From: a phage
Direction: 5' to 3' (one strand)
Sequence record: PZ445134.1
DNA: 64,000 bases
In this document: positions 1 through 64,000 of the stretch, piece after piece
Layout of the letters: each line of letters starts with the position of its first letter
Numbering within the stretch: position 1 is the first letter of the stretch
Notes under the pieces: generated by a model
What the model saw: only the letters and a program-made list of their open reading frames with translations
Told to the model about the DNA's origin: nothing
Database searches by the model: none
Made by a program: the position numbers and the translations under genes

Positions 1-125
1 GGACGATATTTCTGTTCTAGAATGTGTTCTTTGGAATTGATAGTAATCATGTAATTTTCCTCATTAACATTAAACTGGAGGATTTCTCCTCCATAATCAT
101 ATCACAATAAACGTAAAGCTTTGAC

Positions 126-812
126 TTAGAAGTCGTGAGTAGAATCGGCTTCCATTGCAATAACATAACTTACTTGAGAGCTTTCAAACTTGGCTGCAAC
201 TTTATCACCAGCTCCCCACAACATTACTTTATAGTTACCCGGCTGAATTTTCATATTAGCCATATTGATTACGAAGTTAAAGTTATTAGAACCATCATAA
301 TCGGTAAGAGTCAAAGAATACTTAGGACGAGTTAGTCCGGAATCTTCAACTTTATTATAGCCATTGATAACAATTTTACCATCTTTATTTGTAATAGCAA
401 TTGTATCAATCTGAAGACCACGTGAAACTCGAAGCAATTGTTGAAGGTCTTCAGCTTTAATTTCAGTAATCACAGAAGCCACTGGGAATTGAATTGGCTT
501 ATTAGGAAAAACAATGGTGCTCTTGTCAGCGGCAGGCCAATAAACCGTGGAACGTGTATCTGCAATTTTAATATTGCCATCGGTGTGCATTGAAATTTCA
601 GCATCATCAGACACTAGACTCAAAATGCTTAAGAAGCTATTCAAATCATAAAGTGCTACGTCAAAATCAATTTCATCAGAGATATTTGCTTCCGCATAAG
701 TGGTGCCATTAACTGCACGAGTCATAATAAATTTACCTTGACTCAGCAGAATGCCGGAGTTAATAGAGGCAAAGTTTTTCAGAATAGCGATAGTATCTTT
801 AGTCAGTTTCAT
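126..812 (-). CDS. 45: DNA polymerase sliding clamp gp45
   Basis: ORF track 126..827; N-terminus MKLTKDTIAILKNFASINSGI resembles T4 gp45 start; start moved to second Met; synteny with rpbA/46/47. Confidence 0.88.
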   Translation of the reverse strand: MKLTKDTIAILKNFASINSGILLSQGKFIMTRAVNGTTYAEANISDEIDFDVALYDLNSFLSILSLVSDDAEISMHTDGNIKIADTRSTVYWPAADKSTIVFPNKPIQFPVASVITEIKAEDLQQLLRVSRGLQIDTIAITNKDGKIVINGYNKVEDSGLTRPKYSLTLTDYDGSNNFNFVINMANMKIQPGNYKVMLWGAGDKVAAKFESSQVSYVIAMEADSTHDF

Positions 813-854
813 TTTATTTCCTTTCAAGACAATTCAAAGTTTATAACAAATTTA

Positions 855-1271
855 TTATGCAGCAACCATTTGCTTTTTAATAGCTTCAGGCAGTGATTCA
901 ATATATTCTGGAATTTTAGAAGCAACAATTTCGCCAGCTGCAATTAGTTGTTCGTCGGCATCAACACAGTAGAAATCTTCCAGACGCTCAGAACCATCTT
1001 TATCAAGAACGATTTTTCCGCCGGCTTCAATAGAATCTTTATAGTGCTTACGCATCAGATGAATCCACATATCAGATACATCGTTATCAATAAAACCATA
1101 AATCATAAAACGAGTTTCTTGTGGCAAAGATTGGAGTTTTTTAGCACTTGCGTCATCACAATGCAGGACCCATGCTTTACGAACACGATTATGGTTATGT
1201 GGGTTAGCGTCAGTACGGATAGAAGTAACTTTCAGATCAGCAGCAGTGAAACCTTTAGCAGTAGTAAACAT
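855..1271 (-). CDS. rpbA: RpbA-like RNA polymerase-binding protein (by position)
   Basis: 138 aa ORF between gene 45 and 46 as in T4; assignment is positional. Confidence 0.55.
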   Translation of the reverse strand: MFTTAKGFTAADLKVTSIRTDANPHNHNRVRKAWVLHCDDASAKKLQSLPQETRFMIYGFIDNDVSDMWIHLMRKHYKDSIEAGGKIVLDKDGSERLEDFYCVDADEQLIAAGEIVASKIPEYIESLPEAIKKQMVAA

Positions 1272-1283
1272 ATTATTTCTCTC

Positions 1284-1484
1284 TTATTCGTAGAAGTCGG
1301 TAACTGTCCATGCGGAATTGCGATTAGACATTATTTTATTATACTCATCTTTAAAAGCAGATTTGAGCATTTGTTCAGTAACAATATGTTCTTCACCTGA
1401 AAACGTATTGGTCAAAACATATTTTTTAATTTCAGGGACAACGAGAAGATGTTGGCCAGTTGAATACTCCATGTTGTTCTCCAT
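1284..1484 (-). CDS. hypothetical protein (45.2 position)
   Basis: 66 aa ORF, minus-strand array between rpbA and 46. Confidence 0.45.
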   Translation of the reverse strand: MENNMEYSTGQHLLVVPEIKKYVLTNTFSGEEHIVTEQMLKSAFKDEYNKIMSNRNSAWTVTDFYE

Positions 1485-1526
1485 TTAATTTGATGTGGTC
1501 ATTATAACCACATCGTGTTAAAGCAT

Positions 1527-3215
1527 TTATGAAACAGTCATTACCGTAAATCGTCCAACTTTGCTCATTTGAAGATGTTGTCCATACCGTTGAGGGTCAT
1601 GGTCTCGATGAGAGATAATGAACACATTAGTATTTTGTAAACTTCCGAGAATGGTATCTATAGCCTTAACAGCCTCAGAATCGACAGCACCATCAAAAAC
1701 CTCATCAAGAATCAGAGTGTTGATTTTAACACCGGAGACCTTTTCAGCAATATCTCGCCATGTAAACAACAATGCGATATCGATACGTGCCTTTTCACCT
1801 TGACTAAATGAAGCATAACTAAAATCTTCACGACCACGTGATTTTATAGATTCATTGAATTCTTCGTCAATAGAAAACACGTAATCAGCTTCCATGATTT
1901 TAAGATAATGGTTAATCTGCTTATTGAACAGAGGCACATATTTTTTAATGATAGCACCTTTAATACCAGAATCTTTTAACATATCTGTGATAATACCACG
2001 ATGGTATTTTTCAAGAACGATATCTGATTTTGTTTTAACGATTTTATCAAGTTCTTTTTGAAGCAAAGCTATCTCATCGGCATGGTCGATAAATTCTGCC
2101 GAGGCTTGTTCTATTGCAGCTTTAACTTTCTTAGCTTTATCAATAGTGGCAATCATTGCTTGTTTCTTGGTACGAATATCAGATGCAAGGTCCTGTTTAG
2201 TCTTAACATTAGCTCTATATTCGTCCACTAGGACACTCAGATTATCTCTGTGACATGTAAGTTGCTCGAATGAGTTATTACATTCGTGAAGCTTATCGGT
2301 AATCTTAGAGACAATAGGATCACCCTGGTGCAACTGTGATGCACAAGTAGGACACGTACCACCATCATGATACATCTTAATAACTTTGTTATACGAGTCA
2401 ATTTTAGATTTAATCAAGAATGCTTCTTGTCCTATCTTGTTAAATGCCTCAGTAGGGTCTTCATCAAGAACGATATTAAGTAGTCGCTCATTAGCTTCTT
2501 CGATTTCTGCTTTTAATGAACGAGCTTCTTTGGCTAGGTCGTCATACATATTCTGTAGACGCGCTACATTATCACCAGATAATTTCTTTTGACGTTCGAT
2601 ATTCTCGTTATAAATCTTAATTTGTTGGATAACACCATCTTTCTTGGCATCGAGAACTTGTCCCTGGGAATTAAGTTCTCGAACTTGAGACTTATTGATT
2701 TTATCCATTTCAGCGAGTGTGCCGACTTCTAAAAGGTCTTCGACAAGTTTTCTGCGAGCAGGGGTGCTAAGAGCCATGAAAGGGGTATACCCTGCCGTCC
2801 CAAGCACAACGATTTGTTTAAAAGACGCGTATGACATTCCGATGCTACGTTCAAATTCTTCTTGGAAGTCACGACTGCTGGCAGATTCATCAAGACGAAC
2901 ACCGTCAACGGAGATTTCGAAAATATTGGGCTTTTGGCCACGTTTAATGAAGTATTTTTTATCATCGAATTCCATCCAAAGCTCAACTAAGAGCCCTTTC
3001 TTGTTCGTGCTATTAATGATTTGCCCTTTCTTAACGTCACGAAATGGTTTACCGAAAAGTCCGAAAGTAACGGCTTCTAACATCGTAGATTTACCACCAC
3101 CATTTTTACCAGTGATTAATGTCTTTTGGACTTTATCTAATTGGATATCAATAGGATTCCCGCCTACCGACATGATGTTTTGATAACGAACACGATTTAA
3201 TTTAAATGATTTCAT
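1527..3215 (-). CDS. 46: recombination endonuclease subunit gp46 (Rad50/SbcC-like)
   Basis: 562 aa; Walker A GKNGGGKST near N-terminus; long coiled-coil middle; CPTC zinc hook; matches T4 gp46 length 560 aa. Confidence 0.9.
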   Translation of the reverse strand: MKSFKLNRVRYQNIMSVGGNPIDIQLDKVQKTLITGKNGGGKSTMLEAVTFGLFGKPFRDVKKGQIINSTNKKGLLVELWMEFDDKKYFIKRGQKPNIFEISVDGVRLDESASSRDFQEEFERSIGMSYASFKQIVVLGTAGYTPFMALSTPARRKLVEDLLEVGTLAEMDKINKSQVRELNSQGQVLDAKKDGVIQQIKIYNENIERQKKLSGDNVARLQNMYDDLAKEARSLKAEIEEANERLLNIVLDEDPTEAFNKIGQEAFLIKSKIDSYNKVIKMYHDGGTCPTCASQLHQGDPIVSKITDKLHECNNSFEQLTCHRDNLSVLVDEYRANVKTKQDLASDIRTKKQAMIATIDKAKKVKAAIEQASAEFIDHADEIALLQKELDKIVKTKSDIVLEKYHRGIITDMLKDSGIKGAIIKKYVPLFNKQINHYLKIMEADYVFSIDEEFNESIKSRGREDFSYASFSQGEKARIDIALLFTWRDIAEKVSGVKINTLILDEVFDGAVDSEAVKAIDTILGSLQNTNVFIISHRDHDPQRYGQHLQMSKVGRFTVMTVS

Positions 3216-3466
3216 ATGTATTCTCTTCGAATGAAGTCCTCTACATATTTTAACATGTCATCTCTATCAGCAAAATATTCATCTAGTTCTGCATACATAA
3301 CAACACCTGGCGCGTACTCACAGGTAACATACATTGTTCCAAAGAAACGAGGAGTTGATTCCTCGTAATTCTCAGTCCATTCAACGACGCCAATATAACC
3401 GTCACCAATACTAAATTCATGACGATGGATTTCATAATCAGTCTTCGTCATTATACGCGTCCTCAA
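3212..3466 (-). CDS. hypothetical protein (46.1 position)
   Basis: 84 aa ORF overlapping gp46 start by 4 nt. Confidence 0.45.
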   Translation of the reverse strand: MRTRIMTKTDYEIHRHEFSIGDGYIGVVEWTENYEESTPRFFGTMYVTCEYAPGVVMYAELDEYFADRDDMLKYVEDFIRREYI

Positions 3467-3695
3467 TACACGCTTCAGCCATTTTAAGAATAGAGCCAGG
3501 AGTATCGTTGTCCATTATATTAAAGCTAAATTCAACAGCCCAGTCGGTGCAGACATGAACTGCTTTAACTTCATTACCTTCAACGCGTAATGGCTCAATC
3601 CAATACTTGATAGTGTTCTCGAATCCATCATCATCTTTAACGTCCATTTCAACTTCAAGCCTGAGTCCAGCATTGTTAAATTCATCTAAAGTCAT
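3438..3695 (-). CDS. hypothetical acidic protein (46.2 position)
   Basis: 85 aa ORF in array. Confidence 0.45.
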   Translation of the reverse strand: MTLDEFNNAGLRLEVEMDVKDDDGFENTIKYWIEPLRVEGNEVKAVHVCTDWAVEFSFNIMDNDTPGSILKMAEACIEDAYNDED

Positions 3696-4711
3696 TGTGT
3701 TGCCTCAATATAAAGTTCGTTGGAATATTTGACCAGCGCTTCTCTGTCTTCGTCTGAGATATCTGGAATCGCGTCAATATATTCTTTAATGATATCTTGA
3801 AGAGATTTAATCTCGATTTCCTGGTCGTCATCAGATTCAACACTGTTATCAACTTTAGAAACCATACGAAGAGAGTGAACTACTTTTTCAAGTTCAGATT
3901 CAAACTTAGTCAACTCTGAATCAATTTCTGATACTATAACACGTACGGCTAGATTAGTATAATCAGAATAATTGATTTTGCCTTTAAACGGATAAGTGAT
4001 TCGTCGATGCCATGTTGTTTCGTTAGGAATAAATTCCATACGTTCAACATCAGTGTCAAATACCCAAAATCCGCGCGGGTCGTTCTCATCACCTGCAGTA
4101 AGGGTCCATGGTGTCCCAATATATTTGACGTTAGCAGCTTCAGAGATTGTGTGGAAGTGGCCGGACCAGACTTGTTTATAGGTCTTTAAGAAATCAGGTT
4201 CAAGCCCATGAGACTTCATTCCTTTATAGAAATAAAAACCATTCAGTTCCCAGTGCCCAACACAATACGCTGCGGAAGAAGTCTTGATGTGCTCTAAGAT
4301 TTCACCTGTATTTTCTTCGCACATCCATGGAACGATATCAATCAGACATCCGTCAAAATCTACAGTAGTTGGATGCTCGTAAATAGTAAAGTTTTCAAAT
4401 TGAGTTAACAATTCAGAAACAGTGTTAGGTGTTATTGTATTCTTAAACGCCATGTCATGGTTTCCTATCGTGACATGAACGTGAATGCCTGCTTTAGAAA
4501 TCATATCAACGATTTCACGATTGAATTCCATTGTACGATGTGTTATTGCTTTACGGACGTCAAACCAATCACCGTACTGAATCCAAGTTTTAATCCCATG
4601 TTTCTTAGAGTATTCAATTGCTTGACGAATACCATCACGTTGAATATCTTGAACCCATGGGTCGTCTTGTTTGACTCCGATATGGAAGTCGCCTAAGTGC
4701 AAAATTTTCAT
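3692..4711 (-). CDS. 47: recombination nuclease gp47 (Mre11/SbcD-like)
   Basis: 339 aa; calcineurin-like phosphoesterase motifs DFHIG, GDWFD, GNHD, GHWE; same length as T4 gp47. Confidence 0.9.
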   Translation of the reverse strand: MKILHLGDFHIGVKQDDPWVQDIQRDGIRQAIEYSKKHGIKTWIQYGDWFDVRKAITHRTMEFNREIVDMISKAGIHVHVTIGNHDMAFKNTITPNTVSELLTQFENFTIYEHPTTVDFDGCLIDIVPWMCEENTGEILEHIKTSSAAYCVGHWELNGFYFYKGMKSHGLEPDFLKTYKQVWSGHFHTISEAANVKYIGTPWTLTAGDENDPRGFWVFDTDVERMEFIPNETTWHRRITYPFKGKINYSDYTNLAVRVIVSEIDSELTKFESELEKVVHSLRMVSKVDNSVESDDDQEIEIKSLQDIIKEYIDAIPDISDEDREALVKYSNELYIEATQ

Positions 4712-4734
4712 ATTATTTCCTCATTAGTTAATTC

Positions 4735-4760
4735 ATTCTATCATCCGCTTATAAAGCAAA
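4735..4760 (-). promoter_or_regulatory. candidate MotA-dependent middle promoter for 47-46
   Basis: minus-strand TTTGCTTTA (MotA box) followed after 11 nt by TAGAAT, about 25 nt upstream of gp47 ATG with SD GAGGAA. Confidence 0.4.
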
Positions 4761-4783
4761 AAAAAGGAACTCCGAAGAGTTCC
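4758..4783 (-). terminator. rho-independent terminator
   Basis: minus-strand GGAACTC-TTCG-GAGTTCC hairpin followed by T8; directly after stop of small ORF 4783..4956. Confidence 0.7.
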
Positions 4784-4956
4784 TATCCACATAGTACACC
4801 ATACAGAGGCTCATTTGAACTTTTAAATCGAATGGGCTTGTATGTAATAGTTCCTTCGGCTTTAGCTTTATCATAAGACTCTTTAAAACGCCTCATTCTT
4901 TCTGCTTTGCCTTTACGGATTTTATCGAAATTTTCAGAGGTCAGGTCGTTCGTCAT
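4783..4956 (-). CDS. small hypothetical protein (57 aa)
   Basis: hand-translated ORF below track cutoff: MTNDLTSENFDKIRKGKAERMRRF...; ends at terminator. Confidence 0.3.
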   Translation of the reverse strand: MTNDLTSENFDKIRKGKAERMRRFKESYDKAKAEGTITYKPIRFKSSNEPLYGVLCG

Positions 4957-4995
4957 GCATAATCACCTCTCAGAAAATACCTAAATCGATTTCTC

Positions 4996-5217
4996 TCATC
5001 GTTTCCACCATTTCTTAACTTGAAATGAGTCAACCCACACGAGTTGTTTTGGGTCGGCCCTTATAACAGGTGGACAAATTTCTGTAATAGAACTGTCGTG
5101 ATATTCCTTTTCAGAGATTTTAACACAAAGAGGACCTCCCAATTTAAGGGTGAACCCTGCGTTCAGCTTAAGACGTTTAAACTTTGTTTGAACTAGCGCC
5201 ATTAATGATGTCCTCAA
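4996..5217 (-). CDS. hypothetical protein
   Basis: 73 aa ORF between 47 and 55. Confidence 0.4.
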   Translation of the reverse strand: MRTSLMALVQTKFKRLKLNAGFTLKLGGPLCVKISEKEYHDSSITEICPPVIRADPKQLVWVDSFQVKKWWKR

Positions 5218-5500
5218 TAGCCTGACGAGTAGTAACCCACTGGATTTTAATTAACTTGTCATTATATGGTTGTCGTAGAATATCCCGAGATTTCTTAATA
5301 GCATATTCGTAAGCTTCGAAGTTGTTTTGAATTGCTGCTTCTTGAGCATGAGCATAAAGACGGTTTAGTTCAAAACGATTCTTTTTAAGAATCTTTTCGG
5401 ATTTTTTACGTGCTTCAGCTTCATTTTTCTTTTGGATTTCTTGTAGCATTTTAGCTACTGCATCTTCTGCTTCTTTATTTTCAATAATCTCGGTAGTCAT
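5177..5500 (-). CDS. hypothetical coiled-coil protein
   Basis: 107 aa, charged helical sequence. Confidence 0.45.
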   Translation of the reverse strand: MTTEIIENKEAEDAVAKMLQEIQKKNEAEARKKSEKILKKNRFELNRLYAHAQEAAIQNNFEAYEYAIKKSRDILRQPYNDKLIKIQWVTTRQAIEDIINGASSNKV

Positions 5501-5501
5501 A

Positions 5502-5711
5502 TTATCTCATTAAATTAAAATAAAAACGTCCATCCTCTTCAATACAGAACTCATACTCAACCGGAGTCCCATTTATCGAAAATGACACGTCATGTGGGTT
5601 CAAAGGGTCGATGTCAAAATTAATTTTAAATTCACGACCCAACAGTTTTACCAAATAAGGGATTGCTTCGTCAAAAGGTTCTTCTAAGTAGTTAGAGATG
5701 TCAATTGTCAT
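5502..5711 (-). CDS. hypothetical protein
   Basis: track ORF 5502..5795 trimmed to Met at 5711 to avoid 95 nt overlap with gene 55. Confidence 0.4.
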
Positions 5712-6258
5712 CCTCATATAAAAAATCCAAACTAGGCGAATCGCTAACAACTTCCTTCTTTTCAGCCCCAGGAGCTTTATAAGCGGATTCTTCATAATGC
5801 GTCATTTTATCGTAGATGTCTTGAATAAACGTTTCATCTACCAACGCTACCATATCATCGTCATGACTGTCGTAGACGTTATGAACGAAGTAACTATATT
5901 TCTTTGCAACTTCCTTACGTTCTTTTTTGATACGTTGGACAAAAGCATTAAAACAAGCTCGAGTTATGTATGCATGTGGGTTATTGTACTTAGTTTCGTC
6001 GAAATTATGAAGACCCTTAATAGAGGCTTCAATCCCATCTGCAATCATCTCCTGCTTCCAAGACTGGGTATATCCTGAAAAGTTGAAACGTTTGGACAGG
6101 CCTTCGGCGATAAGCATAATTGCTAAACCGATGGTATCATTCTGACGAATAATTTTGTTTGGGTCTTTATTATTTAAGAGCTCCTTTTTCCACTCGATTA
6201 TAGCGGCGAGAAGCTCTTTATTATTCACATAGTTATTTTTAGGTTTTTGTTCAGTCAT
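5701..6258 (-). CDS. 55: late transcription sigma factor gp55
   Basis: 185 aa; strong resemblance to T4 gp55 ([58 protein letters not shown]). Confidence 0.92.
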
Positions 6259-6413
6259 AAGTACCTCTTAGCTCAATTCATAGGTCTATTATATCATAAT
6301 ATTTAGAGACCTATCTTAAAGCACGAGATACTATCAAAGATACATAACTTTCATAAAGTTGTCGACTTAAAATTCACCAAACTTTTATTCGGTTATAGTA
6401 ATTCGAGATAGTT

Positions 6414-6641
6414 TCATTCTATTTCCTTTGCTGCAAATAAGGCAGCATCCAACGAATCAAATTGGTCAACGAAATCAATATTCAATGCATCGTCATCCGT
6501 AGCATATAACCACCATTGTTTGAATTCGTATTCTAGAATAAATCCAGGACCTTCAATCTGAGGAAGACCTAGACTATTTGTACTAACTTCATAACCAGCT
6601 AGACGCAGGTCATTAATCAAAGTTTCTGTTAATACGTTCAT
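6414..6641 (-). CDS. hypothetical protein
   Basis: 75 aa ORF. Confidence 0.45.
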   Translation of the reverse strand: MNVLTETLINDLRLAGYEVSTNSLGLPQIEGPGFILEYEFKQWWLYATDDDALNIDFVDQFDSLDAALFAAKEIE

Positions 6642-6970
6642 TTTACCGCCTTAACAATTTTCAGGTCAACGAATTTTTTCTTACGTTGATTTTTCATACG
6701 ACGGATAGTCTTTTCAGAGATTTCATGTTTCTGATAAGCTTTAGATTCAACACCAAATGCAGCAACGTCAAATTCAGAAAGAATATATTGTACTAGAATT
6801 TCACGAATAGAATTACGTCCAATTTTCTGGTCGTGTTTTTGCATGATTTCATAAAGACGGAATTCCCACGCGTCAAGAACTTGAGGAGTAACAATATTGC
6901 CGGATTCAAGAAGAGCAACAACTTTATCGAAAGCGAAAGAATTAACTACGTTTTTGATTTTAGTAGACAT
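6638..6970 (-). CDS. hypothetical protein
   Basis: track ORF 6638..7009; start moved to Met at 6970 preceded by SD GAGGAA, because the upstream part overlaps the promoter. Confidence 0.45.
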   Translation of the reverse strand: MSTKIKNVVNSFAFDKVVALLESGNIVTPQVLDAWEFRLYEIMQKHDQKIGRNSIREILVQYILSEFDVAAFGVESKAYQKHEISEKTIRRMKNQRKKKFVDLKIVKAVK

Positions 6971-6988
6971 ATTATTTTCCTCGGTTAT

Positions 6989-7037
6989 TTTATTATCCAA
7001 TGAGAGCATTATACTCTGCTCTCAAGAGTTTGTAAAT
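6989..7037 (-). promoter_or_regulatory. early promoter with dyad symmetry (PeSL-like); copy 1 of a 49-bp duplicated cassette
   Basis: minus strand TTTACA -35, 17 bp, TATAAT -10 flanked by inverted arms GAGAGCA/TGCTCTC; near-identical to 38299..38347. Confidence 0.55.
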
Positions 7038-7039
7038 CG

Positions 7040-7252
7040 TTATCCGAACTTTTTAGCGCCTTTCCAGCCTTCGTACATAACTGCACAAGTCAGTAATACA
7101 GCGTGCTGGCATTCTTTGTATTTGTAAATCCAGAACCAGCGTAAAAAGTCTTCATCCTCAACACCGTTGAGTTTCATGTTGGCAAAGAATTCGGCACGTT
7201 CTTCACGAAGTTGCCATGACACAATATTTTCAGGATTCATTTTGTGTTCCAC
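7040..7252 (-). CDS. hypothetical protein
   Basis: 70 aa ORF. Confidence 0.45.
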   Translation of the reverse strand: MEHKMNPENIVSWQLREERAEFFANMKLNGVEDEDFLRWFWIYKYKECQHAVLLTCAVMYEGWKGAKKFG

Positions 7253-7371
7253 GCCCCGTTTTCGTCGATGAACTTAATCCAGTCATTTACAGACCATTTA
7301 GTTGTGTCACCCTTTGGATTAACATTTAAAGTATATAATCCCTGCTTAAAAAGCATTCGTTTGATATTCAT
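7237..7371 (-). CDS. small hypothetical protein
   Basis: track ORF 7237..7464 trimmed to internal Met with SD GAGGAAA; 44 aa. Confidence 0.3.
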   Translation of the reverse strand: MNIKRMLFKQGLYTLNVNPKGDTTKWSVNDWIKFIDENGAWNTK

Positions 7372-7378
7372 AATTTCC

Positions 7379-7672
7379 TCAACTGTAACGATAACATTCG
7401 TTAGCTTTACGTTTGGCTTCAGTATGAGAAGTATTATAATCATAATCTTCTTTACTGTAAACATCTTTTTTCAACTTACGAACTTCTTTGCGGAGTTGTC
7501 GATTCATTTCGTTCTTGACTTCAGAATCAACGCCTTTCATACGTTTCCATTTATCCGAGCGGAAAATGTTTTCAACCATGTCTTTGTGGCTAACACCGTC
7601 AGGAGCTTTACGTTTACCAAAATAGTCGTAATCACGAACTTTCAAATCTTTACGACGATACGTTTTACCCAT
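7379..7672 (-). CDS. hypothetical basic protein
   Basis: track ORF 7379..7699 trimmed to Met at 7672 with SD GAGGT. Confidence 0.4.
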   Translation of the reverse strand: MGKTYRRKDLKVRDYDYFGKRKAPDGVSHKDMVENIFRSDKWKRMKGVDSEVKNEMNRQLRKEVRKLKKDVYSKEDYDYNTSHTEAKRKANECYRYS

Positions 7673-7679
7673 AAGTACC

Positions 7680-8090
7680 TCAGAGGTTGATTGATACAAT
7701 GCGTTTGATAAAATTCACTTCACTTACTGAAAGGTCTTTAAGACCGATTGATTCTAAACGCTGAGTAAGCGTCAACATCGGGATATAGTCCCAATGTGTT
7801 TTAGACGTTTGATAAGTACGGACGCCATTAGCAATTTCAACGTTCAAATCAGAAATGGTAATGAATACCAGACGTTCGTTGTTTACATTAAGAGTTAGAA
7901 CAACTTTCTTCGAATTCAGACTAATCATTTTGTTTTCCTCTATAGTAGATGGTTTAATCTTAACACATCTATTGAGGATGTAAACTGTTTTATGAAAATA
8001 TTTTCGATTTGAGAGGGGCACAAGGAGATAGTGAAGTGAAGATTCCAATTGGATTATATTAGAAATGAGATAAAGAAGACCAGGCGGCAC
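7680..8090 (-). CDS. hypothetical protein
   Basis: 136 aa ORF. Confidence 0.45.
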   Translation of the reverse strand: MPPGLLYLISNIIQLESSLHYLLVPLSNRKYFHKTVYILNRCVKIKPSTIEENKMISLNSKKVVLTLNVNNERLVFITISDLNVEIANGVRTYQTSKTHWDYIPMLTLTQRLESIGLKDLSVSEVNFIKRIVSINL

Positions 8091-8094
8091 CTGG

Positions 8095-8418
8095 TCAATC
8101 TTCTATGATATCAGAGTCATATCCTAATGAAATCAAGGACTTTTTAAACTCTGCAATATTCTTTTGTTTCTTATCATTTAAAAATATGACAGGATAACGA
8201 ATATTAAGTGAAGTGAATCCTGCACGTTTAGCAAGAGATACGATTAAAGGACGGTCATATTCAATCTTACCATTATTAGTGAGGACTTTATAAAATGTAT
8301 AAGGAGCATTGAGCTCCTTTAAAAGTTTTGTAACAGTATAACATCCTGGACAACGTCCTACTTCTTCAGGGATGCCATAGATTTCAATCTTGTTCTTTAA
8401 GTTCGAGTTTTGTTCCAC
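8095..8418 (-). CDS. nrdH: glutaredoxin-like protein NrdH
   Basis: CPGC redox motif in KIEIYGIPEEVGRCPGCYTV; upstream of nrdG/nrdD; start uncertain, GTG at 8416-8418 proposed. Confidence 0.55.
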   Translation of the reverse strand: MEQNSNLKNKIEIYGIPEEVGRCPGCYTVTKLLKELNAPYTFYKVLTNNGKIEYDRPLIVSLAKRAGFTSLNIRYPVIFLNDKKQKNIAEFKKSLISLGYDSDIIED

Positions 8419-8701
8419 GAGAAATAATTCCTTGGTAAGCCCAATAAGGAGGATTAACAGAATCCTCGCCAGAGTTTTCTTCAGGAAAATAAACCTGGAT
8501 AACAAATCCAGATTCATCAAAGGTAAAATAAACTGTAGGTAATTCACCTAACAATTCAGCACGATTATTAATTTCTTCGAGTTCTCGTTCACATCCAGCC
8601 CAAAAACTAGGATTTAAACTACATTCGTAAAAATAATAGTCATTACCGAACATATCAAAACCATTCCAACTCTCAACCACATACCGCTCAAAACTAATCA
8701 T
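8384..8701 (-). CDS. hypothetical protein
   Basis: 105 aa ORF. Confidence 0.45.
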   Translation of the reverse strand: MISFERYVVESWNGFDMFGNDYYFYECSLNPSFWAGCERELEEINNRAELLGELPTVYFTFDESGFVIQVYFPEENSGEDSVNPPYWAYQGIISRGTKLELKEQD

Positions 8702-8703
8702 AA

Positions 8704-8943
8704 TTAAGCCTTTTTATCAAGAACAGAATTCAGTTTATTAGTAATTTTGTCCAAACGTTCATTGAATTCGCTGGAGGATAAACCCTTTTCAGGAGAAATT
8801 AAACTAATCACGAAAAATACAACAGTAAAAGGAATAAGAAAAATAGCTCCAACTGCCATAAACAAAAAGAACGTTACAGTTGTAAGAAAATCAGCTAAAC
8901 CTTTACGAAATTTATACATATTTACCCTTAATTGATTAACCAA
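8704..8943 (-). CDS. small membrane protein
   Basis: 79 aa with hydrophobic segment FLFMAVGAIFLIPFTVVFFVISLI. Confidence 0.45.
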   Translation of the reverse strand: MVNQLRVNMYKFRKGLADFLTTVTFFLFMAVGAIFLIPFTVVFFVISLISPEKGLSSSEFNERLDKITNKLNSVLDKKA

Positions 8944-9033
8944 ACATTGATAAACACTAAACTATATTGCGAATAAAATTCTGGACCAAAACGAAAAATC
9001 ATATCATTTATAGTATCCATAGTGTAATTCAAT

Positions 9034-9504
9034 TTAATCATGTTTCCACACCCCGTCGGTATTTGTCCAAAGTCGCTGATTATCTGATCCTCGCCACAGT
9101 TTTTTGGTCGGAAGATTTTTCTCATACTTCCCATCAATAATAACATCAACATATTTAAGCATTTCTAGTTGTTTAATATCTTCAAACTTATATCCTGTCC
9201 ACAACCAAATGCTTTTATTGGGATAAAGTTTTTTTACTGTTTGAACAATGCAATGAACAACATCTTGGTTATCAGGATAGAGAGGGTCTCCTCCAGTTAT
9301 AGTTAATCCTTCTATATAATCGTTATTCAAACATTCAATTAATTGTTCCAGCGTTTCACCGGTGAATGGGATACCATTTCTAGCGTTCCATGTTGATTTA
9401 TTATAACACCCCTCGCATTTATGCAAACAACCTGTAACGAAAAGAACGACCCTGCAACCGGGGCCATTCACAAAATCGCAAGGATAAAATCTATCATAAT
9501 TCAT
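9034..9504 (-). CDS. nrdG: anaerobic ribonucleotide reductase activating protein NrdG
   Basis: 156 aa; radical-SAM cysteine cluster GCLHKCEGCYN; overlaps nrdD stop. Confidence 0.88.
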   Translation of the reverse strand: MNYDRFYPCDFVNGPGCRVVLFVTGCLHKCEGCYNKSTWNARNGIPFTGETLEQLIECLNNDYIEGLTITGGDPLYPDNQDVVHCIVQTVKKLYPNKSIWLWTGYKFEDIKQLEMLKYVDVIIDGKYEKNLPTKKLWRGSDNQRLWTNTDGVWKHD

Positions 9505-10792
9505 TGGTGTTTAACCCTATGCATGATTTCTTTATTTTTGCCGAGATTAAATCCGCGTTCGTTCGGATTTCCAAGATAACCGCATGTTCTTCTTATTGTG
9601 TTCATCTTTTTAGGATCAGTTTCTCCGCAAACTGAACAAACAAATCCGTTTTCAGTAGGAGTCATTTCATGAGTACTTCCACATGTAAAACATTTATCTA
9701 CTGGCATATTAACACCAAAATAATCTAAATGTTGTGCAGCATAATCCCATACAGCCTCAAGACCTTTTAGGTTATTTTTCATATCAGGAAGTTCAACATA
9801 AGAAATGTGACCACCAGTCGCAATGAAATGATATGGCGCTTCACGAGAAATCTTTTCAAACGGAGTAATATTTTCTTCTACTGAAACGTGGAAACTATTA
9901 GTGTACCAGCCTTTATCAGTAACATCTTTTACACTTCCATATTTTTCGGTATCAAGTTTACAGAAGCGATAGCACAGGTTTTCAGCAGGAGTAGAATACA
10001 AGCTAAAAGCAAAACCGGTTCTTTCAGTCCACTGCTTAAGACGAGCATTCATTTTAGTCAAAATTTCCTGTCCAATATCACGTCCGACAAGAATATTCAA
10101 TTCGTGAATACCAATGTATCCTAAAGACACTGAACTTCTGCCGTTTTTAAATAACTCAATTATATCATCATCAGGTTTAAGACGAACCCCAAATGCACCT
10201 TCTTGGTAAAGAATAGGAGCAACAGTAGCTTTAACTCCTTTTAAGGAACTAATTCTACACATCAAAGCTTCAAAACACAGATCCATTCGTTCATTAAATA
10301 GCTCAACAAATTTCTGTTCATTGAATTGTGTTCCAATATAAGAATCTAACGCAATACGAGGAAGATTCAGTGTTACAACACCAAGATTATTACGCCCATC
10401 AAGAATTTCATTACCAGTCGAATCTTTCCATACGCTCAAAAAACTACGGCAACCCATTGGAGAAACAGGAACAGATGAACCGGTGATAGCTTTATTATTC
10501 TTAACTGAAATAATATCAGGATACATTCTTTTGCTTGCACATTCTAACGCAAGCTGCTTAATATCATAGTTCGGGTCGTCTTTATAAAGATTAACACCCT
10601 CTTCAACGAACATAACAAGTTTAGGGAAAATAGGAGTTATCCCATCGCGACCAAGACCTTTAATACGATTTTTCAGAATTGCTTTCTGAATCATTCGTTC
10701 AGTCCAGTCAGTTCCCGTGCCAAATGTAATGGTTACAAAAGGCGTTTGTCCGTTTGAACTGAAAAGTGTATTTACTTCATCATTATATTCAG
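9501..10792 (-). CDS. nrdD: anaerobic ribonucleoside-triphosphate reductase NrdD, exon 2
   Basis: C-terminal glycyl-radical motif RRTCGYLG and CxxC...CxxC zinc site; 5' boundary is the proposed 3' splice site. Confidence 0.8.
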
Positions 10793-11825
10793 CATGAGTC
10801 GCAAATTCATGCCCGTTTATATGAAACAACAAAATTTGGATAGTCCATAGATATGCAACGTTCTTTTATAGTGCTAGGATGAAAATTTAGCGCTTTAGCT
10901 GCTTCTATATAAGACGTATACTTAATACCGTCAACAACCACATATTCAGGAACTTTATGAATAGTAGTCTTAATACTCAAAACAAGAGGATGAGTTTCGA
11001 CTTCACTTTCAGTGCAATTTAAATATTCCGCTGCTTTTTTAAAACTTCTAAAAGTTTTATTTTTAAGCTTTATCGATACTTGTTTTTTACTTTTTCGACT
11101 ATTGATATTATTTTGCACATGTTCCTTAGATCTTCTGTTTTTAGCATAATATTCAGCCACAGAAGATTTTATATTGTTTTTATGAGATTCGGATAACACT
11201 TTACCCTTATGAGCATCTCTTAATTTTTGAATATGTTCTTCAGTATCCGGATGCTTATAAAACTTTTTACCGCCTATGGATTTATTTAAACATTTTTTGC
11301 TATAAAAATATTTACGTATGACCTCTTCTTCATGTTTTAATGCATCTTTATAACTATCAAATGTTTTTAAAATTATCCATTTAGTAGGTGTATCAGTTTT
11401 TAAGCGTTCATTTATATACTTAGATGACGTTGTGTAAGTTTTCCAGTTTGTGGGCTTGTTTTTAATTGTTCTAAATTTTTTATAACCGATATAAATGTCG
11501 CCATTAGAAAACTTAACTAAGTATGTAAATGCGTCTTTATCTTTTATTTTAGTACAACGTCTTTTTATCCATTTCATTGTTTCACCTCGTATTCATAAGA
11601 TAATCTTATTTATACAAGATGACTGCTGCATGTCGCCATGCAGATTAGACTATATCTTCATCTTTCGATGCCGGCCGTTTCGAATAGCATTAGCTTCTAT
11701 TCTACACCGCTACATTCATCACGGTTAGTCGTTAGGCATTTAGTTCAAAAGAACATTTAGCACGGGATTGTCTACTAGAGAGGTTCCCCGTTTAGACCGG
11801 TTTTACATGAGCCTGAATTAAATTA
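10793..11825 (-). mobile_element. group I intron in nrdD
   Basis: nrdD reading frame interrupted; intron 5' region contains CTAAACGGGGAACCTCTCTAGTAGACAATCCCGTGCTAAAT, which matches the conserved core of T4 td-type group I introns as I recall it; intron begins TAATTTAATTCAGGCTCATG after exon ...TATGAGT; 3' end chosen at a G that restores frame and gives 1033 nt. Confidence 0.7.
10807..11577 (-). CDS. GIY-YIG homing endonuclease (I-TevII-like) inside the nrdD intron
   Basis: 256 aa; N-terminal YLVKFSNGDIYIGY (GIY..YIG), downstream conserved Glu/Asn, C-terminal NUMOD-like helix-turn-helix; strong SD GAGGTGA before ATG. Confidence 0.75.
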   Translation of the reverse strand: MKWIKRRCTKIKDKDAFTYLVKFSNGDIYIGYKKFRTIKNKPTNWKTYTTSSKYINERLKTDTPTKWIILKTFDSYKDALKHEEEVIRKYFYSKKCLNKSIGGKKFYKHPDTEEHIQKLRDAHKGKVLSESHKNNIKSSVAEYYAKNRRSKEHVQNNINSRKSKKQVSIKLKNKTFRSFKKAAEYLNCTESEVETHPLVLSIKTTIHKVPEYVVVDGIKYTSYIEAAKALNFHPSTIKERCISMDYPNFVVSYKRA

Positions 11826-12363
11826 ACTCATACGCCTGGAATGCATCATATACGTCTTTTTCTGTTTTAGATTGGGCATAATTCAACGCATCAGCGATTT
11901 GCCATTTTTCTGCATCCTCAATATGTTTTGCATAGGTGCGTTTAACATAAGGAGAAAGTACTTTGTCTACATTAGCAAAAGTCGTTCCGCCGTATTGATG
12001 GGAAGCAACCTGTGCGGTAATTTGTGCCATAATTGCAGTAGCAACACCAATCGATTTAGGCGTTTCAATTTGAGCATTGCCTAATTTAAATCCATTCTCA
12101 AGCATCCCCTTTAAATCGACTAAACAGCAATTAGTAAACGGAAGAGCAGGAGAATAATCAATATCATGCATGTGAATGATTCCGCTTTCATGCGCATGCA
12201 TAATAAAAGACGGGACCATATTTTTGGCAATGTGCTTAGACACAATACCAGCCATAAGGTCCCGTTGAGTTGGAAAAACACGAGAATCTTTATTAGCATT
12301 CTCGTTCAAAAGATCTTTATTAGTTTTATGAATTAATCCTTCAATTTCTTTTTCAATTTTCAT
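11826..12363 (-). CDS. nrdD: anaerobic ribonucleoside-triphosphate reductase NrdD, exon 1
   Basis: N-terminal 179 aa of NrdD; in-frame TAA 7 nt into the intron. Confidence 0.8.
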
Positions 12364-12833
12364 TTTAAACTCTTTCTAAGCTGCTTTTTGAATGAAGCTA
12401 TTAATTGTGTTTTGGTATCAGATTCATTATATTCAAATCCTCTTTGAAGCATCTCGGCCATCATTTCCTCTTTACCTAGTCTTGAGAACTCTTTAGTTTT
12501 GTCTGGAACAAAATTAGGATGGATATTATTATCAGAATAATCTTGTTTCAAATAAGCGAGAAGAGCTTCAAGCCATTCGAGGTAGTCGACATCACGTCCT
12601 TTAAGACCGGAACGGTTGAACTTATGCTTCATTTGACCTTCTGCTGCGTTGCACAGATTACAGAGTAATCCACGAACTCTACCGGCTTTTGGCCCGTTTA
12701 ATTCATGGTCGTGGTCAAGATGGTTACCTTGAACATCAGGGTCTAATTCACGGTGGCAAATAGGACACTTACCGTTCTGTGCATCATAAAATTTTTGTTT
12801 TTCTTCTTTATATTTTGCGCCTGATAATAACAT
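12360..12833 (-). CDS. 49: endonuclease VII (Holliday junction resolvase) gp49
   Basis: 157 aa; cysteine/histidine zinc site CPICHRELDPDVQGNHLDHDH...CNLCN; matches T4 endo VII length and sequence as recalled. Confidence 0.9.
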   Translation of the reverse strand: MLLSGAKYKEEKQKFYDAQNGKCPICHRELDPDVQGNHLDHDHELNGPKAGRVRGLLCNLCNAAEGQMKHKFNRSGLKGRDVDYLEWLEALLAYLKQDYSDNNIHPNFVPDKTKEFSRLGKEEMMAEMLQRGFEYNESDTKTQLIASFKKQLRKSLK

Positions 12834-12838
12834 GATAA

Positions 12839-12871
12839 ACCCTTACCTTAAATAGATAAGGGTATTTATTA
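12839..12871 (-). promoter_or_regulatory. late-promoter-like TAATAAATA plus SD-sequestering hairpin upstream of gene 49
   Basis: minus strand TAATAAATA, then ACCCTTA-(11 nt loop)-TAAGGGT whose 3' arm is the SD, then ATG. Confidence 0.45.
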
Positions 12872-13294
12872 ACTTAAACGTCTTTCTAAATATTCAATGT
12901 ATTCTGCGGCTGCTTGCATCAGGTTACCTTCATAGCCGTCGTTATTTTCTTGTCCAGCTAATTTAGCTAATGCATAAGAAATTCGTTCACCTTCGAATTC
13001 ACCAAGTTTACTACCTAGCACATCCGCAATATCAGCCGAATCAATTTCTTCGAGTTCATCTATTGAATGGGATTCCCAGAAGCACCAAAGAGAAGTATCA
13101 CGGTCATAGATGCAAAGTTTCTCACCTGTGTTCAACATCACTTCGATAATGCCATGGCCGCCATAACCATCTTCGGTAGTAGTACCAATTACCTTGATGA
13201 TTGTTCCTTTCTTTAATTCAGGAAACTTGTCTTGTAGTTCTTCATCTTCTTTAACAATCTTGAACCATTTACCGCGAGTTTCAGAAATATTCAT
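12869..13294 (-). CDS. hypothetical acidic protein
   Basis: 141 aa ORF between 49 and nrdC. Confidence 0.45.
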   Translation of the reverse strand: MNISETRGKWFKIVKEDEELQDKFPELKKGTIIKVIGTTTEDGYGGHGIIEVMLNTGEKLCIYDRDTSLWCFWESHSIDELEEIDSADIADVLGSKLGEFEGERISYALAKLAGQENNDGYEGNLMQAAAEYIEYLERRLS

Positions 13295-13295
13295 A

Positions 13296-13493
13296 TCAAT
13301 ATCCTCTATAAAAGTTGCGATGCGTGCGTTTCGCTTTGCGAAGCTGACGTTTAGTTGGTCGAACCGTAAATGGTCGTCCGGAGAAAAAATTTGGTTCGGT
13401 TTTAATCAACACATACCAATCGTGTTCGCCACTTTTTAATAAACGGTACAATAATTTAACTTGCATAATAATCTCTTCCCATTTCCAAATCAA
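13296..13493 (-). CDS. hypothetical basic protein
   Basis: 65 aa ORF. Confidence 0.4.
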   Translation of the reverse strand: MIWKWEEIIMQVKLLYRLLKSGEHDWYVLIKTEPNFFSGRPFTVRPTKRQLRKAKRTHRNFYRGY

Positions 13494-13594
13494 TCATATC
13501 GTTTACTGTAGGTTCATCATAACACGTTTCTTCGTCGTTGTAAACTGTTTCGACGTCTGGCTCGACAGTTTCCCATCGAGCCGAATACCATGGT

Positions 13595-13930
13595 TTAACC
13601 CCGGAGTTTATTGAGCTCTTCATAATCAATCCAGGATTCTAGCCCTGACGGCAGGTCACATTCAATGTTCCACAGAAGCTCTTCGATGGCTTGTAGGCGA
13701 TTATATTCTTCAACAGTAATAGTAACCATTGTTTCAGGCTTTTTAACCATCATGTCATTCATCAGAATGTACAGGTCTTCACAAACAGCCGGGTCGTCCC
13801 ATGTCCATATTTCAGCATCTCGAACCAATGAAGTCGGAATCGAATTTAAAACTTCAAGCTTAGTAGGAGCGTCAGGGCCGAGAAGAGTTGCTACAAATTT
13901 ATACGCTCTGGCGAAATCAATATCATTCAT
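13595..13930 (-). CDS. hypothetical protein
   Basis: 111 aa ORF. Confidence 0.45.
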   Translation of the reverse strand: MNDIDFARAYKFVATLLGPDAPTKLEVLNSIPTSLVRDAEIWTWDDPAVCEDLYILMNDMMVKKPETMVTITVEEYNRLQAIEELLWNIECDLPSGLESWIDYEELNKLRG

Positions 13931-14190
13931 TTAAAATATTCTCGCAGTTGGTCGAATCCACCAATGTGACTTCCGTCAGGAGCAAACACTTGAGGCATAG
14001 TCAATCCGACTTGTGATTCACGTCCAAGCTTAACCAGAAGCTCAGCAATTTTCTCATCATCAAAAACACCTTTTTCTGGCATAACATTAATGAATTCAAA
14101 TGGCTGTTTCTTAACAGTCAGCAATCGTTTCGCATTATCGCAATAAATGCATTTATGAATAGTAGAGTCATACCCGTACACTTTAAACAT
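13927..14190 (-). CDS. nrdC: glutaredoxin/thioredoxin NrdC
   Basis: MFKVYGYDSTIHKCIYCDNAKRLL... CxxC motif; resembles T4 NrdC; start moved to MFKVYGY. Confidence 0.85.
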   Translation of the reverse strand: MFKVYGYDSTIHKCIYCDNAKRLLTVKKQPFEFINVMPEKGVFDDEKIAELLVKLGRESQVGLTMPQVFAPDGSHIGGFDQLREYFK

Positions 14191-14596
14191 TATTTTTCCT
14201 TTCATCAATTAAATATGCAATGCCAAATACAATACATGTAATAAAACCTGTGATACAGATAGAAACCAACAACACTGTACCAAAGAACCAAATCAAGTTA
14301 TCTTTAGTAGTTTGTTTGATATCCATCTCACGAATTTCTATAGCTATCGTATCACCTTTATTAAGAAGCGTATAAAACGATGGTGATACATGCCTGTCAA
14401 AAACTCGACCTTGTTCATCTTTATAAACTGCAATAAATTCCAGTTTAGAATATTTTCCTGTAGATTGACCTGAAATTAATTCCACTACCTCCACAGGAAT
14501 TACTTTAGTTTCCATGTAAGTATTCTGGCTGTTCCAAATGAATGGAATGATGGCAAAAACTAAAGCTGTAATAAAACAACGAAGGCTATATCTCAT
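14183..14596 (-). CDS. membrane protein
   Basis: 137 aa with N- and C-terminal hydrophobic segments. Confidence 0.45.
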   Translation of the reverse strand: MRYSLRCFITALVFAIIPFIWNSQNTYMETKVIPVEVVELISGQSTGKYSKLEFIAVYKDEQGRVFDRHVSPSFYTLLNKGDTIAIEIREMDIKQTTKDNLIWFFGTVLLVSICITGFITCIVFGIAYLIDERKNNV

Positions 14597-14901
14597 TATA
14601 ATGTTCTCTCAAATTTGTGGAAGCATTTACGGCATTTCAATTTCAAGTTATCAGTGGTCCAGTTAACCAGTTGGACTTGGATAGTTCCACATTCCGGACA
14701 TGGATGTTTTGCTGCCGATTTGGCAGCATTTTCACGTCGTTCAACCATTTTCATTATTTCGTTCCATGCCGGAGGAACGAACTCTTCTTCACCGTGGATT
14801 TTATCTCGCTGAACAAATTCAATCTTTGAACTATCGTCGATAAACTTAACCAAGCTGTGATTAGTGCTCATGTCAATATCCTCTAAAAGACGTAGTTTCA
14901 T
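14596..14901 (-). CDS. zinc-ribbon protein
   Basis: 101 aa; CPECG...CRKC pairs. Confidence 0.45.
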   Translation of the reverse strand: MKLRLLEDIDMSTNHSLVKFIDDSSKIEFVQRDKIHGEEEFVPPAWNEIMKMVERRENAAKSAAKHPCPECGTIQVQLVNWTTDNLKLKCRKCFHKFERTL

Positions 14902-15851
14902 TATAAAACCTCAATGGCATTTCGTAAACCATCCGCTTTCGCATTCAGAGCTTTTAACGATTTAGTTTTTTCTGCAATCTGGGCTTCGACTTCTTTCAGT
15001 CGAGATTTGAGATATTCGCGTTCTTCTCTTAAATTATCAACTTTTTCTACTTTAGGTTCTTTAATAGGCTTAGGTTTATACGTATTAGGGTTCTTCAGTT
15101 TAATTAGAATGTGTGAACTGTACAGCATTGAACCATTATCTTCGGTTTCGTCATACATTTCCACTACGTCCATCATCTCCACCATCGTGCAGAGTTTATA
15201 AGACAACGAACGAATAGTTTTGTTGTGCTTATTAATTTCTTTAGAGTTCATGGTGCCTAGATTACGCGAGTAGTAATAAGGAACCTGGATATCAATTGTC
15301 AATGATGCGTTACCATTACCAGTTGGTTTGAATACTGCAGTAACCCAATCTTTAACATGAACTTTATTTGTACGACCATCGCCACCTGTGAATAATTTAC
15401 GAGAATGTTTAAAAAGCATATTCACTTGGTTATTGAATTCACAAGCAAATTTATCAGCAAATTTAGTTTCAGGAATGGTAGATAACCAATCAGCCAAGTA
15501 GGTCTTTTTAACATCGTTAACAATAGTAAATTCAACCAAATCGGTTATAGATGTCGCAGTTTTAATGAAGCTCGGCTTCATAAAGTTTTTAATGTTATCG
15601 CGAGCTATAGTAGAAGATAATAAACGAGAACGTTTGAACCATTGAAGCAGTGTCCCTAATGAATGAGAATACGCATTCTGAGTATCTTTACAGATATGAT
15701 TTTCTTGGCCTGTGTATGTACCAAAATCGCGAAGAATACCGCTTACTACAACTCGGTGTGGAACATCAAATCCTAATGAACCAGAAGCACGTTGGGCATG
15801 AACGTTAGCGATAAGACCTGCAAAATAATCAACGTAATGTGAACGTGTCAT
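14901..15851 (-). CDS. hypothetical protein with C-terminal coiled coil
   Basis: 316 aa; last about 55 aa heptad-like (LREEREYLKSRLKEVEAQIAEKTKSLKALNAKADGLRNAIEVL). Confidence 0.5.
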   Translation of the reverse strand: MTRSHYVDYFAGLIANVHAQRASGSLGFDVPHRVVVSGILRDFGTYTGQENHICKDTQNAYSHSLGTLLQWFKRSRLLSSTIARDNIKNFMKPSFIKTATSITDLVEFTIVNDVKKTYLADWLSTIPETKFADKFACEFNNQVNMLFKHSRKLFTGGDGRTNKVHVKDWVTAVFKPTGNGNASLTIDIQVPYYYSRNLGTMNSKEINKHNKTIRSLSYKLCTMVEMMDVVEMYDETEDNGSMLYSSHILIKLKNPNTYKPKPIKEPKVEKVDNLREEREYLKSRLKEVEAQIAEKTKSLKALNAKADGLRNAIEVL

Positions 15852-15874
15852 AATATTTTCCTCTCGTTAAGATA

Positions 15875-15912
15875 GATTCATTATACTCCAACCGTCCTTG
15901 GTTGTAAACTGA
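15875..15912 (-). promoter_or_regulatory. early promoter (PeSL-like)
   Basis: minus strand GTTTAC -35, spacer containing CCAAGGACGGTTGG, TATAAT -10. Confidence 0.5.
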
Positions 15913-15913
15913 T

Positions 15914-16846
15914 TTATGATTTTAATGCATTCATTGCGTTAAAAAGTTTAGAGTACTGCAACTGGAGCTTGGTAACTACTTGTTGAGCATCACGAAGCTT
16001 AGCTTGTGCTTTGTCAAGTTCAACAGACAGTTGGTCCACAGTGGCTTTGATTTGATTATAATAGTAATCTTCGGCAGGAAGAAGACCGTTAGAGATTTCC
16101 AGTTTAGTCGACGGTGTGCCGTTAAACATAACAGGTTGTGCTGAAGCTGCATTAATCTTACCGATAGTCGGGGCGACAATAATTGACGCTTCGAACGTTG
16201 CATTTTCCTTTTTAAGATTTTTATAATATTCAGAGTCTTTGTGCCACCATGGCGCAGGAACCTTTTTACCAATAGATACACGAGCCTGGATAGCGATATG
16301 GCCCTTATTCTTGATAACGTCGATAATATTAAGCTCACGAGAATAAATTGCTTTAATCTGGTGAATATTATCACCTAACACTTCCAACGCTTGGTGGAAT
16401 ACACGAGCAACGTTATCATTCTTAGGTTTATACGTAAGAGTGAACTCATTCTCACTGATAACCATGATTTCTAACTTATCGTAAGTATATTTCAAATGTT
16501 TCATGTTAATTGCTTGAGGACGAATACGAGAAGCAATGGCCATCAAATTGTTAAGGTTATTCCGGAACTGCTTAGCGAAATATTGTCCTTCACCGCCAAT
16601 ACAAAAATTACGAAGTTTCTGTTTGGCTAATAAACGGCTGAACTCACCATTTTTAATGAACTCTTTAACAGGTGTGTTAGTAACGCATTCAAATTGAGTA
16701 AACTTACGAGAAGTAATCCCATAATATGAACAGATTTCCTCAATCTCTTCAGGGGTCTTTACAGGCATACGGATAGGATTAGGTCCTGGAGTATATGCGT
16801 TCGAGGTAAATTCTTTGATAAGTTCTCTACGTGTAATAAAAGCCAT
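15914..16846 (-). CDS. hypothetical protein with C-terminal coiled coil
   Basis: 310 aa; C-terminal LSVELDKAQAKLRDAQQVVTKLQLQYSKLFNAMNALKS. Confidence 0.5.
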   Translation of the reverse strand: MAFITRRELIKEFTSNAYTPGPNPIRMPVKTPEEIEEICSYYGITSRKFTQFECVTNTPVKEFIKNGEFSRLLAKQKLRNFCIGGEGQYFAKQFRNNLNNLMAIASRIRPQAINMKHLKYTYDKLEIMVISENEFTLTYKPKNDNVARVFHQALEVLGDNIHQIKAIYSRELNIIDVIKNKGHIAIQARVSIGKKVPAPWWHKDSEYYKNLKKENATFEASIIVAPTIGKINAASAQPVMFNGTPSTKLEISNGLLPAEDYYYNQIKATVDQLSVELDKAQAKLRDAQQVVTKLQLQYSKLFNAMNALKS

Positions 16847-16869
16847 TTTATATTCCTCGTGTTGAAAAA

Positions 16870-16913
16870 TTTATTATACTCCAACCATCCTTGGTTGTAC
16901 ATCATTCCTTAAG
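16870..16913 (-). promoter_or_regulatory. early promoter (PeSL-like), near-copy of 15875..15912
   Basis: ttattatactccaaccatccttggttgtacat shares about 30 nt with the 15875 cassette. Confidence 0.5.
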
Positions 16914-17897
16914 AAGTTTTACTACTTGAATAAGATTAGCTCGTTCTGTTTTATTTTTACCATTTAAGCCTGCTAATCGTGAGATTTCATCGTCAGTCTG
17001 TTGAATAGTTACATTAAGTTCGTTAATCAAAGCTTCAAAGTATTTGATTTGCTCAGCATGTTTTGATTCAAATTTCTGAACCGGAATAACGTCTTGGTTC
17101 AGTTCATCAATAAGGACTTTAAGAGCATCTTCTTGGTTGATATCGTATTCAATTTCTTTTATTTCTTCAACGAGCTCGTCTTTATATCTAACGTCTTTTA
17201 GTCCTGGTGCTGGTCCTGAAATCTCTTCTTTAAGAGTGCAAACATATCCAATACGGTATCCAATGCCGTCTCGCTTGATATCAACTTCGTCAATAAATCC
17301 ACAATGTTTAAGACCAGAGCCGATTATGTCAAAATATCCTTGACGTCGTCCTTCAAACGTTACACGAACTACTAAGACAGTTTTACCACCGACCTTTTGA
17401 AGCTCACATTTATAAAAGTTTGTTGAACCTGAATAACGTGGATGAGTTTTAAAGTTCATCTGACGATCTAGGCCCATTTGTAAGCGTGCTGATACGGCCA
17501 TAAAACGTGTTTGGTTCTCGTTAAGATGAGCAACAATCCATTTCAAAGGCATTTTACACTGTTCACGACCGAACAAATCAGTACGTCCTAGATTACGCAG
17601 GATGTTGTTAGAGTTAATCATCGACAGAACGTTAAGTTTATTCAGCGCGCTGAAGATTCCATCGGCCATTGATTTTCCGTAACCTTTACACGCTTTAATA
17701 AGCGCTCGCGGTAGATTAGTATAGATTTCAGACGGCATATGAAAATCAAATTTACTAGTCAGTAATTGATGAACTTGGATAGCAATTTGCTCATAATTAA
17801 GTGCTCTGCGATCATTATGATCTTTAAACCACACTTTAATCTGTGAAGCACATAAACCGTTAATTTCATGTTTTACCGCATCAGATGTAATGCTCAT
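16902..17897 (-). CDS. hypothetical protein with C-terminal coiled coil
   Basis: 331 aa; C-terminal coiled-coil-like tail. Confidence 0.5.
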   Translation of the reverse strand: MSITSDAVKHEINGLCASQIKVWFKDHNDRRALNYEQIAIQVHQLLTSKFDFHMPSEIYTNLPRALIKACKGYGKSMADGIFSALNKLNVLSMINSNNILRNLGRTDLFGREQCKMPLKWIVAHLNENQTRFMAVSARLQMGLDRQMNFKTHPRYSGSTNFYKCELQKVGGKTVLVVRVTFEGRRQGYFDIIGSGLKHCGFIDEVDIKRDGIGYRIGYVCTLKEEISGPAPGLKDVRYKDELVEEIKEIEYDINQEDALKVLIDELNQDVIPVQKFESKHAEQIKYFEALINELNVTIQQTDDEISRLAGLNGKNKTERANLIQVVKLLKE

Positions 17898-17927
17898 ATC
17901 TATTTCCTCAGATTGAATTGGAACTCA

Positions 17928-17958
17928 AAACCATTATAACCCGTCCTTGGGTAAAGCG
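17928..17958 (-). promoter_or_regulatory. early promoter (PeSL-like)
   Basis: cattataacccgtccttgggtaaag: -10 TTATAATG, -35 variant CTTTAC. Confidence 0.4.
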
Positions 17959-17959
17959 T

Positions 17960-18487
17960 TTATGCGTGAACCGTCTTTAAACGTTCTTCAAATTTCCGAA
18001 GAGTACTAATACGTTCTGCTTTCTGTTTTGTATAGTTTGCAATACGTTCTGAAGTGAGAGCGTATCGTTCATTTACTGTTTCTTTCATGAAGTCAGGGAT
18101 TTCACGAGAAGCTTTAATTTCATCAAACTTATCGAGTACTGCCTGGTCTTCAGCGATTAAATTTTCGTACATCTCGATATCTTTCTTGATAAACTCGATA
18201 TCTTCCTGGGTTACTTTGGATAAACGAGATGCTTTATCCTTTTTGTACTGCTCGTTAGTTTCACGAGACCAGAATAATGTACGTTTTTTGTTAGTGTTTT
18301 TGTAGACTTCCACAATTCCAACTGAATCGATGATAGCAATCCAATTCCAGCGAGATTTGAAAATCTGACCTCCATCCACGGTAATCTCGTTACCATAAGC
18401 AACGTCATTAAAGAACTTGCTTTGTGCTTCAGATTTAAATTTACCGTCGTTATAATTTACCAGGTTGAAAATATCTTTAGCGTTCAT
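17960..18487 (-). CDS. hypothetical protein
   Basis: 175 aa ORF. Confidence 0.45.
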   Translation of the reverse strand: MNAKDIFNLVNYNDGKFKSEAQSKFFNDVAYGNEITVDGGQIFKSRWNWIAIIDSVGIVEVYKNTNKKRTLFWSRETNEQYKKDKASRLSKVTQEDIEFIKKDIEMYENLIAEDQAVLDKFDEIKASREIPDFMKETVNERYALTSERIANYTKQKAERISTLRKFEERLKTVHA

Positions 18488-18504
18488 GTTTTACCTCCAG
18501 TAGT

Positions 18505-18545
18505 TGATAGGTCTATAATAACATAACCATAGACCTTGTAAACAA
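18505..18545 (-). promoter_or_regulatory. early promoter with dyad symmetry (PeSL-like)
   Basis: minus strand GTTTAC, 17 bp, TATTAT; inverted arms AGGTCTAT/ATAGACCT. Confidence 0.55.
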
Positions 18546-18833
18546 CTAAAAGAAACTTTTTTCGGTATTTTTTCCACTGAACCAAACCGATTTCGGAATT
18601 TTCTGTAATTTTTCAGATTTAAGTTTCTCTTCCTGTTCTTTCTTATATGCATCCTTGTCGTACTGGAACAACTCTAAGGCATTCTTTTGTAGACGGTCTA
18701 AGGTAATTAAGGCTTTAGTTTTTCCTTTCAAGGAAGAGTCCTGGCGAACCTCCTCGCTATATTGCATCGTAGAACTAACCATACGATGAGCATACAGTTC
18801 GACTGCGGCTTTAATTTTTTGCATAAAATCCAT
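18546..18833 (-). CDS. hypothetical protein
   Basis: 95 aa ORF with SD AGAGG. Confidence 0.45.
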   Translation of the reverse strand: MDFMQKIKAAVELYAHRMVSSTMQYSEEVRQDSSLKGKTKALITLDRLQKNALELFQYDKDAYKKEQEEKLKSEKLQKIPKSVWFSGKNTEKSFF

Positions 18834-18971
18834 AACATAGCCTCTTTGATTTGTACAACATTATTTTTAAATATTTCTATGCCCTCAGTAGGTTCCTGGT
18901 GTCCTTCTTTGAGGTAAGCCATATGATTATTCATCTTTATGGCTTTTGTTACCTCAGAACTTCCTATAAGC

Positions 18972-19973
18972 TTATTTCAGTAAAGTAACTTCCGAGATTT
19001 CCTCCCAACCATCTTTATCAGTTGAAATAAAATCTGCTACGTAAAGAGCCGTACGTAATGATACATTGCGAAGACGAGATACGTTAGCCTTCATCCAGGA
19101 CAATGCTTTATACGTTTCTGCATCTGTCAGACCACGTTTCTGCATCATGTCAGTAGATAATATTACATCTTCAACTCGAACCATAATCTCTTCATTAGAG
19201 TGTACTCCAAGGTCGAGATACACTGAACGAGATACTAAAGCTTGAAGGTGCGGGGCAAGCTTCGAACCGCGTTCTAACTCTTTATCGATATCAACGTTTG
19301 TAATGAAAACGATAGTACCTTCAAACTCAAATTCTTTATCAATACCCTTATCATCGAGATAAGATGACGCAGTGCTCCAGCAAACTTTGCGTTTATCTCC
19401 GGTATCTAATGCTGCTTTAAGAAGGTTCAAGATGTCCATATCTGAGAATACGTCAACGTCGTCGATTAAGAGAACGCTGTCTGCATCACGGTTGAGCCAA
19501 AGTTGTTCGTAAAGGCCAATACCGGAGATTTTACCATTAATGCTTTTGTATTTGATGAAACCATTATCATTAGCATTATTAAGTGCTTTATCCAGAGAAT
19601 ACGTCTTACCAATACCAGCTGCACCTGAAATAATGAGTGAACGAATTTTGCCATCGATAATGCCATTCGTCATCATGTTCATTACTTTAAAGCGTTTGTT
19701 GATACGAGTTTTCATATCTTCAGTGCTTTCAACAACTGAAACTGGTGACGTCTCAGCTCCTTCCATTACGATGTCTGATTTGAAGACCCATACTCCACGT
19801 TCAGAACCATCAATCATAACGAAAATTTTACCATCACCTAAGTGGGAACATTCAGGATTAAGCTTTGCCGGAAACCATGTCTTTGTGGCAACATAAGAAC
19901 CAGAGATTTCGTTATTACGATAGATACCTTTTTTGATTTGAACGTTGAACATTTTATTCTCCAATTTACTCAT
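18972..19973 (-). CDS. P-loop ATPase (AAA-like)
   Basis: 333 aa; Walker A GAAGIGKT and Walker B VLLIDDVD. Confidence 0.6.
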   Translation of the reverse strand: MSKLENKMFNVQIKKGIYRNNEISGSYVATKTWFPAKLNPECSHLGDGKIFVMIDGSERGVWVFKSDIVMEGAETSPVSVVESTEDMKTRINKRFKVMNMMTNGIIDGKIRSLIISGAAGIGKTYSLDKALNNANDNGFIKYKSINGKISGIGLYEQLWLNRDADSVLLIDDVDVFSDMDILNLLKAALDTGDKRKVCWSTASSYLDDKGIDKEFEFEGTIVFITNVDIDKELERGSKLAPHLQALVSRSVYLDLGVHSNEEIMVRVEDVILSTDMMQKRGLTDAETYKALSWMKANVSRLRNVSLRTALYVADFISTDKDGWEEISEVTLLK

Positions 19974-19984
19974 TTCGTTTCGAT

Positions 19985-20020
19985 AGGTTTATAATAACAT
20001 GTTTAAAGCAAAAGTAAACA
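19985..20020 (-). promoter_or_regulatory. early promoter
   Basis: minus strand GTTTAC, 17 bp spacer, TATTAT. Confidence 0.5.
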
Positions 20021-20021
20021 A

Positions 20022-20240
20022 TTATTTGCGACGAGATTTTTTGGTAAGAGGTTGAAAGAACACTGCTTTACCTGCAGGAGTCAAAGTAACTCGTAATGCA
20101 TTACCGATTCCCAAGGATGCTTTAACAAGACCTTTAGATTTCAGTTCACCGAATGCTTGACGTTGGTCTGCATCACGAGTGTTAACCATAAGACCTTTAT
20201 CACCAGCTTCACGAATCATTTCTAACATTTTGGTTTTCAT
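20022..20240 (-). CDS. small putative DNA-binding protein
   Basis: track ORF 20022..20297 trimmed to MKTKMLEMIRE with SD GAGGAG; 72 aa; winged-helix-like composition is a guess. Confidence 0.4.
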   Translation of the reverse strand: MKTKMLEMIREAGDKGLMVNTRDADQRQAFGELKSKGLVKASLGIGNALRVTLTPAGKAVFFQPLTKKSRRK

Positions 20241-20261
20241 TTTGTTCTCCTCTTGTTTTGA

Positions 20262-20298
20262 TAGGTCTATAATAACATATCCTAAAAGTATGTACACT
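20262..20298 (-). promoter_or_regulatory. early promoter
   Basis: minus strand GTGTAC -35 variant, 18 bp, TATTAT. Confidence 0.4.
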
Positions 20299-20316
20299 AC
20301 TTTTTAAAAATATTTT

Positions 20317-20342
20317 GACCCCCTAAAGGGCCCTAAGGCCCT
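20317..20342 (-). terminator. GC hairpin after nucleotidyltransferase gene (weak terminator)
   Basis: AAGGGCC-TTAG-GGCCCTT immediately after stop at 20345; no clean U-tract. Confidence 0.35.
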
Positions 20343-20344
20343 TA

Positions 20345-21334
20345 TCATTTATAGTATGAATTGTGGTTTTCTAAGTAGACTTGCTCAAGGAAGTCATCCC
20401 AGAAACTCATATCTACTTTTTGCTGCATACCATTCTTGGAAGCTTGTTCTGACGCATGTTCAACTTGGTCAACGATATCTTCTAGGAATTCTTGTACAGT
20501 TTTAAACGTATGTTTACCAAGCTTAACATCGAGAATAAATGGAGCATCCTGAAGTGGGTAAACCAGGTCGCCGGTTTTGTAAATTTCCAATAGTTGAAGT
20601 CCACCGCGACATGCATGACTCAGTGCTTTCCAGTCAATACCTTCGTTAGCTTCTGCCTTACGAGCACGTTCACCATAGTTCTCTTCCAGTTTAACCAGGA
20701 TGGCATTGAACTCTTTATTGGTTAATGTGTCTTGGAATTTACGGTCCAACAGATTATAGAATGTTTGCTTACCTGTTTTCTCGTTTTCGGTTTCAACCCA
20801 TGAAGCAAATTCACCTACAGGCAGAACATTCTTCATATGTGATAAACGAATTACTGCACCATTATCAAAGTATTGTCCCCATTCATTAGAACGTTTAAGG
20901 GCTTGTCGAAGAACAGCCAGTCGAGAACCCTTGACACCATATTTAGAAGCTTGCTTACGGACATACCCTAAATAAGATTTCATGTTAGTAGTATAGAAAC
21001 GAGACCTGTTATCTTGAATATACTTCCACACGTCAGGCAAATCAGATTTAACTACTAAACTTGGTGGAGTGTGAAGCATATCTAATGCGACAGTTTCACC
21101 ATCCGCAGCTAGTTTAAAGAAATATTTGAGACTATACAACTCATGGTCCACGTCGTCTTTTGTGTTCTTAGAAGATGTGTTATTCGTGTTCTTGCTCATA
21201 TGTTCTTTAACGTTACCGGTCAAGATGTCACGAGCATGAGGGACATAAATTTCTTTAAAATCGACGTCAGATTCAGGAGTAGACGTTCCATAAAGGTGGC
21301 TACCAAAGTAGCCTTTCATAATTGTTTTCATCAT
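20345..21334 (-). CDS. polymerase-beta-superfamily nucleotidyltransferase
   Basis: 329 aa; N-terminal GSHLYGTSTPESDVD fits the GS-x(9-13)-D-x-D nucleotidyltransferase signature. Confidence 0.55.
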   Translation of the reverse strand: MMKTIMKGYFGSHLYGTSTPESDVDFKEIYVPHARDILTGNVKEHMSKNTNNTSSKNTKDDVDHELYSLKYFFKLAADGETVALDMLHTPPSLVVKSDLPDVWKYIQDNRSRFYTTNMKSYLGYVRKQASKYGVKGSRLAVLRQALKRSNEWGQYFDNGAVIRLSHMKNVLPVGEFASWVETENEKTGKQTFYNLLDRKFQDTLTNKEFNAILVKLEENYGERARKAEANEGIDWKALSHACRGGLQLLEIYKTGDLVYPLQDAPFILDVKLGKHTFKTVQEFLEDIVDQVEHASEQASKNGMQQKVDMSFWDDFLEQVYLENHNSYYK

Positions 21335-21804
21335 TTAGCCTTATATTCAAGAGTAGGACAGACTTTTTCTTTACGAGCTTTAAGGTATTCACCTATTAAT
21401 GATTTCTTACGTTCAATAGGTTCAAGTCCATTTTTAATTCGTTCTTGGTTTTGTGCAATGAACTCAATTTCTTTATAATATTTTCTGTCGTTATATTTGT
21501 CTAACAACCAAGACGGACCAATTACCAACACGGTAGCAATAAAAGCCATGACTGCTACAATTAAAATGCCTACACCAATTGAGGCTGGAACTAATGTCCA
21601 TAGACTGCTAAAAACAAAGAATTTAGTTAAAATTTCCTGGCCAATGATTGTTACTGCTGCTAAAATCGCAAATCCAATAATTGAAACAGCCAATACTGGG
21701 ATTAACGTTTTCCAAAAATAAGCACACAACGTTTTCGGGCGATTCCATGTACTATTGAACGCGGCATAAATTTTAAAGTGCCAAGAGTTTTCATTGATAA
21801 TCAT
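21331..21804 (-). CDS. membrane protein
   Basis: 157 aa with multiple hydrophobic helices. Confidence 0.45.
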   Translation of the reverse strand: MIINENSWHFKIYAAFNSTWNRPKTLCAYFWKTLIPVLAVSIIGFAILAAVTIIGQEILTKFFVFSSLWTLVPASIGVGILIVAVMAFIATVLVIGPSWLLDKYNDRKYYKEIEFIAQNQERIKNGLEPIERKKSLIGEYLKARKEKVCPTLEYKAK

Positions 21805-21813
21805 AATAATTCC

Positions 21814-22344
21814 TTATTTCAAAGTCGGGATAATAGAATCAAGATAAGCTTTAAGAGCAACTGCTTCATCTTTGTCTAATGTAACGATATGTTGACGAAG
21901 GTCATCAATTTGACGAATAACTACGACATCACCATCTTCATAAGAAGGATTAACGCCTAAGACCGTTGTAGAGTCAGGGTTGGCTGGATTTGTAATAAAA
22001 GCATTACGGCATTTAGCCCATTGAAGTTTGGCCTTTTTGGCTGTTTCAGATTCCACGAATTCTTTCACCTTAGTGACGAATGTTTTCCAATTATTAATAG
22101 AAAAACATTCGTCTTCAGTTTCGATATTAACACCACTATAAAGTCCATGATAAAAACGAACTTGAAGGTCTTCGTCAATGTTAATTACAGATGCATGGCC
22201 TGGTGGATTGAGTTTCAAAATCTTGTCAAGTTCCATAGGAAGAATAGTAGCAGCATCATCTTCTTGTGTCAGAACATACACATAACCACGTTTTTCGATA
22301 CATAAATCACCAAACAACTCGGTTGTTTCAATTACAGTTTTCAT
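21814..22344 (-). CDS. hypothetical protein
   Basis: track ORF begins at TTG; ATG at 22342-22344 with SD GGTGA preferred. Confidence 0.45.
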   Translation of the reverse strand: MKTVIETTELFGDLCIEKRGYVYVLTQEDDAATILPMELDKILKLNPPGHASVINIDEDLQVRFYHGLYSGVNIETEDECFSINNWKTFVTKVKEFVESETAKKAKLQWAKCRNAFITNPANPDSTTVLGVNPSYEDGDVVVIRQIDDLRQHIVTLDKDEAVALKAYLDSIIPTLK

Positions 22345-22345
22345 A

Positions 22346-22525
22346 TTATTCACCAATTAAAGTTTCAACAAAATTCACCAAAGCATTCTGACAAGCATCA
22401 ACCTGATTTTCATAAAAGTCTACATTATCATTTACCGCATGATAAGCTACATCATTCAAATCTGAATCAGCTTCGCGCAAGTCACGAATAAGGTCCATCA
22501 ATTTATTAGCTTGTTCACGGGTCAT
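22346..22525 (-). CDS. small hypothetical protein (59 aa)
   Basis: hand-translated MTREQANKLMDLIRDLREADSDL...; below track cutoff. Confidence 0.35.
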   Translation of the reverse strand: MTREQANKLMDLIRDLREADSDLNDVAYHAVNDNVDFYENQVDACQNALVNFVETLIGE

Positions 22526-22632
22526 TTTACCATACTCGTTTCAATAAGATTCACTATGCCGTTTACCATGTTATAAGTAAACATCGGATAATTATATTGT
22601 ACTACAACATAAGCGATAAGCAAAAGTTTCAT
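22522..22632 (-). CDS. small hydrophobic peptide (36 aa)
   Basis: hand-translated MKLLLIAYVVVQYNYPMF...; SD GGAGAA; stop overlaps next start (ATGA). Confidence 0.3.
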   Translation of the reverse strand: MKLLLIAYVVVQYNYPMFTYNMVNGIVNLIETSMVK

Positions 22633-22654
22633 TTTGTTCTCCATTTGTTTTGGT

Positions 22655-22692
22655 AGGACTATGTTATAGTAGTCCTACCAAGACGTAAACTA
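22655..22692 (-). promoter_or_regulatory. early promoter with dyad symmetry (PeSL-like)
   Basis: minus strand GTTTAC; inverted arms GGTAGGACTA/TAGTCCTACC spanning the -10. Confidence 0.5.
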
Positions 22693-22896
22693 CCGATTAT
22701 GTTTTAAATGTTGATAAAGTTCTTCAACTTGTTTAGGGTCCAAAACAATTAAGTCATTTTCTTGGCGAAGGTAAATCCATCCCTTATCCCCAGGACCATT
22801 TTTACAAAACATCACCACCGTATCATCATCTTCAGCGCTTTCAGGTAAAAGTTCAAGTACACCGTCTTCAGATTTTCCAGTATAATCGTAAAGCAT
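22690..22896 (-). CDS. hypothetical protein
   Basis: track ORF trimmed to internal Met with SD TGAGGA. Confidence 0.4.
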   Translation of the reverse strand: MLYDYTGKSEDGVLELLPESAEDDDTVVMFCKNGPGDKGWIYLRQENDLIVLDPKQVEELYQHLKHNR

Positions 22897-22903
22897 AATG
22901 TCC

Positions 22904-23083
22904 TCACATAATCTCGTTAACATACATTTGCAATTCGGTGTGGGCATCTGCCATCTTTTTCATAGCTCTGTTAATGTCGATGTCTCCATCTTCGCAACCA
23001 TGAGCATTTTCCCAATCGGATACAGCGTTAGCGTACTCTTCAATCAAAAACATTAACTTAGAAATTTTTTCTTTACGTGACAT
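22904..23083 (-). CDS. hypothetical protein
   Basis: track ORF begins at TTG; ATG at 23081-23083 with SD GAGGAG preferred. Confidence 0.4.
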   Translation of the reverse strand: MSRKEKISKLMFLIEEYANAVSDWENAHGCEDGDIDINRAMKKMADAHTELQMYVNEIM

Positions 23084-23104
23084 AACGTTCTCCTCTAGTA
23101 AGTA

Positions 23105-23140
23105 AGGTCTACTATAACACAACCTGAGGAGAAGTAAACT
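23105..23140 (-). promoter_or_regulatory. early promoter (PeSL-like)
   Basis: minus strand GTTTAC, 17 bp, TATAGT; inverted CTCCTC/GAGGAG arms. Confidence 0.5.
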
Positions 23141-23149
23141 GCTAAATGC

Positions 23150-23177
23150 AAAAAAGCCCCAACCTTTCGGAAGGGGC
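23150..23177 (-). terminator. rho-independent terminator (copy 1 of 3 identical)
   Basis: minus strand GCCCCTTCCGAAAGGTTGGGGC with GAAA loop, followed by T5-6. Confidence 0.65.
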
Positions 23178-23182
23178 TTTGA

Positions 23183-23740
23183 TTAGTTTTTGTAATATCG
23201 TAAAGGGTTGATATGGAATGAAAGCATTGCGCGTGGAATAGGACGACTCAAAAGACTCTTAAGTTTCCAACCACAGTAAACACGCAGATAAAATGTAATA
23301 CCACCAACCTTAAGATAAGGTATAGCAGCGAATAATCCCCATGCCGACTCGTTCCAAACTAAAAGATATCCATGATGTGCCGGATCAGGAGATCCAGATT
23401 TAGTTTCGGCGTTGCCTTTATAGTGCCATTCTGATGAAGCTTCGCGACCTAAAACATGATACGAAAAATTATATGCTTTGTTGCGCCATAGCCAAGCTAC
23501 GCGTTGAGCATATTTACCTATAACAGGAATTTTACGTATTTTAGACCAACGTTCAACATGGCCGCGGTCACCATCGATAGGATTATCGTAAGTCATCATC
23601 CAGTCAAAGCCATAAGGTAGTTTACCGGTTTTTTCACTATGGAATGGAACTACAAATGGTGCTAGAATAATTGCTAAAATCGCTGCGATCCAATCTATAG
23701 GAACAAGAACAACCCAACTTATGTATTTTAAAAATTTCAT
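23183..23740 (-). CDS. membrane protein, unknown function
   Basis: 185 aa; N-terminal hydrophobic helix WVVLVPIDWIAAILAIILAPFVV; gene bracketed by identical terminator copies. Confidence 0.5.
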   Translation of the reverse strand: MKFLKYISWVVLVPIDWIAAILAIILAPFVVPFHSEKTGKLPYGFDWMMTYDNPIDGDRGHVERWSKIRKIPVIGKYAQRVAWLWRNKAYNFSYHVLGREASSEWHYKGNAETKSGSPDPAHHGYLLVWNESAWGLFAAIPYLKVGGITFYLRVYCGWKLKSLLSRPIPRAMLSFHINPLRYYKN

Positions 23741-23772
23741 ATATCCTCTCTTAGTTTACAAGGATATTTATA

Positions 23773-23800
23773 CAAAAAGCCCCAACCTTTCGGAAGGGGC
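23773..23800 (-). terminator. rho-independent terminator (copy 2 of 3 identical)
   Basis: same 27-nt element aaaaagccccaacctttcggaaggggc; after rI stop. Confidence 0.65.
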
Positions 23801-23807
23801 AGGTAAA

Positions 23808-24110
23808 TTAGATAGATTTAGGCTCTAATTTTATTTTCATGAACTCTGCAAATTGTCTGGCAGTTTTTATGCCTTGTTCATGACATTCAAATGCATCATC
23901 ACAGGGGCTATTTTTGTAATGCTTTGCCATATACTTATAAAATTTTTCAGAATTCTCAACATTTTGAATTTCGAACAAAGTATATACGTTTTTAATCCCT
24001 GATTCCATAAAGTTGTCAAAGTACGGGTCGACATATGCAGTGCCAACTATAGGAGTTGTTGCTGCAAAAAACCCCAGCATCGCCACGATGGCTATCGCTC
24101 TTAAGGCCAT
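23808..24110 (-). CDS. rI: lysis inhibition regulator RI (antiholin)
   Basis: 100 aa; signal/anchor N-terminus and ...DPYFDNFMESGI... resembling T4 RI as recalled; adjacent to tk. Confidence 0.7.
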   Translation of the reverse strand: MALRAIAIVAMLGFFAATTPIVGTAYVDPYFDNFMESGIKNVYTLFEIQNVENSEKFYKYMAKHYKNSPCDDAFECHEQGIKTARQFAEFMKIKLEPKSI

Positions 24111-24122
24111 ATAGGCCTCCTG

Positions 24123-24335
24123 TTAATTTTGGCCAGTATTTATTTTTCGCCTTTGGACGGCCTTAACATCTGCGAGGTATTTTTCCAGCTTGCGCTTGCG
24201 TGTATAATCTGCTTTAGAACCAGTTTGACGGATATCCTCGTTTAAATGAGAAATAGAATGTCCTAATTCTCTTCGGATTTCATCCAATTGGGTTACAGTA
24301 AGATTACGAAGTTGTCTTTCGTTTAATTGCTGCAT
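24123..24335 (-). CDS. hypothetical protein
   Basis: 70 aa ORF. Confidence 0.45.
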
Positions 24336-24362
24336 ATATACCTCTTGGTTAGATATTAGTAT

Positions 24363-24944
24363 TTATAACAACCCTGTCAAATCATTCCAATGCTTCCGGC
24401 ATAATGACACATATCTATCAGTATCACCAATTTCAATTTGACTGCCATCTGTAATTGGAAGTCCGTCTTCCGTGACTCTAGCTACCATTGTGGCCTTTTT
24501 ACCACAATGACAGACACCTTTAAGTTCAACAAGCTTATCGGCAATAGCCATTAATGCTTGAGAACCTTCAAATAGATTACCTTTAAAATCTGTTCGTAGT
24601 CCATATGCCATTACCGGCACATTGTATACGTCAACAATACGACTAAGTTGATACACCTTTTCAGTAGTTAAGAACTGAGCTTCGTCAACAAATACACAAT
24701 GAATATCCTTTTGTGCTGCGGCCCATTTATAGAATTCAAAGATATCCATGTCTTTTGTAATTATATTGGCGTCCTGACGAATACCAATGCGAGAAACGAC
24801 TTCACAGACAGAATCGCGAGTATCAATAGCAGGCTTAAGAACTAATACACCCATTCCGCGTTCTTTATAATTATGCGCAGCAGTCAAAAGAGAAGCAGAT
24901 TTTCCAGCATTCATTGCTGCATAAGTAAAAATTAAACTCGCCAT
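24363..24944 (-). CDS. tk: thymidine kinase
   Basis: 193 aa; P-loop AMNAGKS; C-terminal zinc ligands CHCG...CRKHW. Confidence 0.9.
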   Translation of the reverse strand: MASLIFTYAAMNAGKSASLLTAAHNYKERGMGVLVLKPAIDTRDSVCEVVSRIGIRQDANIITKDMDIFEFYKWAAAQKDIHCVFVDEAQFLTTEKVYQLSRIVDVYNVPVMAYGLRTDFKGNLFEGSQALMAIADKLVELKGVCHCGKKATMVARVTEDGLPITDGSQIEIGDTDRYVSLCRKHWNDLTGLL

Positions 24945-24953
24945 ATCACCTTC

Positions 24954-25139
24954 TTAAAGCGTATTCACATAAGCTATTAATTCGTTTTCTTTCTTATCAA
25001 ACCGGTCAGCAAATTCTTCTTGTTGTTCGGGAGATAGCGGGCCGTATTCATCATAAAAGGTGTTTGCTTCTGCATGCTCATCTAGAAGTTCATGGATAAG
25101 CTCAAACAATTTATCTTTTTGTTCTTTACTCAGACTCAT
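24954..25139 (-). CDS. hypothetical acidic protein
   Basis: 61 aa ORF. Confidence 0.45.
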   Translation of the reverse strand: MSLSKEQKDKLFELIHELLDEHAEANTFYDEYGPLSPEQQEEFADRFDKKENELIAYVNTL

Positions 25140-25309
25140 ATATTAATTTCCAGGAGTTTTAAAATAATTCGCTTTTGCTTAAATATTTCCGTAGTTAAAT
25201 GGTCAGTATCTTTTTGACCGATTCCAATGGCAAAACCTTTATTAACAGCGAGTTCAATTAAATTATCAAGCTCACGTAACACTTCATATTGTAACTCAAA
25301 ACTATTCAT
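25136..25309 (-). CDS. small hypothetical protein (57 aa)
   Basis: hand-translated MNSFELQYEVLRELDNLIEL...; ATGA overlaps at both ends. Confidence 0.3.
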   Translation of the reverse strand: MNSFELQYEVLRELDNLIELAVNKGFAIGIGQKDTDHLTTEIFKQKRIILKLLEINI

Positions 25310-25533
25310 TTTGGTTTACCTTCTTTAACGAAATCGGGATAAGGATAAAATCCTGAATAAAATCCTTCACCTTTATGATTGATGCATCCTTTATTAGAAC
25401 AATAGCACCAATAGTCGAAATCACAAGCCATTTCATCATTACATAAAGCAAAAACTACAGGCCATTCGCATTTTTCGCATTTAGCACCTGTAAGAATTTT
25501 TGTTTGACTCATAGCCATGTCACCTTTAAGCAA
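25306..25533 (-). CDS. cysteine-rich small protein
   Basis: 75 aa with 9 Cys (CEKCEW...CNDEMACDFDYWCYCSNKGC). Confidence 0.45.
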   Translation of the reverse strand: MLKGDMAMSQTKILTGAKCEKCEWPVVFALCNDEMACDFDYWCYCSNKGCINHKGEGFYSGFYPYPDFVKEGKPK

Positions 25534-25736
25534 TATTCTTCTACATGTTGTTTACGGCCTTTCTTATCAATAAAGGTATATTCAACGAATGTTCCGATGT
25601 AGTCTTTATCTACATCATGTGGACTATTAATTGGACATTTGGTACGACAAATGCGTTCCCATTGACGAATAATTACTGCCTTATTCTTTGGGTCATATGG
25701 ATGTGGATAATGTATATTCATAATAATGGTTCCCAA
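25509..25736 (-). CDS. hypothetical protein
   Basis: 75 aa ORF. Confidence 0.45.
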   Translation of the reverse strand: MGTIIMNIHYPHPYDPKNKAVIIRQWERICRTKCPINSPHDVDKDYIGTFVEYTFIDKKGRKQHVEEYCLKVTWL

Positions 25737-26215
25737 TCAACAATCACAATTTCTAGTTTAGTGGAATATGTATCTAAAATCTCTTCGATTATATCCCAGT
25801 TTCCACCACCAATACCTGCACCAATTCTTGGCATATAAATTACAGGCTTTGTTATCTTATTCTTTCCGAATTCATTTAATTCTATTATACAATTCATTAA
25901 AGCAGAGTACTCAAAATTAGGTCCCGGCTCAAACTGTGTATAAAGATTAAAGCAATAAGCTTTATGGGTCTTAAAATATTTTTCATAAACCGAATAAGTC
26001 CCGAGTTTAGACTCGTCTCCGAATTCGGTTTGAAGTTTATCGGCTTCTAAAATTTTTGGATAAGCCTTTGCTAATTGTCCTGCCACACCGGCGCCCATTG
26101 TATGAAAACAATTACACCCATGAGCGATATTATTACCTTTAGAAAACAGGGCGACGATATCGCCCTTGATATAGTTTTTAATCACTTGCTGCAAGTCCTC
26201 TAGTATAAGAGTCAA
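25718..26215 (-). CDS. macro-domain protein (ADP-ribose binding/processing)
   Basis: 165 aa; glycine-rich motifs HGCNCFHTMGAGVAGQLAK and PRIGAGIGGGNW typical of macro domains. Confidence 0.55.
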   Translation of the reverse strand: MTLILEDLQQVIKNYIKGDIVALFSKGNNIAHGCNCFHTMGAGVAGQLAKAYPKILEADKLQTEFGDESKLGTYSVYEKYFKTHKAYCFNLYTQFEPGPNFEYSALMNCIIELNEFGKNKITKPVIYMPRIGAGIGGGNWDIIEEILDTYSTKLEIVIVDWEPLL

Positions 26216-26525
26216 CTAGGCGGTCTACCATAGAATTGCATGCTGCCTTATCTTTAGGTTCCGCCACCGAGCATTCTAATATTTGCCATTTTTTATGATA
26301 TCGTTTAATTAAGGTAGACGCCTTGAACCTACTAGACGCCCCATCTTTTTCTCCGTCTTTATACGCATATAACAATTTTTGTGAAAAATCTACTTTACAC
26401 TCTTGACTTTTACCGCAATAATCAGACGCTGTTCTGTTTGTATACTCCGTTACATCAGTATATGTAGTATTAGCAAGAGCGTTAAATGAAACCAAGCCAA
26501 CTATTAAAGCCAACATTTTGGTCAT
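26178..26525 (-). CDS. secreted small protein (vs position)
   Basis: 115 aa; signal peptide MTKMLALIVGLVSFNALA; four Cys; same length as T4 Vs but identity not verified. Confidence 0.4.
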   Translation of the reverse strand: MTKMLALIVGLVSFNALANTTYTDVTEYTNRTASDYCGKSQECKVDFSQKLLYAYKDGEKDGASSRFKASTLIKRYHKKWQILECSVAEPKDKAACNSMVDRLVDSYTRGLAASD

Positions 26526-27064
26526 TCTTTTATTTCCAGTAGTTTATTTGATTTAAGGTAATTAGCCTTTTCTAGGACTTCAGAAGCATATTTACTTCCA
26601 GCACTTGTCTTCCATCCCGCATTATATGAGGATATAGCCTTTCTTATATCCCCATTATGTATATTTAACCAATAAGAAAATTCGATATAAGCCCATCTGG
26701 CTGAATTAGACCGCTTAGATAGCATTTTCTTAATTTGGGCATCAGTCATATTATAACCAAGCTGGTTAATTCTTGCCCTCATTGTTGGTAGATAATTTTG
26801 GAACATTCCATACGCATGGTGACCTTTCTTATCTTTAAGATTAATACCGGCAGATGATTCCTGCCATAGTATTGCGGCCATTATGTATCCAAGTCCTTTC
26901 TTATGCATATTTTCATGCGTTTTAAATTTTCCATCCTTAGAAAACTGTTCCCCAAACTGATAAGCATAATTCAAGTTATCGAGTTGGACATTACTAAAAG
27001 TATGCTCGGAGCTATGTGCTGATAATGAAAGAGCAAATAGACCAGCGAGTAGTGCTTTTCTCAT
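26522..27064 (-). CDS. lytic transglycosylase-like protein
   Basis: 180 aa; signal peptide; SLT-like ...WQESSAG... AYGMFQ motifs. Confidence 0.55.
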   Translation of the reverse strand: MRKALLAGLFALSLSAHSSEHTFSNVQLDNLNYAYQFGEQFSKDGKFKTHENMHKKGLGYIMAAILWQESSAGINLKDKKGHHAYGMFQNYLPTMRARINQLGYNMTDAQIKKMLSKRSNSARWAYIEFSYWLNIHNGDIRKAISSYNAGWKTSAGSKYASEVLEKANYLKSNKLLEIKE

Positions 27065-27072
27065 GTTTACCT

Positions 27073-27531
27073 CTAGATTTTAATCACTGCTTTAGAAGCT
27101 TTTCCTGGTAGTCGTTTACTGTTAATAATAGCCATTCTGCATTGAAGAGTCTTCATTTTGAACGCTGGATTTTCGCGACAAACTGTAAGTCCTAACCAAA
27201 GATTTCCATCAGTTATTTCTAAACGGCCTGGGCGATATTCAACACCTTCGACAAAATCTTCATCAACATCTGGACGTGCCGGCATTGATAAAAATTCTGC
27301 AACTTCTTTAACATGATTTTTTACTTTACGAAATAATTCAAAAACGTAGTTCTCATCTATTTCTCTCTGGATGGCACGATCTAAGAGATGTTGAGAATAC
27401 TTGATATGAAAGCCTGGTAGTCCAAGAGACTTTGCAGCATCTTTTATACCGGCATTTATTTTGCGGAACTCCGTTTCAAAGATTCGACGGAGTTTATTAC
27501 GGCGGATAAAAACGTCAGAATTGATAGTCAT
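27073..27531 (-). CDS. regB: endoribonuclease RegB
   Basis: 152 aa; close match to T4 RegB as recalled (MTIN..VFIRRNKLRR..FHIKYSQHLLDRAIQREIDE). Confidence 0.85.
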   Translation of the reverse strand: MTINSDVFIRRNKLRRIFETEFRKINAGIKDAAKSLGLPGFHIKYSQHLLDRAIQREIDENYVFELFRKVKNHVKEVAEFLSMPARPDVDEDFVEGVEYRPGRLEITDGNLWLGLTVCRENPAFKMKTLQCRMAIINSKRLPGKASKAVIKI

Positions 27532-27549
27532 TTTGATTTCTCCTCTAGT

Positions 27550-27588
27550 TGACAGGTCTATAGTAACACAACTAGAGGAGAAGTAAAC
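27550..27588 (-). promoter_or_regulatory. early promoter with dyad symmetry (PeSL-like)
   Basis: minus strand GTTTAC, 17 bp, TACTAT; 10-bp arms CCTCTAGTTG/CAACTAGAGG. Confidence 0.5.
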
Positions 27589-27592
27589 TACT

Positions 27593-27808
27593 TTATTGAT
27601 AAAATGGAGTTAAAGCCCAAGATTCTTTAGATACCATATCGGCGAAATGCCTCATCTCTTCGATTTGGCGACGACGCTGGTCAGCGTAGTCTTCTTCGCC
27701 TTCTTCCTTACAATCTTCAAGGTCTTCTTCAAGATACTTTAAGTATTCACTACAAATTTTGTTGACCTTTTCTTGAAAGTCTAATAACCCTGTAATAGTA
27801 GAAGCCAT
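27593..27808 (-). CDS. hypothetical acidic protein
   Basis: 71 aa ORF. Confidence 0.45.
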   Translation of the reverse strand: MASTITGLLDFQEKVNKICSEYLKYLEEDLEDCKEEGEEDYADQRRRQIEEMRHFADMVSKESWALTPFYQ

Positions 27809-28074
27809 TAGTATTTTTCCTCAGGTCGAAATACTGCACGACACGCCCACATGCTGGCTTCTTTTAGATGTTGCTTAGCATACTTAAGAGCCTGCACTGC
27901 ATCCATATCTTCTTTGGTTTGTTGCTCTGATTCATTTTCTTTCAAGATATATGCTTCTTCAATCAGAGCATCAAACATCAATCCAAGACGGACTTCTGCA
28001 TCTTTAATAGCGTTCACTTTACTGATTTTATCGTCGGTATGCGGCTTGTAGCCTTTGATGTCTTCAATCGGCAT
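27808..28074 (-). CDS. hypothetical protein (vs.3-vs.5 interval)
   Basis: track ORF trimmed to MPIEDIKGYK with SD GAGGAA; 88 aa. Confidence 0.4.
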   Translation of the reverse strand: MPIEDIKGYKPHTDDKISKVNAIKDAEVRLGLMFDALIEEAYILKENESEQQTKEDMDAVQALKYAKQHLKEASMWACRAVFRPEEKY

Positions 28075-28288
28075 AAGGAATTTCCTCATCGGTGGCAAGG
28101 TCATATTCGACCAATTGGATAGGCTCATTAATACCATATCCGCGTACAGTGATATCGGTTGACGGATATTTTCCAGTAATATCACCCGTTCTAAAGGCTT
28201 CAATGAATGATTGCTCGCCTGAGCAACTAAACCAGGCGGCAAAACATTTTAAAACATCTTCAGACCCTTCTATAATCAATTTAGCCAT
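28064..28288 (-). CDS. hypothetical protein
   Basis: 74 aa ORF. Confidence 0.45.
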   Translation of the reverse strand: MAKLIIEGSEDVLKCFAAWFSCSGEQSFIEAFRTGDITGKYPSTDITVRGYGINEPIQLVEYDLATDEEIPYAD

Positions 28289-28650
28289 TATAGACTCTCA
28301 GTAAAGGTACGAGCGATAACGTCGCTCTGTTGTTCTGGAGTCAGAGAGTTAAAGCGAACTGCATAACCGGATACACGAATGGTCAGCTGAGGATATTTTT
28401 CCGGATGCTTAACTGCATCTTCCAGAGTTTCACGACGCAGAACGTTAACGTTCAGGTGTTGACCACCTTCAATTTTAACTTTAGGTTGATGTTCAATTTC
28501 AATTTCACGGGCATTCAAACCGTAGAAAATTTCCGGGTCTACAATAGCGTCTTCTTTAAAAGTCTTAGAGACAATAATCCGGGCCTGGGTACCGTCTTCA
28601 AAATAAATAGTGCCTTTATGCGCACCTTCAAGAATTTGATATGCTTTCAT
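28288..28650 (-). CDS. autonomous glycyl radical cofactor (GrcA/YfiD-like)
   Basis: 120 aa; C-terminal [17 protein letters not shown] glycyl-radical motif. Confidence 0.85.
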
Positions 28651-28656
28651 ATAACC

Positions 28657-28965
28657 TCAATTAGAAAATAAATTTATCCAAGTTTTTTCTTTAATCAAAA
28701 ATGGGTCGGAATTAAACGCCATTAAACTTTGAGTGATTAATCCTTTAAATGACCCATCAATAAATTCCATTTTGAAATGCGGAATACTAGTCATCAACCG
28801 TGCATTAGGAGCAGTACAAAGAACCTGCCGACCTGCGAATGGACCTTTAGTCAAACGATATCGTTTAGGTTTAAAATGGTAGATCTCGTAATTTTCTACA
28901 AGAGCCCTTTTATTGCATACTGGGCTGTTATAACAATACTCAAAAACTTCAATAGTGGTCATCAT
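28657..28965 (-). CDS. hypothetical protein
   Basis: track ORF trimmed to MMTTIEVFEY at ATGATGA junction with upstream stop. Confidence 0.4.
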   Translation of the reverse strand: MMTTIEVFEYCYNSPVCNKRALVENYEIYHFKPKRYRLTKGPFAGRQVLCTAPNARLMTSIPHFKMEFIDGSFKGLITQSLMAFNSDPFLIKEKTWINLFSN

Positions 28966-29501
28966 TGCATTCCAATCACAAAAAATTGAGGACGAGCAAT
29001 ACCGCCGATGCAATATTTGCTTTTGCAACAGTGTTGGACTGTTTTAATATGTATGTTGTAAATCTTATCCATATCAGGAGCTTTAATAGGCTCGTCAATT
29101 ATATACAGAATACGAGAAAGCGTTAATCCACGGAATTTAGAACCTTCATTGCCAATAAAACTACGGACAGAATCAGTAAATAAACGGAATCGAATATCGT
29201 CGCTAGAATAACGAGAAAATTCTTTTTTAATGTTGCCAACAGAAATTTTAGCATAGGCTGAAGTATTAGAAAGAACAATAACTGTTCCACCGTCATACAG
29301 CCAATTAACAGCAAAATTAGTTACTGCAGTCGATTTACCCGATTGTCTGCCGCCGTCTAAACGAAGTGTACAGTACTGCTTGAGTACGTCTTCAAATGGT
29401 GGGGCATAACCGTTCTTACAAATTTCTTCTACTCTAGCATCAGAATGGTGTGTAAAAGCATTCATCAGGGATAGATAAGGTCCAGTTAAAAATGTTCTCA
29501 T
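28962..29501 (-). CDS. P-loop protein, unknown function
   Basis: Walker A GGRQSGKST; start at MRTFLTG preferred, but the frame is open a further 39 codons upstream through a GC-rich leader. Confidence 0.5.
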   Translation of the reverse strand: MRTFLTGPYLSLMNAFTHHSDARVEEICKNGYAPPFEDVLKQYCTLRLDGGRQSGKSTAVTNFAVNWLYDGGTVIVLSNTSAYAKISVGNIKKEFSRYSSDDIRFRLFTDSVRSFIGNEGSKFRGLTLSRILYIIDEPIKAPDMDKIYNIHIKTVQHCCKSKYCIGGIARPQFFVIGMQ

Positions 29502-29673
29502 TTTATTCTCTCTAGGTTTGGGCCGTTCCGTGGCACATGTTAGGTCCTTCGCCTCGCTATGTAAACCCATTACCGCACTTGGGCTCGACCTTATTACAGG
29601 TTGGAAAAGGTACATCACTCAGAGGACTCGACGTTCGTAAGGAGAGGTTGCGTTTCCCTTTATTAGGCAAGAA

Positions 29674-30003
29674 TTATACTCTAGGCTTTTGAGCTTGTTT
29701 GGTATTGGATTCCCATGCGGCTTTGGTAATTTTGTTAGCGGCATAACCAAAGGCACTAGATAGAACACCTTTAGAGTTGAATACATCCAATCCAATAAGT
29801 ACGCCGGCTGTGCTAAATTTAGGAGCAAAGTACGCATTAGTTTTAGAAAGAGCTTTTTTCAATTCAGGGTCTTGAACCAAGCCATCAAAAACGCCTTTAC
29901 TATTTACTTTATATGTTACTTTGGGATTTTTAGCTTCTTCGATAGCAGCTTTCTGTTCTGCAGATAATGTAACTTCAGTGATAAACTCTTGATATGTTTT
30001 CAT
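29674..30003 (-). CDS. internal-protein-like protein with capsid targeting sequence
   Basis: starts MKTYQEFITE (CTS consensus MKTYQEFIAE); track ORF trimmed to this Met. Confidence 0.65.
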   Translation of the reverse strand: MKTYQEFITEVTLSAEQKAAIEEAKNPKVTYKVNSKGVFDGLVQDPELKKALSKTNAYFAPKFSTAGVLIGLDVFNSKGVLSSAFGYAANKITKAAWESNTKQAQKPRV

Positions 30004-30077
30004 TTTGTTCTCTCTAAATTTGGGCCATGGAATGGCCCATGAATTGTCCATTTCTGTATTTACCACTCCAAGTAATT

Positions 30078-30115
30078 ATGAATATACTATCACAATTTTA
30101 GGAGAAAGTAAACTG
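30078..30115 (-). promoter_or_regulatory. early promoter
   Basis: minus strand GTTTAC, about 18 bp, TAGTAT; 5' UTR would include hairpin GGGCCAT-TCC-ATGGCCC at 30022-30038. Confidence 0.4.
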
Positions 30116-30418
30116 TTATTTACCTTTAATTACTTTAGCTGCTTCGATAGCCGCTTGCTGAAGGTCATCCATAGACATACCGAATTTAGAAGCAAAGTTA
30201 TCAATTTTCTTTTCGACAGCATTCAAAGGCTTGGCCTGTTTACCTTCATTAGCGCCAGGAAGAGCGAGAATACGCTCTTTGTCAATATAAAGGCTTACAA
30301 GTTTCTTACGGTCTTTATCGGACAAATCATGAAATGAATGGGCCTTTTTATTTATAGCGGATTCTAATTTACCTGCACTCACTCGCGCTTCTGCAATAAA
30401 TTCTTTATACGTTTTCAT
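30116..30418 (-). CDS. internal-protein-like protein with CTS (IPIII-like N-terminus)
   Basis: starts MKTYKEFIAEARVSAGK; resembles T4 IPIII N-terminal region as recalled. Confidence 0.65.
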   Translation of the reverse strand: MKTYKEFIAEARVSAGKLESAINKKAHSFHDLSDKDRKKLVSLYIDKERILALPGANEGKQAKPLNAVEKKIDNFASKFGMSMDDLQQAAIEAAKVIKGK

Positions 30419-30439
30419 TTTTGTTTCCTTGTTTGTTTT

Positions 30440-30480
30440 GATAGAGTAATTATACCATATTAATACTTAAGCGTAAACTG
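30440..30480 (-). promoter_or_regulatory. early promoter
   Basis: minus strand GTTTAC -35 and TATAAT-like -10. Confidence 0.45.
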
Positions 30481-30481
30481 T

Positions 30482-30742
30482 TTAAGCTTTACCGCCAGAA
30501 ATAATTCCGAAGTTGTTAAAATCGTATCCAATATCGTCAACATCTACTTTAGGGCTTGCTACAACATAAGCAATTTCACTACGTTTTGCATAGGTGTTGA
30601 TTTCTTTACCATCGCCACCTAAGAAAGAATACCCATTACGTTTTAATGAGCCAAAGTCTTCCGCATCACCAATGAAAGCTTTAACTTTAAATTTATGACC
30701 TTTGGCATCTGCTTCAGCGATAAATTCTTGATACATTTTCAT
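30482..30742 (-). CDS. internal-protein-like protein with CTS
   Basis: starts MKMYQEFIAE. Confidence 0.6.
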   Translation of the reverse strand: MKMYQEFIAEADAKGHKFKVKAFIGDAEDFGSLKRNGYSFLGGDGKEINTYAKRSEIAYVVASPKVDVDDIGYDFNNFGIISGGKA

Positions 30743-30748
30743 TTTTCC

Positions 30749-31162
30749 TTAGTAAATTGATTTACCATAGTATTTGTACCAAGTAGGACGTTGGGCAATT
30801 TTTTCGTCTAAGCGTGCTTGACTTATCGCAATGGACGCTTCGGACGGGACATAATTATTACGAAATTCGGCAGGGATGTCGGAAATATCCTGGACAGTCG
30901 TGTCCTTGATTTTGAAACCACGTTTCAAGCATTCAGCGATTAGCTCGATTTGTCGTAAACGTAAAAATTCGAGTTTGTCGTAAAAGAATGTTACGTGACC
31001 TGTGCCTAAGATAAATGTTGGAGAGATTTTAAAATCCTTTACACGTTTACCGTTTTGAACATGTTTACGGACTGCACCAAATACGCGTGGTAATTCACGA
31101 TACTCAGCCATAAGATGTTGGTCGGTCAGTTCAGAAACAAGTGTTAAATTGATACGAGTCAT
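30749..31162 (-). CDS. denV: endonuclease V, pyrimidine dimer DNA glycosylase
   Basis: [34 protein letters not shown]... matches T4 DenV as recalled; start moved to MTRINL. Confidence 0.88.
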
Positions 31163-31184
31163 AATTTCCTCCAAGTAGTTGATG

Positions 31185-31220
31185 AATGTATAGTATCAAA
31201 GTCCTTGGAGGAAGTAAACA
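31185..31220 (-). promoter_or_regulatory. early promoter
   Basis: minus strand GTTTAC -35; TACTAT/TATACA -10 region. Confidence 0.45.
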
Positions 31221-31502
31221 CTATTTTTCTGAAGCGCCTGAAATATATTTTTCAAGACGTTGTTTCATTAGCGAGCCGTTCTTAGCGATTTCTTCCGGTT
31301 TATCGCACATACGCAACAAGGCTTCAAGCTTAACGATATCACTGGTGCGCTCAAATTTGCGAGTATCTATCTTACTAGCAAGTTCAGAAATACGTGCTAA
31401 TAGACTTTCGGCTTCAACCAAAGCTGCACCTAGCTTAGTTGCAAATGTGTCAGTAGCTTCGTTAAGAATAGATTCTGATAAAAATTCACTATATGTTTTC
31501 AT
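31221..31502 (-). CDS. internal-protein-like protein with CTS
   Basis: starts [10 protein letters not shown] after trimming; overlaps e stop by 4 nt. Confidence 0.55.
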
Positions 31503-31987
31503 ATATACGCTTTCCAAGTTCCTGTTTTAAATGTTGAGATTACGCGTTTCGCGCGATTAGGTGTCTGACGATACCATTTAGACTTGGCTAGATTTACTGC
31601 CGCTTCATCCCAACGTTTCTGTTGAAGCATACGAAGAGAATTAGTAAAACCAGCAACGCCTGCTACACCCATTTGGAAGACCATATTGACCAATGCACAT
31701 CGACGAACTGCATCTAAAGAATCATATACCGGTTTAAGTTTAGCATTACCCAAGATTCCGCGAACGGCTTTATCAACGTCTTCATTAAATAGCTTTTCAG
31801 CCTCATCAAGGGTAATTGTACCGTTGCATTTACGTCCGATCATTCTGTCAAGTTCAGCTTTAGCTACGGCTAAAGACGGGTTCTTTGTTACTAAATGACC
31901 TATGCCAATAGTCCAAAAGCCTTCAGTGTCTTTGTATAAAGCCAGTCTAAGACCTTCGTCATTACGAAGCATTTCAAATATATTCAT
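31499..31987 (-). CDS. e: lysozyme (endolysin) e
   Basis: [32 protein letters not shown]... about 75-80 percent identical to T4 lysozyme as recalled; start moved to MNIFEML. Confidence 0.92.
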
Positions 31988-32021
31988 AATACCTCCCACG
32001 TTTATAGGAGGTATTTATTAC
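31988..32021 (-). promoter_or_regulatory. late-promoter-like TAATAAATA plus SD-sequestering hairpin upstream of e
   Basis: perfect 9-bp inverted repeat AATACCTCC / GGAGGTATT with 10-nt loop; 3' arm contains SD GGAGG; TAATAAATA abuts 5' arm. Confidence 0.5.
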
Positions 32022-32480
32022 TTATAGGATGGTAGTGAGCACCTTATATAATGATTTGCCCATTACGTATTCCCATTGAGAAGGTTTAATTAAAGCGAAT
32101 GCATCAAATTCAGGAATCTGTCGTCCGTCTGGGAATGTATGATAGGAATTACAAACACTGTTTCTGAATTGCTCGTGCTCTACAGGGATGGTATATAGGA
32201 ACAGATGAATATTCTTATTGTCTGAGTAACGATGTTCACCTAGGTCTTTCAGGAAGGCAGGGTCATATTGTGTAAACCCAGTTTCTTCTTCGCATTCACG
32301 AATAGCGGCTTTGATAGGAGATTCACCGGGCTCGACACGACCTTTAGGAATATCCCACCGATGAGCTAAAGAACCTTTAGGACGAGAACCAGTTACACGC
32401 CCCATGAATAATTCTTTATCTTCGGTAAGGAAAATAATACCGGCTGATAGTTCTTTCACTTTATTTTTCTTACTCATCAT
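32022..32480 (-). CDS. nudE: Nudix hydrolase NudE
   Basis: Nudix box GRVEPGESPIKAAIRECEEETG; start uncertain. Confidence 0.8.
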   Translation of the reverse strand: MMSKKNKVKELSAGIIFLTEDKELFMGRVTGSRPKGSLAHRWDIPKGRVEPGESPIKAAIRECEEETGFTQYDPAFLKDLGEHRYSDNKNIHLFLYTIPVEHEQFRNSVCNSYHTFPDGRQIPEFDAFALIKPSQWEYVMGKSLYKVLTTIL

Positions 32481-32721
32481 CTCGGTCCCATGATTGTTTA
32501 AAGATATCTCGTATAATAATTTCAACACATGTTTCTGTTGACGGACTTTCACTATCAGATATTTGGACCATATAATCAGAAATAGGTCGGAACATATCCA
32601 AGTCGCTTTCTAAATCTTCTTTGATTTTCTCTTCTGACGTTCCGGTATCATAGGAATACAGATAAGAATCACATGATTCTGATTTAATGTAAATTGCTAT
32701 ACTCATCTCAAATTCCTGCAT
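32470..32721 (-). CDS. hypothetical acidic protein
   Basis: 83 aa ORF. Confidence 0.45.
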   Translation of the reverse strand: MQEFEMSIAIYIKSESCDSYLYSYDTGTSEEKIKEDLESDLDMFRPISDYMVQISDSESPSTETCVEIIIRDIFKQSWDRDDE

Positions 32722-33194
32722 TCGGTAATAAAACGTTCAACTTCATTATTCTTGGCTTTTATCTTGTCTTTATGTTCTTGTAAACTACTTTTAATAAGAT
32801 TAATAATGATGGCGGCGGTACCGCCGCCAATGATGCCACCAACAACACTTATGATACTAGATGCTAATAAGATAGCAATAATATCAACAAAACCAAAAGA
32901 ACTCACCTTAGTACTGAAAAACCATATAGACGGTACAAATATAATCCATCCTGTTATCCATTGGCACTTATTGAAAAACTTTTCAAGCTCAGCTTGAGTT
33001 GTTCGTATTACTTCATCGATAGGTTGATATCCATTAATGTATCTGTTCACGATAATACCTGCTGGCTGGTCGATTTTAAATTCTTGACAAATATGTTTCA
33101 CTAAGTAGGATGGACATCCTGTCCAATCTACTGAATAGTATGAAATACCTTCATTGCCATCGACTATATTAGACCAATATGTTTTGTTAATCAT
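32703..33194 (-). CDS. membrane protein
   Basis: 163 aa with hydrophobic helices and C-terminal coiled segment. Confidence 0.45.
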   Translation of the reverse strand: MINKTYWSNIVDGNEGISYYSVDWTGCPSYLVKHICQEFKIDQPAGIIVNRYINGYQPIDEVIRTTQAELEKFFNKCQWITGWIIFVPSIWFFSTKVSSFGFVDIIAILLASSIISVVGGIIGGGTAAIIINLIKSSLQEHKDKIKAKNNEVERFITECRNLR

Positions 33195-33880
33195 TACCAG
33201 CCTTCCATAGGGAATTCCAGATAAACTTGAGCATTGACACGAATTTCATTGGTAATCTTTTTAACTCGGTCTGTATTACGAGATACACGTCCGAACCAAC
33301 GCCATCCATTACTAATTGCACGAGAACCAGTGTGCCATGTTTGCCAATCAAACTGAAGAAGAGTACGATCTGGAGCTTCCCATTTCTCTAGTTCACCTTT
33401 TTCGATTTTTTCGAGGACTTCTTTGTGCCACTGGCGATAGATAAGTTCGCCATCAGGAATCTGACTGAACTCTGCAGTTCCTGTTGCAAAATGAGTAGGA
33501 CACACATCAGCGTTAACAAGACCAAGAATATGTTCAGAATGGTAACGAGGGTTGTCATAATCAGGTTGTCCTGCAGTAATAAAGTGTTGACCGGCCGGAA
33601 TATCAGGGCGTGGAACATCATCATGGTGATACCCAGGAATAGCAGGATACCAACCGGGCATCAGCATGTGAACTCGTGAATCAAATACTACATCCGAGTC
33701 TTTCCAATCGTCAGGAAGATTTTGGATAAAGCTACGAGTAATTGGGCCACCATTATCAAAAGCAAAATTCAAATCGCAGTTAAAGAACATAGGCTCGTTT
33801 TTAATCTGGTCATTTTTAATCGCATGAGCAAAACCACCTACTGCACGAGCTTGACTATTAAACACTTTAGAACTATTCAT
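33194..33880 (-). CDS. hypothetical protein
   Basis: 228 aa; His/Asp-rich stretch; no motif recognised. Confidence 0.5.
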   Translation of the reverse strand: MNSSKVFNSQARAVGGFAHAIKNDQIKNEPMFFNCDLNFAFDNGGPITRSFIQNLPDDWKDSDVVFDSRVHMLMPGWYPAIPGYHHDDVPRPDIPAGQHFITAGQPDYDNPRYHSEHILGLVNADVCPTHFATGTAEFSQIPDGELIYRQWHKEVLEKIEKGELEKWEAPDRTLLQFDWQTWHTGSRAISNGWRWFGRVSRNTDRVKKITNEIRVNAQVYLEFPMEGW

Positions 33881-33881
33881 A

Positions 33882-34187
33882 TTATTTTCCTCGACATTCT
33901 TTAATGAAATTTTCTAGATTGGTAGATTCAATAGCTTTTTTACGAGCTTCTGCGTGTTCTTCTTCAGACAATTTACGTTTATAATTGACCCAGACATTAT
34001 GGTCGAAACTAGTCGTGGCATATAATAACAATGCTCCGACGAATAATAAAAACGGTGATAAGAATACAAAACCAGGAACACCATCCATATCGTAAGCCTT
34101 TTGTAATACTGCAACAGAAAGGGCTGCGTAAAAAAGCGATGCAAATATTGTTAAAAGACCAATTCGGTTGGTTTCGCCTAATTTCAT
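33882..34187 (-). CDS. membrane protein
   Basis: 101 aa; two hydrophobic helices; SD GAGGAG. Confidence 0.45.
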   Translation of the reverse strand: MKLGETNRIGLLTIFASLFYAALSVAVLQKAYDMDGVPGFVFLSPFLLFVGALLLYATTSFDHNVWVNYKRKLSEEEHAEARKKAIESTNLENFIKECRGK

Positions 34188-34199
34188 AATATTCTCCTC

Positions 34200-34247
34200 A
34201 TGTTTTAATAGGACTACTATAACATAGTCCTATCATGTTGTAAACAG
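34200..34247 (-). promoter_or_regulatory. early promoter with dyad symmetry (PeSL-like)
   Basis: minus strand GTTTAC, 17-18 bp, TATAGT; arms ATAGGACTA/TAGTCCTAT. Confidence 0.55.
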
Positions 34248-34257
34248 TTTTGTGAAG

Positions 34258-35214
34258 TTATTTGAAAGGTTTTACCATATGGAAATTTTGTTTGAAACGT
34301 TTGACGTAATCATCATGTCCTAAGCTTTGGTACATACTTACTACTTTGCTGTAGTTTTCCCAGGCATACTCACGGAACCAACCAGAAGTGATGCTTGTGC
34401 AGACTTTTTCTAATGCCATCATGAAACTGGCTTCAGGGTTAATTTTAAAGTCATTAGGAATCTGAGAACGTTCTAATGCTAGTACACATGATTCTTCATA
34501 TACACCGGCCAATTTGACCATTTCTGGTAATGATTCGAACTTCTCACGTGAGGTCATGACTTCAGAACCGTCTTTCATATAAAATGTATACGCTGGACGG
34601 TCTGTTAGTGCAATGGCTTCATGAATAGTATCATGGTCATACGTATAGATGTCATCTTTAAAGAACGCACTTTTAGAAGTGTCAAGAACTGGGTGAGCAT
34701 AGTTCAAGGTTTCTTTCTGGCGTTTCAGCATAATTTCAGTAAGTTCATCGTTCAGTGTAACACCTTTACCACGAAGATACTGAATATGGTTCATAGTCTT
34801 TAAAAAGAATGGATTATTTTTCTTGAAACGATGAGACATCTTAATTGCAAGACATATCTCAGGAGTTGCCCAGTAAAACCCGTTCAAACGGTCTTTAGAC
34901 AAATTTTTCTTGGCGTATTTTAAAAGGTCATAAGAAGACGTGAAATCTTCAGGAGTGAGTTCACCGACTAATTCACGGACATTAGTGATTGCCGGAACAA
35001 TATATGCTTCAAAATGAGTTTCGCGTCCATTATGGAAGCATTTGAAAACTTGGACACCAGGGTTATCTTGATGAACATATACGCCCATCATTTGATTTTT
35101 GAATGTATTCCAAGAACCTTGGTCTGCAATAAAGTCCCAGTCACTATTTTTGATAGCGTTAGAATCAATAAGACCATGATAGTGAAGTGCACGAGAACCA
35201 ATAACTAACATCAT
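34258..35214 (-). CDS. hypothetical protein (possible nucleotidyltransferase-like N-terminus)
   Basis: 318 aa; N-terminal IGSRALHYHG...SDWDF loosely resembles a GS...D.D signature; weak. Confidence 0.45.
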   Translation of the reverse strand: MMLVIGSRALHYHGLIDSNAIKNSDWDFIADQGSWNTFKNQMMGVYVHQDNPGVQVFKCFHNGRETHFEAYIVPAITNVRELVGELTPEDFTSSYDLLKYAKKNLSKDRLNGFYWATPEICLAIKMSHRFKKNNPFFLKTMNHIQYLRGKGVTLNDELTEIMLKRQKETLNYAHPVLDTSKSAFFKDDIYTYDHDTIHEAIALTDRPAYTFYMKDGSEVMTSREKFESLPEMVKLAGVYEESCVLALERSQIPNDFKINPEASFMMALEKVCTSITSGWFREYAWENYSKVVSMYQSLGHDDYVKRFKQNFHMVKPFK

Positions 35215-35242
35215 AATATTTTCCTCGGATTAATTCATTAAC

Positions 35243-35494
35243 TTAAATTTCACGACATGCGATATCATATTCATCCCAGAGGTCATCGTGTGAAGCCTCT
35301 ACCAATGGAACGATTGTACCATTTATGTCTTCATTATAAGGGCAAATTGTACAGTGTGCATCTTCGAATCGAATGCCTTTATGTTCAGATTTTTTATAAC
35401 GCATATCGAATATCTTTGCAAACTTTTCACGAGTAATGGTTTTAGCAACCACTTCGGTTCCAATACTTTCGTAATAAATCATTGTGGGCTCCAT
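35243..35494 (-). CDS. hypothetical protein
   Basis: 83 aa ORF. Confidence 0.45.
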   Translation of the reverse strand: MEPTMIYYESIGTEVVAKTITREKFAKIFDMRYKKSEHKGIRFEDAHCTICPYNEDINGTIVPLVEASHDDLWDEYDIACREI

Positions 35495-35504
35495 TTAATT
35501 TGAT

Positions 35505-35542
35505 AGGACTACTATAACATAGCCCTATCTTGTTGTAAACTG
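35505..35542 (-). promoter_or_regulatory. early promoter with dyad symmetry (PeSL-like)
   Basis: minus strand GTTTAC; arms TAGGACTA/TAGCCCTA around -10. Confidence 0.5.
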
Positions 35543-35544
35543 TT

Positions 35545-35742
35545 TTAGCAAGAATAACTAGATGATACCCAGCCTTGAACAGTAATACTATTATTTGATA
35601 CCGAGATTGCATTCTGGAGATTCAGACCTGCGTTATCTTCAATCCATAATGTAACTTCTTCGCGTTCTTCTGTTGCAATTTGGAACAGGTTTTCTAGGGC
35701 AGCTACTGCCGTACGTACAGCACAATCTAATTCACGAGACAT
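35545..35742 (-). CDS. small protein, C-terminal GW(V/I)(S/A)SSxxC family member
   Basis: 65 aa ending ...VQGWVSSSYSC. Confidence 0.45.
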   Translation of the reverse strand: MSRELDCAVRTAVAALENLFQIATEEREEVTLWIEDNAGLNLQNAISVSNNSITVQGWVSSSYSC

Positions 35743-35751
35743 ATGATTTCC

Positions 35752-36024
35752 TTAGCAAGTGTGAGAAGATGCAATCCAACCACCGGTTTCGAGGCTCAGG
35801 TTGTAGTCGTATTGGTAAACGTCAGCCCATTCAGCATAGCCGTTTTTTGTACAACGTTCAAGATCGGCTTTAAGCTGTCCTGGTGAATGATAAGTTCCAC
35901 CCATACCATAAGCTGGATACAAGTCGAATGATGTGTTTTGTTTATCAGCAATTTCTTTGGCAGCCTCAATAGCTGCATAGATTTTTGCTACGGCTTCAGC
36001 CAGTTCGGTTTGTTCTTTAGACAT
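35752..36024 (-). CDS. small protein, C-terminal GW(V/I)(S/A)SSxxC family member
   Basis: 90 aa ending ...TGGWIASSHTC; shares GGTY and IAD motifs with 36034..36339. Confidence 0.5.
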   Translation of the reverse strand: MSKEQTELAEAVAKIYAAIEAAKEIADKQNTSFDLYPAYGMGGTYHSPGQLKADLERCTKNGYAEWADVYQYDYNLSLETGGWIASSHTC

Positions 36025-36033
36025 AATGATTCC

Positions 36034-36339
36034 TTAGCACAACGCAGAAGACGAAACCCAAGCACCTTCAGTAATAACGTAACCATTACCTTCACGCTTA
36101 ACATCGCCACCATTATTTTCAATTTCATCTTTCATCCACTGGGATACGATTTCACCCTTAGGATAATAAGTACGACCGCTACCATAATCACCTACAGAAA
36201 ATGATACGGCGTATTGGTCTGCGATCTTTGTTGCTTCTTCTTCGATACGTTCAGCTTGATTCAGAAGTTTATAAATTGCATCTGAAGCGGATTTGGCATC
36301 ATTAAACTCTGGTACTTTAATTTCAATAATCTTACTCAT
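36034..36339 (-). CDS. small protein, C-terminal GW(V/I)(S/A)SSxxC family member
   Basis: 101 aa ending ...EGAWVSSSALC. Confidence 0.5.
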   Translation of the reverse strand: MSKIIEIKVPEFNDAKSASDAIYKLLNQAERIEEEATKIADQYAVSFSVGDYGSGRTYYPKGEIVSQWMKDEIENNGGDVKREGNGYVITEGAWVSSSALC

Positions 36340-36695
36340 TTTCTACATTCCTTAATAAAGTTTTCTATTGTTTCATTTTCACGTCTAGCTAGGAGTTCAT
36401 TATAACTAATCATTTGAGAAGCGTAAACCTTTTTATTTTTCTTGTTATGGCTTATAAAATCGTAGTAAAAATAGACTACAGTACAAAATGACGCGATGGA
36501 TGCAAAGGCTTGGGTATACCGTAAGTCCTGCCATTGGTCTGTGAATCCACCAGTGTTCCCTATAAATCCTAATACAACGCCGTCAATAAGAAATCCAACT
36601 AATCCAAAGGCAAATCCCATGCTAATACTCATAATAAAAATTAGAATGTTCTCGCCAAGAGAAGGCCATACGGTTAAGAGTTGAGGCTTTTGCAT
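36336..36695 (-). CDS. membrane protein
   Basis: 119 aa with 2-3 hydrophobic helices. Confidence 0.45.
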   Translation of the reverse strand: MQKPQLLTVWPSLGENILIFIMSISMGFAFGLVGFLIDGVVLGFIGNTGGFTDQWQDLRYTQAFASIASFCTVVYFYYDFISHNKKNKKVYASQMISYNELLARRENETIENFIKECRK

Positions 36696-37099
36696 CTTAT
36701 TTCCTTAACGAATTCCATAGCTTCTTCATATTCATACTTTTTAACAGCTTCATCATACTGAGCTTGGGCTTTTGCGCACTGATCTTTCCATTCTCTTAAT
36801 CGGGCTCTGTGATGACGGCCTTGGTACCAATATCCTACCCAATTAATAGGCATTAATAAAAACGGTACAATAAGTGGTGCGACGAACATTAATGAAAATG
36901 CTGCATCAGACGATATAACTTCACTAGAATCTAAAACAGCTCCTATAATCATAAAGATTAAAAATGCTAAAGCTAAAATAGGGCCAAATAGTACTTCATT
37001 TGGGATTAATTTACGCTTGTATTCATACGCCCAGGGCTTAATTGGCATGTATAGGGTTGGCTTTGACATATTCTCTACATTCCATAATAAATTGCTCAA
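36674..37099 (-). CDS. membrane protein
   Basis: 141 aa with hydrophobic helices. Confidence 0.45.
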   Translation of the reverse strand: MSNLLWNVENMSKPTLYMPIKPWAYEYKRKLIPNEVLFGPILALAFLIFMIIGAVLDSSEVISSDAAFSLMFVAPLIVPFLLMPINWVGYWYQGRHHRARLREWKDQCAKAQAQYDEAVKKYEYEEAMEFVKEIRCKSLNS

Positions 37100-37655
37100 G
37101 GATTAAATTGTTAGTGAAATTAGGACTAACAACCATGGTTTCATAAAGCGCATCAATAGCACTTAAAGCATCAACTCTTTTAAGCAAAGGCTTACCTTCA
37201 TACATAGTTTCAGAATCGACGATTAACGTAAAGTAATATTTTTTATTATTGACCAGAACTTCTGTATCAATATAAAACATGTTAGATCTTAAAAGCTTGT
37301 CTCTAAAACCATAATAATCTTCAGAGCGTTCGCTGATATATTCCCATTCAGTGTTTAAACAACAAACAGACCATGTAGGAGCAACGAAATCAGTGAATCT
37401 AATATCATGGTCTGCAACTAGTTTAGCAATAGCTCCGATATCATGAATCATAATACCTGGGGCCAATAAAGATTTTCGGTTATTTGCATATTCAGTTGTC
37501 TCATAAGAAGACGACCAGTACCATTTACGTCCAGTTGCAACATATCGTAATGAATCAACTAAAGACGTAGGTGGATTTACCTTATTTCGGAACTCTTCGA
37601 ACATTGAGTCAATATCATTATTTTGGTTTCGCATGTTAACTCCTTTATTATCCAA
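37038..37655 (-). CDS. hypothetical protein
   Basis: 205 aa ORF; start uncertain. Confidence 0.45.
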   Translation of the reverse strand: MDNKGVNMRNQNNDIDSMFEEFRNKVNPPTSLVDSLRYVATGRKWYWSSSYETTEYANNRKSLLAPGIMIHDIGAIAKLVADHDIRFTDFVAPTWSVCCLNTEWEYISERSEDYYGFRDKLLRSNMFYIDTEVLVNNKKYYFTLIVDSETMYEGKPLLKRVDALSAIDALYETMVVSPNFTNNLILEQFIMECREYVKANPIHAN

Positions 37656-37683
37656 AAGGAGGACCGGAGTCCTCCGTATTATT

Positions 37684-38292
37684 TTATTTCAAAGAGTTAA
37701 TATATTCTTGTACATCAGCAGAAGTGGTTTCGACACCAGCTGGAGTGCCATTGAACGTTTCAACACGAGTCAGAGTGTCTTCGATATCAACCTTAGTCAG
37801 TGCAGCGATTTCAATTACATCATCAGCCGTAGAGATACCAAGGGCATTGGCTGCTCGAGTTTCACGAATGTATTCGAGTTTGATTGCCAGATTCTGACGA
37901 GCATCGTCAAGTTCAACCACCTTACGAGCAATTTCAATTCGCATAGCGGCATACCCGTCGGCTTTTGTATTAAGTTGTTCGGCAGTTCGACGATACAGAA
38001 GACCAAGCTTAGCATGCATGGTAACATCTTGTCCTTCAGCCAGGAGCTTACGAATTTCACGTTCCTTAGAAGCGGCTTGCTTGTTCTTTTCATTAACAAG
38101 TTCGCGAATACGTTTTTCTTCATTAATAGATTTAACCGAAGCCGTTTTTAGTTCTTTGATTTGGGTAATCAACTTATCTGCAGCTGCGTTATACTGTTCT
38201 TCGACAGTCAGATTTTTAGCCATAGCAGTACCCAGTTTAGTGCGGATGAATTCAACAAGTTTCTTCAGTGTGTTCATATTATTACCTTTCAA
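37684..38292 (-). CDS. coiled-coil protein, possibly PspA/IM30-like
   Basis: 202 aa almost entirely predicted helical/charged; PspA similarity is impressionistic. Confidence 0.4.
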
Positions 38293-38298
38293 TTGGTG

Positions 38299-38347
38299 GT
38301 TTATTATCCAACGAGAGCATTATACTCTGCTCTCAAGAGTTTGTAAA
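38299..38347 (-). promoter_or_regulatory. early promoter with dyad symmetry; copy 2 of the 49-bp duplicated cassette
   Basis: tttattatccaacgagagcattatactctgctctcaagagtttgtaaat differs by 1 nt from 6989..7037. Confidence 0.55.
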
Positions 38348-38575
38348 TTATTTTTTAATCAAATTGACATAAAACTCGGCATCTTCCGGGTGCATGCCTT
38401 CACAGTATTCTTCAACCATGAACTTCTTAACGGCTTCATAAGGACCACTCAGATTAAGCTCAGTTGTCCAGAACTTGGAATCTTGGACTGAATCGATACG
38501 AACTTCAGGGTGACGGTTGCGAATAACTTCTTCGGTGTATTCATAATCAACGACATCAATACTAACTGTAGCCAT
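38348..38575 (-). CDS. hypothetical protein
   Basis: 75 aa ORF. Confidence 0.45.
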   Translation of the reverse strand: MATVSIDVVDYEYTEEVIRNRHPEVRIDSVQDSKFWTTELNLSGPYEAVKKFMVEEYCEGMHPEDAEFYVNLIKK

Positions 38576-38584
38576 TTTGTTTTC

Positions 38585-38632
38585 CTCTTGATTTGATGTG
38601 ATTACTATAACATAAACTTACTTAGATGTAAA
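38585..38632 (-). promoter_or_regulatory. early promoter
   Basis: minus strand ATTTAC -35 variant and TTATAGT -10. Confidence 0.4.
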
Positions 38633-38786
38633 TTATTTCAACGTCACCTTTAGCTGCTTTATAACCTTCAGCCCAAGATACAACAGAGTTTTTATCTGAG
38701 GATTCAAATTCAGGCATTGGACTTTCACCAATATTCACACAGTATGTTTCTTCATTTTCATCGAACCAAATAATTAAAGTAGTCAT
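38622..38786 (-). CDS. small hypothetical protein (54 aa)
   Basis: hand-translated MTTLIIWFDENEETYCVNIGESPMPEF...; SD GAGGAG. Confidence 0.3.
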   Translation of the reverse strand: MTTLIIWFDENEETYCVNIGESPMPEFESSDKNSVVSWAEGYKAAKGDVEIIYI

Positions 38787-38809
38787 TTTGTTTACTCCTC
38801 TGTAGTTGA

Positions 38810-38848
38810 TAAGTCTATAGTATCACCGTCCTTGGTGCTTGTACATCA
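38810..38848 (-). promoter_or_regulatory. early promoter
   Basis: minus strand ATGTAC -35 variant, TACTATAG -10, CCAAGGACGG element in spacer. Confidence 0.4.
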
Positions 38849-38855
38849 TTATTTT

Positions 38856-39188
38856 TTAATTTTTCCAACTTAACAACTTGTAGTGTCCTTCATTAATACG
38901 TGGTTTATCCCAAGAAATACTAATATATGATTCACTGTCAATAGAAGTCGCCGGGTTTTTCTCTACCGTAAGACCTTCACTTTCCAGCCATTCAATAGTA
39001 TTTGCGCATAAATCAGAAGAACACCTCATCGGAAACCGGCAAGATTTTTCACCTTTAGCTGCAGTGTTATACATCTTTTCTAAAATACGCTTTTGCACGT
39101 TTTTAAAAATAGTTTCAGCAGATTCTTCAGATTTTTTATTCAGTTCAGTATAAAGACTCATAACATTCTTCTCATTAATAGGGCTCAT
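38856..39188 (-). CDS. hypothetical protein
   Basis: 110 aa ORF. Confidence 0.45.
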   Translation of the reverse strand: MSPINEKNVMSLYTELNKKSEESAETIFKNVQKRILEKMYNTAAKGEKSCRFPMRCSSDLCANTIEWLESEGLTVEKNPATSIDSESYISISWDKPRINEGHYKLLSWKN

Positions 39189-39218
39189 AATATCTCAATC
39201 ATAAGCACATGTAAACAA

Positions 39219-39494
39219 TTATTTCATATTATTGAAATAATCTTCAGCGATTTCGTCATTATCATGGTAAACTTTGGTAGACGATTTGGCGTAACCTTCA
39301 GCTGAGAACATATTAATCACAACCTTTATAGTATACCACTGTCCGTCTTCGTTACCCATTACTGCGTAAGTTTCAAACATCGGATGGTCAGGTCCAATAA
39401 CTTTAATATCATTCACCGTACGTCCGAAATCTTCTGGAACGCATTTCATAAAGAAGTTGAACATTTCGCCGTAATTATCCATTTCATTCTCCAA
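39219..39494 (-). CDS. hypothetical protein
   Basis: 91 aa ORF. Confidence 0.45.
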   Translation of the reverse strand: MENEMDNYGEMFNFFMKCVPEDFGRTVNDIKVIGPDHPMFETYAVMGNEDGQWYTIKVVINMFSAEGYAKSSTKVYHDNDEIAEDYFNNMK

Positions 39495-39517
39495 GTTTTT
39501 TCTGTATCGGTAGTTGA

Positions 39518-39556
39518 TAGTTGTATAGTACCACGGAAGAACAGGGATGTAAACAG
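39518..39556 (-). promoter_or_regulatory. early promoter
   Basis: minus strand GTTTAC, 17 bp, TACTAT. Confidence 0.5.
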
Positions 39557-39677
39557 TTTTGTGAAAAAATTTTTAAAAGTTTTTTTGGGAATTCTAGGGC
39601 AAGGAGAGGCAATTAAAGGATAGGATATTGTATTATAAAGGGAAGAAACTAAATGATGCCTAGAGAGGTCCAGAAAG

Positions 39678-39705
39678 GCCTAGATACTAAAAAGCCCCAA
39701 CCTTT
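39678..39705 (-). terminator. rho-independent terminator (copy 3 of 3 identical), downstream of tRNA region
   Basis: same 27-nt element aaaaagccccaacctttcggaaggggc. Confidence 0.65.
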
Positions 39706-39766
39706 CGGAAGGGGCTAAGCCTTGCGGCAACCTTGTCGGGGTTCCACCTACTAGGTAAGTGTTTGT

Positions 39767-39858
39767 ACGAAACGCCGGGATTCGAACCCGGTTATTAAGC
39801 AGTTGACGCTACTCAATATTTTTAAAAGGCCGTATCTCGGCCATATCCGAACGTTCCG
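39767..39858 (-). ncRNA. tRNA-like element (T-arm plus acceptor-like stem), possible small stable RNA
   Basis: minus strand CCGGG-TTCGAAT-CCCGG T-arm followed by CGTTTCG, which pairs with CGGAACG 85 nt upstream; no clean cloverleaf found by hand; no CCA. Confidence 0.3.
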
Positions 39859-40097
39859 TCAAAAACGCTACTCGGCTTACGGCAAAGATATTTCCTCGAA
39901 TCGATAATTCTGTGCGCCGTTTCTGCTGTGATGTAAGGGGATATTAACAAATCGTAAAGATTTATTAAGACCAGTCCTTACGCAGGGAACATCAGTCCGA
40001 CGACTTACCGGTAGCGACCCGGTTTCTTGTTTGGTGCGCCGGTGAATGCTGGTAATCAGTCTTCATACGACGGCTTGACTATATAATAGTCTTCATT

Positions 40098-40172
40098 TGG
40101 TATCCCGCCCTGGGATCGAACCAGGACCGCAAACTTAGAAGGATCGTATGCTATCCATTACACCAGCGGGAT
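40098..40172 (-). tRNA. tRNA-Arg (anticodon TCT)
   Basis: hand-folded cloverleaf: acceptor ATCCCGC/GCGGGAT, D-loop AATGGATA, anticodon loop CTTCTAA, T-arm CCTGG-TTCGATC-CCAGG, encoded CCA. Confidence 0.7.
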
Positions 40173-40177
40173 GTAGT

Positions 40178-40254
40178 TGGTGACCCCGACCAGATTTGAA
40201 CTGGTAACCTTTCCCTTATGAGGGGACTGCTGCTAACCATTGAGCTACAGGGCC
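40178..40254 (-). tRNA. tRNA with anticodon CAT (Met or Ile2-type), atypical D-arm
   Basis: acceptor GGCCCTG/CGGGGTC with two G-U pairs, anticodon loop CTCATAA, T-arm ACCAG-TTCAAAT-CTGGT, encoded CCA; D-stem pairs poorly. Confidence 0.5.
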
Positions 40255-40316
40255 TAAATAACTTTCTATTATGAAAGGCACTTTAGAGCACCTTTGGTAA
40301 TAGAGGGTATGAATTA

Positions 40317-40343
40317 ATAATAACACATAATTCTTAAAGCAAA
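40317..40343 (-). promoter_or_regulatory. candidate MotA-dependent middle promoter for the tRNA cluster
   Basis: minus strand TTTGCTTTA MotA box, 12 nt, TATTAT; about 55 nt upstream of tRNA at 40254. Confidence 0.4.
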
Positions 40344-40350
40344 TTACGTT

Positions 40351-40641
40351 TTACCGTACCATATTAATGTAATTATATTCAATGCAACGTAATTTCAAAG
40401 GATTCTTGAAAATATCATATTCAAGAGGGCCTTTTTCTGTTTCAATAAAGAAATCAAAGTTAACTGTGTTAAATTTATCATCTTCATAGAGTAATTTAAC
40501 CTGTGAAGACGAACGGTCGATGTAAACCTTTTCAACTTCAAAATTAGTCAAAATACCATAGTCATCGACTAGTGCTTTAGCTGCACGTTGATCACTTTCG
40601 TATCCATTCTCGACAGATTTTACTTTAGCATAAAGAATCAT
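40351..40641 (-). CDS. hypothetical protein
   Basis: 96 aa ORF. Confidence 0.45.
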   Translation of the reverse strand: MILYAKVKSVENGYESDQRAAKALVDDYGILTNFEVEKVYIDRSSSQVKLLYEDDKFNTVNFDFFIETEKGPLEYDIFKNPLKLRCIEYNYINMVR

Positions 40642-40997
40642 GAGTGTTCCACCACTTCAAAAGTATGTGCACTGACAATCTGGTACCAGTCAAAATTTTC
40701 TTCAGCATTTTTGTAGATTTCACGAAGAGCTTCAACAGTTTTTCCTGTAGCAACAAGATCGTCAATACCGCCAAGAGGATAACAGTCACCAGCAAACAGA
40801 AGGAAATTAATAGTTTCTGTAGGTTCTGGATGCAGAACACCGTTATCGTCTACCACTTCAAAGAAAGTGTAAGAAGGAGTACAAGTTTTAATCCAAGCCC
40901 ACGCTTGAGCCGCTGAATCAAATGGTCTGCGTATCAAACGACAATCAGGGTCTTTAGAAGGATTTGCTTCAAAATCCGCATATACATGATATTTCAT
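40638..40997 (-). CDS. hypothetical protein
   Basis: 119 aa ORF. Confidence 0.45.
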   Translation of the reverse strand: MKYHVYADFEANPSKDPDCRLIRRPFDSAAQAWAWIKTCTPSYTFFEVVDDNGVLHPEPTETINFLLFAGDCYPLGGIDDLVATGKTVEALREIYKNAEENFDWYQIVSAHTFEVVEHS

Positions 40998-41183
40998 TTA
41001 CTCACCTTTTGCAATTTTATCCATAACGATAGCGATTAAGCCTATTAGAAATGCTACTACCAACGAGATAGAATTTTCTGTTGTTGTCAGTAGTCCACAA
41101 ATGAATCCTACAAACATCGAAAAACTAAAAGCCATTGAAGCAATTACTACAGCAACATTACGAATCAGTTCAGCGCGTTTCAT
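40998..41183 (-). CDS. small membrane protein
   Basis: 61 aa, one hydrophobic helix. Confidence 0.4.
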   Translation of the reverse strand: MKRAELIRNVAVVIASMAFSFSMFVGFICGLLTTTENSISLVVAFLIGLIAIVMDKIAKGE

Positions 41184-41204
41184 TTTATTCTCCTCAGTAG
41201 TTGA

Positions 41205-41243
41205 TAGGGTAATAGTATCACTACCCTATATAAAAGTAAACGG
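41205..41243 (-). promoter_or_regulatory. early promoter with dyad symmetry (PeSL-like)
   Basis: minus strand GTTTAC; arms TAGGGTA/TACCCTA. Confidence 0.5.
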
Positions 41244-41252
41244 TTTTATAAA

Positions 41253-41561
41253 CTATTTTATTCCGCGTGATGCAATCGTATTCTGCCGTTTAACGCCAGT
41301 TTGTTTAAAGTTATGATTGTCGAGTTGATCGGTGCGAGCAACTCCGAATGATGATTTAATCTTAGCTTTAGATCCTTTAGTTATAGAAATAAACATCTCG
41401 GGAGCCCCTTTCTTAAAGTCCGAAGCAATTACTTCAACACCGTTCTTAGCAAGTGACTTCATAATTGCTTCCGCATACTCATCATCAAGACCCGCTTGAG
41501 TATGAATAACGAATGTCTTTGGTGCAGCCGCTTCATTGATAAATTCTTTAAATGTTTTCAT
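41253..41561 (-). CDS. internal-protein-like protein with CTS
   Basis: starts MKTFKEFINE. Confidence 0.6.
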   Translation of the reverse strand: MKTFKEFINEAAAPKTFVIHTQAGLDDEYAEAIMKSLAKNGVEVIASDFKKGAPEMFISITKGSKAKIKSSFGVARTDQLDNHNFKQTGVKRQNTIASRGIK

Positions 41562-41587
41562 TTTATTTTCCTAATTAATTTTGATGA

Positions 41588-41623
41588 GATAATAGTACCA
41601 CTACCCTATCTAAAAGTAAACTC
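41588..41623 (-). promoter_or_regulatory. early promoter
   Basis: minus strand GTTTAC and TACTAT. Confidence 0.45.
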
Positions 41624-41894
41624 ATTTTAAATAAATTGCGTATTTTTTATAGCCACCAGGCTCGTGTCGAAGACCCCTATCATTAGCAAAACGCTCAATG
41701 TTGTTAATTTGATTCTGGTCAAGTTCAGAGATGTCAAACACGAAATAGTTACGTTTGTTACCAACTGTTACATAGTCAGTTAAATCAATACCATATAGGT
41801 AATTGATGTCAGCAATCATAGTCTTGACAGCTTTGCTAATTTTTACTTTTTCGTTAAAAGTAGCTTCATTGATAAATTCTTTAAATGTTTTCAT
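41622..41894 (-). CDS. internal-protein-like protein with CTS
   Basis: starts MKTFKEFINE. Confidence 0.6.
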   Translation of the reverse strand: MKTFKEFINEATFNEKVKISKAVKTMIADINYLYGIDLTDYVTVGNKRNYFVFDISELDQNQINNIERFANDRGLRHEPGGYKKYAIYLK

Positions 41895-41919
41895 TTTATT
41901 TTCTTAATTAATTTTGATA

Positions 41920-41957
41920 GGACCTACTATAACATAGTCCTATCAACATGTAAACTA
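41920..41957 (-). promoter_or_regulatory. early promoter with dyad symmetry (PeSL-like)
   Basis: minus strand GTTTAC; arms TAGGACTA/TAGTCCTA. Confidence 0.5.
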
Positions 41958-42221
41958 TTAAATACCTGCTTCGCGCTTAACATAAGCAACATAAGCTTCG
42001 ATAGCTTTCTTGCTGGTAATTTTTACCTGACCGCGTCCGTTGCCTTCTTTAGAGTTTTTCTTAACAACTACATTACCATCTTTAACACCCCATACATGGA
42101 CATAAGTACCGATGTTTCGGTCGTAGAACATTGCATGGTCGTTGTTGTAAGAGAATGATTCGTAGTTCTCTGTCAGAGTAGAAGATTGAGATTCAGCGAT
42201 AAATTCTTTATACGTTTTCAT
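41958..42221 (-). CDS. internal-protein-like protein with CTS (IPI position)
   Basis: starts MKTYKEFIAE; located beside 57B where T4 has ipI. Confidence 0.6.
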   Translation of the reverse strand: MKTYKEFIAESQSSTLTENYESFSYNNDHAMFYDRNIGTYVHVWGVKDGNVVVKKNSKEGNGRGQVKITSKKAIEAYVAYVKREAGI

Positions 42222-42249
42222 TTTATTTCCTTGAGGTCGTTTATTTGAT

Positions 42250-42287
42250 AGGATGATAGTAACACACCATCATCCTTATGTAAACTG
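42250..42287 (-). promoter_or_regulatory. early promoter with dyad symmetry (PeSL-like)
   Basis: minus strand GTTTAC, 17 bp, TACTAT; arms GGATGAT/ATCATCC. Confidence 0.5.
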
Positions 42288-42298
42288 TTTTGTGAAAA

Positions 42299-42984
<686 letters not shown>

Positions 42985-42988
42985 TTTA

Positions 42989-43723
42989 TTACCTTAAGAT
43001 TTTTTCAATTTTAGAATAAAGCTCTTCTAAAGAGCCGTCGTTTGTAATAACTAAGTCGCCTTCTTCAATAGGCAACCCAGCTTCTGTAATATGTTTATCA
43101 GTGGATTCCGTACCAGAGCGAACCACATGAATAACTGTAGCACCCATCGCTCTAGCGGTTTCCATTTCATGGACTTGACGTGTATCGGTCACAACGTAGT
43201 AATCGAAATCACTTCCAATATAATCCATATAGTTTAATGCAAAAAGCTTAACCCAATACATACGGTCAAATAAATTAACGACAACATCCGTACCGAGGGC
43301 TTGCATAAGACGGCGGATCGACCACGTGTCGTTGATATTATTTATAGCTTCACGCAGGGCTTCATACGGTTTAATATCTAGATATGAGTATCCACCTTCT
43401 AGTGATGATAATACGTTAACACCATTAATTGGCAGGTATTGTCGTTGTAAATAAATTAGCGTTTCTTCCATTAATTCAATAACATCCAACTTATTGATAT
43501 TTAATGGTGTTTCACGGTCGTATCCAATGCCTTCAAAGTATTCATATTTCAACTCAGTGAATACATCTGGGTTTTCGGCGTGTTTACGCTCCCAAGCTAT
43601 TGCTAGAGCGTCTTTAATTGGATATGCTAATTGATATTTTACGGATTTAAAGTTTGAATTGATGTAATCAGCAGTAGTGTCTTTACCACTACGTTTGATG
43701 CCGCTTAAAAAGATTAGCTCCAT
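42989..43723 (-). CDS. 1: deoxynucleoside monophosphate kinase gp1
   Basis: 244 aa; P-loop SGIKRSGKDT; strong resemblance to T4 gp1 as recalled. Confidence 0.88.
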   Translation of the reverse strand: MELIFLSGIKRSGKDTTADYINSNFKSVKYQLAYPIKDALAIAWERKHAENPDVFTELKYEYFEGIGYDRETPLNINKLDVIELMEETLIYLQRQYLPINGVNVLSSLEGGYSYLDIKPYEALREAINNINDTWSIRRLMQALGTDVVVNLFDRMYWVKLFALNYMDYIGSDFDYYVVTDTRQVHEMETARAMGATVIHVVRSGTESTDKHITEAGLPIEEGDLVITNDGSLEELYSKIEKILR

Positions 43724-43777
43724 AGGTTTTTCCTCATATAATTTATGAACGATTATAACATATGGAGCTAGAAGCGA

Positions 43778-44362
43778 TTAGCGCAAGGAAGGGTGTCTAG
43801 AAATGGATTTAGATTCAGCAGCCTGACGTGGTTGTTGAGATACAATGACTTCACCGTCTTTTTCTATCGTCATATACGCGTAATGAATAGTTGCTACGCA
43901 AGTAACGGCAGGGTCAGAGTCTTCAGTGTAACTAAATTCAATTTCGCTCAAATCGGAAATCCATGGTTTATAGAAATTTGCCGTCAAAACTACTTCGGTC
44001 TTATTGTTGTTTAAAATGTGCAAAGTAACAAACTCAGGACCATCGGTATGGGCTGTATTATGACCAGTTATATAGTTATTAGTGCTGAGCATCCATTTAT
44101 ACATGTTCATCCAGGACGTCATGTCTTCATCAACTATAAATCGTACAACAAAAGGGTCATATTCAAATGTGGTGCCTGCACGCATTGCACGTCCTAACCC
44201 CATTGTGCCTGTCACAGTTTCAACAACAGGAATTCTCACACCTGGTAATGGAGCCGTTTGGGCATTGAGCACAAAACCTGAAGTTCGTGTACTATCTGGG
44301 ATATCCACAACAAAGTTTGTTATATTTGTTTGGTTAAAAATCTGTCTCGCTGGACGAGTCAT
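43778..44362 (-). CDS. 3: tail completion / sheath stabiliser gp3
   Basis: position between 1 and 2 as in T4; start uncertain. Confidence 0.65.
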   Translation of the reverse strand: MTRPARQIFNQTNITNFVVDIPDSTRTSGFVLNAQTAPLPGVRIPVVETVTGTMGLGRAMRAGTTFEYDPFVVRFIVDEDMTSWMNMYKWMLSTNNYITGHNTAHTDGPEFVTLHILNNNKTEVVLTANFYKPWISDLSEIEFSYTEDSDPAVTCVATIHYAYMTIEKDGEVIVSQQPRQAAESKSISRHPSLR

Positions 44363-44464
44363 AAGCACCTCAAAAACGCTTTAATAAAAATGCAGTATAA
44401 TGGTTTTAGGTCTCTTCCATTAATCCGGTTCAACAGAATATCAGAAGAACGGAAGAGAATAGAA

Positions 44465-45286
44465 TTAAGATTTCCAAACAGTATTCGCAGAGAAACGTTT
44501 TCCTTTTGACATAAACTGCTGAGTAGGTAACATGATTATGTTAGCCCAGTCTTTAGGAGCGATTTCTGTTATTGTTCCTCTAATGTGGCCTGGCAGGTAT
44601 GCTTTAACCATTTTGTCAGCACCTTGAAATCCTTTCACCTTGCTCCAGTCTATCTTCAACTTTGTGTTATTAGTAATAGTAGTTGTGCTAGCATATTGCT
44701 TCAGCAATTCTTCAAGAAACTGTTGACGTGCTTTAGGCGGGATATAGTGCAAGTTTAGCCCATACATCAAATTATGTTTACCTAATCCTAAATAAATAAT
44801 CAAAGGATATCGGTCCCAATATGGCAGAGTATCTTTATGTTTAGCATCATACACGTAAGTATAAATTTTGCCTGGCGTAGGCTTGACTACTTTATGACCT
44901 TTTACACTTTTCTTAATTGTTTCAACGAACCACTTGGATGATTTGTTGTTTACTGCTGCACCTTCATTTCTAATCTTTTCTCGTATTGAACTGCGAAACG
45001 AGTTTATCATCAGAAGTTGACGTTCTTGCTTATTGAGTTTATTTTTAGGTTTAGATTCAAGCGTTTCAATTTTCTGTGCAGTCTTAATAGATGATGCGTA
45101 TCTAGACATTGCAGATGTAAACGACGAGTATTTTATTCCTTTTGATTCTGCAAATGCTTTTGCAGTGATTCCTTTCTCTTTAGCTTTCTTGTATTCTAAT
45201 CCTATCTCAATCCATTTTCTTTCATTTATAGACTGAGCAATCTTAGGGGCTTGTACGCCTTCAGATATAATTTGGAATATGCTCAT
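44465..45286 (-). CDS. 2: DNA end protector gp2
   Basis: 273 aa basic protein at T4 gene 2 position; T4 gp2 is 274 aa. Confidence 0.75.
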
Positions 45287-45288
45287 AA

Positions 45289-45738
45289 TTACCCCTTGTA
45301 TCCGAGTTTTCTAAGACCGTCTTCGGTTAGAACTCGAAATTTTATATTTCTCTTTTCTGCGACAGCAGAAGCAGCTTTCCATTTGTCACAGTTCACAGAC
45401 CAGGTATATATTTCATTCATATAACGTTTCTTTGCTGCAGTCGTAAGATTTACAGGCTTAATAGGTGGTTGAGTTTCTTTCTTTGGTTTTATTTCTACAA
45501 AGAACTCTTGACCTGATGCATCTTTCATCCATATGTCCATATAGTATCGACGTTTCTTACCTTCGGCATTACAAAAATATGGAATTACTGCTGTTTCACT
45601 ACCCCATGCAATAATTTCTGGATTTTTATCCAACCATTCGAAAAAGAATTTTTCCCAGTTTGAACGATACGTTATTTTGGTATGGTCTCCACGGTATTTT
45701 TTTAAATTTTTCGGGACCCATTTACCAGAGTAGGCCAT
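45289..45738 (-). CDS. 4: head completion protein gp4
   Basis: track ORF trimmed to [14 protein letters not shown] (about 150 aa, T4 gp4 length). Confidence 0.7.
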
Positions 45739-45750
45739 GTTGTCCTCCTT

Positions 45751-45758
45751 ATAAATAG
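45751..45758 (+). promoter_or_regulatory. late promoter TATAAATA (for 53 and downstream)
   Basis: exact TATAAATA 42 nt upstream of gp53 start. Confidence 0.55.
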
Positions 45759-45765
45759 TATTATT

Positions 45766-45773
45766 ATTTATAC
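45766..45773 (-). promoter_or_regulatory. late promoter TATAAATA (for gene 4)
   Basis: exact TATAAATA on minus strand 28 nt upstream of gp4 ATG; divergent from plus-strand copy. Confidence 0.55.
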
Positions 45774-45799
45774 CAATTTCATATTGGAAGGAGACTATC

Positions 45800-46375
45800 T
45801 TGTTATTTACATTCTTCGACCCAATAGGATATAGTGCTAAAACAGTTAATAAGAACGCACCTACTATTCCTATGACAGACATATTTCGTAACTATAAAGA
45901 GTACTTTAAGCGTGTTGCTGCCAATTATAGATTACGTTCTTATTATATTAAAGGCTCTCCACGTCCTGAAGAACTAGCAAACATAATTTATGGCAACCCT
46001 CAATTATACTGGGTCCTTTTGATGTGTAATGATAACTATGATCCGTATTATGGTTGGATTACATCTCAGGAAGCAGCGTATCAAGCTTCTATTCAGAAAT
46101 ATGCTAATGCTGGCGGCGACCAAGTTCTTTATCATATTAATGAAAATCGTGAGAAATTTTACAATTTGGTTTCATATCCGGATGAGCCTTTAGTGTGGTA
46201 TGATAAAGGCGATAAAGCTCGTAAGTATCCACAATATAAAGGACCTTTAGCTGCAGTAGATACTTATGAAGCGGCTGTACTAGATAACGAAAAACTTCGT
46301 AAAATAAAAATTGTTGCAAAAGAAGATATAAACTCGTTTATCACAGATTTGATTCGTGAGATGGAGATTGCATAA
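45800..46375 (+). CDS. 53: baseplate wedge protein gp53
   Basis: MLFTFFDPIGYSAKTVNKNAPTIPMTDIFRNYK... resembles T4 gp53; apparent TTG start preceded by SD GGAAGGAG. Confidence 0.85.
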   Translation: MLFTFFDPIGYSAKTVNKNAPTIPMTDIFRNYKEYFKRVAANYRLRSYYIKGSPRPEELANIIYGNPQLYWVLLMCNDNYDPYYGWITSQEAAYQASIQKYANAGGDQVLYHINENREKFYNLVSYPDEPLVWYDKGDKARKYPQYKGPLAAVDTYEAAVLDNEKLRKIKIVAKEDINSFITDLIREMEIA

Positions 46376-48108
46376 TGGAAATGATTAGCAGTAGCCTTAA
46401 TTGGTTCGTGGGTGTTGTCGAGGACAGAATGGACCCATTAAAACAAGGGCGAGTTCGAGTTCGAGTCGTTGGTCTTCATCCGGCGCAGAGAACACAAGGT
46501 GATGTACAAGGTATTCCTACAGAAAAACTTCCATGGATGACTGTTATTCAACCTATTACGTCTGCATCAATGTCAGGTATTGGTGGTTCTGTTACAGGTC
46601 CTGTTGAAGGAACTCGAGTATATGGTCATTTCTTAGACAAATGGAAAACAAACGGTATTGTACTCGGTACGTATGGCGGAATTGTACGTGAAAAGCCTAA
46701 TAGACTTGAAGGTTTTTCAGACCCGACAGGCCAGTATCCGCGACGTTTAGGTAATGATACGAACGTATTAAACCAGGGTGGTGAAGCTGGTTATTATTCG
46801 AACTCTAACGTAATTCAAGATAACAACTTAGATTATGGTATAAACCCAGACGATACAGATTTAGCAAATATTCCAGAAGATGATGACCCTAATTTTACAA
46901 TAACAGAAATGTTACGTCGTGATGAAGGTCTTCGTGATAAAGTGTATTGGGACCATCTAGGGTATCCTACAGTAGGTATTGGACACCTTATCGTAATGGA
47001 AAAGACCCGAGACATGACTCGAATTAATAAATTGTTATCTGATCAAGTAGGGCGTGAAGTAACAGGAAATCCCGGGACTATTACATTAGAAGAAGCAACA
47101 GCTCTATTTGAGAAGGACCTTGCTAAGATGCAGAAAGACATTCGTTCTAATTCTAAAGTAGGTCCTGTTTATGCTAAAATGAACAGATCTCGCCAAATGG
47201 CATTAGAAAACATGTGCTTCCAGATGGGCGTTGGTGGTGTAGCAAAATTCAATACTATGCTTAAAGCAATGGCCGCAGGTGATTGGAAAACCGCATACAA
47301 ATCTGGACGCGATTCGTTATGGTTCCAACAGACTAAAGGGCGTGCTTCACGTGTAACAACAATTATTTTAACTGGTAACATGGAATCATATGGCGTTCCT
47401 GTTAAAACACCACCTTCACCAGGAGTTGGTGCTGATTTAGTTACTAGAAATACCGATCCAGAAGACCCGGCTGGTCCTCCTGTTCCGTTAGATTCACGTA
47501 TCCTTTTTAAAGAACCAGAATCAAGTTATCGTGGTGAGTATCCATACGTTCATGCTATGGAAACAGAAAGCGGTCATATCCAAGAATTTGATGATACTCC
47601 AGGTAACGAACGTTATCGCTTAGTTCATCCAACAGGGTCATATGAGGAAGTTTCTCCGTCTGGTCGTCGCACTCGTAAAACTGTAGAAGACCTTTTTGAC
47701 ATCACTAATGGCGATGGGAACTTCTTGATTTCCGGTGATAAACTTGTTAACGTTGGTGCTAACGAAATATATTATAACATGGCAGACCGCCTCCATCAAA
47801 TAGACGGCAATGACACAATCTTTATTCGTGGTAACCAATCTAAAACTGTTGAAGGCGATGGAACTCTTTACGTTAAGGGTAATATCAAAATAGTTGTTGA
47901 CGGAAATGCAGATATTCTTGTTAAAGGCGATGCTAAAACTCAAGTTGAAGGGAATCATGATTACACCGTCAACGGAAACGTTAAATGGACTGTTAATGGT
48001 AATGTTGATATGACTGTTGCCGGGGATTGGACAGAGACAATGTCTACAATGAGCTCAATAGCTTCAGGACAATATACTGTTGACGGATCTCGTATTGATA
48101 TTGGGTAA
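46375..48108 (+). CDS. 5: baseplate hub / tail lysozyme gp5
   Basis: 577 aa; central T4-lysozyme-like domain; C-terminal beta-helix repeats (VxGNxK...); T4 gp5 is 575 aa. Confidence 0.9.
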   Translation: MEMISSSLNWFVGVVEDRMDPLKQGRVRVRVVGLHPAQRTQGDVQGIPTEKLPWMTVIQPITSASMSGIGGSVTGPVEGTRVYGHFLDKWKTNGIVLGTYGGIVREKPNRLEGFSDPTGQYPRRLGNDTNVLNQGGEAGYYSNSNVIQDNNLDYGINPDDTDLANIPEDDDPNFTITEMLRRDEGLRDKVYWDHLGYPTVGIGHLIVMEKTRDMTRINKLLSDQVGREVTGNPGTITLEEATALFEKDLAKMQKDIRSNSKVGPVYAKMNRSRQMALENMCFQMGVGGVAKFNTMLKAMAAGDWKTAYKSGRDSLWFQQTKGRASRVTTIILTGNMESYGVPVKTPPSPGVGADLVTRNTDPEDPAGPPVPLDSRILFKEPESSYRGEYPYVHAMETESGHIQEFDDTPGNERYRLVHPTGSYEEVSPSGRRTRKTVEDLFDITNGDGNFLISGDKLVNVGANEIYYNMADRLHQIDGNDTIFIRGNQSKTVEGDGTLYVKGNIKIVVDGNADILVKGDAKTQVEGNHDYTVNGNVKWTVNGNVDMTVAGDWTETMSTMSSIASGQYTVDGSRIDIG

Positions 48109-48111
48109 CAT

Positions 48112-48627
48112 ATGGCACAAATACTTCCTTTAAATACCGACTTAGGAGAAGACATGGAAGGGGCGTCTATTGACGTCCTTTTTACTCCACAGTTAGAAAC
48201 AACCGAAACTTTAGTGTCAATAAATATAACAGATTATGAACCGACACAAGGCATTACGGTAGATGGTAATCGTTTATACGGAACATATGAAAGTGTGTTT
48301 AGCTTTTCTTCGGATGCATTGAAATACCGATTAAATGACGATTTTGAAACCGCATCTTCATGGGACGATTTACCAAAAGATGAATCCACACAGTTATATT
48401 TGTGGAGAGCTCCTCAGAATCTTCGTAAAGTGTTTAGTTATACGGTTGAAATGATTTATAACCACCAAGAAGAAAGTTCATCAGGCGGCTCAAGAAGTGA
48501 CTCTAGTACAGAACCTCCGCCAGCTCCAGTACAAAAAACTCTTACTAAGGTTTATACAAAAACTATAGTAGGAAATTGGAGCAAATGGGCTCAACAATTA
48601 CGAAACTATGTTTATGCGAGGCCATAA
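48112..48627 (+). CDS. hypothetical protein (5.1 position)
   Basis: 171 aa ORF between 5 and 5.4. Confidence 0.5.
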
Positions 48628-48629
48628 AA

Positions 48630-48923
48630 ATGTCTGGATTAAGTTACGACCAGTGCGTTACAACAGGTCATGAAGCATGGCCTCCTACAGTAATTAATGC
48701 TTCTCAATCTAAAGTATTCACCGGCGGTATTCCTGTTCTTGTAGCAGGAGACCAAATAACACCTCATACAGAAATTAAAAAACCGTACGAGACTCATGGT
48801 GGTGTTACTGAACCTCGTACATCTAAAGTATATGTCACCGGTAAAAAGGCCGTTCAAATGGCTGACCCAATTTCATGCGGGGATACTGTTTCTCAGGCCT
48901 CGTCAAAAGTCTTTATAAAATAG
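48630..48923 (+). CDS. 5.4: PAAR-repeat spike tip protein gp5.4
   Basis: 97 aa after trimming to MSGLSYDQ; same length as T4 gp5.4. Confidence 0.75.
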
Positions 48924-48931
48924 GAATTAAA

Positions 48932-50902
48932 ATGGCAAACACTCCTGTAAATTATCAGTTAGTCAGAACGGCGAATGCTATTCCCGAAATTTTTATCGGG
49001 GGCACATTTGCCGAAATCAAACAGAACATTATCGAATGGCTCAATGGGCAGAATGAATTTCTTGATTATGATTTTGAAGGTTCGCGTTTAAACGTATTGT
49101 GTGACCTTTTAGCATATAACACTCTTTACATCCAACAGTTCAGTAATAGTGCAGTGTATGAAAGTTTTATGCGTACTGCAAACTTGCGTAGTTCTGTTGT
49201 ACAAGCGGCTCAGGATAATGGATATTTGCCTGCATCTAAATCAGCAGCACAAACAGAAATTATGCTTACATGTACGGATGCATTAAATAGAAACTATATC
49301 ACTATTCCACGTGGCACTCGTTTCCTGGCGTATGCTAAAGGTACTTCTGTAAATCCATATAACTTTGTCTCTACCGAAGACGTCATTGTAGTTAAAGATA
49401 AAAATAATCAATATTTCCCACGTCTTCGATTAGCTCAAGGACGTATTGTTCGCACTGAATTAACATTTGATAAATTAAAACCTATCATTATTCGCGATAA
49501 GAACATCGATCGTAATTTGGTTAAATTGTATGTTGACGGAGCAGAATGGATTAACTGGACTCGCAAATCGATGGTTCATGCTGGTTCTACTTCAACCATT
49601 TATTATATGAGAGAAACTGTTGACGGGAACACTGAATTTTATTTTGGTGAAGGTGAAATCTCTATTAACACATCAGAAGGTGCTTTAACATCCAACTACA
49701 TTGGTGGCCTTAAACCTGTCCAGGGTTCTAAAATCGTAATTGAATATATTTCTACTAATGGTGCTGAAGCAAATGGTGCAGTAGGATTCTCTTATGCTGA
49801 TACATTAGCTAATATCACAGTTATTGGAATTAATGAAAACCCAAGTAATAACCCTGACTTCGTTGGTGCGGATGGCGGTGGCGACCCTGAAGATATTGAA
49901 CGTATCCGTGAATTAGGTACAATTAAACGCGAAACTCAACAACGATGTGTGACTGCGACTGATTACGACACATTCGTCTCTGAACGATTTGGTTCTATTA
50001 TTCAAGCGGTTCAGACATTTACGGATTCATCTAAGCCTGGGTACGCATTTATTGCTGCTAAACCTAAGTCTGGGTTATATTTGACTTCAGTCCAACGAGA
50101 CGATATTAAAAATTATCTTAATGAGTATAACTTAGGGACGATAACTCCTGTTGTTATTTCTCCTGATTATTTGTTTATTAAAATGAATATTCGCGTTACG
50201 TATGCATTGAACAAATTACAGGAATCTGAACAATGGTTAGAAGGCCAAATTATTAATAAAATCGACCGTTATTATATTGAAGACGTGGAAATTTTTAACT
50301 CGTCATTCGCAAAATCTAAAATGTTAACGTATGTCGATGACGCAGATATTTCTATCATTGGTTCGTCTGCGACTATTCAAATGGTTCGCGAGGTACAGAA
50401 CTTCTACAAAACACCTGAAACAGGTATTAAATACAATAATCAGATTAAAGATAGAACATTAGAATCTAACGTGTTTTCATTTGATAGTTTACGCGTTGAC
50501 CCTGAAACGGAAGCTACTATTAAATATGACGTTCGCATTGTAGGTTCAGATAGAAATGACCGTGGCATTGGACAAGTTATTATTGGCCCGTTTGCAGATG
50601 GCGACGTTATAGAAAATGCTTATATTCAACCATATACTGGTGACGATTTTAATAAACTTCATGTTACGGACGGAAGAAACAAATATTACTCTATAGGTGA
50701 AGTAAATTATCCGGCTGATTCAATTTATTGGAATATAGCTAAAATTGATTTAACTTCTGATAGGTTTGAAGTTCAAACTATTGAACTCTATTCAGACCCA
50801 GCCGATGATGTTATCTTTACTAAAGACGGGTCATTAATTGTATTTGAAAATGACTTACGTCCACAATATTTAACCATAGATTTGGAGCCTATTTCACAAT
50901 GA
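48932..50902 (+). CDS. 6: baseplate wedge protein gp6
   Basis: 656 aa after trimming to MANTPVNYQ; T4 gp6 is 660 aa. Confidence 0.85.
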   Translation: MANTPVNYQLVRTANAIPEIFIGGTFAEIKQNIIEWLNGQNEFLDYDFEGSRLNVLCDLLAYNTLYIQQFSNSAVYESFMRTANLRSSVVQAAQDNGYLPASKSAAQTEIMLTCTDALNRNYITIPRGTRFLAYAKGTSVNPYNFVSTEDVIVVKDKNNQYFPRLRLAQGRIVRTELTFDKLKPIIIRDKNIDRNLVKLYVDGAEWINWTRKSMVHAGSTSTIYYMRETVDGNTEFYFGEGEISINTSEGALTSNYIGGLKPVQGSKIVIEYISTNGAEANGAVGFSYADTLANITVIGINENPSNNPDFVGADGGGDPEDIERIRELGTIKRETQQRCVTATDYDTFVSERFGSIIQAVQTFTDSSKPGYAFIAAKPKSGLYLTSVQRDDIKNYLNEYNLGTITPVVISPDYLFIKMNIRVTYALNKLQESEQWLEGQIINKIDRYYIEDVEIFNSSFAKSKMLTYVDDADISIIGSSATIQMVREVQNFYKTPETGIKYNNQIKDRTLESNVFSFDSLRVDPETEATIKYDVRIVGSDRNDRGIGQVIIGPFADGDVIENAYIQPYTGDDFNKLHVTDGRNKYYSIGEVNYPADSIYWNIAKIDLTSDRFEVQTIELYSDPADDVIFTKDGSLIVFENDLRPQYLTIDLEPISQ

Positions 50903-53900
50903 CAGTAAAAGCGCCAGCAGTCACGAGTCTCAGATTATCTAAATTGTCCGCAAACCAAGTTCAAATTCGCTGGGATGAGGTTGGCGCTAATTTCTACTAT
51001 TTTGTGGAAATAGCTGAGACCAAAACAGCTAACGGGGAAGCAATTCCCCGTAATAGTTATAGATGGACTAATTTAGGATATACCGCTGATAACAATTTCT
51101 TTGAGTCTGGTTTAAATTCATTGACAACATATATGATGCGTGTGGCTACAGCAGCGGAGGGATTTGAGCAGTCTGATTGGAGATACACCGAAGAGTTTGA
51201 AACATTTGAAATAAACGCTTATACATTCCAACATATGATTGAAATGCAATTAGCTAACGAGTTTATTTCTGAAAAATTTACAAAAAATAATACCAACTAC
51301 GTTGATTTTAATAATGACACGATCATGGCAGCACTGATGAGCGAGTCGTTCCAATTTAGTCCTGCATACACCGATGTGTCATCGATTAGAAATTTTATAA
51401 TTGGCGAAAATCAGTATCATGAAATCCAGGGGCATATCCAAGATGTATGTAAAGATATAAATCGAGTATATCTAATGGAATCTGAAGGAATTCTTTACCT
51501 TTTTGAAAGATTCCAACCTATTGTAAAAGTGTCTAATGATAAAGGCCAAACATGGAAAGCGGTTAAATTGCTTAATGACCGTGTAGGATATCCACTTTCA
51601 CGAACCGTATATTACCAATCAGAATATACGACGTATTTGCTCGGCTATGATAAGATTTTTTACGGGCGTAAATCATCCGATATTCGTTGGTCTGCTGATG
51701 ATGTTCGTTTCAGTTCACAAGATGTAACATTTGCTAAAATAGGGGACCGATTAAATTTAGGTTTTGATGTAGAGATTTTCGGTACATACGCGTCATTACC
51801 AGGAAACGTATCACGTATTGCAGAAGCTATTACTTGTAATGATGACTATGTTTATATTGCGGCCAGAGATAAAGTTCGCTTCGTTAAAACCAGTAACGCT
51901 CCTATTGATTCAGATCCATTATCTCCGACCTATTCCGAACGATTGTTTGAACCTGAGACGTTTACAATAACAGGCAACCCTAAAGCAGTTTGTTATAAAA
52001 TGGATTCTGTTGGTGGAAGAATATTCGCTCTTATTATTGGTGAAGTCGAAAACGTTAATGATGACCCAAGAACAAAGCCTATTTTGGATTCCGTTGATAA
52101 AGGTGTATACGTTTTAGACCATGACGCTGGAACATTTAAAAGGATATTTGGTAATACCGAAGAAGAACGCCGTCGTATAGAACCGGCTTTCACCAATATG
52201 TCTACTGATGGTGTTGAGCTTTATATCTCTTCTAGTAATTTTAAATTTTTAGAATCTGATATTGTTGACGACCCAGAAACGCAATCTAAGTATGGACTTT
52301 TAGGAGCAGTTAAGTACGAATATCCTAGAGAATGGCTCGCAGATAAACATTACCATATGATGATTTTCGCATCAAACGAAGAAAGTAATTGGGAAACTTT
52401 TTCACCAACTCCTATGCAGTATTATGCAGAACCTTTCTTTAGTTATTCTAGAAAATCAGGCACACGTTCTTGGATTAATAACTCTGATAGAGCGGTAGTG
52501 ATTTATTCTGATTTGCTTTACACAAAGGTAGTGGAAAGCCACCCCAGCACTTCACCTGATCGTAAAGTTCATGAATACTGGAATGATGGTGATTGTAAGA
52601 TTGTTATGCCGAATATAGAATTCACTGGATTTAAAAAATACGCATCTGGTATGTTGTTTTATAAATCATCAGGTGAAATAATTTCATATTACGATTTTAG
52701 TTATCGTGTTAGAGATAATGTTTCTATAATTTGGAAGCCCACTAACGTATTTTTGACCTCCTCATTACAAAACCAAGAAAAAGAAACTTCTTGGGTTCCT
52801 GTTGAAGAGACAGGTCTAGCTGACCCGGATTTACGCCCATTACTCACTACAATGATGCCAGAGTCTTATCTGTTGGATAATACAAACTTTGAAGCATTTT
52901 GTGAAGCGTATATTCAATATCTTTCTGATGGATACGGGACTCATTATAATAACTTATTGAATTTGATTAAAAATAAATACCCACGAGAAGAACACGCATG
53001 GGAATATCTTTGGTCTGAAATTTATAAACGGAACATTTATTTGAATGCTGAGAAACGTGATTTAGTTTCTAGGTTCTTTGAGTCCAGAAGTTACGATTTT
53101 TATTCTACTAAAGGAACTGAAGCGTCGTATAAGTTTTTGTTTAAAGTTCTTTATAACGAAGACGTTGAAGTGGAAATTGAGTCATCTGCTGGAACAGAGT
53201 ACGATATCATAATTCAATCTGATTCTATAAGTGAAGATTTGGTTGGACAAACTATATACACCGCTACAGGTAGATGTAATGTTACATATTTAGAAAGAAG
53301 CTATTCTAAAGGTAAATTACAATGGACTGTGACTATTCATAACCTTTTAGGTAGGCTTTTAGTCGGTCAAGAAGTAAAAGCCGAAAGACTAGCAGATTTT
53401 GAAGGTGAAATAGTTCGCGGTATTAAAGGTAAAGAACTTGCCCAAAACACTATTGATTATTTTAATCGTGGTAGAGCTTATTACGTCATGAAAATAAAGT
53501 CAAATCTTCCATCCTCTCGTTGGAAATCTGACGTACTACGTTTTGTACATCCGGTAGGATTTGGATTTATTGCAATAACCTTATTAACAATGTTTATTAA
53601 TACAGGATTAACGCTTAAACATGTTGAAACTATTATTAATAAATATAAAAATTATAAGTGGGATTCCGGACTGCCTACGGAATATGCAGACCGCGTCGCT
53701 CGTTTAGACCCTCAAGGTAATGTAGAATTCAATCCTGTTACAGGTGAAGTAATTTATGATGCCGGTCCTTATGCCGGTATCGAATACCCTTTACCTGCAA
53801 ATTATAACGAAGAAAATGATAACTCTATTTTCCAAGGACAATTACCGTCCGAACGACGCAAGCCAATGAGCCCATTATTTGATGCATCAGGTACAACGTT

Positions 53901-53997
53901 CTCTAGATTTAGAGAGCTTGTTAATGAAAGATTGTTAGATAACGTGGGAAATCCTAGAGACCCGATTAATCCACCACAGGTTAAATTAGATGAATGA
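50899..53997 (+). CDS. 7: baseplate wedge initiator gp7
   Basis: 1032 aa, identical length to T4 gp7. Confidence 0.88.
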   Translation: MTVKAPAVTSLRLSKLSANQVQIRWDEVGANFYYFVEIAETKTANGEAIPRNSYRWTNLGYTADNNFFESGLNSLTTYMMRVATAAEGFEQSDWRYTEEFETFEINAYTFQHMIEMQLANEFISEKFTKNNTNYVDFNNDTIMAALMSESFQFSPAYTDVSSIRNFIIGENQYHEIQGHIQDVCKDINRVYLMESEGILYLFERFQPIVKVSNDKGQTWKAVKLLNDRVGYPLSRTVYYQSEYTTYLLGYDKIFYGRKSSDIRWSADDVRFSSQDVTFAKIGDRLNLGFDVEIFGTYASLPGNVSRIAEAITCNDDYVYIAARDKVRFVKTSNAPIDSDPLSPTYSERLFEPETFTITGNPKAVCYKMDSVGGRIFALIIGEVENVNDDPRTKPILDSVDKGVYVLDHDAGTFKRIFGNTEEERRRIEPAFTNMSTDGVELYISSSNFKFLESDIVDDPETQSKYGLLGAVKYEYPREWLADKHYHMMIFASNEESNWETFSPTPMQYYAEPFFSYSRKSGTRSWINNSDRAVVIYSDLLYTKVVESHPSTSPDRKVHEYWNDGDCKIVMPNIEFTGFKKYASGMLFYKSSGEIISYYDFSYRVRDNVSIIWKPTNVFLTSSLQNQEKETSWVPVEETGLADPDLRPLLTTMMPESYLLDNTNFEAFCEAYIQYLSDGYGTHYNNLLNLIKNKYPREEHAWEYLWSEIYKRNIYLNAEKRDLVSRFFESRSYDFYSTKGTEASYKFLFKVLYNEDVEVEIESSAGTEYDIIIQSDSISEDLVGQTIYTATGRCNVTYLERSYSKGKLQWTVTIHNLLGRLLVGQEVKAERLADFEGEIVRGIKGKELAQNTIDYFNRGRAYYVMKIKSNLPSSRWKSDVLRFVHPVGFGFIAITLLTMFINTGLTLKHVETIINKYKNYKWDSGLPTEYADRVARLDPQGNVEFNPVTGEVIYDAGPYAGIEYPLPANYNEENDNSIFQGQLPSERRKPMSPLFDASGTTFSRFRELVNERLLDNVGNPRDPINPPQVKLDE

Positions 53998-54994
53998 TTC
54001 AAGTGTTGTCTATCGTGCGATAGTTACTTCAAAATTTAGAACTGAAAAAATGTTGAATTTCTACAATTCAATAGGTGATGGTGATAATAAAAACACCATC
54101 TTTATAACGTTTGGTCGGTCTGAACCATGGGCTGCTAATGAAAATGAGGTGGGCTTCGCCCCACCGTATCCAACAGACTCGGTTTTAGGTGTAACAGATA
54201 TGTGGACTAACATGATGGGTTTAGTTAAAGTTATCCCATCTATGTTAGACTCGGTTATTCCTAGACGTGACTGGGGAGATATTCGTTATCCGGACCCTTA
54301 TACATTCAAAATAAATGATATAGTCGTATGTAATACAGCCCCATATAATGCCACTGAAGTTGGGGCCGGATGGTTAGTATATCGTTGCGTAGATGTTCCT
54401 GATGTTGGGATGTGTTCTATTGAGTCTCTCGACAACAAAGAAGAATGTCTTAAATTAGGTGGTAAATGGACTCCGTCTGTTCGTTCTATGTCTCCTCCTG
54501 AAGGCCGTGGAGATGCTGAAGGGATTATCGAAGTTGGTGATGGATATATATGGGAGTATCTTTATGAGATTCCACCTGATGTGTCTATAAACAGATGTAC
54601 TAATGAATATATAGTCGTTCCATGGCCGGAAGAAGTTAAAGAAGACCCTGCTCGTTGGGGATATGAAAACAATCTAACCTGGCAACAAGATGATTTTGGC
54701 CTTGTGTATAGAGTTAAAGCAAACATAATTCGTTTTAAAGCCTATTTAGACTCAGTTTATTTCCCTAATGCAGCACTGCCTGGTAATAAAGGATTTAGAC
54801 AAATTTCTATTATCACAAACCCGTTGGAAGCTAAACTCCGTCCTAATGACCCTAATATAAAGGCTGAAAAGGATTATTATGACCCCAGAGATTTACAGCG
54901 TCATTCTGGTGAAATGATTTATATGGAAAACCGTCCACCTATTATTATGGCAATGGATCAAACCGAAGAGATCAATATTTTGTTTATGTTCTAA
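53990..54994 (+). CDS. 8: baseplate wedge protein gp8
   Basis: 334 aa, same as T4 gp8. Confidence 0.88.
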   Translation: MNDSSVVYRAIVTSKFRTEKMLNFYNSIGDGDNKNTIFITFGRSEPWAANENEVGFAPPYPTDSVLGVTDMWTNMMGLVKVIPSMLDSVIPRRDWGDIRYPDPYTFKINDIVVCNTAPYNATEVGAGWLVYRCVDVPDVGMCSIESLDNKEECLKLGGKWTPSVRSMSPPEGRGDAEGIIEVGDGYIWEYLYEIPPDVSINRCTNEYIVVPWPEEVKEDPARWGYENNLTWQQDDFGLVYRVKANIIRFKAYLDSVYFPNAALPGNKGFRQISIITNPLEAKLRPNDPNIKAEKDYYDPRDLQRHSGEMIYMENRPPIIMAMDQTEEINILFMF

Positions 54995-54997
54995 TTT

Positions 54998-55022
54998 AGG
55001 GAGACTTCGGTCTCCCTTTCGT
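54998..55022 (+). terminator. rho-independent terminator after gene 8
   Basis: GGGAGAC-TTCG-GTCTCCC followed by TTTC. Confidence 0.65.
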
Positions 55023-55023
55023 G

Positions 55024-55031
55024 TATAAATA
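55024..55031 (+). promoter_or_regulatory. late promoter TATAAATA (for gene 9)
   Basis: exact TATAAATA 26 nt upstream of gp9 ATG. Confidence 0.6.
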
Positions 55032-55056
55032 GTATAAACTATTAAGGATTAGCCAC

Positions 55057-55920
55057 ATGTATATTCAAACTCCAAAACAATTGATTGACGTTGGCGAAAT
55101 TGGTAACGCTTCTACAGGCGATATCCTTTTTGACGGCGGTGTTAAAATAAACAATGATATAAATGCTATTTACAATGCGTTTGGTGACCAACGAAAAATG
55201 GCAACTGCTAATGGGACAGGACCAAATGGGCAAATAATCCATGCCACTGGATACTACCAAAAAGGAGGCCCTACTGATTATTTCACCCCTGTTCCAGTAG
55301 GAAGTAGACATGACATAGATGCTTCTACCGGTGGTGTTATTGTTACTGTTGCTAGAGGTGAACTCGGTGATTCCGTGGAATTTATAAATTCAAACGGGTC
55401 AATTTCTGTAAACAACCCATTAAGTATCCAAGCATTAGATTCTATTAAAGGTGTTGCAGGTAATTTAGTTATAACTACACCTTATACTAAAGTTACTCTT
55501 CGTTGTATTTCTTCTGGTGCAGGCGGTTCAATATGGGATTATTCTACAGAAAGTATGTTTAGTCATACCGAAATTCCTGTAGACGGGACATGGAATATTA
55601 TTTCAGACTATGTCAATATTCCTCTATTTTATAAAACTGAATATAATGCTGCTAAACTTTTGGTTACATGCCAATCTGCCAACGGCAGAAAAATTAAATC
55701 ATGCGAAATAAATATTCTAATAGATACAATTAATTCAAGAGTTATTTCAACCGAATACGCAGTGATGCGCGTTGGTAATGATAACGAAGAAGATGAAATT
55801 GCGAATATTAGTTTTTCGATAATTAACAATTTTGCCACTATGACAGTTTCTTCACATATAAATGGTCTTCGAGTGGCAGCTAAAGTTATTTCAACTCAGA
55901 AAATTAGGGTCGCTCAATAA
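55057..55920 (+). CDS. 9: baseplate protein gp9 (long tail fiber socket)
   Basis: 287 aa; T4 gp9 is 288 aa. Confidence 0.88.
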   Translation: MYIQTPKQLIDVGEIGNASTGDILFDGGVKINNDINAIYNAFGDQRKMATANGTGPNGQIIHATGYYQKGGPTDYFTPVPVGSRHDIDASTGGVIVTVARGELGDSVEFINSNGSISVNNPLSIQALDSIKGVAGNLVITTPYTKVTLRCISSGAGGSIWDYSTESMFSHTEIPVDGTWNIISDYVNIPLFYKTEYNAAKLLVTCQSANGRKIKSCEINILIDTINSRVISTEYAVMRVGNDNEEDEIANISFSIINNFATMTVSSHINGLRVAAKVISTQKIRVAQ

Positions 55921-57734
55921 TGAAACAAAATATTAAAATTGGGAACGTCGTTGATGACGGACAAGGCGATTACCTTCGTCGTGGTGGTGCAAAAATTAAT
56001 GAAAACTTTGATGAGTTGTATTATGAATTAGGCGATGGCGAAGTTCCGTATTCCGCTGGTGCCTGGAAAACATACCATTCTTCAGATGGACTTAATTTAG
56101 CTGCTGAATGGGGTAAATCATACGCAATTGATACTTCAACAGGGCGTGTTTCTATAAATTTACCTAAAGGAACAGTGGAAGATTATAATAAAGTAATTAG
56201 AGCCCGTGATGTATTCGCCACATGGAATATTAACCCTGTAACATTAATTGCTGCCAGCGGTGATACTATTAAAGGTTCTTCTAGCCCAGTAGAAATCAAT
56301 GTGCAGTTTTCAGACTTAGAATTAGTTTACTGTTCTCCTGGGCGCTGGGAATACGTTAAAAATAAACAAATAGACAAAATTACTAGTTCTGATATTAGTA
56401 GTGTAGCTCGTAAAGAATTTTTAGTCGAAGTTCAAGGTCAAACTGATTTTCTCAATGTATTTGGGCCTGTTTCTTATAATGTGAATAATATCCGTGTAAA
56501 ACATCGTGGTAACGAATTATACTACGGTGATGCGTTCAGTGACAATAGTGACTTTGGTTCTCCAGGAGCTAATCCTGGAGAAATCGTTGCATTAGATGGT
56601 AAAAACATCCGTTTAAGACAACCATGTAATATTGGCGACACCGTACAAATTGAAACCTTTTTGGATGGGATTACACAATTACGCAGTTCTTATTCTCGCC
56701 GCCAAATACGTATTTTAGATTCTAAATTAACAACCCGTCCTTCCTTAGAAGGAAGTGTATATGTCGCTGATTTGTCAACTTTGAAATCTATTCCTTTTTC
56801 GGCATTTGGAGTTAATCCTTCAGAACCGGTCAATACTAATTCTTTAGAAGTTCGTTTTAATGGCATTCTTCAAGAATTAGCTGGTACTGTTGGTTTACCT
56901 ATGTTCAGATGTGAAGGTGCTGATGCAGAAACTTCTACTGAGTGTTCAGCTTTAGGTGGGACTTGGGTTACATCTAACACAGATTATTCTATTGAATATG
57001 ATGATAACGATGCAACTATTGCACGTGCTTTAGTCTTTGACCGTAAGTTTGAAGACCAAGACATTATTGATATTACATGGTTTAATAACGATTTAGGCAC
57101 TTTATTAAGTATCGATGACATTTTAGATACAACTGATGAAAAGTATGTCGCACAAGGTGCAACCGTAAATGTGACCGGCGATGTGGCTTTGACCGATTTC
57201 AATAATATCGGATGGCCTAATGTAGAATCTGTTCCGGCATATAGCAGGGAATTCTCATCTATTGCAAATATTTTTAACACTATTTACCCTGTCGGTACTA
57301 TTTACGAAAATGCAGTGAACCCTAATAACCCAGCCACGTATTTAGGATTTGGTTCTTGGAAATTATGGGGACAAGGAAAAGTATTAGTTGGATGGAACGA
57401 CGATATTAGCGATCCTAATTTTGCATTAAATAATAACGACCTTGATTCTAGCGGGAATCCTACACATACCGCCGGTGGAACAGTCGGAACAACGTCTAAC
57501 ACACTAACTAATTCTGATTTACCTCCTACTCAAACTGACGAGAAAGTTCTTATTTCCGATGAGAACGGTACAATTATTATTGGTGGATGTCAATACGACC
57601 CTGATGCAGAAGGTCCTATATACACCAAATACCGTGAAGGCCACGCCACAACGAATAGTACACACGTACCGCCTCAAACCGTAAATAATATTCAACCGTC
57701 AATTACCGTATACCGTTGGGTAAGGATTGCATAA
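55920..57734 (+). CDS. 10: baseplate wedge protein gp10
   Basis: 604 aa; T4 gp10 is 602 aa. Confidence 0.88.
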
Positions 57735-58393
57735 TGACCATACTTAATACTAAAGCGGGAGTAATATCCCGCGAAGCAGATTTTTTAGGATTTAGAAAAA
57801 ATCCTACTCAAATTGATATTTTAAACAACCAAGGCGTAGGTTCTGTAACAATTTCTCAATTGGCAAAAGGATTCTACGATGATAACGTAGAATCTGCAAT
57901 AAACGATGTTCATAATATTGCTAGAGCAGATGTAGGAACAGTTACAATTAACACCTCAGGTGTATCTCCTGAAGGAACTTCACAGGTAGATTATTGGTCC
58001 TTTAGTGGAAGTGTAACCGACCCTAGTTTGCCCGATGGAAGCCCTGTTATTGTAAAAGTTTACGGGCTTCCTGTTAATGCTACTGTAGGTATGACAGCCG
58101 ACGAATTTGTTGTACAATTACGTACTACTCTCCGGAATGCGATTTCCGACCAATTGGCTATTGCAGAGTATAAAGATGACCCTACTGTTGGGACTAAATT
58201 ACAAATAACATATTTAGATAACCAAAGACACGTACTCCCAACGTATTCCGCTTATGGTATCACGGTTTCTCAAGAAATAGTGTCTCAGGCTAAGTCCGGG
58301 TACGGCACTTGGAATTTACTAGGTGCGCAAACCCTTACTCTTGACAACCATAATTCACCTACAACCTTTTATTATTTTGTGAGAACCGCATGA
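57734..58393 (+). CDS. 11: baseplate wedge protein gp11
   Basis: 219 aa after trimming to MTILNTKAG; TAATG overlap with gp10 stop. Confidence 0.85.
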
Positions 58394-59940
58394 GTAACAA
58401 TACATATCAGCACGTTTCGAACGAATCCGTATATGTTGAATTTGACCCTACCGGGTCAAATTTTGATAGTTCAATAACCAATGTCCAGGCAGCCCTAGCC
58501 TCAATTAGCGCATATGGTGTTAAAGGTGTTCCGGACGCAAGTGAAACAGAAAAAGGTGTAATTCAATTAGCGTCGGAACAAGAAGTTCTTGACGGTTTTA
58601 ATAGTACTAAGGCCGTTACACCTGCCACATTAAATGCAAGACTTCAGTATCCGAACGCGTCAGAAACACAATACGGCGTAACTAAATATGCAACACAAGA
58701 GGAGGCCATTGCTGGCACTTTAGACACTGTTTCTATTACTCCGCTTAAATTAAACCAAACTATTGATAACACTTTCTCTACTCGTTATTCAACAGAAACA
58801 ACTAACGGTGTTATTAAAATTGCAACTCAAACAGCTGCACTTGCCGGGTCTGATGACACCACAGCAATGACTCCGCTTAAAACGCAGCAATTAGCAATAA
58901 AATTAATTTCTCAAATAGCTCCTAATAACGACCCGGCTTCAGAATCTATTACCGGTGTTGTGCGTTTAGCTACGGTGGCTCAAACACGTCAAGGAACTCT
59001 TCGCGAAGGATATGCAATTTCCCCGTATACCTTTATGAATTCTGTTGCAACACAAGAATATAAAGGTGTTATACGTCTAGGAACACAAGCGGAAATTAAT
59101 AACAATTTGGGAGATGTTGCTGTAACAGGTGAAACGCTAAATGGTAGAGGAGCTACCGGTTCTATGCGTGGAGTCGTAAAATTAACGACGCAGGCCGGTG
59201 TTGCCCCTGAAGGCGATAGCTCTGGAGCATTAGCATGGAACGCAGATGTAATTAATACACGCGGTGGGCAAACTATTAATGGTTCTTTAAATTTAGACCA
59301 CCTCACAGCAAATGGAATTTGGTCGCGTGGCGGAATGTGGAAAAACGGTGACCAGCCAGTTGCAACAGAGAGATATGCATCTGAACGTGTTCCTGTTGGA
59401 ACAATTCAAATGTTCGCAGGTGATAGCGCTCCTCCAGGTTGGGTTTTATGTCATGGTGGGACCATTTCTGGAAACCAATTTCCGGACTATCGAAATGTGG
59501 TTGGAACAAGATTTGGCGGTGATTGGAATAATCCTGGAATTCCAGATATGCGCGGCCTTTTTGTTAGAGGAGCTGGCACAGGCAGCCATATTTTAAATAA
59601 TCGCGGTCAAGACGGCTATGGAAAGGATAGATTAGGTGTAGGATGTGACGGCATGCATGTTGGCGGTGTCCAAGCACAACAAATGTCATATCATAAACAT
59701 GCCGGTGGATGGGGCGAATATCAACGTCATGAGGCACCGTTCGGAGCATCCGTATATCAAGGTTATTTGGGTACTAGAAAATACGCTGATTGGGATAACG
59801 CATCATATTTCACAAATGACGGCTTCGAATTAGGTGGTCACCGCGACGCAACAGGCACTCTTAACCGTGAAGGACTTATCGGATATGAGACCCGTCCATG
59901 GAATATATCTTTAAATTATATTATTAAAGTCCATTACTAA
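58390..59940 (+). CDS. 12: short tail fiber gp12
   Basis: 516 aa; repeated GVIxLAT/GVxKxAT motifs; T4 gp12 is 527 aa. Confidence 0.88.
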
Positions 59941-59949
59941 GGGTAAAAA

Positions 59950-61392
59950 ATGATCGAATTAAAAAGTCTACCATATGTTGATGGCCCTCCTGATGAGGGT
60001 CAAAAACGTTTAAACTGGATTAAAAATTCAGAAGAAATAACTGGCGCTGATACGTTATACGGTTCTGAAGGAGTAATGAACCGTCCAATAACAGAAGTTC
60101 AACGAAATGTAGAAACAATTAACGATAACGTTAAGACTATCGCAGAATCTTTAGATACCGCTAATGCTGATATTGTCACAATTAAAAGTATCTTGGATGT
60201 TTCTGGTGACGTAGATGCTTTAGCACAAATTGGACATAACACTGATGATATTGAAGTATTAAAACACACGGTAAATTCACACGGTGTTGATATTTTAAAC
60301 ACTGAAGAAAAACTAGATGATACTATTGCTAATATCGGAGTAGTTAATCCAGAAACAGATTCGGTGTATCGTACGGTGCGTAACGACCTTCTTTGGATTA
60401 AAACCGAATTAGGGCAATATACTGGACAAGATATTAATGGTGTCCCAACCGAAGGTAATGAAAGCACCGGGCTAAAACGACGTATTATTACTAACAGTTC
60501 AGTGTTGGTTGACCAAGGCGTTCGTTTAACCGAGTTAGAAAATAAATTTGCCGATTCTGATGTTGGGGCTCTGACAACCGAAGTTGAAAACCTCCGTCAA
60601 GAAATAGGTCCTAGACCATCGTTAACAGTACCGGTTTACACTCGTTTATCTGGTATTGATTCATCCATTTCTATCCAAACCAGAGATATTGCGGCATTAA
60701 AAGATTTTGTTGGATATCCTAATTCAACCGCTATTAAAACTCAAGTCGAGGCAAATCGTCTTTCTATATCAACAATAAATTCAGACATTAACTCGCCGGG
60801 TGGTATTAAACCGCGTTTGACAACGTTAGAAACTACTATAGGCTCTCCAGATTTACCGTCTACTCTTCAGGGTAAGATCAAATTAAATACCGATTCCATT
60901 TCAGGTATTAACACAGTTTTAGGTGTTGATTCTTCTAGTGGTTTACGTTTTAACGTAGCATGGCTTAATCAGGTGGTTGGCGTCGATTCAAATGGTGGAC
61001 AACCTGAACCGGCTGGTTCACTTTTATATAGGACTCGTATTCTTGAAACTGATGTTACTGACCTAGGCAATAACATTCAAAACGTTCAAACCGAATTGGG
61101 AACTAATTCGTCCGGTATTAAAGGACAAGTGACTAGTTTAAATAAACTTATAAGCGGCACTAACCCAAACGGTCAAACCATAGAAGAACGTGGTATATTG
61201 CCAACAGTTAAAAACCATGACACATCAATTAATGGTTTAACTTCTAGAATTGCTACTCTTGAAACTGATTTGGCCGCTGCAGAAGCTGAAATCCAAACTC
61301 TTAAAGAGGCTGGATATATCGAAGATGCTCCTTCAGACGGTAAATTCTATGTTCGTAAAGATGGTGCATGGGTTGAACTTCCTACAGCTTAA
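59950..61392 (+). CDS. wac: fibritin (whisker) Wac
   Basis: 480 aa; N-terminal LPYVDGPPDEGQKRLNWIKN resembles T4 Wac; long coiled-coil body. Confidence 0.85.
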   Translation: MIELKSLPYVDGPPDEGQKRLNWIKNSEEITGADTLYGSEGVMNRPITEVQRNVETINDNVKTIAESLDTANADIVTIKSILDVSGDVDALAQIGHNTDDIEVLKHTVNSHGVDILNTEEKLDDTIANIGVVNPETDSVYRTVRNDLLWIKTELGQYTGQDINGVPTEGNESTGLKRRIITNSSVLVDQGVRLTELENKFADSDVGALTTEVENLRQEIGPRPSLTVPVYTRLSGIDSSISIQTRDIAALKDFVGYPNSTAIKTQVEANRLSISTINSDINSPGGIKPRLTTLETTIGSPDLPSTLQGKIKLNTDSISGINTVLGVDSSSGLRFNVAWLNQVVGVDSNGGQPEPAGSLLYRTRILETDVTDLGNNIQNVQTELGTNSSGIKGQVTSLNKLISGTNPNGQTIEERGILPTVKNHDTSINGLTSRIATLETDLAAAEAEIQTLKEAGYIEDAPSDGKFYVRKDGAWVELPTA

Positions 61393-61398
61393 TGAAAA

Positions 61399-61418
61399 GG
61401 GCCTTCGGGCCCTAAAGG
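61399..61418 (+). terminator. GC hairpin after wac (weak terminator)
   Basis: GGGCC-TTCG-GGCCC; followed by TAAAGGATTT, not a clean T-run. Confidence 0.4.
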
Positions 61419-61424
61419 ATTTAT

Positions 61425-62351
61425 ATGTCAGGTTATAATGCACAAAACCCTAAAGAATTAAAGGACGTAATATTACGTCGTTTAGGCGCTCCTATTGTAA
61501 ATGTTGAATTAACTACAGATCAAATTTATGATTGTATTTCACGAGCGTTAGAACTTTATGGCGAATACCATTTTGATGGGTTGAATAAAGGTTTCCATGT
61601 ATTTTTTGTTGATGACGAAGAAAAATACCGTCACGGCGTATTTGATATGCGTGGTTCTAACGTATTTGCTGTAACAAGAATTATAAGAACAAACGTTGGC
61701 TCTATTACTTCAATGGATGGTAATGCAACTTATCCATGGTTCACTGATTTCCTTTTAGGAATGGCCGGTGTTTCAGGTGGTATGGGTAGTAATTGTGGTA
61801 AATTCTATGGACCGAACGCTTTTGGCGCTGACCTTGGGTATTATTCTCAATTAGTATCTTATATGGGTATGCTTCAAGATATGATTGCTCCTCTTCCAGA
61901 TTTTTGGTTTAACTCTGCAAACGAGCAATTAAAAGTAATGGGTAACTTTAGACAGAAAGATGTCATTATTGTTGAATCGTATGTTCGTTCTTATATTGAG
62001 ACCCATAAGATGGTAGGAAATACAGTAGGGTACGGGCAGGTCGGTCCTCGTGATTCATGGTCTATTTCTGAACGTTATGATAATCCAGACCATAATTTGG
62101 TCGGACGACGAGTTGGTGAAGATCCTGCAACTAAACAAGGCGCATATAACAACCGCTGGGTTAAAGATTATGCAACTGCATTAGCTAAAGAGCTTAATGG
62201 GCAAATTCTTGCTAAACATCAAGGTATGATGTTACCGGGTGGCGTCACTGTTGATGGCGTTCGATTAATTGAAGAAGCTCGTTTAGAGAAAGAAGCTTTA
62301 CGAGAAGAGTTATATTTACTGGACCCTCCTGCAGGTATTTTGGTAGGTTAA
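61425..62351 (+). CDS. 13: neck protein gp13
   Basis: 308 aa; T4 gp13 is 309 aa. Confidence 0.88.
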
Positions 62352-62352
62352 T

Positions 62353-63117
62353 ATGGCAACTTATGATAAAAATCTTTTCGCCAAACTAGAAAATCGCGGT
62401 GGGTATTCTCAGACAAATGAGACCGAAATCCTCAATCCATTTGTCAATTTTAATAACTATGAGAATAGTCAGACATTAGCCGATGTTCTAGTGGCAGAAA
62501 GCATACAGATGCGCGGTATTGAATGTTTTTATGTTCCACGTGAATATGTTGCTGTGGACCTTATCTTTGGTGAGGACCTTAAAAATAAATTTACTAAAGC
62601 ATGGAAATTTGCTGCATATCTGAACTCATTTGAAGGTTATGAAGGAGCGAAATCGTTCTTCAGCAACTTCGGAATGCAAGTTCAAGACGAAGTTACATTA
62701 TCTATTAACCCAGGTCTTTTCAAACACCAGGTCAACAATCAGGAGCCTAAGGAAGGTGATTTAATATACTTCCCAATGGACAACAGTTTGTTTGAGATTA
62801 ACTGGGTTGAACCATATGACCCATTCTATCAAGTAGGTAAAAATGCAATTCGTAAAATTACTGCAGGCAAGTTTATTTACTCTGGTGAAGAAATCAATCC
62901 GGTGCTTCAGAAAAATGAAGGTATCAATATACCTGAATTTAGTGACTTGGAACTTAACCCTGTTAGAAATCTTGACGGTATCCATGACATTAATATCGAT
63001 GAATATTCTGAAGTTGAGCAAATCAATTCAGAGGCAAGTGAATACGTTGAGCCGTATGTAGTAGTTAACAACCGTGGTAGACAAAATTCACCCTTTGATG
63101 ACGGATTTATGAATTAA
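62353..63117 (+). CDS. 14: neck protein gp14
   Basis: 254 aa; T4 gp14 is 256 aa. Confidence 0.88.
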
Positions 63118-63123
63118 TAAATA
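63115..63123 (+). promoter_or_regulatory. late-promoter-like TAATAAATA upstream of gene 15
   Basis: TAATAAATA 44 nt upstream of gp15 start; same variant as upstream of e and 49. Confidence 0.4.
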
Positions 63124-63166
63124 GATAAGATAAAGCAAACACCGGTCGAAAGGCCGGTTAGGAGAA

Positions 63167-63991
63167 ATGATGTTTGGCTATTTTTACAACTCGTCGTTCA
63201 GGCGATATATCACAATGATGGGCGATTTGTTTTCAAATATCCAAGTTAACCGTCAATTGTCTACAGGCAATAAATTAATTAGGGTTCCTATTACGTATGC
63301 ATCTAAAGAGCACTTTATGATGAAACTTAATAAATGGACCTCTATAAACTCACAAGAAGATGTGGCTAAAGTCGAAACTATTCTACCACGTATAAATCTC
63401 CAAATGGTAGATTTCGTTTATAACCCAACGTTTAAAACAAATATATTGAATAACTCTCTTTTGAGTAAATCGACTAAGGATATTGTAGACCAATACAACC
63501 CATCACCAATTAAAATGATTTTTGAACTGAGCATCTTTACTCGTTATGAAGATGATATGTTCCAAATCGTTGAGCAAATTATTCCATATTTTCAGCCGCA
63601 TTTTAATACGACTATGATTGAGCAATATGGGCAGGATATTCCATTTGAAAGGGATATTAAAGTCGTATGGATGTCAGCAGCAATGGATGAACAAATAGAC
63701 GGTGATAATTTATCCCGTCGACGTTTAGAGTGGTCATTAACATTTGAAGTAAATGGATGGATGTATCCTCCGGTAGGCGCAGCAGAAGGCCTTATTAAAA
63801 CGACTTATCTTGATTTTCATGCTAATGAACGAGACCTTCAAACAGCCACCAGCGTTTTTGAATCAGTTGATACAGAAATTAAACCGAGAGACGTTGAAGC
63901 ACAAGATTGGAATGGCGAAGTTGAACAAACTTATACTCATGATATTCCAATCCCGACTCCACCAACCCCTCCTGGTCCTAGAAAACAATAA
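63167..63991 (+). CDS. 15: tail sheath stabiliser / tail terminator gp15
   Basis: 274 aa; T4 gp15 is 272 aa. Confidence 0.85.
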   Translation: MMFGYFYNSSFRRYITMMGDLFSNIQVNRQLSTGNKLIRVPITYASKEHFMMKLNKWTSINSQEDVAKVETILPRINLQMVDFVYNPTFKTNILNNSLLSKSTKDIVDQYNPSPIKMIFELSIFTRYEDDMFQIVEQIIPYFQPHFNTTMIEQYGQDIPFERDIKVVWMSAAMDEQIDGDNLSRRRLEWSLTFEVNGWMYPPVGAAEGLIKTTYLDFHANERDLQTATSVFESVDTEIKPRDVEAQDWNGEVEQTYTHDIPIPTPPTPPGPRKQ

Positions 63992-64000
63992 GAGGTAAAT

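Follow-up and report, generated by a model that had tools for sequence, protein, structure and literature searches.

Putative early promoters with two classes of selected stem in an RB69-like T4-type phage

The stretch of DNA analysed here (the window, 64,000 nucleotides of sequence record PZ445134.1) belongs to an RB69-like (Mosigvirus) T4-type phage. It contains 23 intergenic sites that are probably strong 'early' promoters of the sigma-70 type; this degree of confidence applies to the explanation as a whole, in which promoter activity is deduced from sequence motifs. Permutation and chimera tests, together with compensatory changes, show computationally that pairing between the arms of the associated stems is under selection. 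The sites themselves, the existence of two stem classes, their gene-specific conservation and the predicted occlusion of the ribosome-binding site are likewise computational results. The stems are of two classes, A and B, of which class B would hide the ribosome-binding site (RBS) of the downstream gene in transcripts arriving from upstream.

The early promoters

The window was scanned for GTTTAC, with up to one or two mismatches, followed by TAnnnT after a spacer of 16-19 nt. The scan recovered 23 minus-strand sites between 7037 and 42285 with the pattern GTTTAC-N17/18-TAnnnT, in agreement with the first-pass annotation, which had reported about 23 such sites with a 17-18 bp spacer and a TATAAT-like -10. 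At all 23, a Shine-Dalgarno sequence (SD) and an ATG follow within about 30-45 nt. The consensus of the sites comprises an A-rich upstream region, GTTTAC(a), TGn (in 17 of the 23), TAtwAT and then CCTATCAA, and matches the early-promoter consensus of T4-type phages. A detector that takes no account of stems, but requires the promoter motif, SD, ATG and ORF, was run on the window and on 126 related loci, yielding 833 sites in the sense strand versus none in the antisense strand. Early promoters, including orthologues of window sites, were predicted earlier in RB69 (Nolan et al. 2006), and 16 of the 18 orthologous sites that the detector found in RB69 coincide exactly with these predictions. The only site of this promoter kind upstream of regB in T4 is the orthologue of window site 27588. 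With an UP-like A-tract, the GTTTAC -35, TGn and the -10, each promoter would drive its adjoining downstream gene from a start site (+1) that probably lies about 7 nt past the -10.

The cassettes are listed below with the adjoining gene; z is the per-site folding z.

42222..42285, minus strand, 87-aa ORF without RB69 or T4 match: -35 42285..42280, -10 42261..42256; class A, AGGATGAT(GGT)/(ACT)ATCATCCT; MFE -15.4, z -4.5
41895..41955, minus strand, 90-aa ORF with internal-protein-like leader: -35 41955..41950, -10 41931..41926; class A, TTGATAGGAC/GTCCTATCAA; MFE -14.6, z -4.0
41562..41621, minus strand, RB69ORF156c-like ORF: -35 41621..41616, -10 41597..41592; degenerate class A; MFE -7.3
41184..41241, minus strand, tRNA.4: -35 41241..41236, -10 41217..41212; class A, ATAGGGTA/TACCCTAT; z -3.3
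39483..39554, minus strand, e.8: -35 39554..39549, -10 39530..39525; no significant stem
39162..39216, minus strand, RB69ORF146c orthologue: -35 39216..39211, -10 39192..39187; weak stem with G:U pairs; MFE -8.6
38576..38633, minus strand, frd.3: -35 (ATTTAC) 38633..38628, -10 38609..38604; stemless in this phage
38278..38348, minus strand, e.6, twin copy 2 (38348..38300): -35 (ATTTAC) 38348..38343, -10 38324..38319; class A, GAGAGCA/TGCTCTC (38334..38328 / 38319..38313); z -4.9
35495..35540, minus strand, RB69ORF135c orthologue: -35 35540..35535, -10 35516..35511; class A, GATAGGGCTA/TAGTCCTATC, one G:U; MFE -16.0, z -5.6
34188..34245, minus strand, RB69ORF133c orthologue: -35 34245..34240, -10 34221..34216; class A, ATAGGACTA/TAGTCCTAT; z -5.5
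31163..31219, minus strand, denV: -35 31219..31214, -10 31195..31190; class B, anti-SD TTCCTCCAAG (31213..31204) with SD region CTTGGAGGAA (31175..31166); MFE -17.8, z -5.9
30419..30478, minus strand, ipII-like ORF: -35 30478..30473, -10 30454..30449; no significant stem
30052..30113, minus strand, RB69ORF123c orthologue: -35 30113..30108, -10 (TAGTAT) 30089..30084; weak or mixed, AATTGTGA/TCATAATT and CTCC:GGAG
27532..27588, minus strand, regB: -35 27588..27583, -10 27565..27560; class B, anti-SD TTCTCCTCTAGTTG (27582..27569) with CAACTAGAGGAGAA (27551..27538); MFE -21.6, z -4.7
23084..23139, minus strand, mobD.2a: -35 23139..23134, -10 23116..23111; class B, TTCTCCTC:GAGGAGAA; z only -1.5
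22645..22690, minus strand, small mobD.2-like ORF: -35 22690..22685, -10 (TAACAT) 22666..22661; longest class A, CTTGGTAGGACTA/TAGTCCTACCAAG-type, 12-15 bp; MFE -19.6, z -7.3
20241..20297, minus strand, RB69ORF102c orthologue: -35 (GTGTAC) 20297..20292, -10 20274..20269; no significant stem
19974..20019, minus strand, nrdC.10: -35 20019..20014, -10 19996..19991; stemless
18488..18543, minus strand, nrdC.8: -35 18543..18538, -10 18520..18515; class A, AGGTCTAT/ATAGACCT; z -4.5
16847..16902, minus strand, nrdC.5: weak -35 (ATGTAC) 16902..16897, -10 16878..16873; short intra-spacer dyad CAACCA/TGGTTG; near-copy of 15909
15852..15909, minus strand, nrdC.3: -35 15909..15904, -10 15885..15880; short intra-spacer dyad CAACC/GGTTG; near-copy of the 16902 core
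7929..7985, minus strand, 82-aa ORF (RB69ORF079c-like): -35 7985..7980, -10 (TAAGAT) 7962..7957; class B, TCCTCAATAG:CTATAGAGGA; z -3.1
6971..7037, minus strand, 55.2, twin copy 1 (7037..6989): -35 (ATTTAC) 7037..7032, -10 7013..7008; class A, TGAGAGCA/TGCTCTCA (7024..7017 / 7008..7001); z -4.2

A canonical terminator-like GGGGC-T6 sequence is located just upstream of the mobD.2a cassette (23139).

About 13 of the 23 sites have strong dyads, five have weak ones and five have none. Strong stems enclose the -10 at nine sites (42285, 41955, 41241, 38348, 35540, 34245, 22690, 18543 and 7037), whereas at four (31219, 27588, 23139 and 7985) the downstream SD is the 3' arm. The stems at 41621, 39216, 30113, 15909 and 16902 are either weak or confined to the spacer, and 39554, 38633, 30478, 20297 and 20019 are stemless. 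The earlier statement that most sites carry an inverted repeat is roughly right. What had been described as one kind of dyad is in fact two, a local hairpin around the -10 and an anti-SD:SD pairing. The six arm pairs quoted at that time were all located, at 18543, 34245, 42285, 41241, 7037/38348 and 27588.

Selection on pairing

Comparison of the MFE of sites with their own arms and with swapped arms gives a z of about -6, and none of 20,000 permutations was as good. The proportion with a helix score of at least 8 is 41% among real sites, 6% among shuffled ones and 11% among chimeras. The folding z of individual stems ranges from -3 to -7, with 23139 as an outlier at -1.5. Arm complementarity is thus better than in the shuffled and chimera controls. 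Orthologues of 7037 in related phages have GTATAC and the compensated arms GAGAGA/TCTCTC, and the 13-bp consensus helix at 22690 contains three doubly compensated pairs. In the regB alignment the register of the arms shifts, which caused RNAalifold to fail. The permutations and the changes between orthologues bear out the first-pass proposal that arms which differ between copies and yet stay complementary reflect selection on structure.

It is highly improbable that the dyads are a by-product of conserved flanking motifs (ATAGG...CCTAT, CTCC...GGAG) and of ancestral copying and pasting of cassettes, with no selection on pairing. The dominant subfamily, GATAGGACTATGTTATAGTAGTCCTATCAAAA, does recur among Mosigvirus genomes, CCTATCAA past the -10 is itself conserved, and CTCC pairs with any GGAG. 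However, helix scores are 9.0-9.2 for real sites versus 6.0-6.4 for within-class chimeras between independent clusters, and there are 54 distinct 5' arms in class A and 40 in class B. Furthermore, orthologous sites show compensatory double changes, and the arms of the denV and regB promoters are wholly different in divergent phages, yet always pair.

Two classes of stem

The class analysis was carried out on 619 unique sites from the 126 related loci. Class A stems form between the spacer and the region around +1, so that TGn and the -10 come to lie in an 8-nt loop. Class B stems form between the downstream SD and an anti-SD that directly follows the -35. No stem is present in 282 of the 619 sites (45%), and orthologues gain, lose or switch stem class; the nrdC.8 cassette, for example, is class A in the window but class B in T4 and other orthologues. 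The stem is therefore not needed for promoter function.

The median distance from the stop codon of the upstream gene to the -35 is 5 nt, and the promoter and its leader of about 25 nt therefore constitute the entire untranslated intergenic space. The only unconstrained segments would be the 17-18 nt spacer and the discriminator/leader, which would be recruited to pair together; the register of the stem is fixed because only spacer and discriminator are free to vary. As the promoter's own transcript would start between or inside the arms, the hairpin would form only in read-through RNA. Helix-internal mismatches in the de-replicated set are G:T in 29 cases versus A:C in 13 (p=0.02), a hint of RNA sense, although the excess is modest (15 versus 6 for class A alone, p=0.08) and could come partly from a sense-strand C-to-T mutational bias, GC skew being present. 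Among chance helices of chimeras the counts are 66 versus 116 (G:T versus A:C), mostly transversion-type. An asymmetry between sense and antisense folding energies was rejected as evidence, being an artefact of the conserved loop. Action at the RNA level is well supported for class B and weakly suggested for class A.

The dyad might instead act in DNA, by extruding as a cruciform or hairpin or by altering the duplex near the -10, and so modulate open-complex formation or provide a structure-specific target for recombination, an option that had been raised in the first-pass annotation. In the commonest register the -10 falls exactly into the loop between arms 8 nt apart, and T-even DNA recombines intensely. 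This reading is nevertheless improbable: the promoters do not need the stems, which change class as described, in class B the SD is the centre of the pairing and 14-50 nt separate the arms, the mismatches are biased to G:T on the sense strand, and the free spacer and discriminator explain the fixed register. In addition, cruciforms with spacers of 8 nt or more extrude poorly and would be substrates for the phage's own endonuclease VII.

Copying of cassettes and comparison with PeSL elements

PeSL elements (PMC2839356, PMC4122927) are composites of a promoter, a stem-loop and an SD/ATG in hyperplastic early regions, like the window cassettes. The comparison, made in the first-pass annotation, is apt also with respect to near-identical copies before unrelated genes and enrichment of indel breakpoints. 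The twin cassette (7037..6989 and 38348..38300) is a real 49-bp duplication, but with one A/G mismatch, so that 'exact' was wrong; the interval given earlier for the first copy was right and that for the second was off by one. The twin shows apparent conversion, and the 38348 copy is invariant in four relatives. The near-copies 15909 and 16902, also recognized earlier, are identical in 29 of 31 nt, which cover the promoter core only, in front of unrelated genes. At 41241, 41621 and 38633 the promoter has been replaced and the CDS kept; in the case of 41241, RB69, NHEP29 and mar005P1 have another cassette in front of the retained tRNA.4 CDS. Ten of 42 indel breakpoints fall inside cassettes, which occupy 4.8% of the region, but this enrichment suffers from confounding: indels are tolerated only if they end between genes, where cassettes fill most of the space. 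The copying of cassettes is independent of the genes, which is what the PeSL model proposes. Independently of the stems, cassettes and genes would be swapped in the manner of that model by recombination or conversion at the conserved promoter cores, which would act as short repeats.

In the classical PeSL interpretation, the stem-loops are terminators or attenuators of upstream transcription, and the cassette is mainly a portable regulatory module and recombination site. A PeSL stem-loop of RB49/phi1 acted like a strong terminator in lowering lacZ expression (PMC2839356). The copying of cassettes between unrelated genes and the breakpoint enrichment also fit, and a hairpin lacking a U-tract could still cause pausing or attenuation. 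The window stems, unlike those tested from RB49/phi1, do not look like intrinsic terminators. All 76 class A stems lack a T-rich tail (A makes up 56% of the tail and T 15%), a terminator scanner calls none of the class A stems, and TransTerm terminators inside Pe intervals are absent from RB69 but numerous in RB43 and RB49. The class B stems, which have long loops and end on the SD, point to control of translation rather than termination, and homologous recombination accounts for similarity between cassettes, but not for compensatory changes within one. Overall, the classical interpretation is unlikely to hold here.

Class A stems

By closing around TGn and the -10, a class A stem would lock up spacer and discriminator and leave the downstream RBS open. 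The predicted RBS accessibility is 0.61 versus 0.51, an 'RBS-preserving' effect that depends on the chimera null. Candidates for a further role are an intercistronic insulator, a 3'-end stabiliser and an attenuator. It is possible, if rather doubtful, that class A stems serve mainly to influence the fate of the mRNA, guarding the 3' end of the upstream cistron or defining processing sites; protection would follow endonucleolytic cleavage in the A-rich leader and give each cistron a stability of its own. The stems sit exactly between cistrons as stable local hairpins, with a median of about -14 kcal/mol, and the tail after them is A-rich and single-stranded; the open RBS agrees with such a role. 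RNase E is known to process T4 mRNAs, and 3'-5' exonucleases are known to degrade the fragments upstream of cleavage sites (PMC3014915). Such a function is compatible with the promoter and read-through explanation that we prefer, and the two are not exclusive.

Class B stems and expression of regB and denV

In 56 of 68 sites, the 3' arm of the class B stem overlaps the SD zone, and the loops are 14-50 nt long. The values of RBS accessibility are thermodynamic predictions that take no account of co-transcriptional folding or of ribosomes that terminate 5 nt before the -35 and would open the 5' arm for a short time. They amount to 0.62 for the own transcript, 0.34 for read-through RNA and 0.48 for chimeras. 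At the cluster level, 40 of 52 clusters have a predicted read-through value below that of the chimera (p=2.6e-6), and the predicted lowering is confined to read-through RNA. For denV, the predicted values are 0.71 in its own transcript versus 0.31 in read-through RNA. Class B is conserved in a gene-specific manner: occlusion is predicted in 20 of 20 distinct sequences of regB (10 clusters), 26 of 29 of denV (16 clusters) and 8 of 10 of nrdC.8, but in 1 of 12 of e.6 and 0 of 10 of nrdC.10.

In the window, the anti-SD of regB, denV, mobD.2a and the ORF079c-like gene would pair with the gene's own SD. With its GGAG shielded, a class B gene would be translationally silent in read-through transcripts, whereas the transcript from its own promoter lacks the anti-SD and would be translated. 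The hairpins of T4 e, soc, 49 and I-TevI follow the same logic, but class B involves an early promoter.

Elements of this kind, the T-even early promoters and the PeSL-type cassettes, are already known. The predicted hairpin that hides the RBS of regB and denV on transcripts from upstream is possibly a feature that has been under-described. Expression of class B genes would thereby be tied to the brief activity of their own early promoters.

Early promoters in the window

The window belongs to a Mosigvirus, an RB69-like T-even phage, and over most of its length Megablast gives about 95-97% identity to phages that include RB69, Shf125875 and NHEP29. The minus-strand early region occupies 7-42 kb and carries 55.x, nrdD, 49, nrdC.x, tk, vs, regB, denV, e, e.x, tRNA, ip and 57B. 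A scan with the pattern GTTTAC / 16-19 nt / TAnnnT recovered 23 intergenic minus-strand sites, the number that the first-pass annotation had estimated. Each is followed, usually after 30-45 nt and always within 75 nt, by a Shine-Dalgarno sequence (SD) and an ATG. The 23 cassettes lie in 35 kb of the nrdC-tk-e-tRNA-ip region, forming a repeated motif that ends in an SD and start codon.

Over the 23 sites the -35 counts are G19 T23 T21 T23 A23 C23, and the -10 counts are T23 A23 ... T23. The extended -10 TG is present in 17 sites, and the 12 nt upstream of the -35 are 45% A. The resulting consensus (A-rich, GTTTAC(a), TGn, TAtwAT, aaaCCTATCAAA) is that of the T4-type early promoter, the sigma-70 type 'UP/-35/TGn/-10' (Hinton, PMC2988021), and includes the C-rich -3 to -1 positions reported for RB69 (Nolan et al. 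2006, PMC1524935). The early promoters of T4 and RB69 (PMC2988021; PMC1524935) share with the window sites the GTTTAC -35, a 17-18 nt spacer, TGn, TAtaaT, the A-rich upstream region and the C-rich -3 to -1. In both cases the promoters precede early-gene orthologues, all in the direction of early transcription (in the window e.g. regB, denV, e.6, nrdC.x and 55.2), and there is no essential difference at the promoter level. Hairpins, dyads or stem-loops are not mentioned in the accessible descriptions of the T4 and RB69 early promoters.

A detector that ignores the spacer and the discriminator, and is therefore blind to the stems, was run on the window and 126 related loci (2.6 Mb). All 833 sites that it found were on the early-sense strand, and 16 of the 18 sites detected in RB69 match published early-promoter predictions exactly. 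The promoter family is real and has been catalogued already. The 23 sites are T-even early promoters, and we infer from their sequence that transcription initiates at them in this phage. Among these promoters, only that of T4 regB is called a typical early promoter in the literature (PMC3014915); the T4 RefSeq record contains no promoter features.

Four look-alikes lie inside ORFs on the minus strand, with the first -35 base at 36428, 14929, 13545 and 7462. These sites match the consensus perfectly or nearly so and are conserved in relatives, and the published list includes the RB69 counterpart of 36428 with a low score (Pe:70143). Such sites may act as promoters within genes, or coding constraint may have preserved chance matches.

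Two classes of stem

The sites are named here by the window coordinate of their first -35 base. The first-pass annotation stated that most of them carry an inverted repeat spanning the -10. All the arm pairs that it quoted were found in the window, and the statement holds for 13 sites with strong stems and, less clearly, for five with weak ones; the remaining five have no stem.

Early-promoter cassettes of the window, by stem type
42285, 41955, 41241, 38348, 35540, 34245, 22690, 18543, 7037; minus strand; class A stem
31219 (denV), 27588 (regB), 23139 (mobD.2a), 7985; minus strand; class B stem
41621, 39216, 30113, 15909, 16902; minus strand; weak or spacer-internal stem
39554, 38633, 30478, 20297, 20019; minus strand; no stem

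Among 619 unique sites, the helices that bridge the -10 can be divided into two groups about equally large (115 and 121 sites), and 282 other sites have no helix scoring at least 7. Class A stems have their 5' arm in the spacer, and their 3' arm extends from the last -10 base to about +1 to +9. An 8-nt loop, TGnTATAa, is the most frequent, and the median stem is 10 bp with an energy of about -14 kcal/mol. In class B the 5' arm directly follows the -35 (e.g. GTTTAC followed by TTCTCCTC), the loops are 14-50 nt long and 56 of 68 sites have a 3' arm that overlaps the SD zone.

The fixed register of the stems has a simple explanation. The median distance from the stop codon of the upstream gene to the first -35 base is 5 nt, so that the intergenic space left untranslated consists of nothing but the promoter and a short leader, whose sequence is unconstrained only in the spacer and the discriminator/leader. 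Any intercistronic RNA hairpin must therefore be built from these two segments, across the -10, which accounts for the register without a role at the DNA level.

Evidence for pairing

When the spacers of the 23 sites were folded with their own downstream segments, the mean energy was -8.0 kcal/mol, compared to -4.8 kcal/mol for swapped segments (z about -6; none of 20,000 permutations was as good). Single stems have z of -3 to -7 against dinucleotide shuffles, 23139 being weaker. Among 503 unique sites, an ungapped helix score of at least 8 was reached by 41% of real sites, 6% of shuffles and 11% of chimeras, in which a 5' arm is joined to the downstream segment of another site. When chimeras were restricted to arms of one class and of independent sequence clusters, their mean helix score was 6.0-6.4, against 9.0-9.2 for the real sites; shared motifs such as ATAGG/CCTAT or CTCC/GGAG consequently do not explain the pairing.

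Orthologous cassettes show compensatory change. The arms of the 55.2 cassette are GAGAGC...GCTCTC in the window and NHEP29 and GAGAGA...TCTCTC in RB69 and Shf125875; furthermore, an outer T-A pair is C-G in RB69, and mar005P1 has a mismatch intermediate. For the mobD.2 cassette (22690), comparison of T4-like with RB69-like phages gives a consensus helix of 13 bp in which three pairs are doubly compensated and several G:U intermediates occur.

RNAalifold found no structure in the regB promoter alignment, because MAFFT loses the arm register across indels, and alignment-free accessibility calculations were used there instead. A census of outer-flank pairs followed the expectation from composition and gave no signal, and an Rfam scan of 6500-43000 found two tRNAs only, with no known RNA family at the cassettes. 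The permutation, shuffle, chimera and orthologue comparisons all favor real pairing over chance complementarity in AT-rich sequence, and bear out the covariation proposed in the first pass. The stems are under selection for pairing and are split into two classes.

Ribosome-binding sites on read-through RNA

The accessibility of the ribosome-binding site (RBS, -14 to +3) was calculated as its mean unpaired probability from the partition function, with the +1 of a promoter's own transcript assumed to be the seventh nucleotide after the -10. The predicted value for class B is 0.62 on the own transcript, 0.34 on read-through RNA from upstream promoters and 0.48 in chimeras, and read-through lies below the chimeras in 40 of 52 clusters (p=2.6e-6). 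At regB promoters occlusion is predicted in all 20 distinct sequences (10 clusters), with accessibility going from 0.67 to 0.24, and at denV promoters in 26 of 29 (16 clusters), from 0.62 to 0.29. Elsewhere it is predicted in 8 of 10 sequences at nrdC.8, 1 of 12 at e.6, 0 of 10 at nrdC.10 and 0 of 6 at ORF133c. The predicted occlusion of the RBS is gene-specific and deeply conserved.

The arms themselves are wholly different between phages; at denV they are TTCCTCCAAG/CTTGGAGGAA, ATCTCCTGTAG/CTACAGGAGA, ATCTCCGTTTG/CAAACGGAGAT and ATGATGTCTTCC/GGAGGACATCAT. The 5' arm lies in the spacer (-18 to -5 relative to the -10) and the 3' arm is past the predicted +1, so that the own transcript should lack the 5' arm. 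The T4 promoters of regB, denV and nrdC.8 (62797, 65413 and 53943 in record L002) have the same anti-SD:SD architecture, with predicted accessibilities of 0.73, 0.70 and 0.79 on the own transcript and 0.17, 0.44 and 0.36 on read-through RNA.

On read-through RNA the anti-SD would hide the SD, and the transcript from the gene's own early promoter would be translated. Placing the early promoter in the hairpin would confine translation to the brief period of early-promoter activity. Tight control of RegB has been stated to be necessary (PMC3014915), and such a restriction is consistent with that statement. RNA structure is known to protect GGAG from RegB (T4 reviews).

The class A prediction is different. 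The RBS accessibility is 0.61 on read-through RNA and 0.67 on the own transcript, and the read-through value is above the 0.51 of the chimeras (in 48 of 61 clusters, p=1.8e-6) and above the 0.51 of the stem-less promoters. These calculations suggest that class A stems sequester promoter-derived sequence that would otherwise interfere. A role as an attenuator or as a 3'-end stabilizer is possible.

Taken further, the spacer of T-even early promoters, which is 17-18 nt long and free in sequence, might serve as a switch that sets, gene by gene, whether read-through transcripts are translated; this we put forward tentatively and with some doubt. In the first setting, a spacer anti-SD would limit translation to transcripts from the gene's own early promoter. 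This setting would have been kept for regB, denV and nrdC.8 across deeply divergent phages and would persist through complete turnover of the arm sequences. In the second, a self-contained hairpin around the -10 would leave the RBS open. No description of such a genome-wide 'translation insulation code' of early promoters was found in the PeSL papers or the T4 reviews consulted; the older literature may contain one.

Terminators and the level at which the stems act

Termination is another function that the class A stems could have. However, none of 76 stems is followed by a U-tract, and a terminator scanner calls none of them. Their tails are 56% A and 15% T and are T-rich in 0 of 76. TransTerm places no terminators inside the early-promoter (Pe) intervals of RB69 and about eight just upstream of promoters, whereas in RB43 and RB49 many lie inside the intervals. 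By these criteria the class A stems do not look like canonical terminators. A perfect bidirectional terminator-like hairpin, GGAGGACTCCGGTCCTCC, is present at 37658..37675 between e.5 and e.6, and corresponds to the RB69 TransTerm entry 'e.5<--e.6'.

Mismatches inside the helices, de-replicated and read on the sense strand, comprise 29 G:T and 13 A:C (p=0.02; 15 and 6 in class A). Chance helices have the opposite bias (66 G:T and 116 A:C), and their mismatches are mostly transversions. The raw counts of 41 and 14 were dropped as inflated by orthologous copies; de-replication gave 18 versus 11, then 25 versus 12 and finally the 29 versus 13 used here. The G:T excess is a modest signal for selection on the sense RNA, and a strand-specific mutation bias is possible as its source, since skew is present. 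The asymmetry in folding energy between sense and antisense strands (class A, 51 of 61 clusters) was rejected as a test for selection on RNA. It persists with perfected stems, hence its source is the conserved TGn/-10 loop and it is an artefact.

Three further observations count against a role at the DNA level. Forty-five percent of promoters have no stem; orthologous sites can change class, 18543 being class A in the window and class B in T4 and other phages; and the class B arms are far apart.

Relation to known systems

Cassettes of an early promoter, a stem-loop and SD/ATG, known as PeSLs, have been described in RB49/phi1, T4/PST and KVP40/nt-1 (Arbiol 2010, PMC2839356; Comeau 2014, PMC4122927). 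Like the window cassettes, they occur in hyperplastic regions as near-identical copies and are associated with indels and replacements, and their stem may overlap the -10 or fall between -35 and -10. Encapsidated mini-circles arising by recombination between cassettes are a further PeSL trait. The RB49/phi1 stems pair G-runs with C-runs and are terminator-like, whereas the window has AT-rich stems that lack a U-tract and are not predicted to terminate. The published PST/T4 stem-loops are drawn just upstream of the promoter, whereas those of the window cross the -10. SD pairing and translation are not mentioned in the PeSL papers.

The geometry of class B is, by prediction, exactly that of the translational gates of T4 e, soc, 49 and I-TevI (Uzan & Miller 2010, PMC3014915). 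In these genes the SD/AUG is sequestered in long transcripts, and RNA from the gene's own promoter, which lacks the 5' arm, is translated. Their promoters, however, are late (gp55, TATAAATA) and expression is delayed until late, whereas class B promoters are of the early sigma-70 type, with the 5' arm in the spacer. The class B sites thus appear to work like the e/soc/49/I-TevI family but, having GTTTAC/TATAAT early promoters, are not strict members of it.

An inverted repeat at the promoter is also found in the hairpin promoters of the phage N4 virion RNA polymerase and in single-stranded DNA promoters. The N4 polymerase recognizes its promoters as DNA hairpins with 5-7 bp stems and conserved 3-nt loops. 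This analogy is rejected for the window, where the loops are 8-50 nt long, the sequences vary and the promoters are of the ordinary sigma-70 type.

The comparisons confirm that the elements are T-even early promoters and support their assignment to the PeSL type; the kind is known, and the RB69-like genome is new. The PeSL-like reading of the first-pass annotation is supported in that the composite promoter/stem cassettes, the repeats and the breakpoints all match PeSLs.

Recombination and mobility of the cassettes

The 49-bp cassette that occurs at 7037 (before 55.2) and 38348 (before e.6) is called an exact duplication in the title of the first-pass annotation, but the copies differ by one mismatch, as its text says. 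Copies at both loci are also present in RB69, NHEP29, Shf125875 and mar005P1. No change is seen in the e.6 copy. The relatives have a diverged 55.2 copy, but that of the window matches the e.6 copy, ATTTAC -35 included. It is exactly at the 7037 -35 that homology to the relatives ends, and about 290 nt of the relatives are missing in the window. The sequence pattern points to conversion or recombination at the 55.2 cassette.

The near-copies 15909 and 16902, also noticed in the first pass, share 29 of 31 nt in their cores. Their flanking genes are unrelated, and the unrelatedness of the downstream proteins rules out tandem gene duplication as the origin of the pair. At 41241, 41621 and 38633 the promoter cassette varies among close relatives and the coding sequence is kept. 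Cassettes make up 4.8% of the region and contain 10 of the 42 distinct breakpoints (indels or replacements relative to four relatives), a comparison, proposed at the outset, that is biased because tolerated breakpoints must be intergenic. The twin, near-copy, cassette-swap and breakpoint features match the PeSL model.

Several other segments of the region differ from the relatives. At 41189..42192 the internal-protein (ip) locus is replaced with respect to all four. No match to its ORFs 41958..42221 (87 aa) and 41622..41894 (90 aa) was found in the compared RB69 or T4 regions, and both ORFs stand behind cassettes with the near-identical leader aaattaattaRgaaaataaaATGaaaac, which suggests that ip genes may be swapped cassette by cassette. 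In the nrdD region, about 1047 nt (10780..11828), containing a minus-strand ORF of 256 aa (10807..11577), are absent from RB69, NHEP29, Shf125875 and mar005P1. SQ17 and similar relatives have a split nrdD and a GIY-YIG homing endonuclease annotated in this region; an Rfam gathering scan found no group I intron in the segment. About 594 nt at 23178..23773, with an ORF of 185 aa (23183..23740), are present in NHEP29 and absent from RB69, Shf125875 and mar005P1; the left breakpoint lies beside a canonical terminator, at a distance of 34 nt from the 23139 cassette. Two minus-strand tRNA genes lie at 40101..40254, where RB69 has tRNA-Arg(UCU) and tRNA-Met(CAU) annotated.

Biological significance

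T-even early promoters are textbook knowledge, and cassettes of promoter and stem-loop have been described since 2010. What is mainly added is a further RB69-like genome in a family already known. Of most use is the mechanistic result that two devices make up the 'dyad'; one is an anti-SD located in the spacer of the promoter and conserved for regB and denV. A description of such an anti-SD was not found for early promoters, and older literature may have it. If confirmed, the role of class B would be to occlude, on read-through RNA, the RBS of toxic or dose-sensitive early genes, such as those of the RegB RNase and endonuclease V. This would explain how translation is controlled gene by gene in a densely packed polycistronic early region, how some GGAG sites are shielded from RegB, and what allows promoter cassettes to be exchanged as self-contained expression modules. 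Design rules for insulated expression cassettes would also follow.

Follow-up and report, generated by a model that had tools for sequence, protein, structure and literature searches.

The nrdD locus and its interrupted reading frame

The window, the whole 64,000-nucleotide stretch of phage DNA that was analysed (record PZ445134.1), carries the locus in the setting of a T4-like phage (Tequatrovirus). Its first 25 kb are a mosaic match, at 96-97%, to T-even genomes, and the 1.4 kb around the nrdD element is 98-99% identical to many T-even phages of Escherichia, Shigella and Salmonella. The local genes, all of them minus-strand, keep the order known from T4 (nrdG, nrdD, gene 49, pin and nrdC), with nrdD divided by an insert:

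9034..9504, minus strand: nrdG (gene list)
9501..10780, minus strand: nrdD exon 2, 1280 nt (splice reconstruction, alignment to T4)
10781..11825, minus strand: predicted group I intron, 1045 nt, beginning UAAUUUAAUU and ending ...AUAAUG, whose last base, G10781, is the terminal (omega) G
11826..12363, minus strand: nrdD exon 1, 538 nt, that is, 179 codons plus 1 nt (ORF list, junction against intron-less RB14 and PDB 1H78)
12360..12833, minus strand: gene 49 (gene list)
12869..13294, minus strand: pin (gene list)

The NrdD frame starts at 12363, meets a TAA (11820..11818) two codons into the insert, and is open again in the ORF list from 10832 to 9501, in agreement with the first-pass annotation of this DNA, which had the frame stopping after 179 codons and reopening downstream. 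The insert begins TAATTTAATTCAGGCTCATG at 11825, again as first annotated, so that it follows the first base of codon 180 (...AYE / YEV..., nucleotide 538 of the CDS), and the last seven nucleotides of exon 1, UAUGAGU (11832..11826), are the 5′ strand of the P1 helix described below. Nucleotide identity to T4 is 93.5% for exon 1 and 94.6% for exon 2, a dN of 0.008 points to strong purifying selection on the exons, and the exon 2 motifs, glycyl-radical RRTCGYLG and PMGCRSF, are intact. Pfam detected no further homing endonucleases in those stretches of the window that are without a T4 counterpart.

Predicted catalytic core, 3′-terminal module and splice sites

With relaxed filters, a local Rfam scan aligned the locus to the entire group I model RF00028 (Intron_gpI; model positions 1-253 of 253). 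The match scored 71.8 bits (E 5.5e-18), where the gathering score is 50. For the T4 nrdD intron the equivalent match reaches 105.3 bits, so that the score here is 33 bits lower. In its default "gathering" mode, Rfam reported no intron on either the 64-kb window or a 4-kb segment (9000..13000), a miss that we attribute to loss at the speed filters because the relaxed-filter score passes the gathering score. The first-pass annotation had proposed a group I covariance model as a check on its reading, and that check was passed, while the default filters would have given a false negative. Helices were placed by reading the sequence against T4 and then compared helix by helix by script:

11626..11857, minus strand: ribozyme core match to RF00028, P1 exon strand through P9
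11832..11826/11812..11806, minus strand: P1, UAUGAGU/GCUCAUG, 7 bp, with U11826.G11812 at the splice site
11800..11795/11676..11671, minus strand: P3 (helix table against T4, as for P4, P5, P6, P6a, P7, P8 and P9)
11791..11786/11767..11762, minus strand: P4
11781..11779/11773..11771, minus strand: P5
11761..11760/11737..11736, minus strand: P6
11754..11751/11746..11743, minus strand: P6a
11730..11726/11652..11648, minus strand: P7
11725..11722/11709..11706, minus strand: P7.1, ACCG/CGGT
11702..11697/11687..11682, minus strand: P7.2, GAAUAG/CUAUUC
11670..11667/11662..11659, minus strand: P8
11643..11637/11632..11626, minus strand: P9
10781..10829, minus strand: 3′-terminal structural module, overlapping the ORF end (T4 comparison, fold, helix table)

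P1, P3-P6, P6a, P7, P7.1, P7.2, P8, P9, P9.0 and P10 are all Watson-Crick or G.U paired both here and in T4, and P1 is the pairing of TATGAGT with GCTCATG that had been proposed from the sequence, seven base pairs with a U.G at the splice site. Across the helices of equal length, with P9.0 and the 3′ hairpin included, 38 of 53 pairs are the same as in T4, one has a one-sided change, 14 are compensatory (two each in P3, P4 and P7.1, three in P6a, one in P9.0 and four in the 3′ hairpin) and none is broken, a covariation that rests on two lineages and hence on few independent events. The minimum free energy (MFE) fold of the ORF-deleted intron gives P1, P3-P6a, P7.1, P7.2, P8 and P9, the same helices as the fold of the ORF-deleted T4 intron. 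P7.1 and P7.2 are two extra hairpins between the 5′ strand of P7 and the 3′ strand of P3, and such hairpins define subgroup IA. By every feature that sequence can test, the insert thus appears to be a group I intron with an IA-type P7.1/P7.2 architecture. The core match ends at 11626, in P9, 49 nt upstream of the ATG of the intron ORF. The catalytic core lies wholly upstream of the ORF, and only peripheral 3′-terminal hairpins overlap the ORF end, contrary to the earlier supposition that the 3′ catalytic core would overlap the coding sequence.

The 3′-terminal module opens with an 18-nt block (10829..10812, TTGTTTCATATAAACGGG) that is identical to T4 within an ORF otherwise 64% identical, and this block contains a small 4-bp hairpin, GUUU/AAAC (10827..10824/10818..10815). 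It is followed by a P9.2-like 6-bp hairpin, GCAUGA/UCAUGC (10812..10807/10797..10792), which holds the ORF stop codon and in which four of the six pairs differ from the T4 stem GUAGAG/CUCUAC, all of them compensated. The labels P9.1-like and P9.2-like are given by analogy with the td intron and may differ from the published sunY nomenclature. After this hairpin comes the tail CUGAAUAUAAU, also written CUGAAUAUAAUG, and the T4 td intron has a homologous 3′ hairpin and tail (...CUGAACAUAAUG). Two further pairings reach this end of the intron: in P9.0, AU at 10783..10782 pairs with AU at 11645..11644, one pair being compensatory (A-U in T4, U-A here), and in the 4-bp P10, positions +2..+5 of exon 2, UGAA (10779..10776), pair with UUCA (11817..11814). 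Michel et al. reportedly found in 1992 that core activation in the sunY intron depends on its remote 3′ end.

The 3′ splice site was chosen by comparison with homologues. With exon 1 joined to exon 2 at 11826|10780, the CDS is 1818 nt long and encodes a 605-aa NrdD (...FQAYE-Y-EVNTLF...), the predicted ligated junction being ...UAUGAGU|AUGAAGUAAAU, whose exon-1 side is GCGUAUGAGU. A 400-nt query of joined exon sequence found a single unbroken match, at up to 96% identity, in 618 phage records (counted where this match covers at least 80% of the query), and these records hold intron-less nrdD alleles. The intron-less nrdD of RB14 (1818 nt, ...TATGAAT|ATGAAGTAAAT) is collinear base for base, and intron-less alleles set the insertion boundaries at the DNA level at 11825 and 10781. 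Aligning the spliced protein to intron-less homologues, as the first reading had advised, gave no gaps against RB14 NrdD (98.3% identity); the same held against spliced T4 NrdD (98.8%), and a residue 1-605 alignment, running across the junction, was obtained with the T4 NrdD of the crystal structures (1H78 and related entries), which has 605 residues. Because of the junction in the 618 records, the RB14 collinearity, the gap-free RB14 and T4 products and the 1H78 alignment, the predicted 3′ splice site is 10781|10780. In T4, exon 1 is also 538 nt and the 1033-nt intron ends ...CACATTG|ATGAAG, at a position homologous to 10781.

The in-frame 3′ sites ending in G at 10814, 10802 and 10793, between which the first-pass annotation had left the choice, give proteins of 616, 612 and 609 aa, against 605 aa for 10781, and were rejected as adding 11, 7 or 4 residues absent from every homologue compared. 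The end at G10781 lies 12 nt beyond 10793, and the span first proposed, 10793..11825, is short by the same 12 nt: its 1033 nt equal the length of the T4 intron, a length that was rejected for the window since indels bring the intron here to 1045 nt. The distance from the ORF stop to the splice site changes as well, with 26 intron nucleotides remaining 3′ of the stop codon (10809..10807) and not the roughly 14 estimated before.

The putative intron-borne endonuclease and the proposed mechanism

The intron contains an ORF, of the length (256 aa) and in the place first described (11577..10807), preceded by expression signals:

10807..11577, minus strand: I-TevII-like GIY-YIG homing endonuclease gene, 256 aa (ORF list, homology)
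11582..11622, minus strand: hairpin sequestering the Shine-Dalgarno sequence of the ORF (RNA fold -20.4 kcal/mol, z -4.06)
11614..11607, minus strand: T4 late-promoter box TATAAATA, in the 5′ arm of the hairpin

The product aligns along its entire length with T4 I-TevII at 56% identity and 72% similarity (E 2e-101), the two being collinear (256 against 258 aa), and it matches the homing endonuclease family PHROG 314 (E 3.8e-29). Pfam assigns SegE_GIY-YIG (PF19835) to residues 9-106 at 27.5 bits (cutoff 25) and NUMOD1 (PF07453) to residues 171-193 at 25.3 bits (cutoff 22.8), with a weak I-HmuI NUMOD-like match at residues 174-194, which bears out the NUMOD-like C-terminus noticed earlier. The GIY...YIG motif noticed with it holds in part: the YIG is present (residues 29-31), while the literal GIY reads FTY (17-19), the same degenerate form as in T4 I-TevII, and the SegE_GIY-YIG model passes where the canonical Pfam GIY-YIG model (PF01541) stays below threshold (10.5 against 22.6 bits). 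E83 and N98 do not vary in a three-protein alignment; from their pattern, we take them for the Glu and Asn that are conserved in GIY-YIG enzymes. The dN/dS ratio against I-TevII is approximately 0.26, with dS saturated.

The Shine-Dalgarno sequence GAGG (11588..11585) is buried in the hairpin directly upstream of the ORF, and the late promoter is annotated likewise in a related record. I-TevII has the same arrangement of hairpin and late promoter, in which early read-through transcripts cannot translate the ORF and late transcripts starting inside the hairpin can (PMC2988022). The segment just upstream of the ORF was compared with the homing site, a likeness reported for T4 as a putative operator or relic of invasion, and its best match of 13/20 was at the level of shuffled intron sequence. 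This segment is identical to that of T4.

The records that share this ORF fall into distinct classes. Its protein is at least 95% identical in 45 phage records. In 41 of these, which come from a variety of hosts and countries, identity is 99% or more, and in two of the 45 the match to the ORF is broken into two pieces, which suggests a frameshift. A second class of some two dozen records stands at 55-57% (T4, RB55, RB59, PST, fPS-2, U5 and a few others), and the phage collection held no intermediate forms between the classes at 95% or more and at approximately 56%. The allele tally is thus about 45 records for this lineage against about 24 for the other, many of the latter being T4 or its close relatives (RB55, RB59). 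Two related records, NC_054937 and OL960581, annotate two NrdD CDSs and a "homing endonuclease" with no intron, and most other records of the lineage, going by product names, likewise have nrdD as two genes. The missing intron annotation in the records that were opened would be explained by the loss at the default Rfam filters.

The full-length RF00028 match, the restored 605-aa NrdD and the 56% identity to I-TevII together uphold the core of the first-pass annotation, an nrdD interrupted by a group I intron with a GIY-YIG endonuclease. We hold it highly probable that the element is a mobile group I intron of a sister lineage to the T4 nrdD (sunY) intron, at the same position in nrdD and with an I-TevII-like endonuclease. 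The T4 intron is reported among the self-splicing, mobile introns of that phage (PMC2988022), and we infer self-splicing, endonuclease activity and homing here from homology with T4. The exon-1 end UAUGAGU of the pre-mRNA would pair with the internal guide GCUCAUG to form P1, with U.G at the splice site, and the core P3-P9, acting as in T4, would bind guanosine and cut after U11826. The 3′-terminal hairpins, the 2-bp P9.0 and the 4-bp P10 would bring in the remote 3′ end, and exon ligation after G10781 would restore the 605-aa NrdD. On early read-through transcripts, the ribosome-binding site of the ORF would be locked in the hairpin, to be freed on late transcripts from the TATAAATA box inside it. 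The endonuclease would then cut intron-less nrdD in co-infecting phages, and repair would copy the intron in, following the T4 paradigm of homing with co-conversion of flanking exon sequence. T4 I-TevII itself makes its cut some 13-15 nt downstream of the insertion point. Since nrdD is expected to be dispensable in aerobic growth, a splicing-defective copy could persist for a while.

Two other readings concern the product of the gene. Splicing at 10793, as the sole or an alternative site, would give a 1033-nt intron and a 609-aa NrdD with SEYND replacing Y180. This site (...UCAUG|CUGAAU) offers the same AU+G as the 10781 site and an equally good P9.0; its product is in frame, and a 6-bp P10, found in the MFE fold, is possible between CUGAAU at its exon start and AUUCAG (11819..11814), against 4 bp at 10781. 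However, the extra SEYN residues are absent from RB14, T4 and PDB 1H78 NrdD and from the 618-record junction, the intron-less alleles set the boundaries at 11825 and 10781 and not at 10793, G10793 is a paired base on the 3′ side of the conserved P9.2 hairpin, and T4 has no G at the equivalent position, all of which makes use of this site very unlikely. A free-standing endonuclease gene inserted into a truly split nrdD, whose halves would be separate polypeptides or dead, is how the annotation of NC_054937 and OL960581 could be read, and the silence of Rfam in its default mode would suit it. Against this stand the full-length group I match above the gathering score, the comparison with T4, in which 14 pairs show compensatory change and none is broken, the exact in-frame restoration of a 605-aa protein and the strong purifying selection on the exons; moreover, the second CDS as annotated in such records starts well inside exon 2 and would lose conserved residues. 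We give the split gene almost no credence.

Splicing could also be intact in an element whose endonuclease is inactive, leaving it immobile and decaying like I-TevIII in T4. The degenerate FTY...YIG with its sub-threshold canonical Pfam score, the two records in which the ORF matches in two pieces, as if frameshifted, and the far greater divergence from T4 of intron and ORF than of the exons all point in this direction. Yet T4 I-TevII, which is counted as active (PMC2988022), shares this degenerate motif and is of the same length, and the dN/dS of about 0.26, the invariant E83 and N98 (the presumed conserved Glu and Asn) and the persistence of an intact ORF, at 99% identity or more, in 41 records of varied host and country argue for a functional enzyme. 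An inactive endonuclease seems unlikely.

Relation to other phage introns

The intron resembles the T4 nrdD (sunY) intron in its host gene and identical insertion point (AYE|YEV), and in the order of its parts, from a P1-P9 core through the regulatory hairpin with its late promoter and the ORF to a short 3′ module, which consists in both of P9.2, P9.0 and the terminal G. The P1, P7 and P9 stems and the 18-nt block at the ORF end are identical, whereas P6a, P7.1, P7.2, P8 and P9.2 differ in sequence or length. The T4 intron is 1033 nt long against 1045 nt here, with P5 of 4 bp against 3 and P8 of 7 bp against 4. The cores are 72.5-73.7% identical and the ORFs 64% in nucleotides and 56% in amino acids. 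Divergence from T4 is distributed as follows:

nrdD exons: 93.5-94.6% nucleotide identity, dS 0.29
intron core: about 73% nucleotide identity, dS not applicable
intron ORF: 64% nucleotide identity, dS about 1.5, saturated
nrdG: 77% nucleotide identity, dS 0.86
gene 49: 82% nucleotide identity, dS 1.44

On these comparisons, the intron belongs to a lineage that is sister to the T4 nrdD intron and has diverged from it, and the separation of the two lineages long predates that of the exons in which they now lie, dS being about 1.5 in the intron ORF and 0.29 in the exons. These data fit the picture of a "recent transfer of old introns" that Sandegren and Sjöberg are said to have drawn in 2004.

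A second relationship is to the td intron of T4, to which the following stretch is identical at every position:

11755..11796, minus strand: 42 nt, 42/42 to T4 td, from the last part of the P3 5′ strand through P4 and P5 to the P6 5′ strand

The T4 nrdD intron differs from the present one over these 42 nt. Elsewhere, the td intron is 87-95% identical in short stretches, in the J6/7-P7 and P7′-P9 regions, and it has a homologous 3′ tail, with a P9.2-like hairpin whose loop is AUUNNCGAC, followed by CUGAAYAUAAUG. It differs in lying in another host gene, in carrying its ORF in the P6 loop and not 3′ of P9, and in having a P2. Its endonuclease, I-TevI, is also of the GIY-YIG class and under late-promoter and hairpin control, but is only approximately 28% identical and has a zinc-finger linker. 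Introns of the td kind are common (209 records), and at least three genomes (Isf-Pm2, BCH953P4 and vB_Eco-B1.1) are listed for both this nrdD intron lineage and a td intron. Given genomes that carry both introns and the 42-nt td identity, ectopic gene conversion between introns is plausible, the evidence being suggestive and short of proof. Recombination between T4 introns in the laboratory was reportedly described by Bryk and Belfort in 1990. A fuller scenario is possible, though we put it forward tentatively and think it rather doubtful as a whole: an old separate lineage, now the commoner natural allele, would have had its P3-P6 region gene-converted from a co-resident td intron, its endonuclease may have diverged from I-TevII in recognition or cleavage, and the 10793 site may yield a minor NrdD isoform. 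The P3-P6 replacement, if true, would be a natural case of "domain shuffling" between phage introns.

More distant relatives differ in site or in life style. Group I introns with related cores (68-83% identical over the conserved half) occur in nrdD of the Justusliebigviruses PD06 and KKP_3264 and of the Krischvirus phiS, where they carry no endonuclease ORF and lie at another nrdD site (SPMG|CRSF, at the active-site cysteine). RF00028 matches PD06 and KKP_3264 at 70-73 bits and gives no match to phiS at E <= 0.001. The Pfam model that best matches the catalytic domain here, SegE_GIY-YIG, is that of the SegE-type Seg endonucleases of T-even phages, which lie between genes, outside introns, and work through marker exclusion, with no splicing involved. 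Distant tblastn matches at 31-34% identity are homing endonucleases of Acinetobacter and Cronobacter phages, which may be free-standing.

Introns with homing endonucleases in the nrdD, td and nrdB genes of T-even phages are the founding examples of group I introns in bacteria and have been textbook material since the 1980s, and the present intron is, so far as the searchable literature shows, an undescribed member of this very well known kind. The scientific gain is accordingly small, and its value lies mainly in annotation and as material on intron evolution. The exact junction, 11826|10780, allows nrdD to be joined correctly in annotation, and automated pipelines with default Rfam filters will go on missing the intron. 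For the T-even family, two intron lineages at one site, the younger exons that hold them and the td-identical patch form a natural data set for the study of intron transfer and of recombination between introns.

Detection of the intron and the segment preceding its endonuclease gene

In its default gathering mode, Rfam did not report the nrdD intron, either from positions 9000-13000 or from the whole window. The full score of the intron against the group I covariance model RF00028 is 71.8 bits, above the gathering score of 50, indicating that the default search missed the intron because of its speed filters. The segment directly 5′ of the endonuclease ATG (11597-11578, TATGAATACGAGGTGAAACA) is nearly identical to that of T4, differing at the last base. 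For the T4 equivalent, it has been proposed that the region acts as an operator resembling the homing site and is a relic left when the endonuclease gene invaded. When the window segment was compared with the exon junction, the similarity was 13/20, which is not above that of shuffled sequence.

Divergence from T4 within and around nrdD

Comparison of positions 9034-12833 with T4 gave 94% nucleotide identity (dS 0.29) for the nrdD exons, whereas the flanking genes nrdG (77%, dS 0.86) and gene 49 (82%, dS 1.44), as well as the intron itself, are far more diverged. The low divergence of the exons suggests either that lineages have recently exchanged nrdD sequence or that the gene is unusually strongly constrained. 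Several free-standing endonuclease genes of T4 are absent from the window, mobB along with a-gt, and no homing endonuclease gene besides the intron ORF was found in the examined parts. At the two-tRNA locus, T4 instead carries a cluster of eight tRNAs plus segB, and the Met(cat) tRNA is not among the annotated tRNAs of T4. The differences are located as follows.

4713-4749, 9484-9504, 21310, 40036-40305 and 48625-48631, positions concerned by the absence of mobB (with a-gt), mobC, mobD, segB and segC
40098-40254 (-), two tRNA genes only, Arg-tct and Met-cat
32471-36684, ~4.2 kb encoding several ORFs and lacking an equivalent within coordinates 30-100 kb of T4
34258..35214, ORF within this region with DUF7275/DUF7277 (Pfam); other ORFs of the region have no Pfam match

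Related introns in other phages

In Aeromonas phage 2L372X, a relative of the intron core divides the gene for the large subunit of terminase, and the annotation shows this gene as two CDSs, both named "terminase large subunit". In nrdD itself, related but ORF-less group I introns split the gene in the Justusliebigvirus phages PD06 and Serratia KKP_3264 and in Krischvirus phiS, and these records annotate nrdD as two genes, as do the checked records of the window's lineage.

2L372X locus (L007) 555-797, terminase intron, RF00028, 85.3 bits
PD06 locus (L006) 544-829, ORF-less nrdD intron
KKP_3264 locus (L008) 544-818, ORF-less nrdD intron
phiS locus (L010) ~268-381, ORF-less nrdD intron

The PD06 and KKP_3264 introns scored 70-73 bits with RF00028, which gave no match to the phiS intron at E <= 0.001. 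All three nrdD introns are inserted at ...SPMG|CRSF..., beside the active-site cysteine. Since this site differs from that of the window's intron, nrdD carries introns at two or more independent insertion sites across phage groups.

Follow-up and report, generated by a model that had tools for sequence, protein, structure and literature searches.

Putative late promoters overlapping Shine-Dalgarno-sequestering hairpins upstream of the lysozyme and endonuclease VII genes of an RB69-like phage

The stretch of sequence record PZ445134.1 analysed here, 64,000 nucleotides in length and referred to as the window, belongs to a Mosigvirus, an RB69-like T-even phage. Among its products are orthologs of T4 lysozyme, encoded by gene e, and of T4 endonuclease VII, encoded by gene 49, together with gp55, the protein on which T4-type late promoters depend. 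The short leaders of e and 49, which lie downstream of nudE and pin, respectively, each combine a late-promoter box with an inverted repeat that includes the Shine-Dalgarno (SD) sequence. The relevant features are as follows:

31499..31987, minus strand: gene e, T4-type lysozyme of 162 aa (ATG 31985-31987; 83 % amino acid identity to T4 e, residues 1-161)
32012..32019, minus strand: putative late-promoter box of e, AATAAATA, with A at -13, the same in RB69 (9-mer TAATAAATA at 32012-32020)
32004..32015, minus strand: 5' arm of the e hairpin (perfect 9 nt AATACCTCC at 32007-32015, lengthened to 12 nt by UAU)
31988..31999, minus strand: 3' arm of the e hairpin (GGAGGTATT at 31988-31996, including the SD GGAGG at 31992-31996; the ATG follows directly)
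12360..12833, minus strand: gene 49, endonuclease VII of 157 aa (ATG 12831-12833; 89 % amino acid identity to T4 gp49)
12863..12870, minus strand: putative late-promoter box of gene 49, AATAAATA (9-mer at 12863-12871; pin terminates at its first TAA, 12869-12871)
12854..12863, minus strand: 5' arm of the 49 hairpin (ACCCTTA at 12857-12863, lengthened to 10 nt by UCU)
12839..12848, minus strand: 3' arm of the 49 hairpin, AGGUAAGGGU, including the SD (AAGG/AGGG)
5713-6258, minus strand: gene 55 (90.7 % identity to T4 gp55)

A preliminary description of this DNA had reported a perfect 9-bp inverted repeat upstream of e with the ribosome binding site in its 3' arm, and a 7-bp stem covering the SD of gene 49. 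Both could be located, as AATACCTCC/GGAGGTATT (32007-32015 and 31988-31996, minus strand) and as ACCCTTA/TAAGGGT (12857-12863 and 12839-12845, minus strand, 5 nt before the ATG), and through G.U pairs the stems reach 12 bp at e and 10 bp at 49 in RNA. The close placement of each box and 5' arm was likewise borne out, but rather than abutting, as had been stated, the two elements overlap, sharing 4 nt upstream of e and 1 nt upstream of 49. The nudE-e gap comprises 34 nt, with the nudE stop codon 6 nt upstream of the 5' arm. The five nucleotides after each box are C-rich (CCTCC at e and CCCTT at 49), and UUUAU comes after the 49 stem. Given the overlap of box and arm, transcription initiated 6 nt downstream of the box would remove the 5' arm. 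The predicted late start at e (~32006) falls at the 3' edge of the arm and would strip nine of its twelve nucleotides, while that at 49 (~12857) would strip six of ten.

Neither inverted repeat occurred in any of 100 shuffled sequences. The e hairpin has a predicted stability of -16.3 kcal/mol (z -4.88; none of 200 shuffles equally stable) and the 49 hairpin one of -12.9 kcal/mol (z -3.44; 1/200 shuffles), while the 5'-truncated late forms retain -1.0 and -1.5 kcal/mol, respectively. In read-through RNA the probability that the SD is unpaired is 0.000 (e) and 0.001 (49); it is ~0.64 for 49 in late RNA, and for e, in late RNA with 60 nt of coding sequence, the SD is predicted to be just ~20 % unpaired. 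Opening of the region from -14 to +3 is predicted to cost 16.5-17.8 kcal/mol in read-through versus 5.0 kcal/mol in late RNA at e, and 14.0-15.7 versus 3.3 kcal/mol at 49, with 15.4-16.4 versus 1.9-4.7 kcal/mol for the e and 49 leaders of T4 itself. Among 115 start sites in the window (median 5.5), e ranks second and 49 fifth in opening cost. The earlier suggestion that a start 6-7 nt past the box would discard the 5' arm and free the SD is thus supported by folding with the 5' end set at 6 nt, with numbers like those of the experimentally studied T4 leaders. As judged from these folds, the SD of both genes lies within a stable helix in transcripts derived from upstream, and the position of the gp55-type box would let late transcripts begin at the 5' strand of that helix or past it. 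Sigma-70-like sites occur upstream of the pin/49 (13544-13516) and nudE/e (34244-34216) units, and no terminator-like site was called between nudE and e or between pin and 49.

The e leader of the window is identical to that of RB69, while the 49 leader matches that of T4 base for base from the box through the 3' arm. A NNTAAATA box followed directly by an SD-covering hairpin was found in 46/46 gene-49 leaders and 25/25 T-even e leaders examined, and NATAAATA occupies the e box position in all twenty-five of the latter. Covariation was evaluated for 49 among 29 distinct leaders from T4-like phages, with slid and shuffled controls. Here 90.9 % of the pair cells of the stem are paired, as opposed to at most 50 % in the slid controls, both sides have changed at five of nine pairs in compensatory fashion, and the covariation score of 0.495 (0.176 for shuffled alignments) was reached by 0/500 shuffles. 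A U.G pair occurs in 25/29 leaders, which points to sense-strand RNA, and not DNA, as the level at which the helix is kept. No significant covariation emerged for the e stem when the leaders were aligned with MAFFT (75 % paired; score 0.144 versus 0.129 shuffled, reached by 36/500 shuffles); box and SD place constraints of their own on the e arms, and one clade is off by 1 nt in register. The helix has thus been retained in evolution at both genes, at 49 through compensatory changes and at e in that every T-even leader folds. The 49 promoter-in-hairpin module is kept by covariation out to Aeh1-like phages with CTAAATA boxes, and might merit an entry of its own among cis-regulatory RNA families. 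A search against Rfam with gathering thresholds, in the window including the e leader, returned two tRNAs only, and nothing relevant was returned for 10600-13000, a region including the 49 leader, when scanned permissively.

The T4 genes e, soc, 49 and I-TevI are known to have such leaders, and relatives have been noted to share the e hairpin (PMC3014915). For T4 e and 49, the earlier remark that the arrangement is a known one agrees with the literature (PMC3014915 section 29; PMC2988022 section 12). The hairpin that sequesters the SD of T4 e has two late promoters within it (McPheeters et al. 1986, via PMC3014915). The T4 e leader shares with the window an orthologous gene downstream of nudE, a box that overlaps the 5' arm (AATACCT...), a 3' arm of GGAGGTATT with the ATG immediately after it, and the same predicted opening costs. 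Two exact TATAAATA boxes, a U.G pair in the stem core and a stability of -13.3 kcal/mol are features of the T4 leader, whereas in the window and in RB69 there is a single A(-13) box, the 9-bp core is perfect and the stem, at -16.3 kcal/mol, is stronger. The second exact TATAAATA, situated in the loop of the T4 hairpin, is absent from this lineage, with the degenerate TATAAACG in its place, so that e would depend on the single A(-13) box. The T4 49 leader (Barth et al. 1988, via PMC3014915 section 29) has the same TAATAAATA through the stem, TAATAAATACCCTTATCTATTTAAGGTAAGGGTTTAT, and the same pin-stop overlap, and the window differs from it by one base between stem and ATG (C for T). RB69 has TATAAATA at the 49 box position (predicted late promoter Pl:47792; Nolan 2006), since a different ORF precedes gene 49 there. 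Late transcripts of I-TevI, I-TevII, I-TevIII, segB and Aeh1 mobE likewise lack the 5' strand of a helix sequestering the ribosome binding site (PMC2988022), although these genes and their sequences are unrelated to e and 49. No useful modern map of T4 transcription start sites was found in a search of the literature.

Several further sites in the window were evaluated and rejected. A gene encoding a DUF7338 protein (ATG 23740) is preceded by TATAAATA and then an 8-bp SD hairpin, but as this hairpin is weak (-7.4 kcal/mol, z -1.8) and absent from relatives, it is probably a chance occurrence. The I-TevII-like gene (ATG 11577), rI and rI.1 have late boxes, and none of the three has a box-dependent SD hairpin; at the I-TevII-like gene the box is TATAAATA and the local hairpin is weak (-3.7 kcal/mol).

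The late box spans -13 to -6 (PMC1524935), and gp55-dependent promoters are expected to match TATAAATA with some tolerance for single deviations, chiefly A at -13 (PMC2988020), as the boxes of the window do. In T4 late promoters A replaces T at this position in 9/50 listed sites (PMC2988020), while A(-13) is common in RB69, and A or T occurs at -13 in RB69, RB49, KVP40 and S-PM2 (PMC1524935). Numbered in this manner, AATAAATA has A at -12, -9 and -8, the positions at which gp55 reads flipped-out bases in its pockets (PMC7892883). The same three adenines occur in the T4 A(-13) late promoters, and the window has AATAAATA before the late-expressed genes 49, e and 15 (gp15 was identified by homology, with 78 % amino acid identity to T4); nothing sets these boxes apart from the T4 A(-13) class. 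The boxes at other genes are as follows:

63116..63123, plus strand: putative late-promoter box AATAAATA before gene 15 (gene 14 terminates at the leading TAA, 63115-63117; the box matches RB69 Pl:97979, Nolan 2006)
45750-45757, plus strand: exact TATAAATA before gene 53, forming a divergent pair with the gene 4 box (45750..45772)
45765-45772, minus strand: exact TATAAATA before gene 4, divergent from the gene 53 box
55024-55031, plus strand: exact TATAAATA before gene 9 (ATG 55057; matches RB69 Pl:89887, Nolan 2006)

The gene 53 and gene 4 boxes match RB69 Pl:80613 and Pl:80684 (Nolan 2006). All three exact boxes that the preliminary description had assigned to genes 4, 53 and 9 could therefore be located, as could its TAATAAATA variant upstream of gene 15, with 44 nt between the box end and the ATG at 63167. 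Its proposal that both box forms may serve as late promoters accords with the acceptance of A(-13) in T4 and RB69. This is, however, not peculiar to the present phage, as T4 has the same AATAAATA at 49 and 15, and shares TTAATAAATA at the gene 14 terminus, before gene 15.

The 9-mer TAATAAATA occurs at 32012-32020 (minus strand), 12863-12871 (minus strand), 63115-63123 (plus strand) and 53637-53645 (plus strand), a count not above chance (four found versus 3.1 expected). The last of these, inside gene 7, was missing from the earlier description. The 8-mer AATAAATA lies 8-60 nt before a start in 4/10 cases, compared to 8.8 % for composition-matched 8-mers (P = 0.008); the non-random feature of the box is its placement only, and not its count. 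With no gene following the other six of the ten sites, the motif is a weak predictor by itself. A distinct 9-mer variant is not evident and the relevant unit is the 8-mer NATAAATA; the leading TAA in TAATAAATA at 49 and 15 is simply the stop codon of the upstream gene (pin and gene 14, respectively). T occurs at -14 in 14/16 distinct A(-13) leaders of e and 49 versus 4/8 T(-13) leaders, and as a special mark of the A(-13) variant it is statistically unsupported (Fisher P = 0.15). There is a small chance that TAATAAATA represents a true 9-bp form in which T(-14) partly offsets A(-13) and, as a separate matter, that the 49 module could be recognised as a new cis-regulatory RNA family.

Taken together, the e and 49 leaders are very probably the Mosigvirus orthologs of the leader switches known from T4 e and 49. 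The sequence anatomy, thermodynamics, orthology with T4 and RB69 and conservation of the stems (by covariation at 49) form the basis of this reading, while late initiation at the two boxes and early translational silencing would be expected by analogy with the T4 experiments. Early and middle transcripts extending from nudE into e, or from pin into 49, would carry both arms of the respective hairpin, and the SD, being part of the 3' arm, would be closed to 30S subunits. It is proposed that, as a consequence, neither lysozyme nor full-length endonuclease VII would be produced early. Once replication begins, RNA polymerase with gp55 would initiate at the AATAAATA boxes overlapping the 5' arms, and the late RNA, beginning ~6 nt downstream of the box and lacking the 5' arm, would present an open ribosome site.

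The hairpins might hide the SD while the e AATAAATA box is inactive as a late promoter in this phage, in which case late lysozyme would be produced via a distant late promoter and RNA processing that removes the 5' arm, or via melting of the hairpin by ribosomes translating nudE. This is unlikely, even though the RB69 prediction has sites at 49, rI.1, 53, 4, 9 and 15 and none at e, the second exact T4 box has decayed here to TATAAACG, more than half of the AATAAATA sites in the window have no gene downstream, and the nudE stop codon lies so near the 5' arm. The C-rich segment after the box could also be read in this way, with T4 late promoters typically having an AT-rich segment there (PMC2988020); such a C-rich segment is also found in T4's own e and 49 promoters. 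Against an inactive box, the T-even e leaders, divergent in their flanks, all retain NATAAATA in exactly this place, overlapping the 5' arm, A(-13) is an accepted T4 form that retains the three adenines read by gp55, and the same 8-mer serves gene 49 in T4.

Occlusion of the SD could also be incidental to stem-loops acting mainly as RNA processing or stability elements, or as weak terminators between early units. The abstract of the 1988 study by Barth and colleagues reportedly allowed for the T4 gene 49 site being sequestered and/or cleaved. The UUUAU after the 49 stem could likewise be accommodated, as could RegB, which cuts at GGAG and is encoded in the window, the e SD containing GGAG. Nevertheless, neither hairpin fits the pattern of an intrinsic terminator, a G+C-rich stem with a direct U run (the tails are AUUAUGAAU at e and UUAUCAUG at 49), and the SD itself, often together with the AUG, makes up the 3' arm in every relative, which would be needless for stability. 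Repression of T4 e by the leader structure has moreover been shown experimentally (McPheeters 1986, as summarised in PMC3014915), so that incidental occlusion is very unlikely. It is also very unlikely that the repeats act in DNA, where they could form a cruciform at the late promoter or a palindrome bound by a protein. They do overlap the promoter box, and homing endonucleases bind operators overlapping late promoters (PMC2988022), but the G.U pairs of the stems correspond to G.T mismatches in DNA and to C.A mismatches on the opposite strand, and arm sequences that vary freely as long as they remain complementary are an ill fit for a sequence-specific binding site.

The combination of hairpin and late promoter at e and 49 is thus real and well conserved, but ordinary, having already been described for T4, and it adds no new mechanism. 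The classic T4 timing device, a late promoter within an SD-sequestering hairpin, appears intact in an RB69-like phage at the two genes whose products, a lysozyme and a junction-cutting nuclease, would be harmful if expressed early. The compensatory changes in the 49 stem provide independent evolutionary support for a structure that has mostly been argued from T4 alone. The e leader is also of use for annotation, the putative e late promoter having been missed in the 2006 RB69 prediction and the RB69 RefSeq e gene being annotated from an internal ATG.

The e (lysozyme) and gene 49 (endonuclease VII) regions of the window are ~98-100 % identical to those of Mosigvirus (RB69-like) coliphages and ~84 % identical to T4 (megablast). 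Searches with T4 proteins (tblastn) placed 46/47 through 55, nrdG, 49, pin, nrdC, rI, tk, vs, regB, denV, e, nudE, 57A/B and 1, 3, 2, 4 on the minus strand in the T4 order, and genes 53 to 15 on the plus strand, with identities to T4 of 83 % (e), 89 % (gp49) and 78 % (gp15). As homology and T4 gene order are both reproduced, the gene names used in the preliminary description are right. Gene 53 (45800, +) appears by homology to start at TTG (TTG TTA TTT ACA versus ATG CTC TTT ACA in T4), with a GGAGA Shine-Dalgarno (SD) sequence a few nt upstream of this putative start. Rfam detected only two tRNA genes (40101-40254, -), against eight annotated in the corresponding T4 region.

The T4 leader switch is very probably conserved in the window at both e and 49. 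Transcripts reading through from the upstream gene would fold the SD away, while late transcripts starting past the 5' arm of the hairpin would leave it open. On the minus strand the e leader reads TAATAAATACCTCCTATAAACGTGGGAGGTATT-ATG, where the gp55-type late-promoter box (numbered -13 to -6) shares AATA with the 5' arm and the 3' arm runs up to the ATG, and the gene 49 leader reads TAATAAATACCCTTATCTATTTAAGGTAAGGGTTTATC-ATG. Both inverted repeats lie where they were first placed, and none of 100 shuffles contained either one. The box, described as abutting the 5' arm, in fact overlaps it, and the RNA stems exceed the length first given, with 12 bp for e (-16.3 kcal/mol, z -4.88; no equally stable shuffle in 200) and 10 bp for 49 (-12.9 kcal/mol, z -3.44; 1/200). 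RNAs from the expected late start fold with only -1.0 (e) and -1.5 (49) kcal/mol. The claim that the hairpin hides the SD and that late-type RNA opens it is borne out by prediction: the partition function, with 60-200 nt of upstream sequence, gives an SD unpaired probability of 0.000-0.001 in both read-through RNAs, and the cost of opening positions -14 to +3 falls to 3.3-5.0 kcal/mol in the late forms, with the T4 leaders, computed identically, as positive control.

Predicted opening cost (kcal/mol) in read-through and late RNAs
Window e: read-through 16.5-17.8; late 5.0
Window 49: read-through 14.0-15.7; late 3.3
T4 e: read-through 15.4-16.3; late 1.9-4.7
T4 49: read-through 15.6-16.4; late 3.3

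Among the 115 start sites of the window (median 5.5), e ranks second and 49 fifth for this cost. The highest predicted cost belongs to read-through RNA of regB (start 27531, -; 18.0 kcal/mol), and gene 1 (43723, -; 15.0) and gene 55 (6258, -; 13.0) are also high, each with a sigma-70-like -10 sequence a short distance upstream. The e and 49 hairpins are not terminator-like, and it is very improbable that they serve as terminator or processing elements.

Conservation was assessed on 44 gene 49 and 54 e loci from IMG/VR. Every gene 49 leader, out to the 220-233-kb Aeh1-like genomes, has a NNTAAATA box followed directly by an SD hairpin (-9.8 to -17.8 kcal/mol), the late forms folding with -0.1 to -4.3 kcal/mol (leaving out locus L023, read 12 nt out of register). 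The arms vary by clade (ACCCTTA/TAAGGGT, AGTTCA/TGAACT, ACACTTA/TAAGTGT, ACTCTTA/TAAGAGT and AGAGTCAT/ATGACTCT). In a MAFFT alignment of 29 distinct leaders the nine-pair helix is 90.9 % paired, compared to 38-50 % in controls with the partner shifted by 1-3 columns, with double-sided changes at five pairs (55 cells) and a covariation score of 0.495 (shuffled 0.176; reached by 0/500 shuffles). One pair is U.G in 25/29 leaders, which argues for sense-strand RNA and against a DNA palindrome; because the stems contain G.U pairs and the arm sequences vary freely, action of the repeats at the DNA level is more improbable still than termination or processing. A box-adjacent SD hairpin occurs in 25/25 T-even e leaders (-7.5 to -18 kcal/mol), where covariation of the stem is not significant, as the box constrains the 5' arm and the SD the 3' arm. 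The more distant e homologues among the IMG/VR loci lack the arrangement, in agreement with the literature. No Rfam family matched the leaders, either across the window at gathering thresholds or when 10600-13000, with the gene 49 leader in it, was scanned permissively.

The 9-mer TAATAAATA occurs four times, at chance level (3.1 expected):
32012-32020, -, upstream of e
12863-12871, -, upstream of 49
63115-63123, +, upstream of 15
53637-53645, +, inside gene 7

The preliminary description correctly assigned this 9-mer to e, 49 and 15, and missed the copy in gene 7. At 49 and 15 its leading TAA doubles as the stop codon of the preceding gene. The placement of the 8-mers is non-random: four of ten AATAAATA sites (49, rI, e and 15) are correctly oriented and precede a start codon by 8-60 nt, compared to 8.8 % of composition-matched control 8-mers (P = 0.008), as do 6/8 sites of TATAAATA (P = 2e-5), whose exact form was confirmed upstream of genes 4, 53 and 9. 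The AATAAATA sites within genes 7 (53638-53645, +) and 9 (55707-55714, +) fall on the same codons in T4, and the latter matches Pl:90570, a late promoter predicted in RB69; both sites may act as late promoters within the genes or merely reflect coding constraint. The proposed use of both forms as late promoters amounts to the A/T variability already known at -13 and is no peculiarity of this phage. Nine of the 50 T4 late promoters listed by Geiduschek and Kassavetis (PMC2988020) have A(-13) and 32 are exact. Conservation of T(-13) is poor in RB69 and further phages, where the base is A or T (Nolan et al., PMC1524935). This tolerance is explained by the gp55 open complex, in which cryo-EM resolved base-specific pockets for -12, -9 and -8 only (PMC7892883).

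The T4 gene 49 leader is identical to that of the window from TAATAAATA through the stem. In RB69 the gene 49 box is TATAAATA, since a different small ORF precedes the gene, and this one promoter can thus carry either T or A at -13 among phages of a single genus. The e leader of the window is identical to that of RB69, whose RefSeq CDS for e (NC_004928, 65200-65673) begins at an internal ATG, corresponding to Met6 in T4 lysozyme, 15 nt downstream of the homologous start with its SD hairpin. In contrast, the T4 e leader (TATAAATACCTTCTATAAATACTTAGGAGGTATT-ATG) carries two exact boxes, of which the lineage of the window has lost the second, retaining a single A(-13) box. This loss, the C-rich segment directly after the box and its omission from the 2006 RB69 prediction (PMC1524935; sites mapping to 49, rI.1, 53, 4, 9 and 15, none at e) lend some weight to late e expression by another route, although this is unlikely.

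Of the steps in this probable switch, those concerning sequence, thermodynamics and evolution are shown by the present analysis; initiation at the boxes and early silencing we infer from T4. There, e, soc, 49 and I-TevI have inhibitory helices at the translation initiation region, e is repressed ~100-fold on early transcripts with two late promoters starting inside the structure, and the e leaders of close T4-type relatives are similar, every one having a late promoter where the 5' strand is encoded (Uzan and Miller, section 29, PMC3014915). This review names both lysozyme and 49, as the preliminary description had stated, and the same design is found in I-TevI, I-TevII, I-TevIII, segB and mobE (Edgell et al., section 12, PMC2988022). 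The preliminary observation and its interpretation are both correct, and repeat for a close relative what is already textbook knowledge on T4. One modest addition is that covariation strongly supports the gene 49 leader structure across T4-like phages, for which no description was found in the accessible literature.

The leader of the DUF7338/phrog_2143 gene (23183-23740), with TATAAATA and an 8-bp SD hairpin (23729-23772, -), was considered as a third switch and rejected, being weak (-7.4 kcal/mol, z -1.8) and not conserved in 60 related loci; immediately upstream of it is a terminator. In the rI leader (24099-24144, -), AATAAATA precedes the ATG by 26 nt, at a position where T4 has GTAAATA, and there is a hairpin (GGAGGCC-UAUAU-GGCCUU, -12.1 kcal/mol, z -2.1) in which the SD is paired and the AUG sits in the loop; with the putative late start upstream of it, this hairpin would be part of every transcript. 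In the gene 15 leader (63124-63166, +), the AATAAATA box and the SD flank a stem-loop (CACCGGUC-GAAA-GGCCGGU), which is absent from T4 and could be a 5' stabiliser or a gene 14 terminator remnant; T4 carries TTAATAAATA at the gene 14 end, upstream of 15. Finally, nrdD (9501-12363, -), uninterrupted in RB69, is split by an intron-like insert, in which Rfam detected no group I intron. It carries an I-TevII-like ORF (10807-11577; 56 % amino acid identity to T4 I-TevII) with TATAAATA ahead of it at 11607-11614. Both exon ORFs share 97-98 % protein identity with T4, far more than the roughly 80 % typical of the window, which suggests that the insert was acquired recently from a T4-like donor and that the exons were co-converted.
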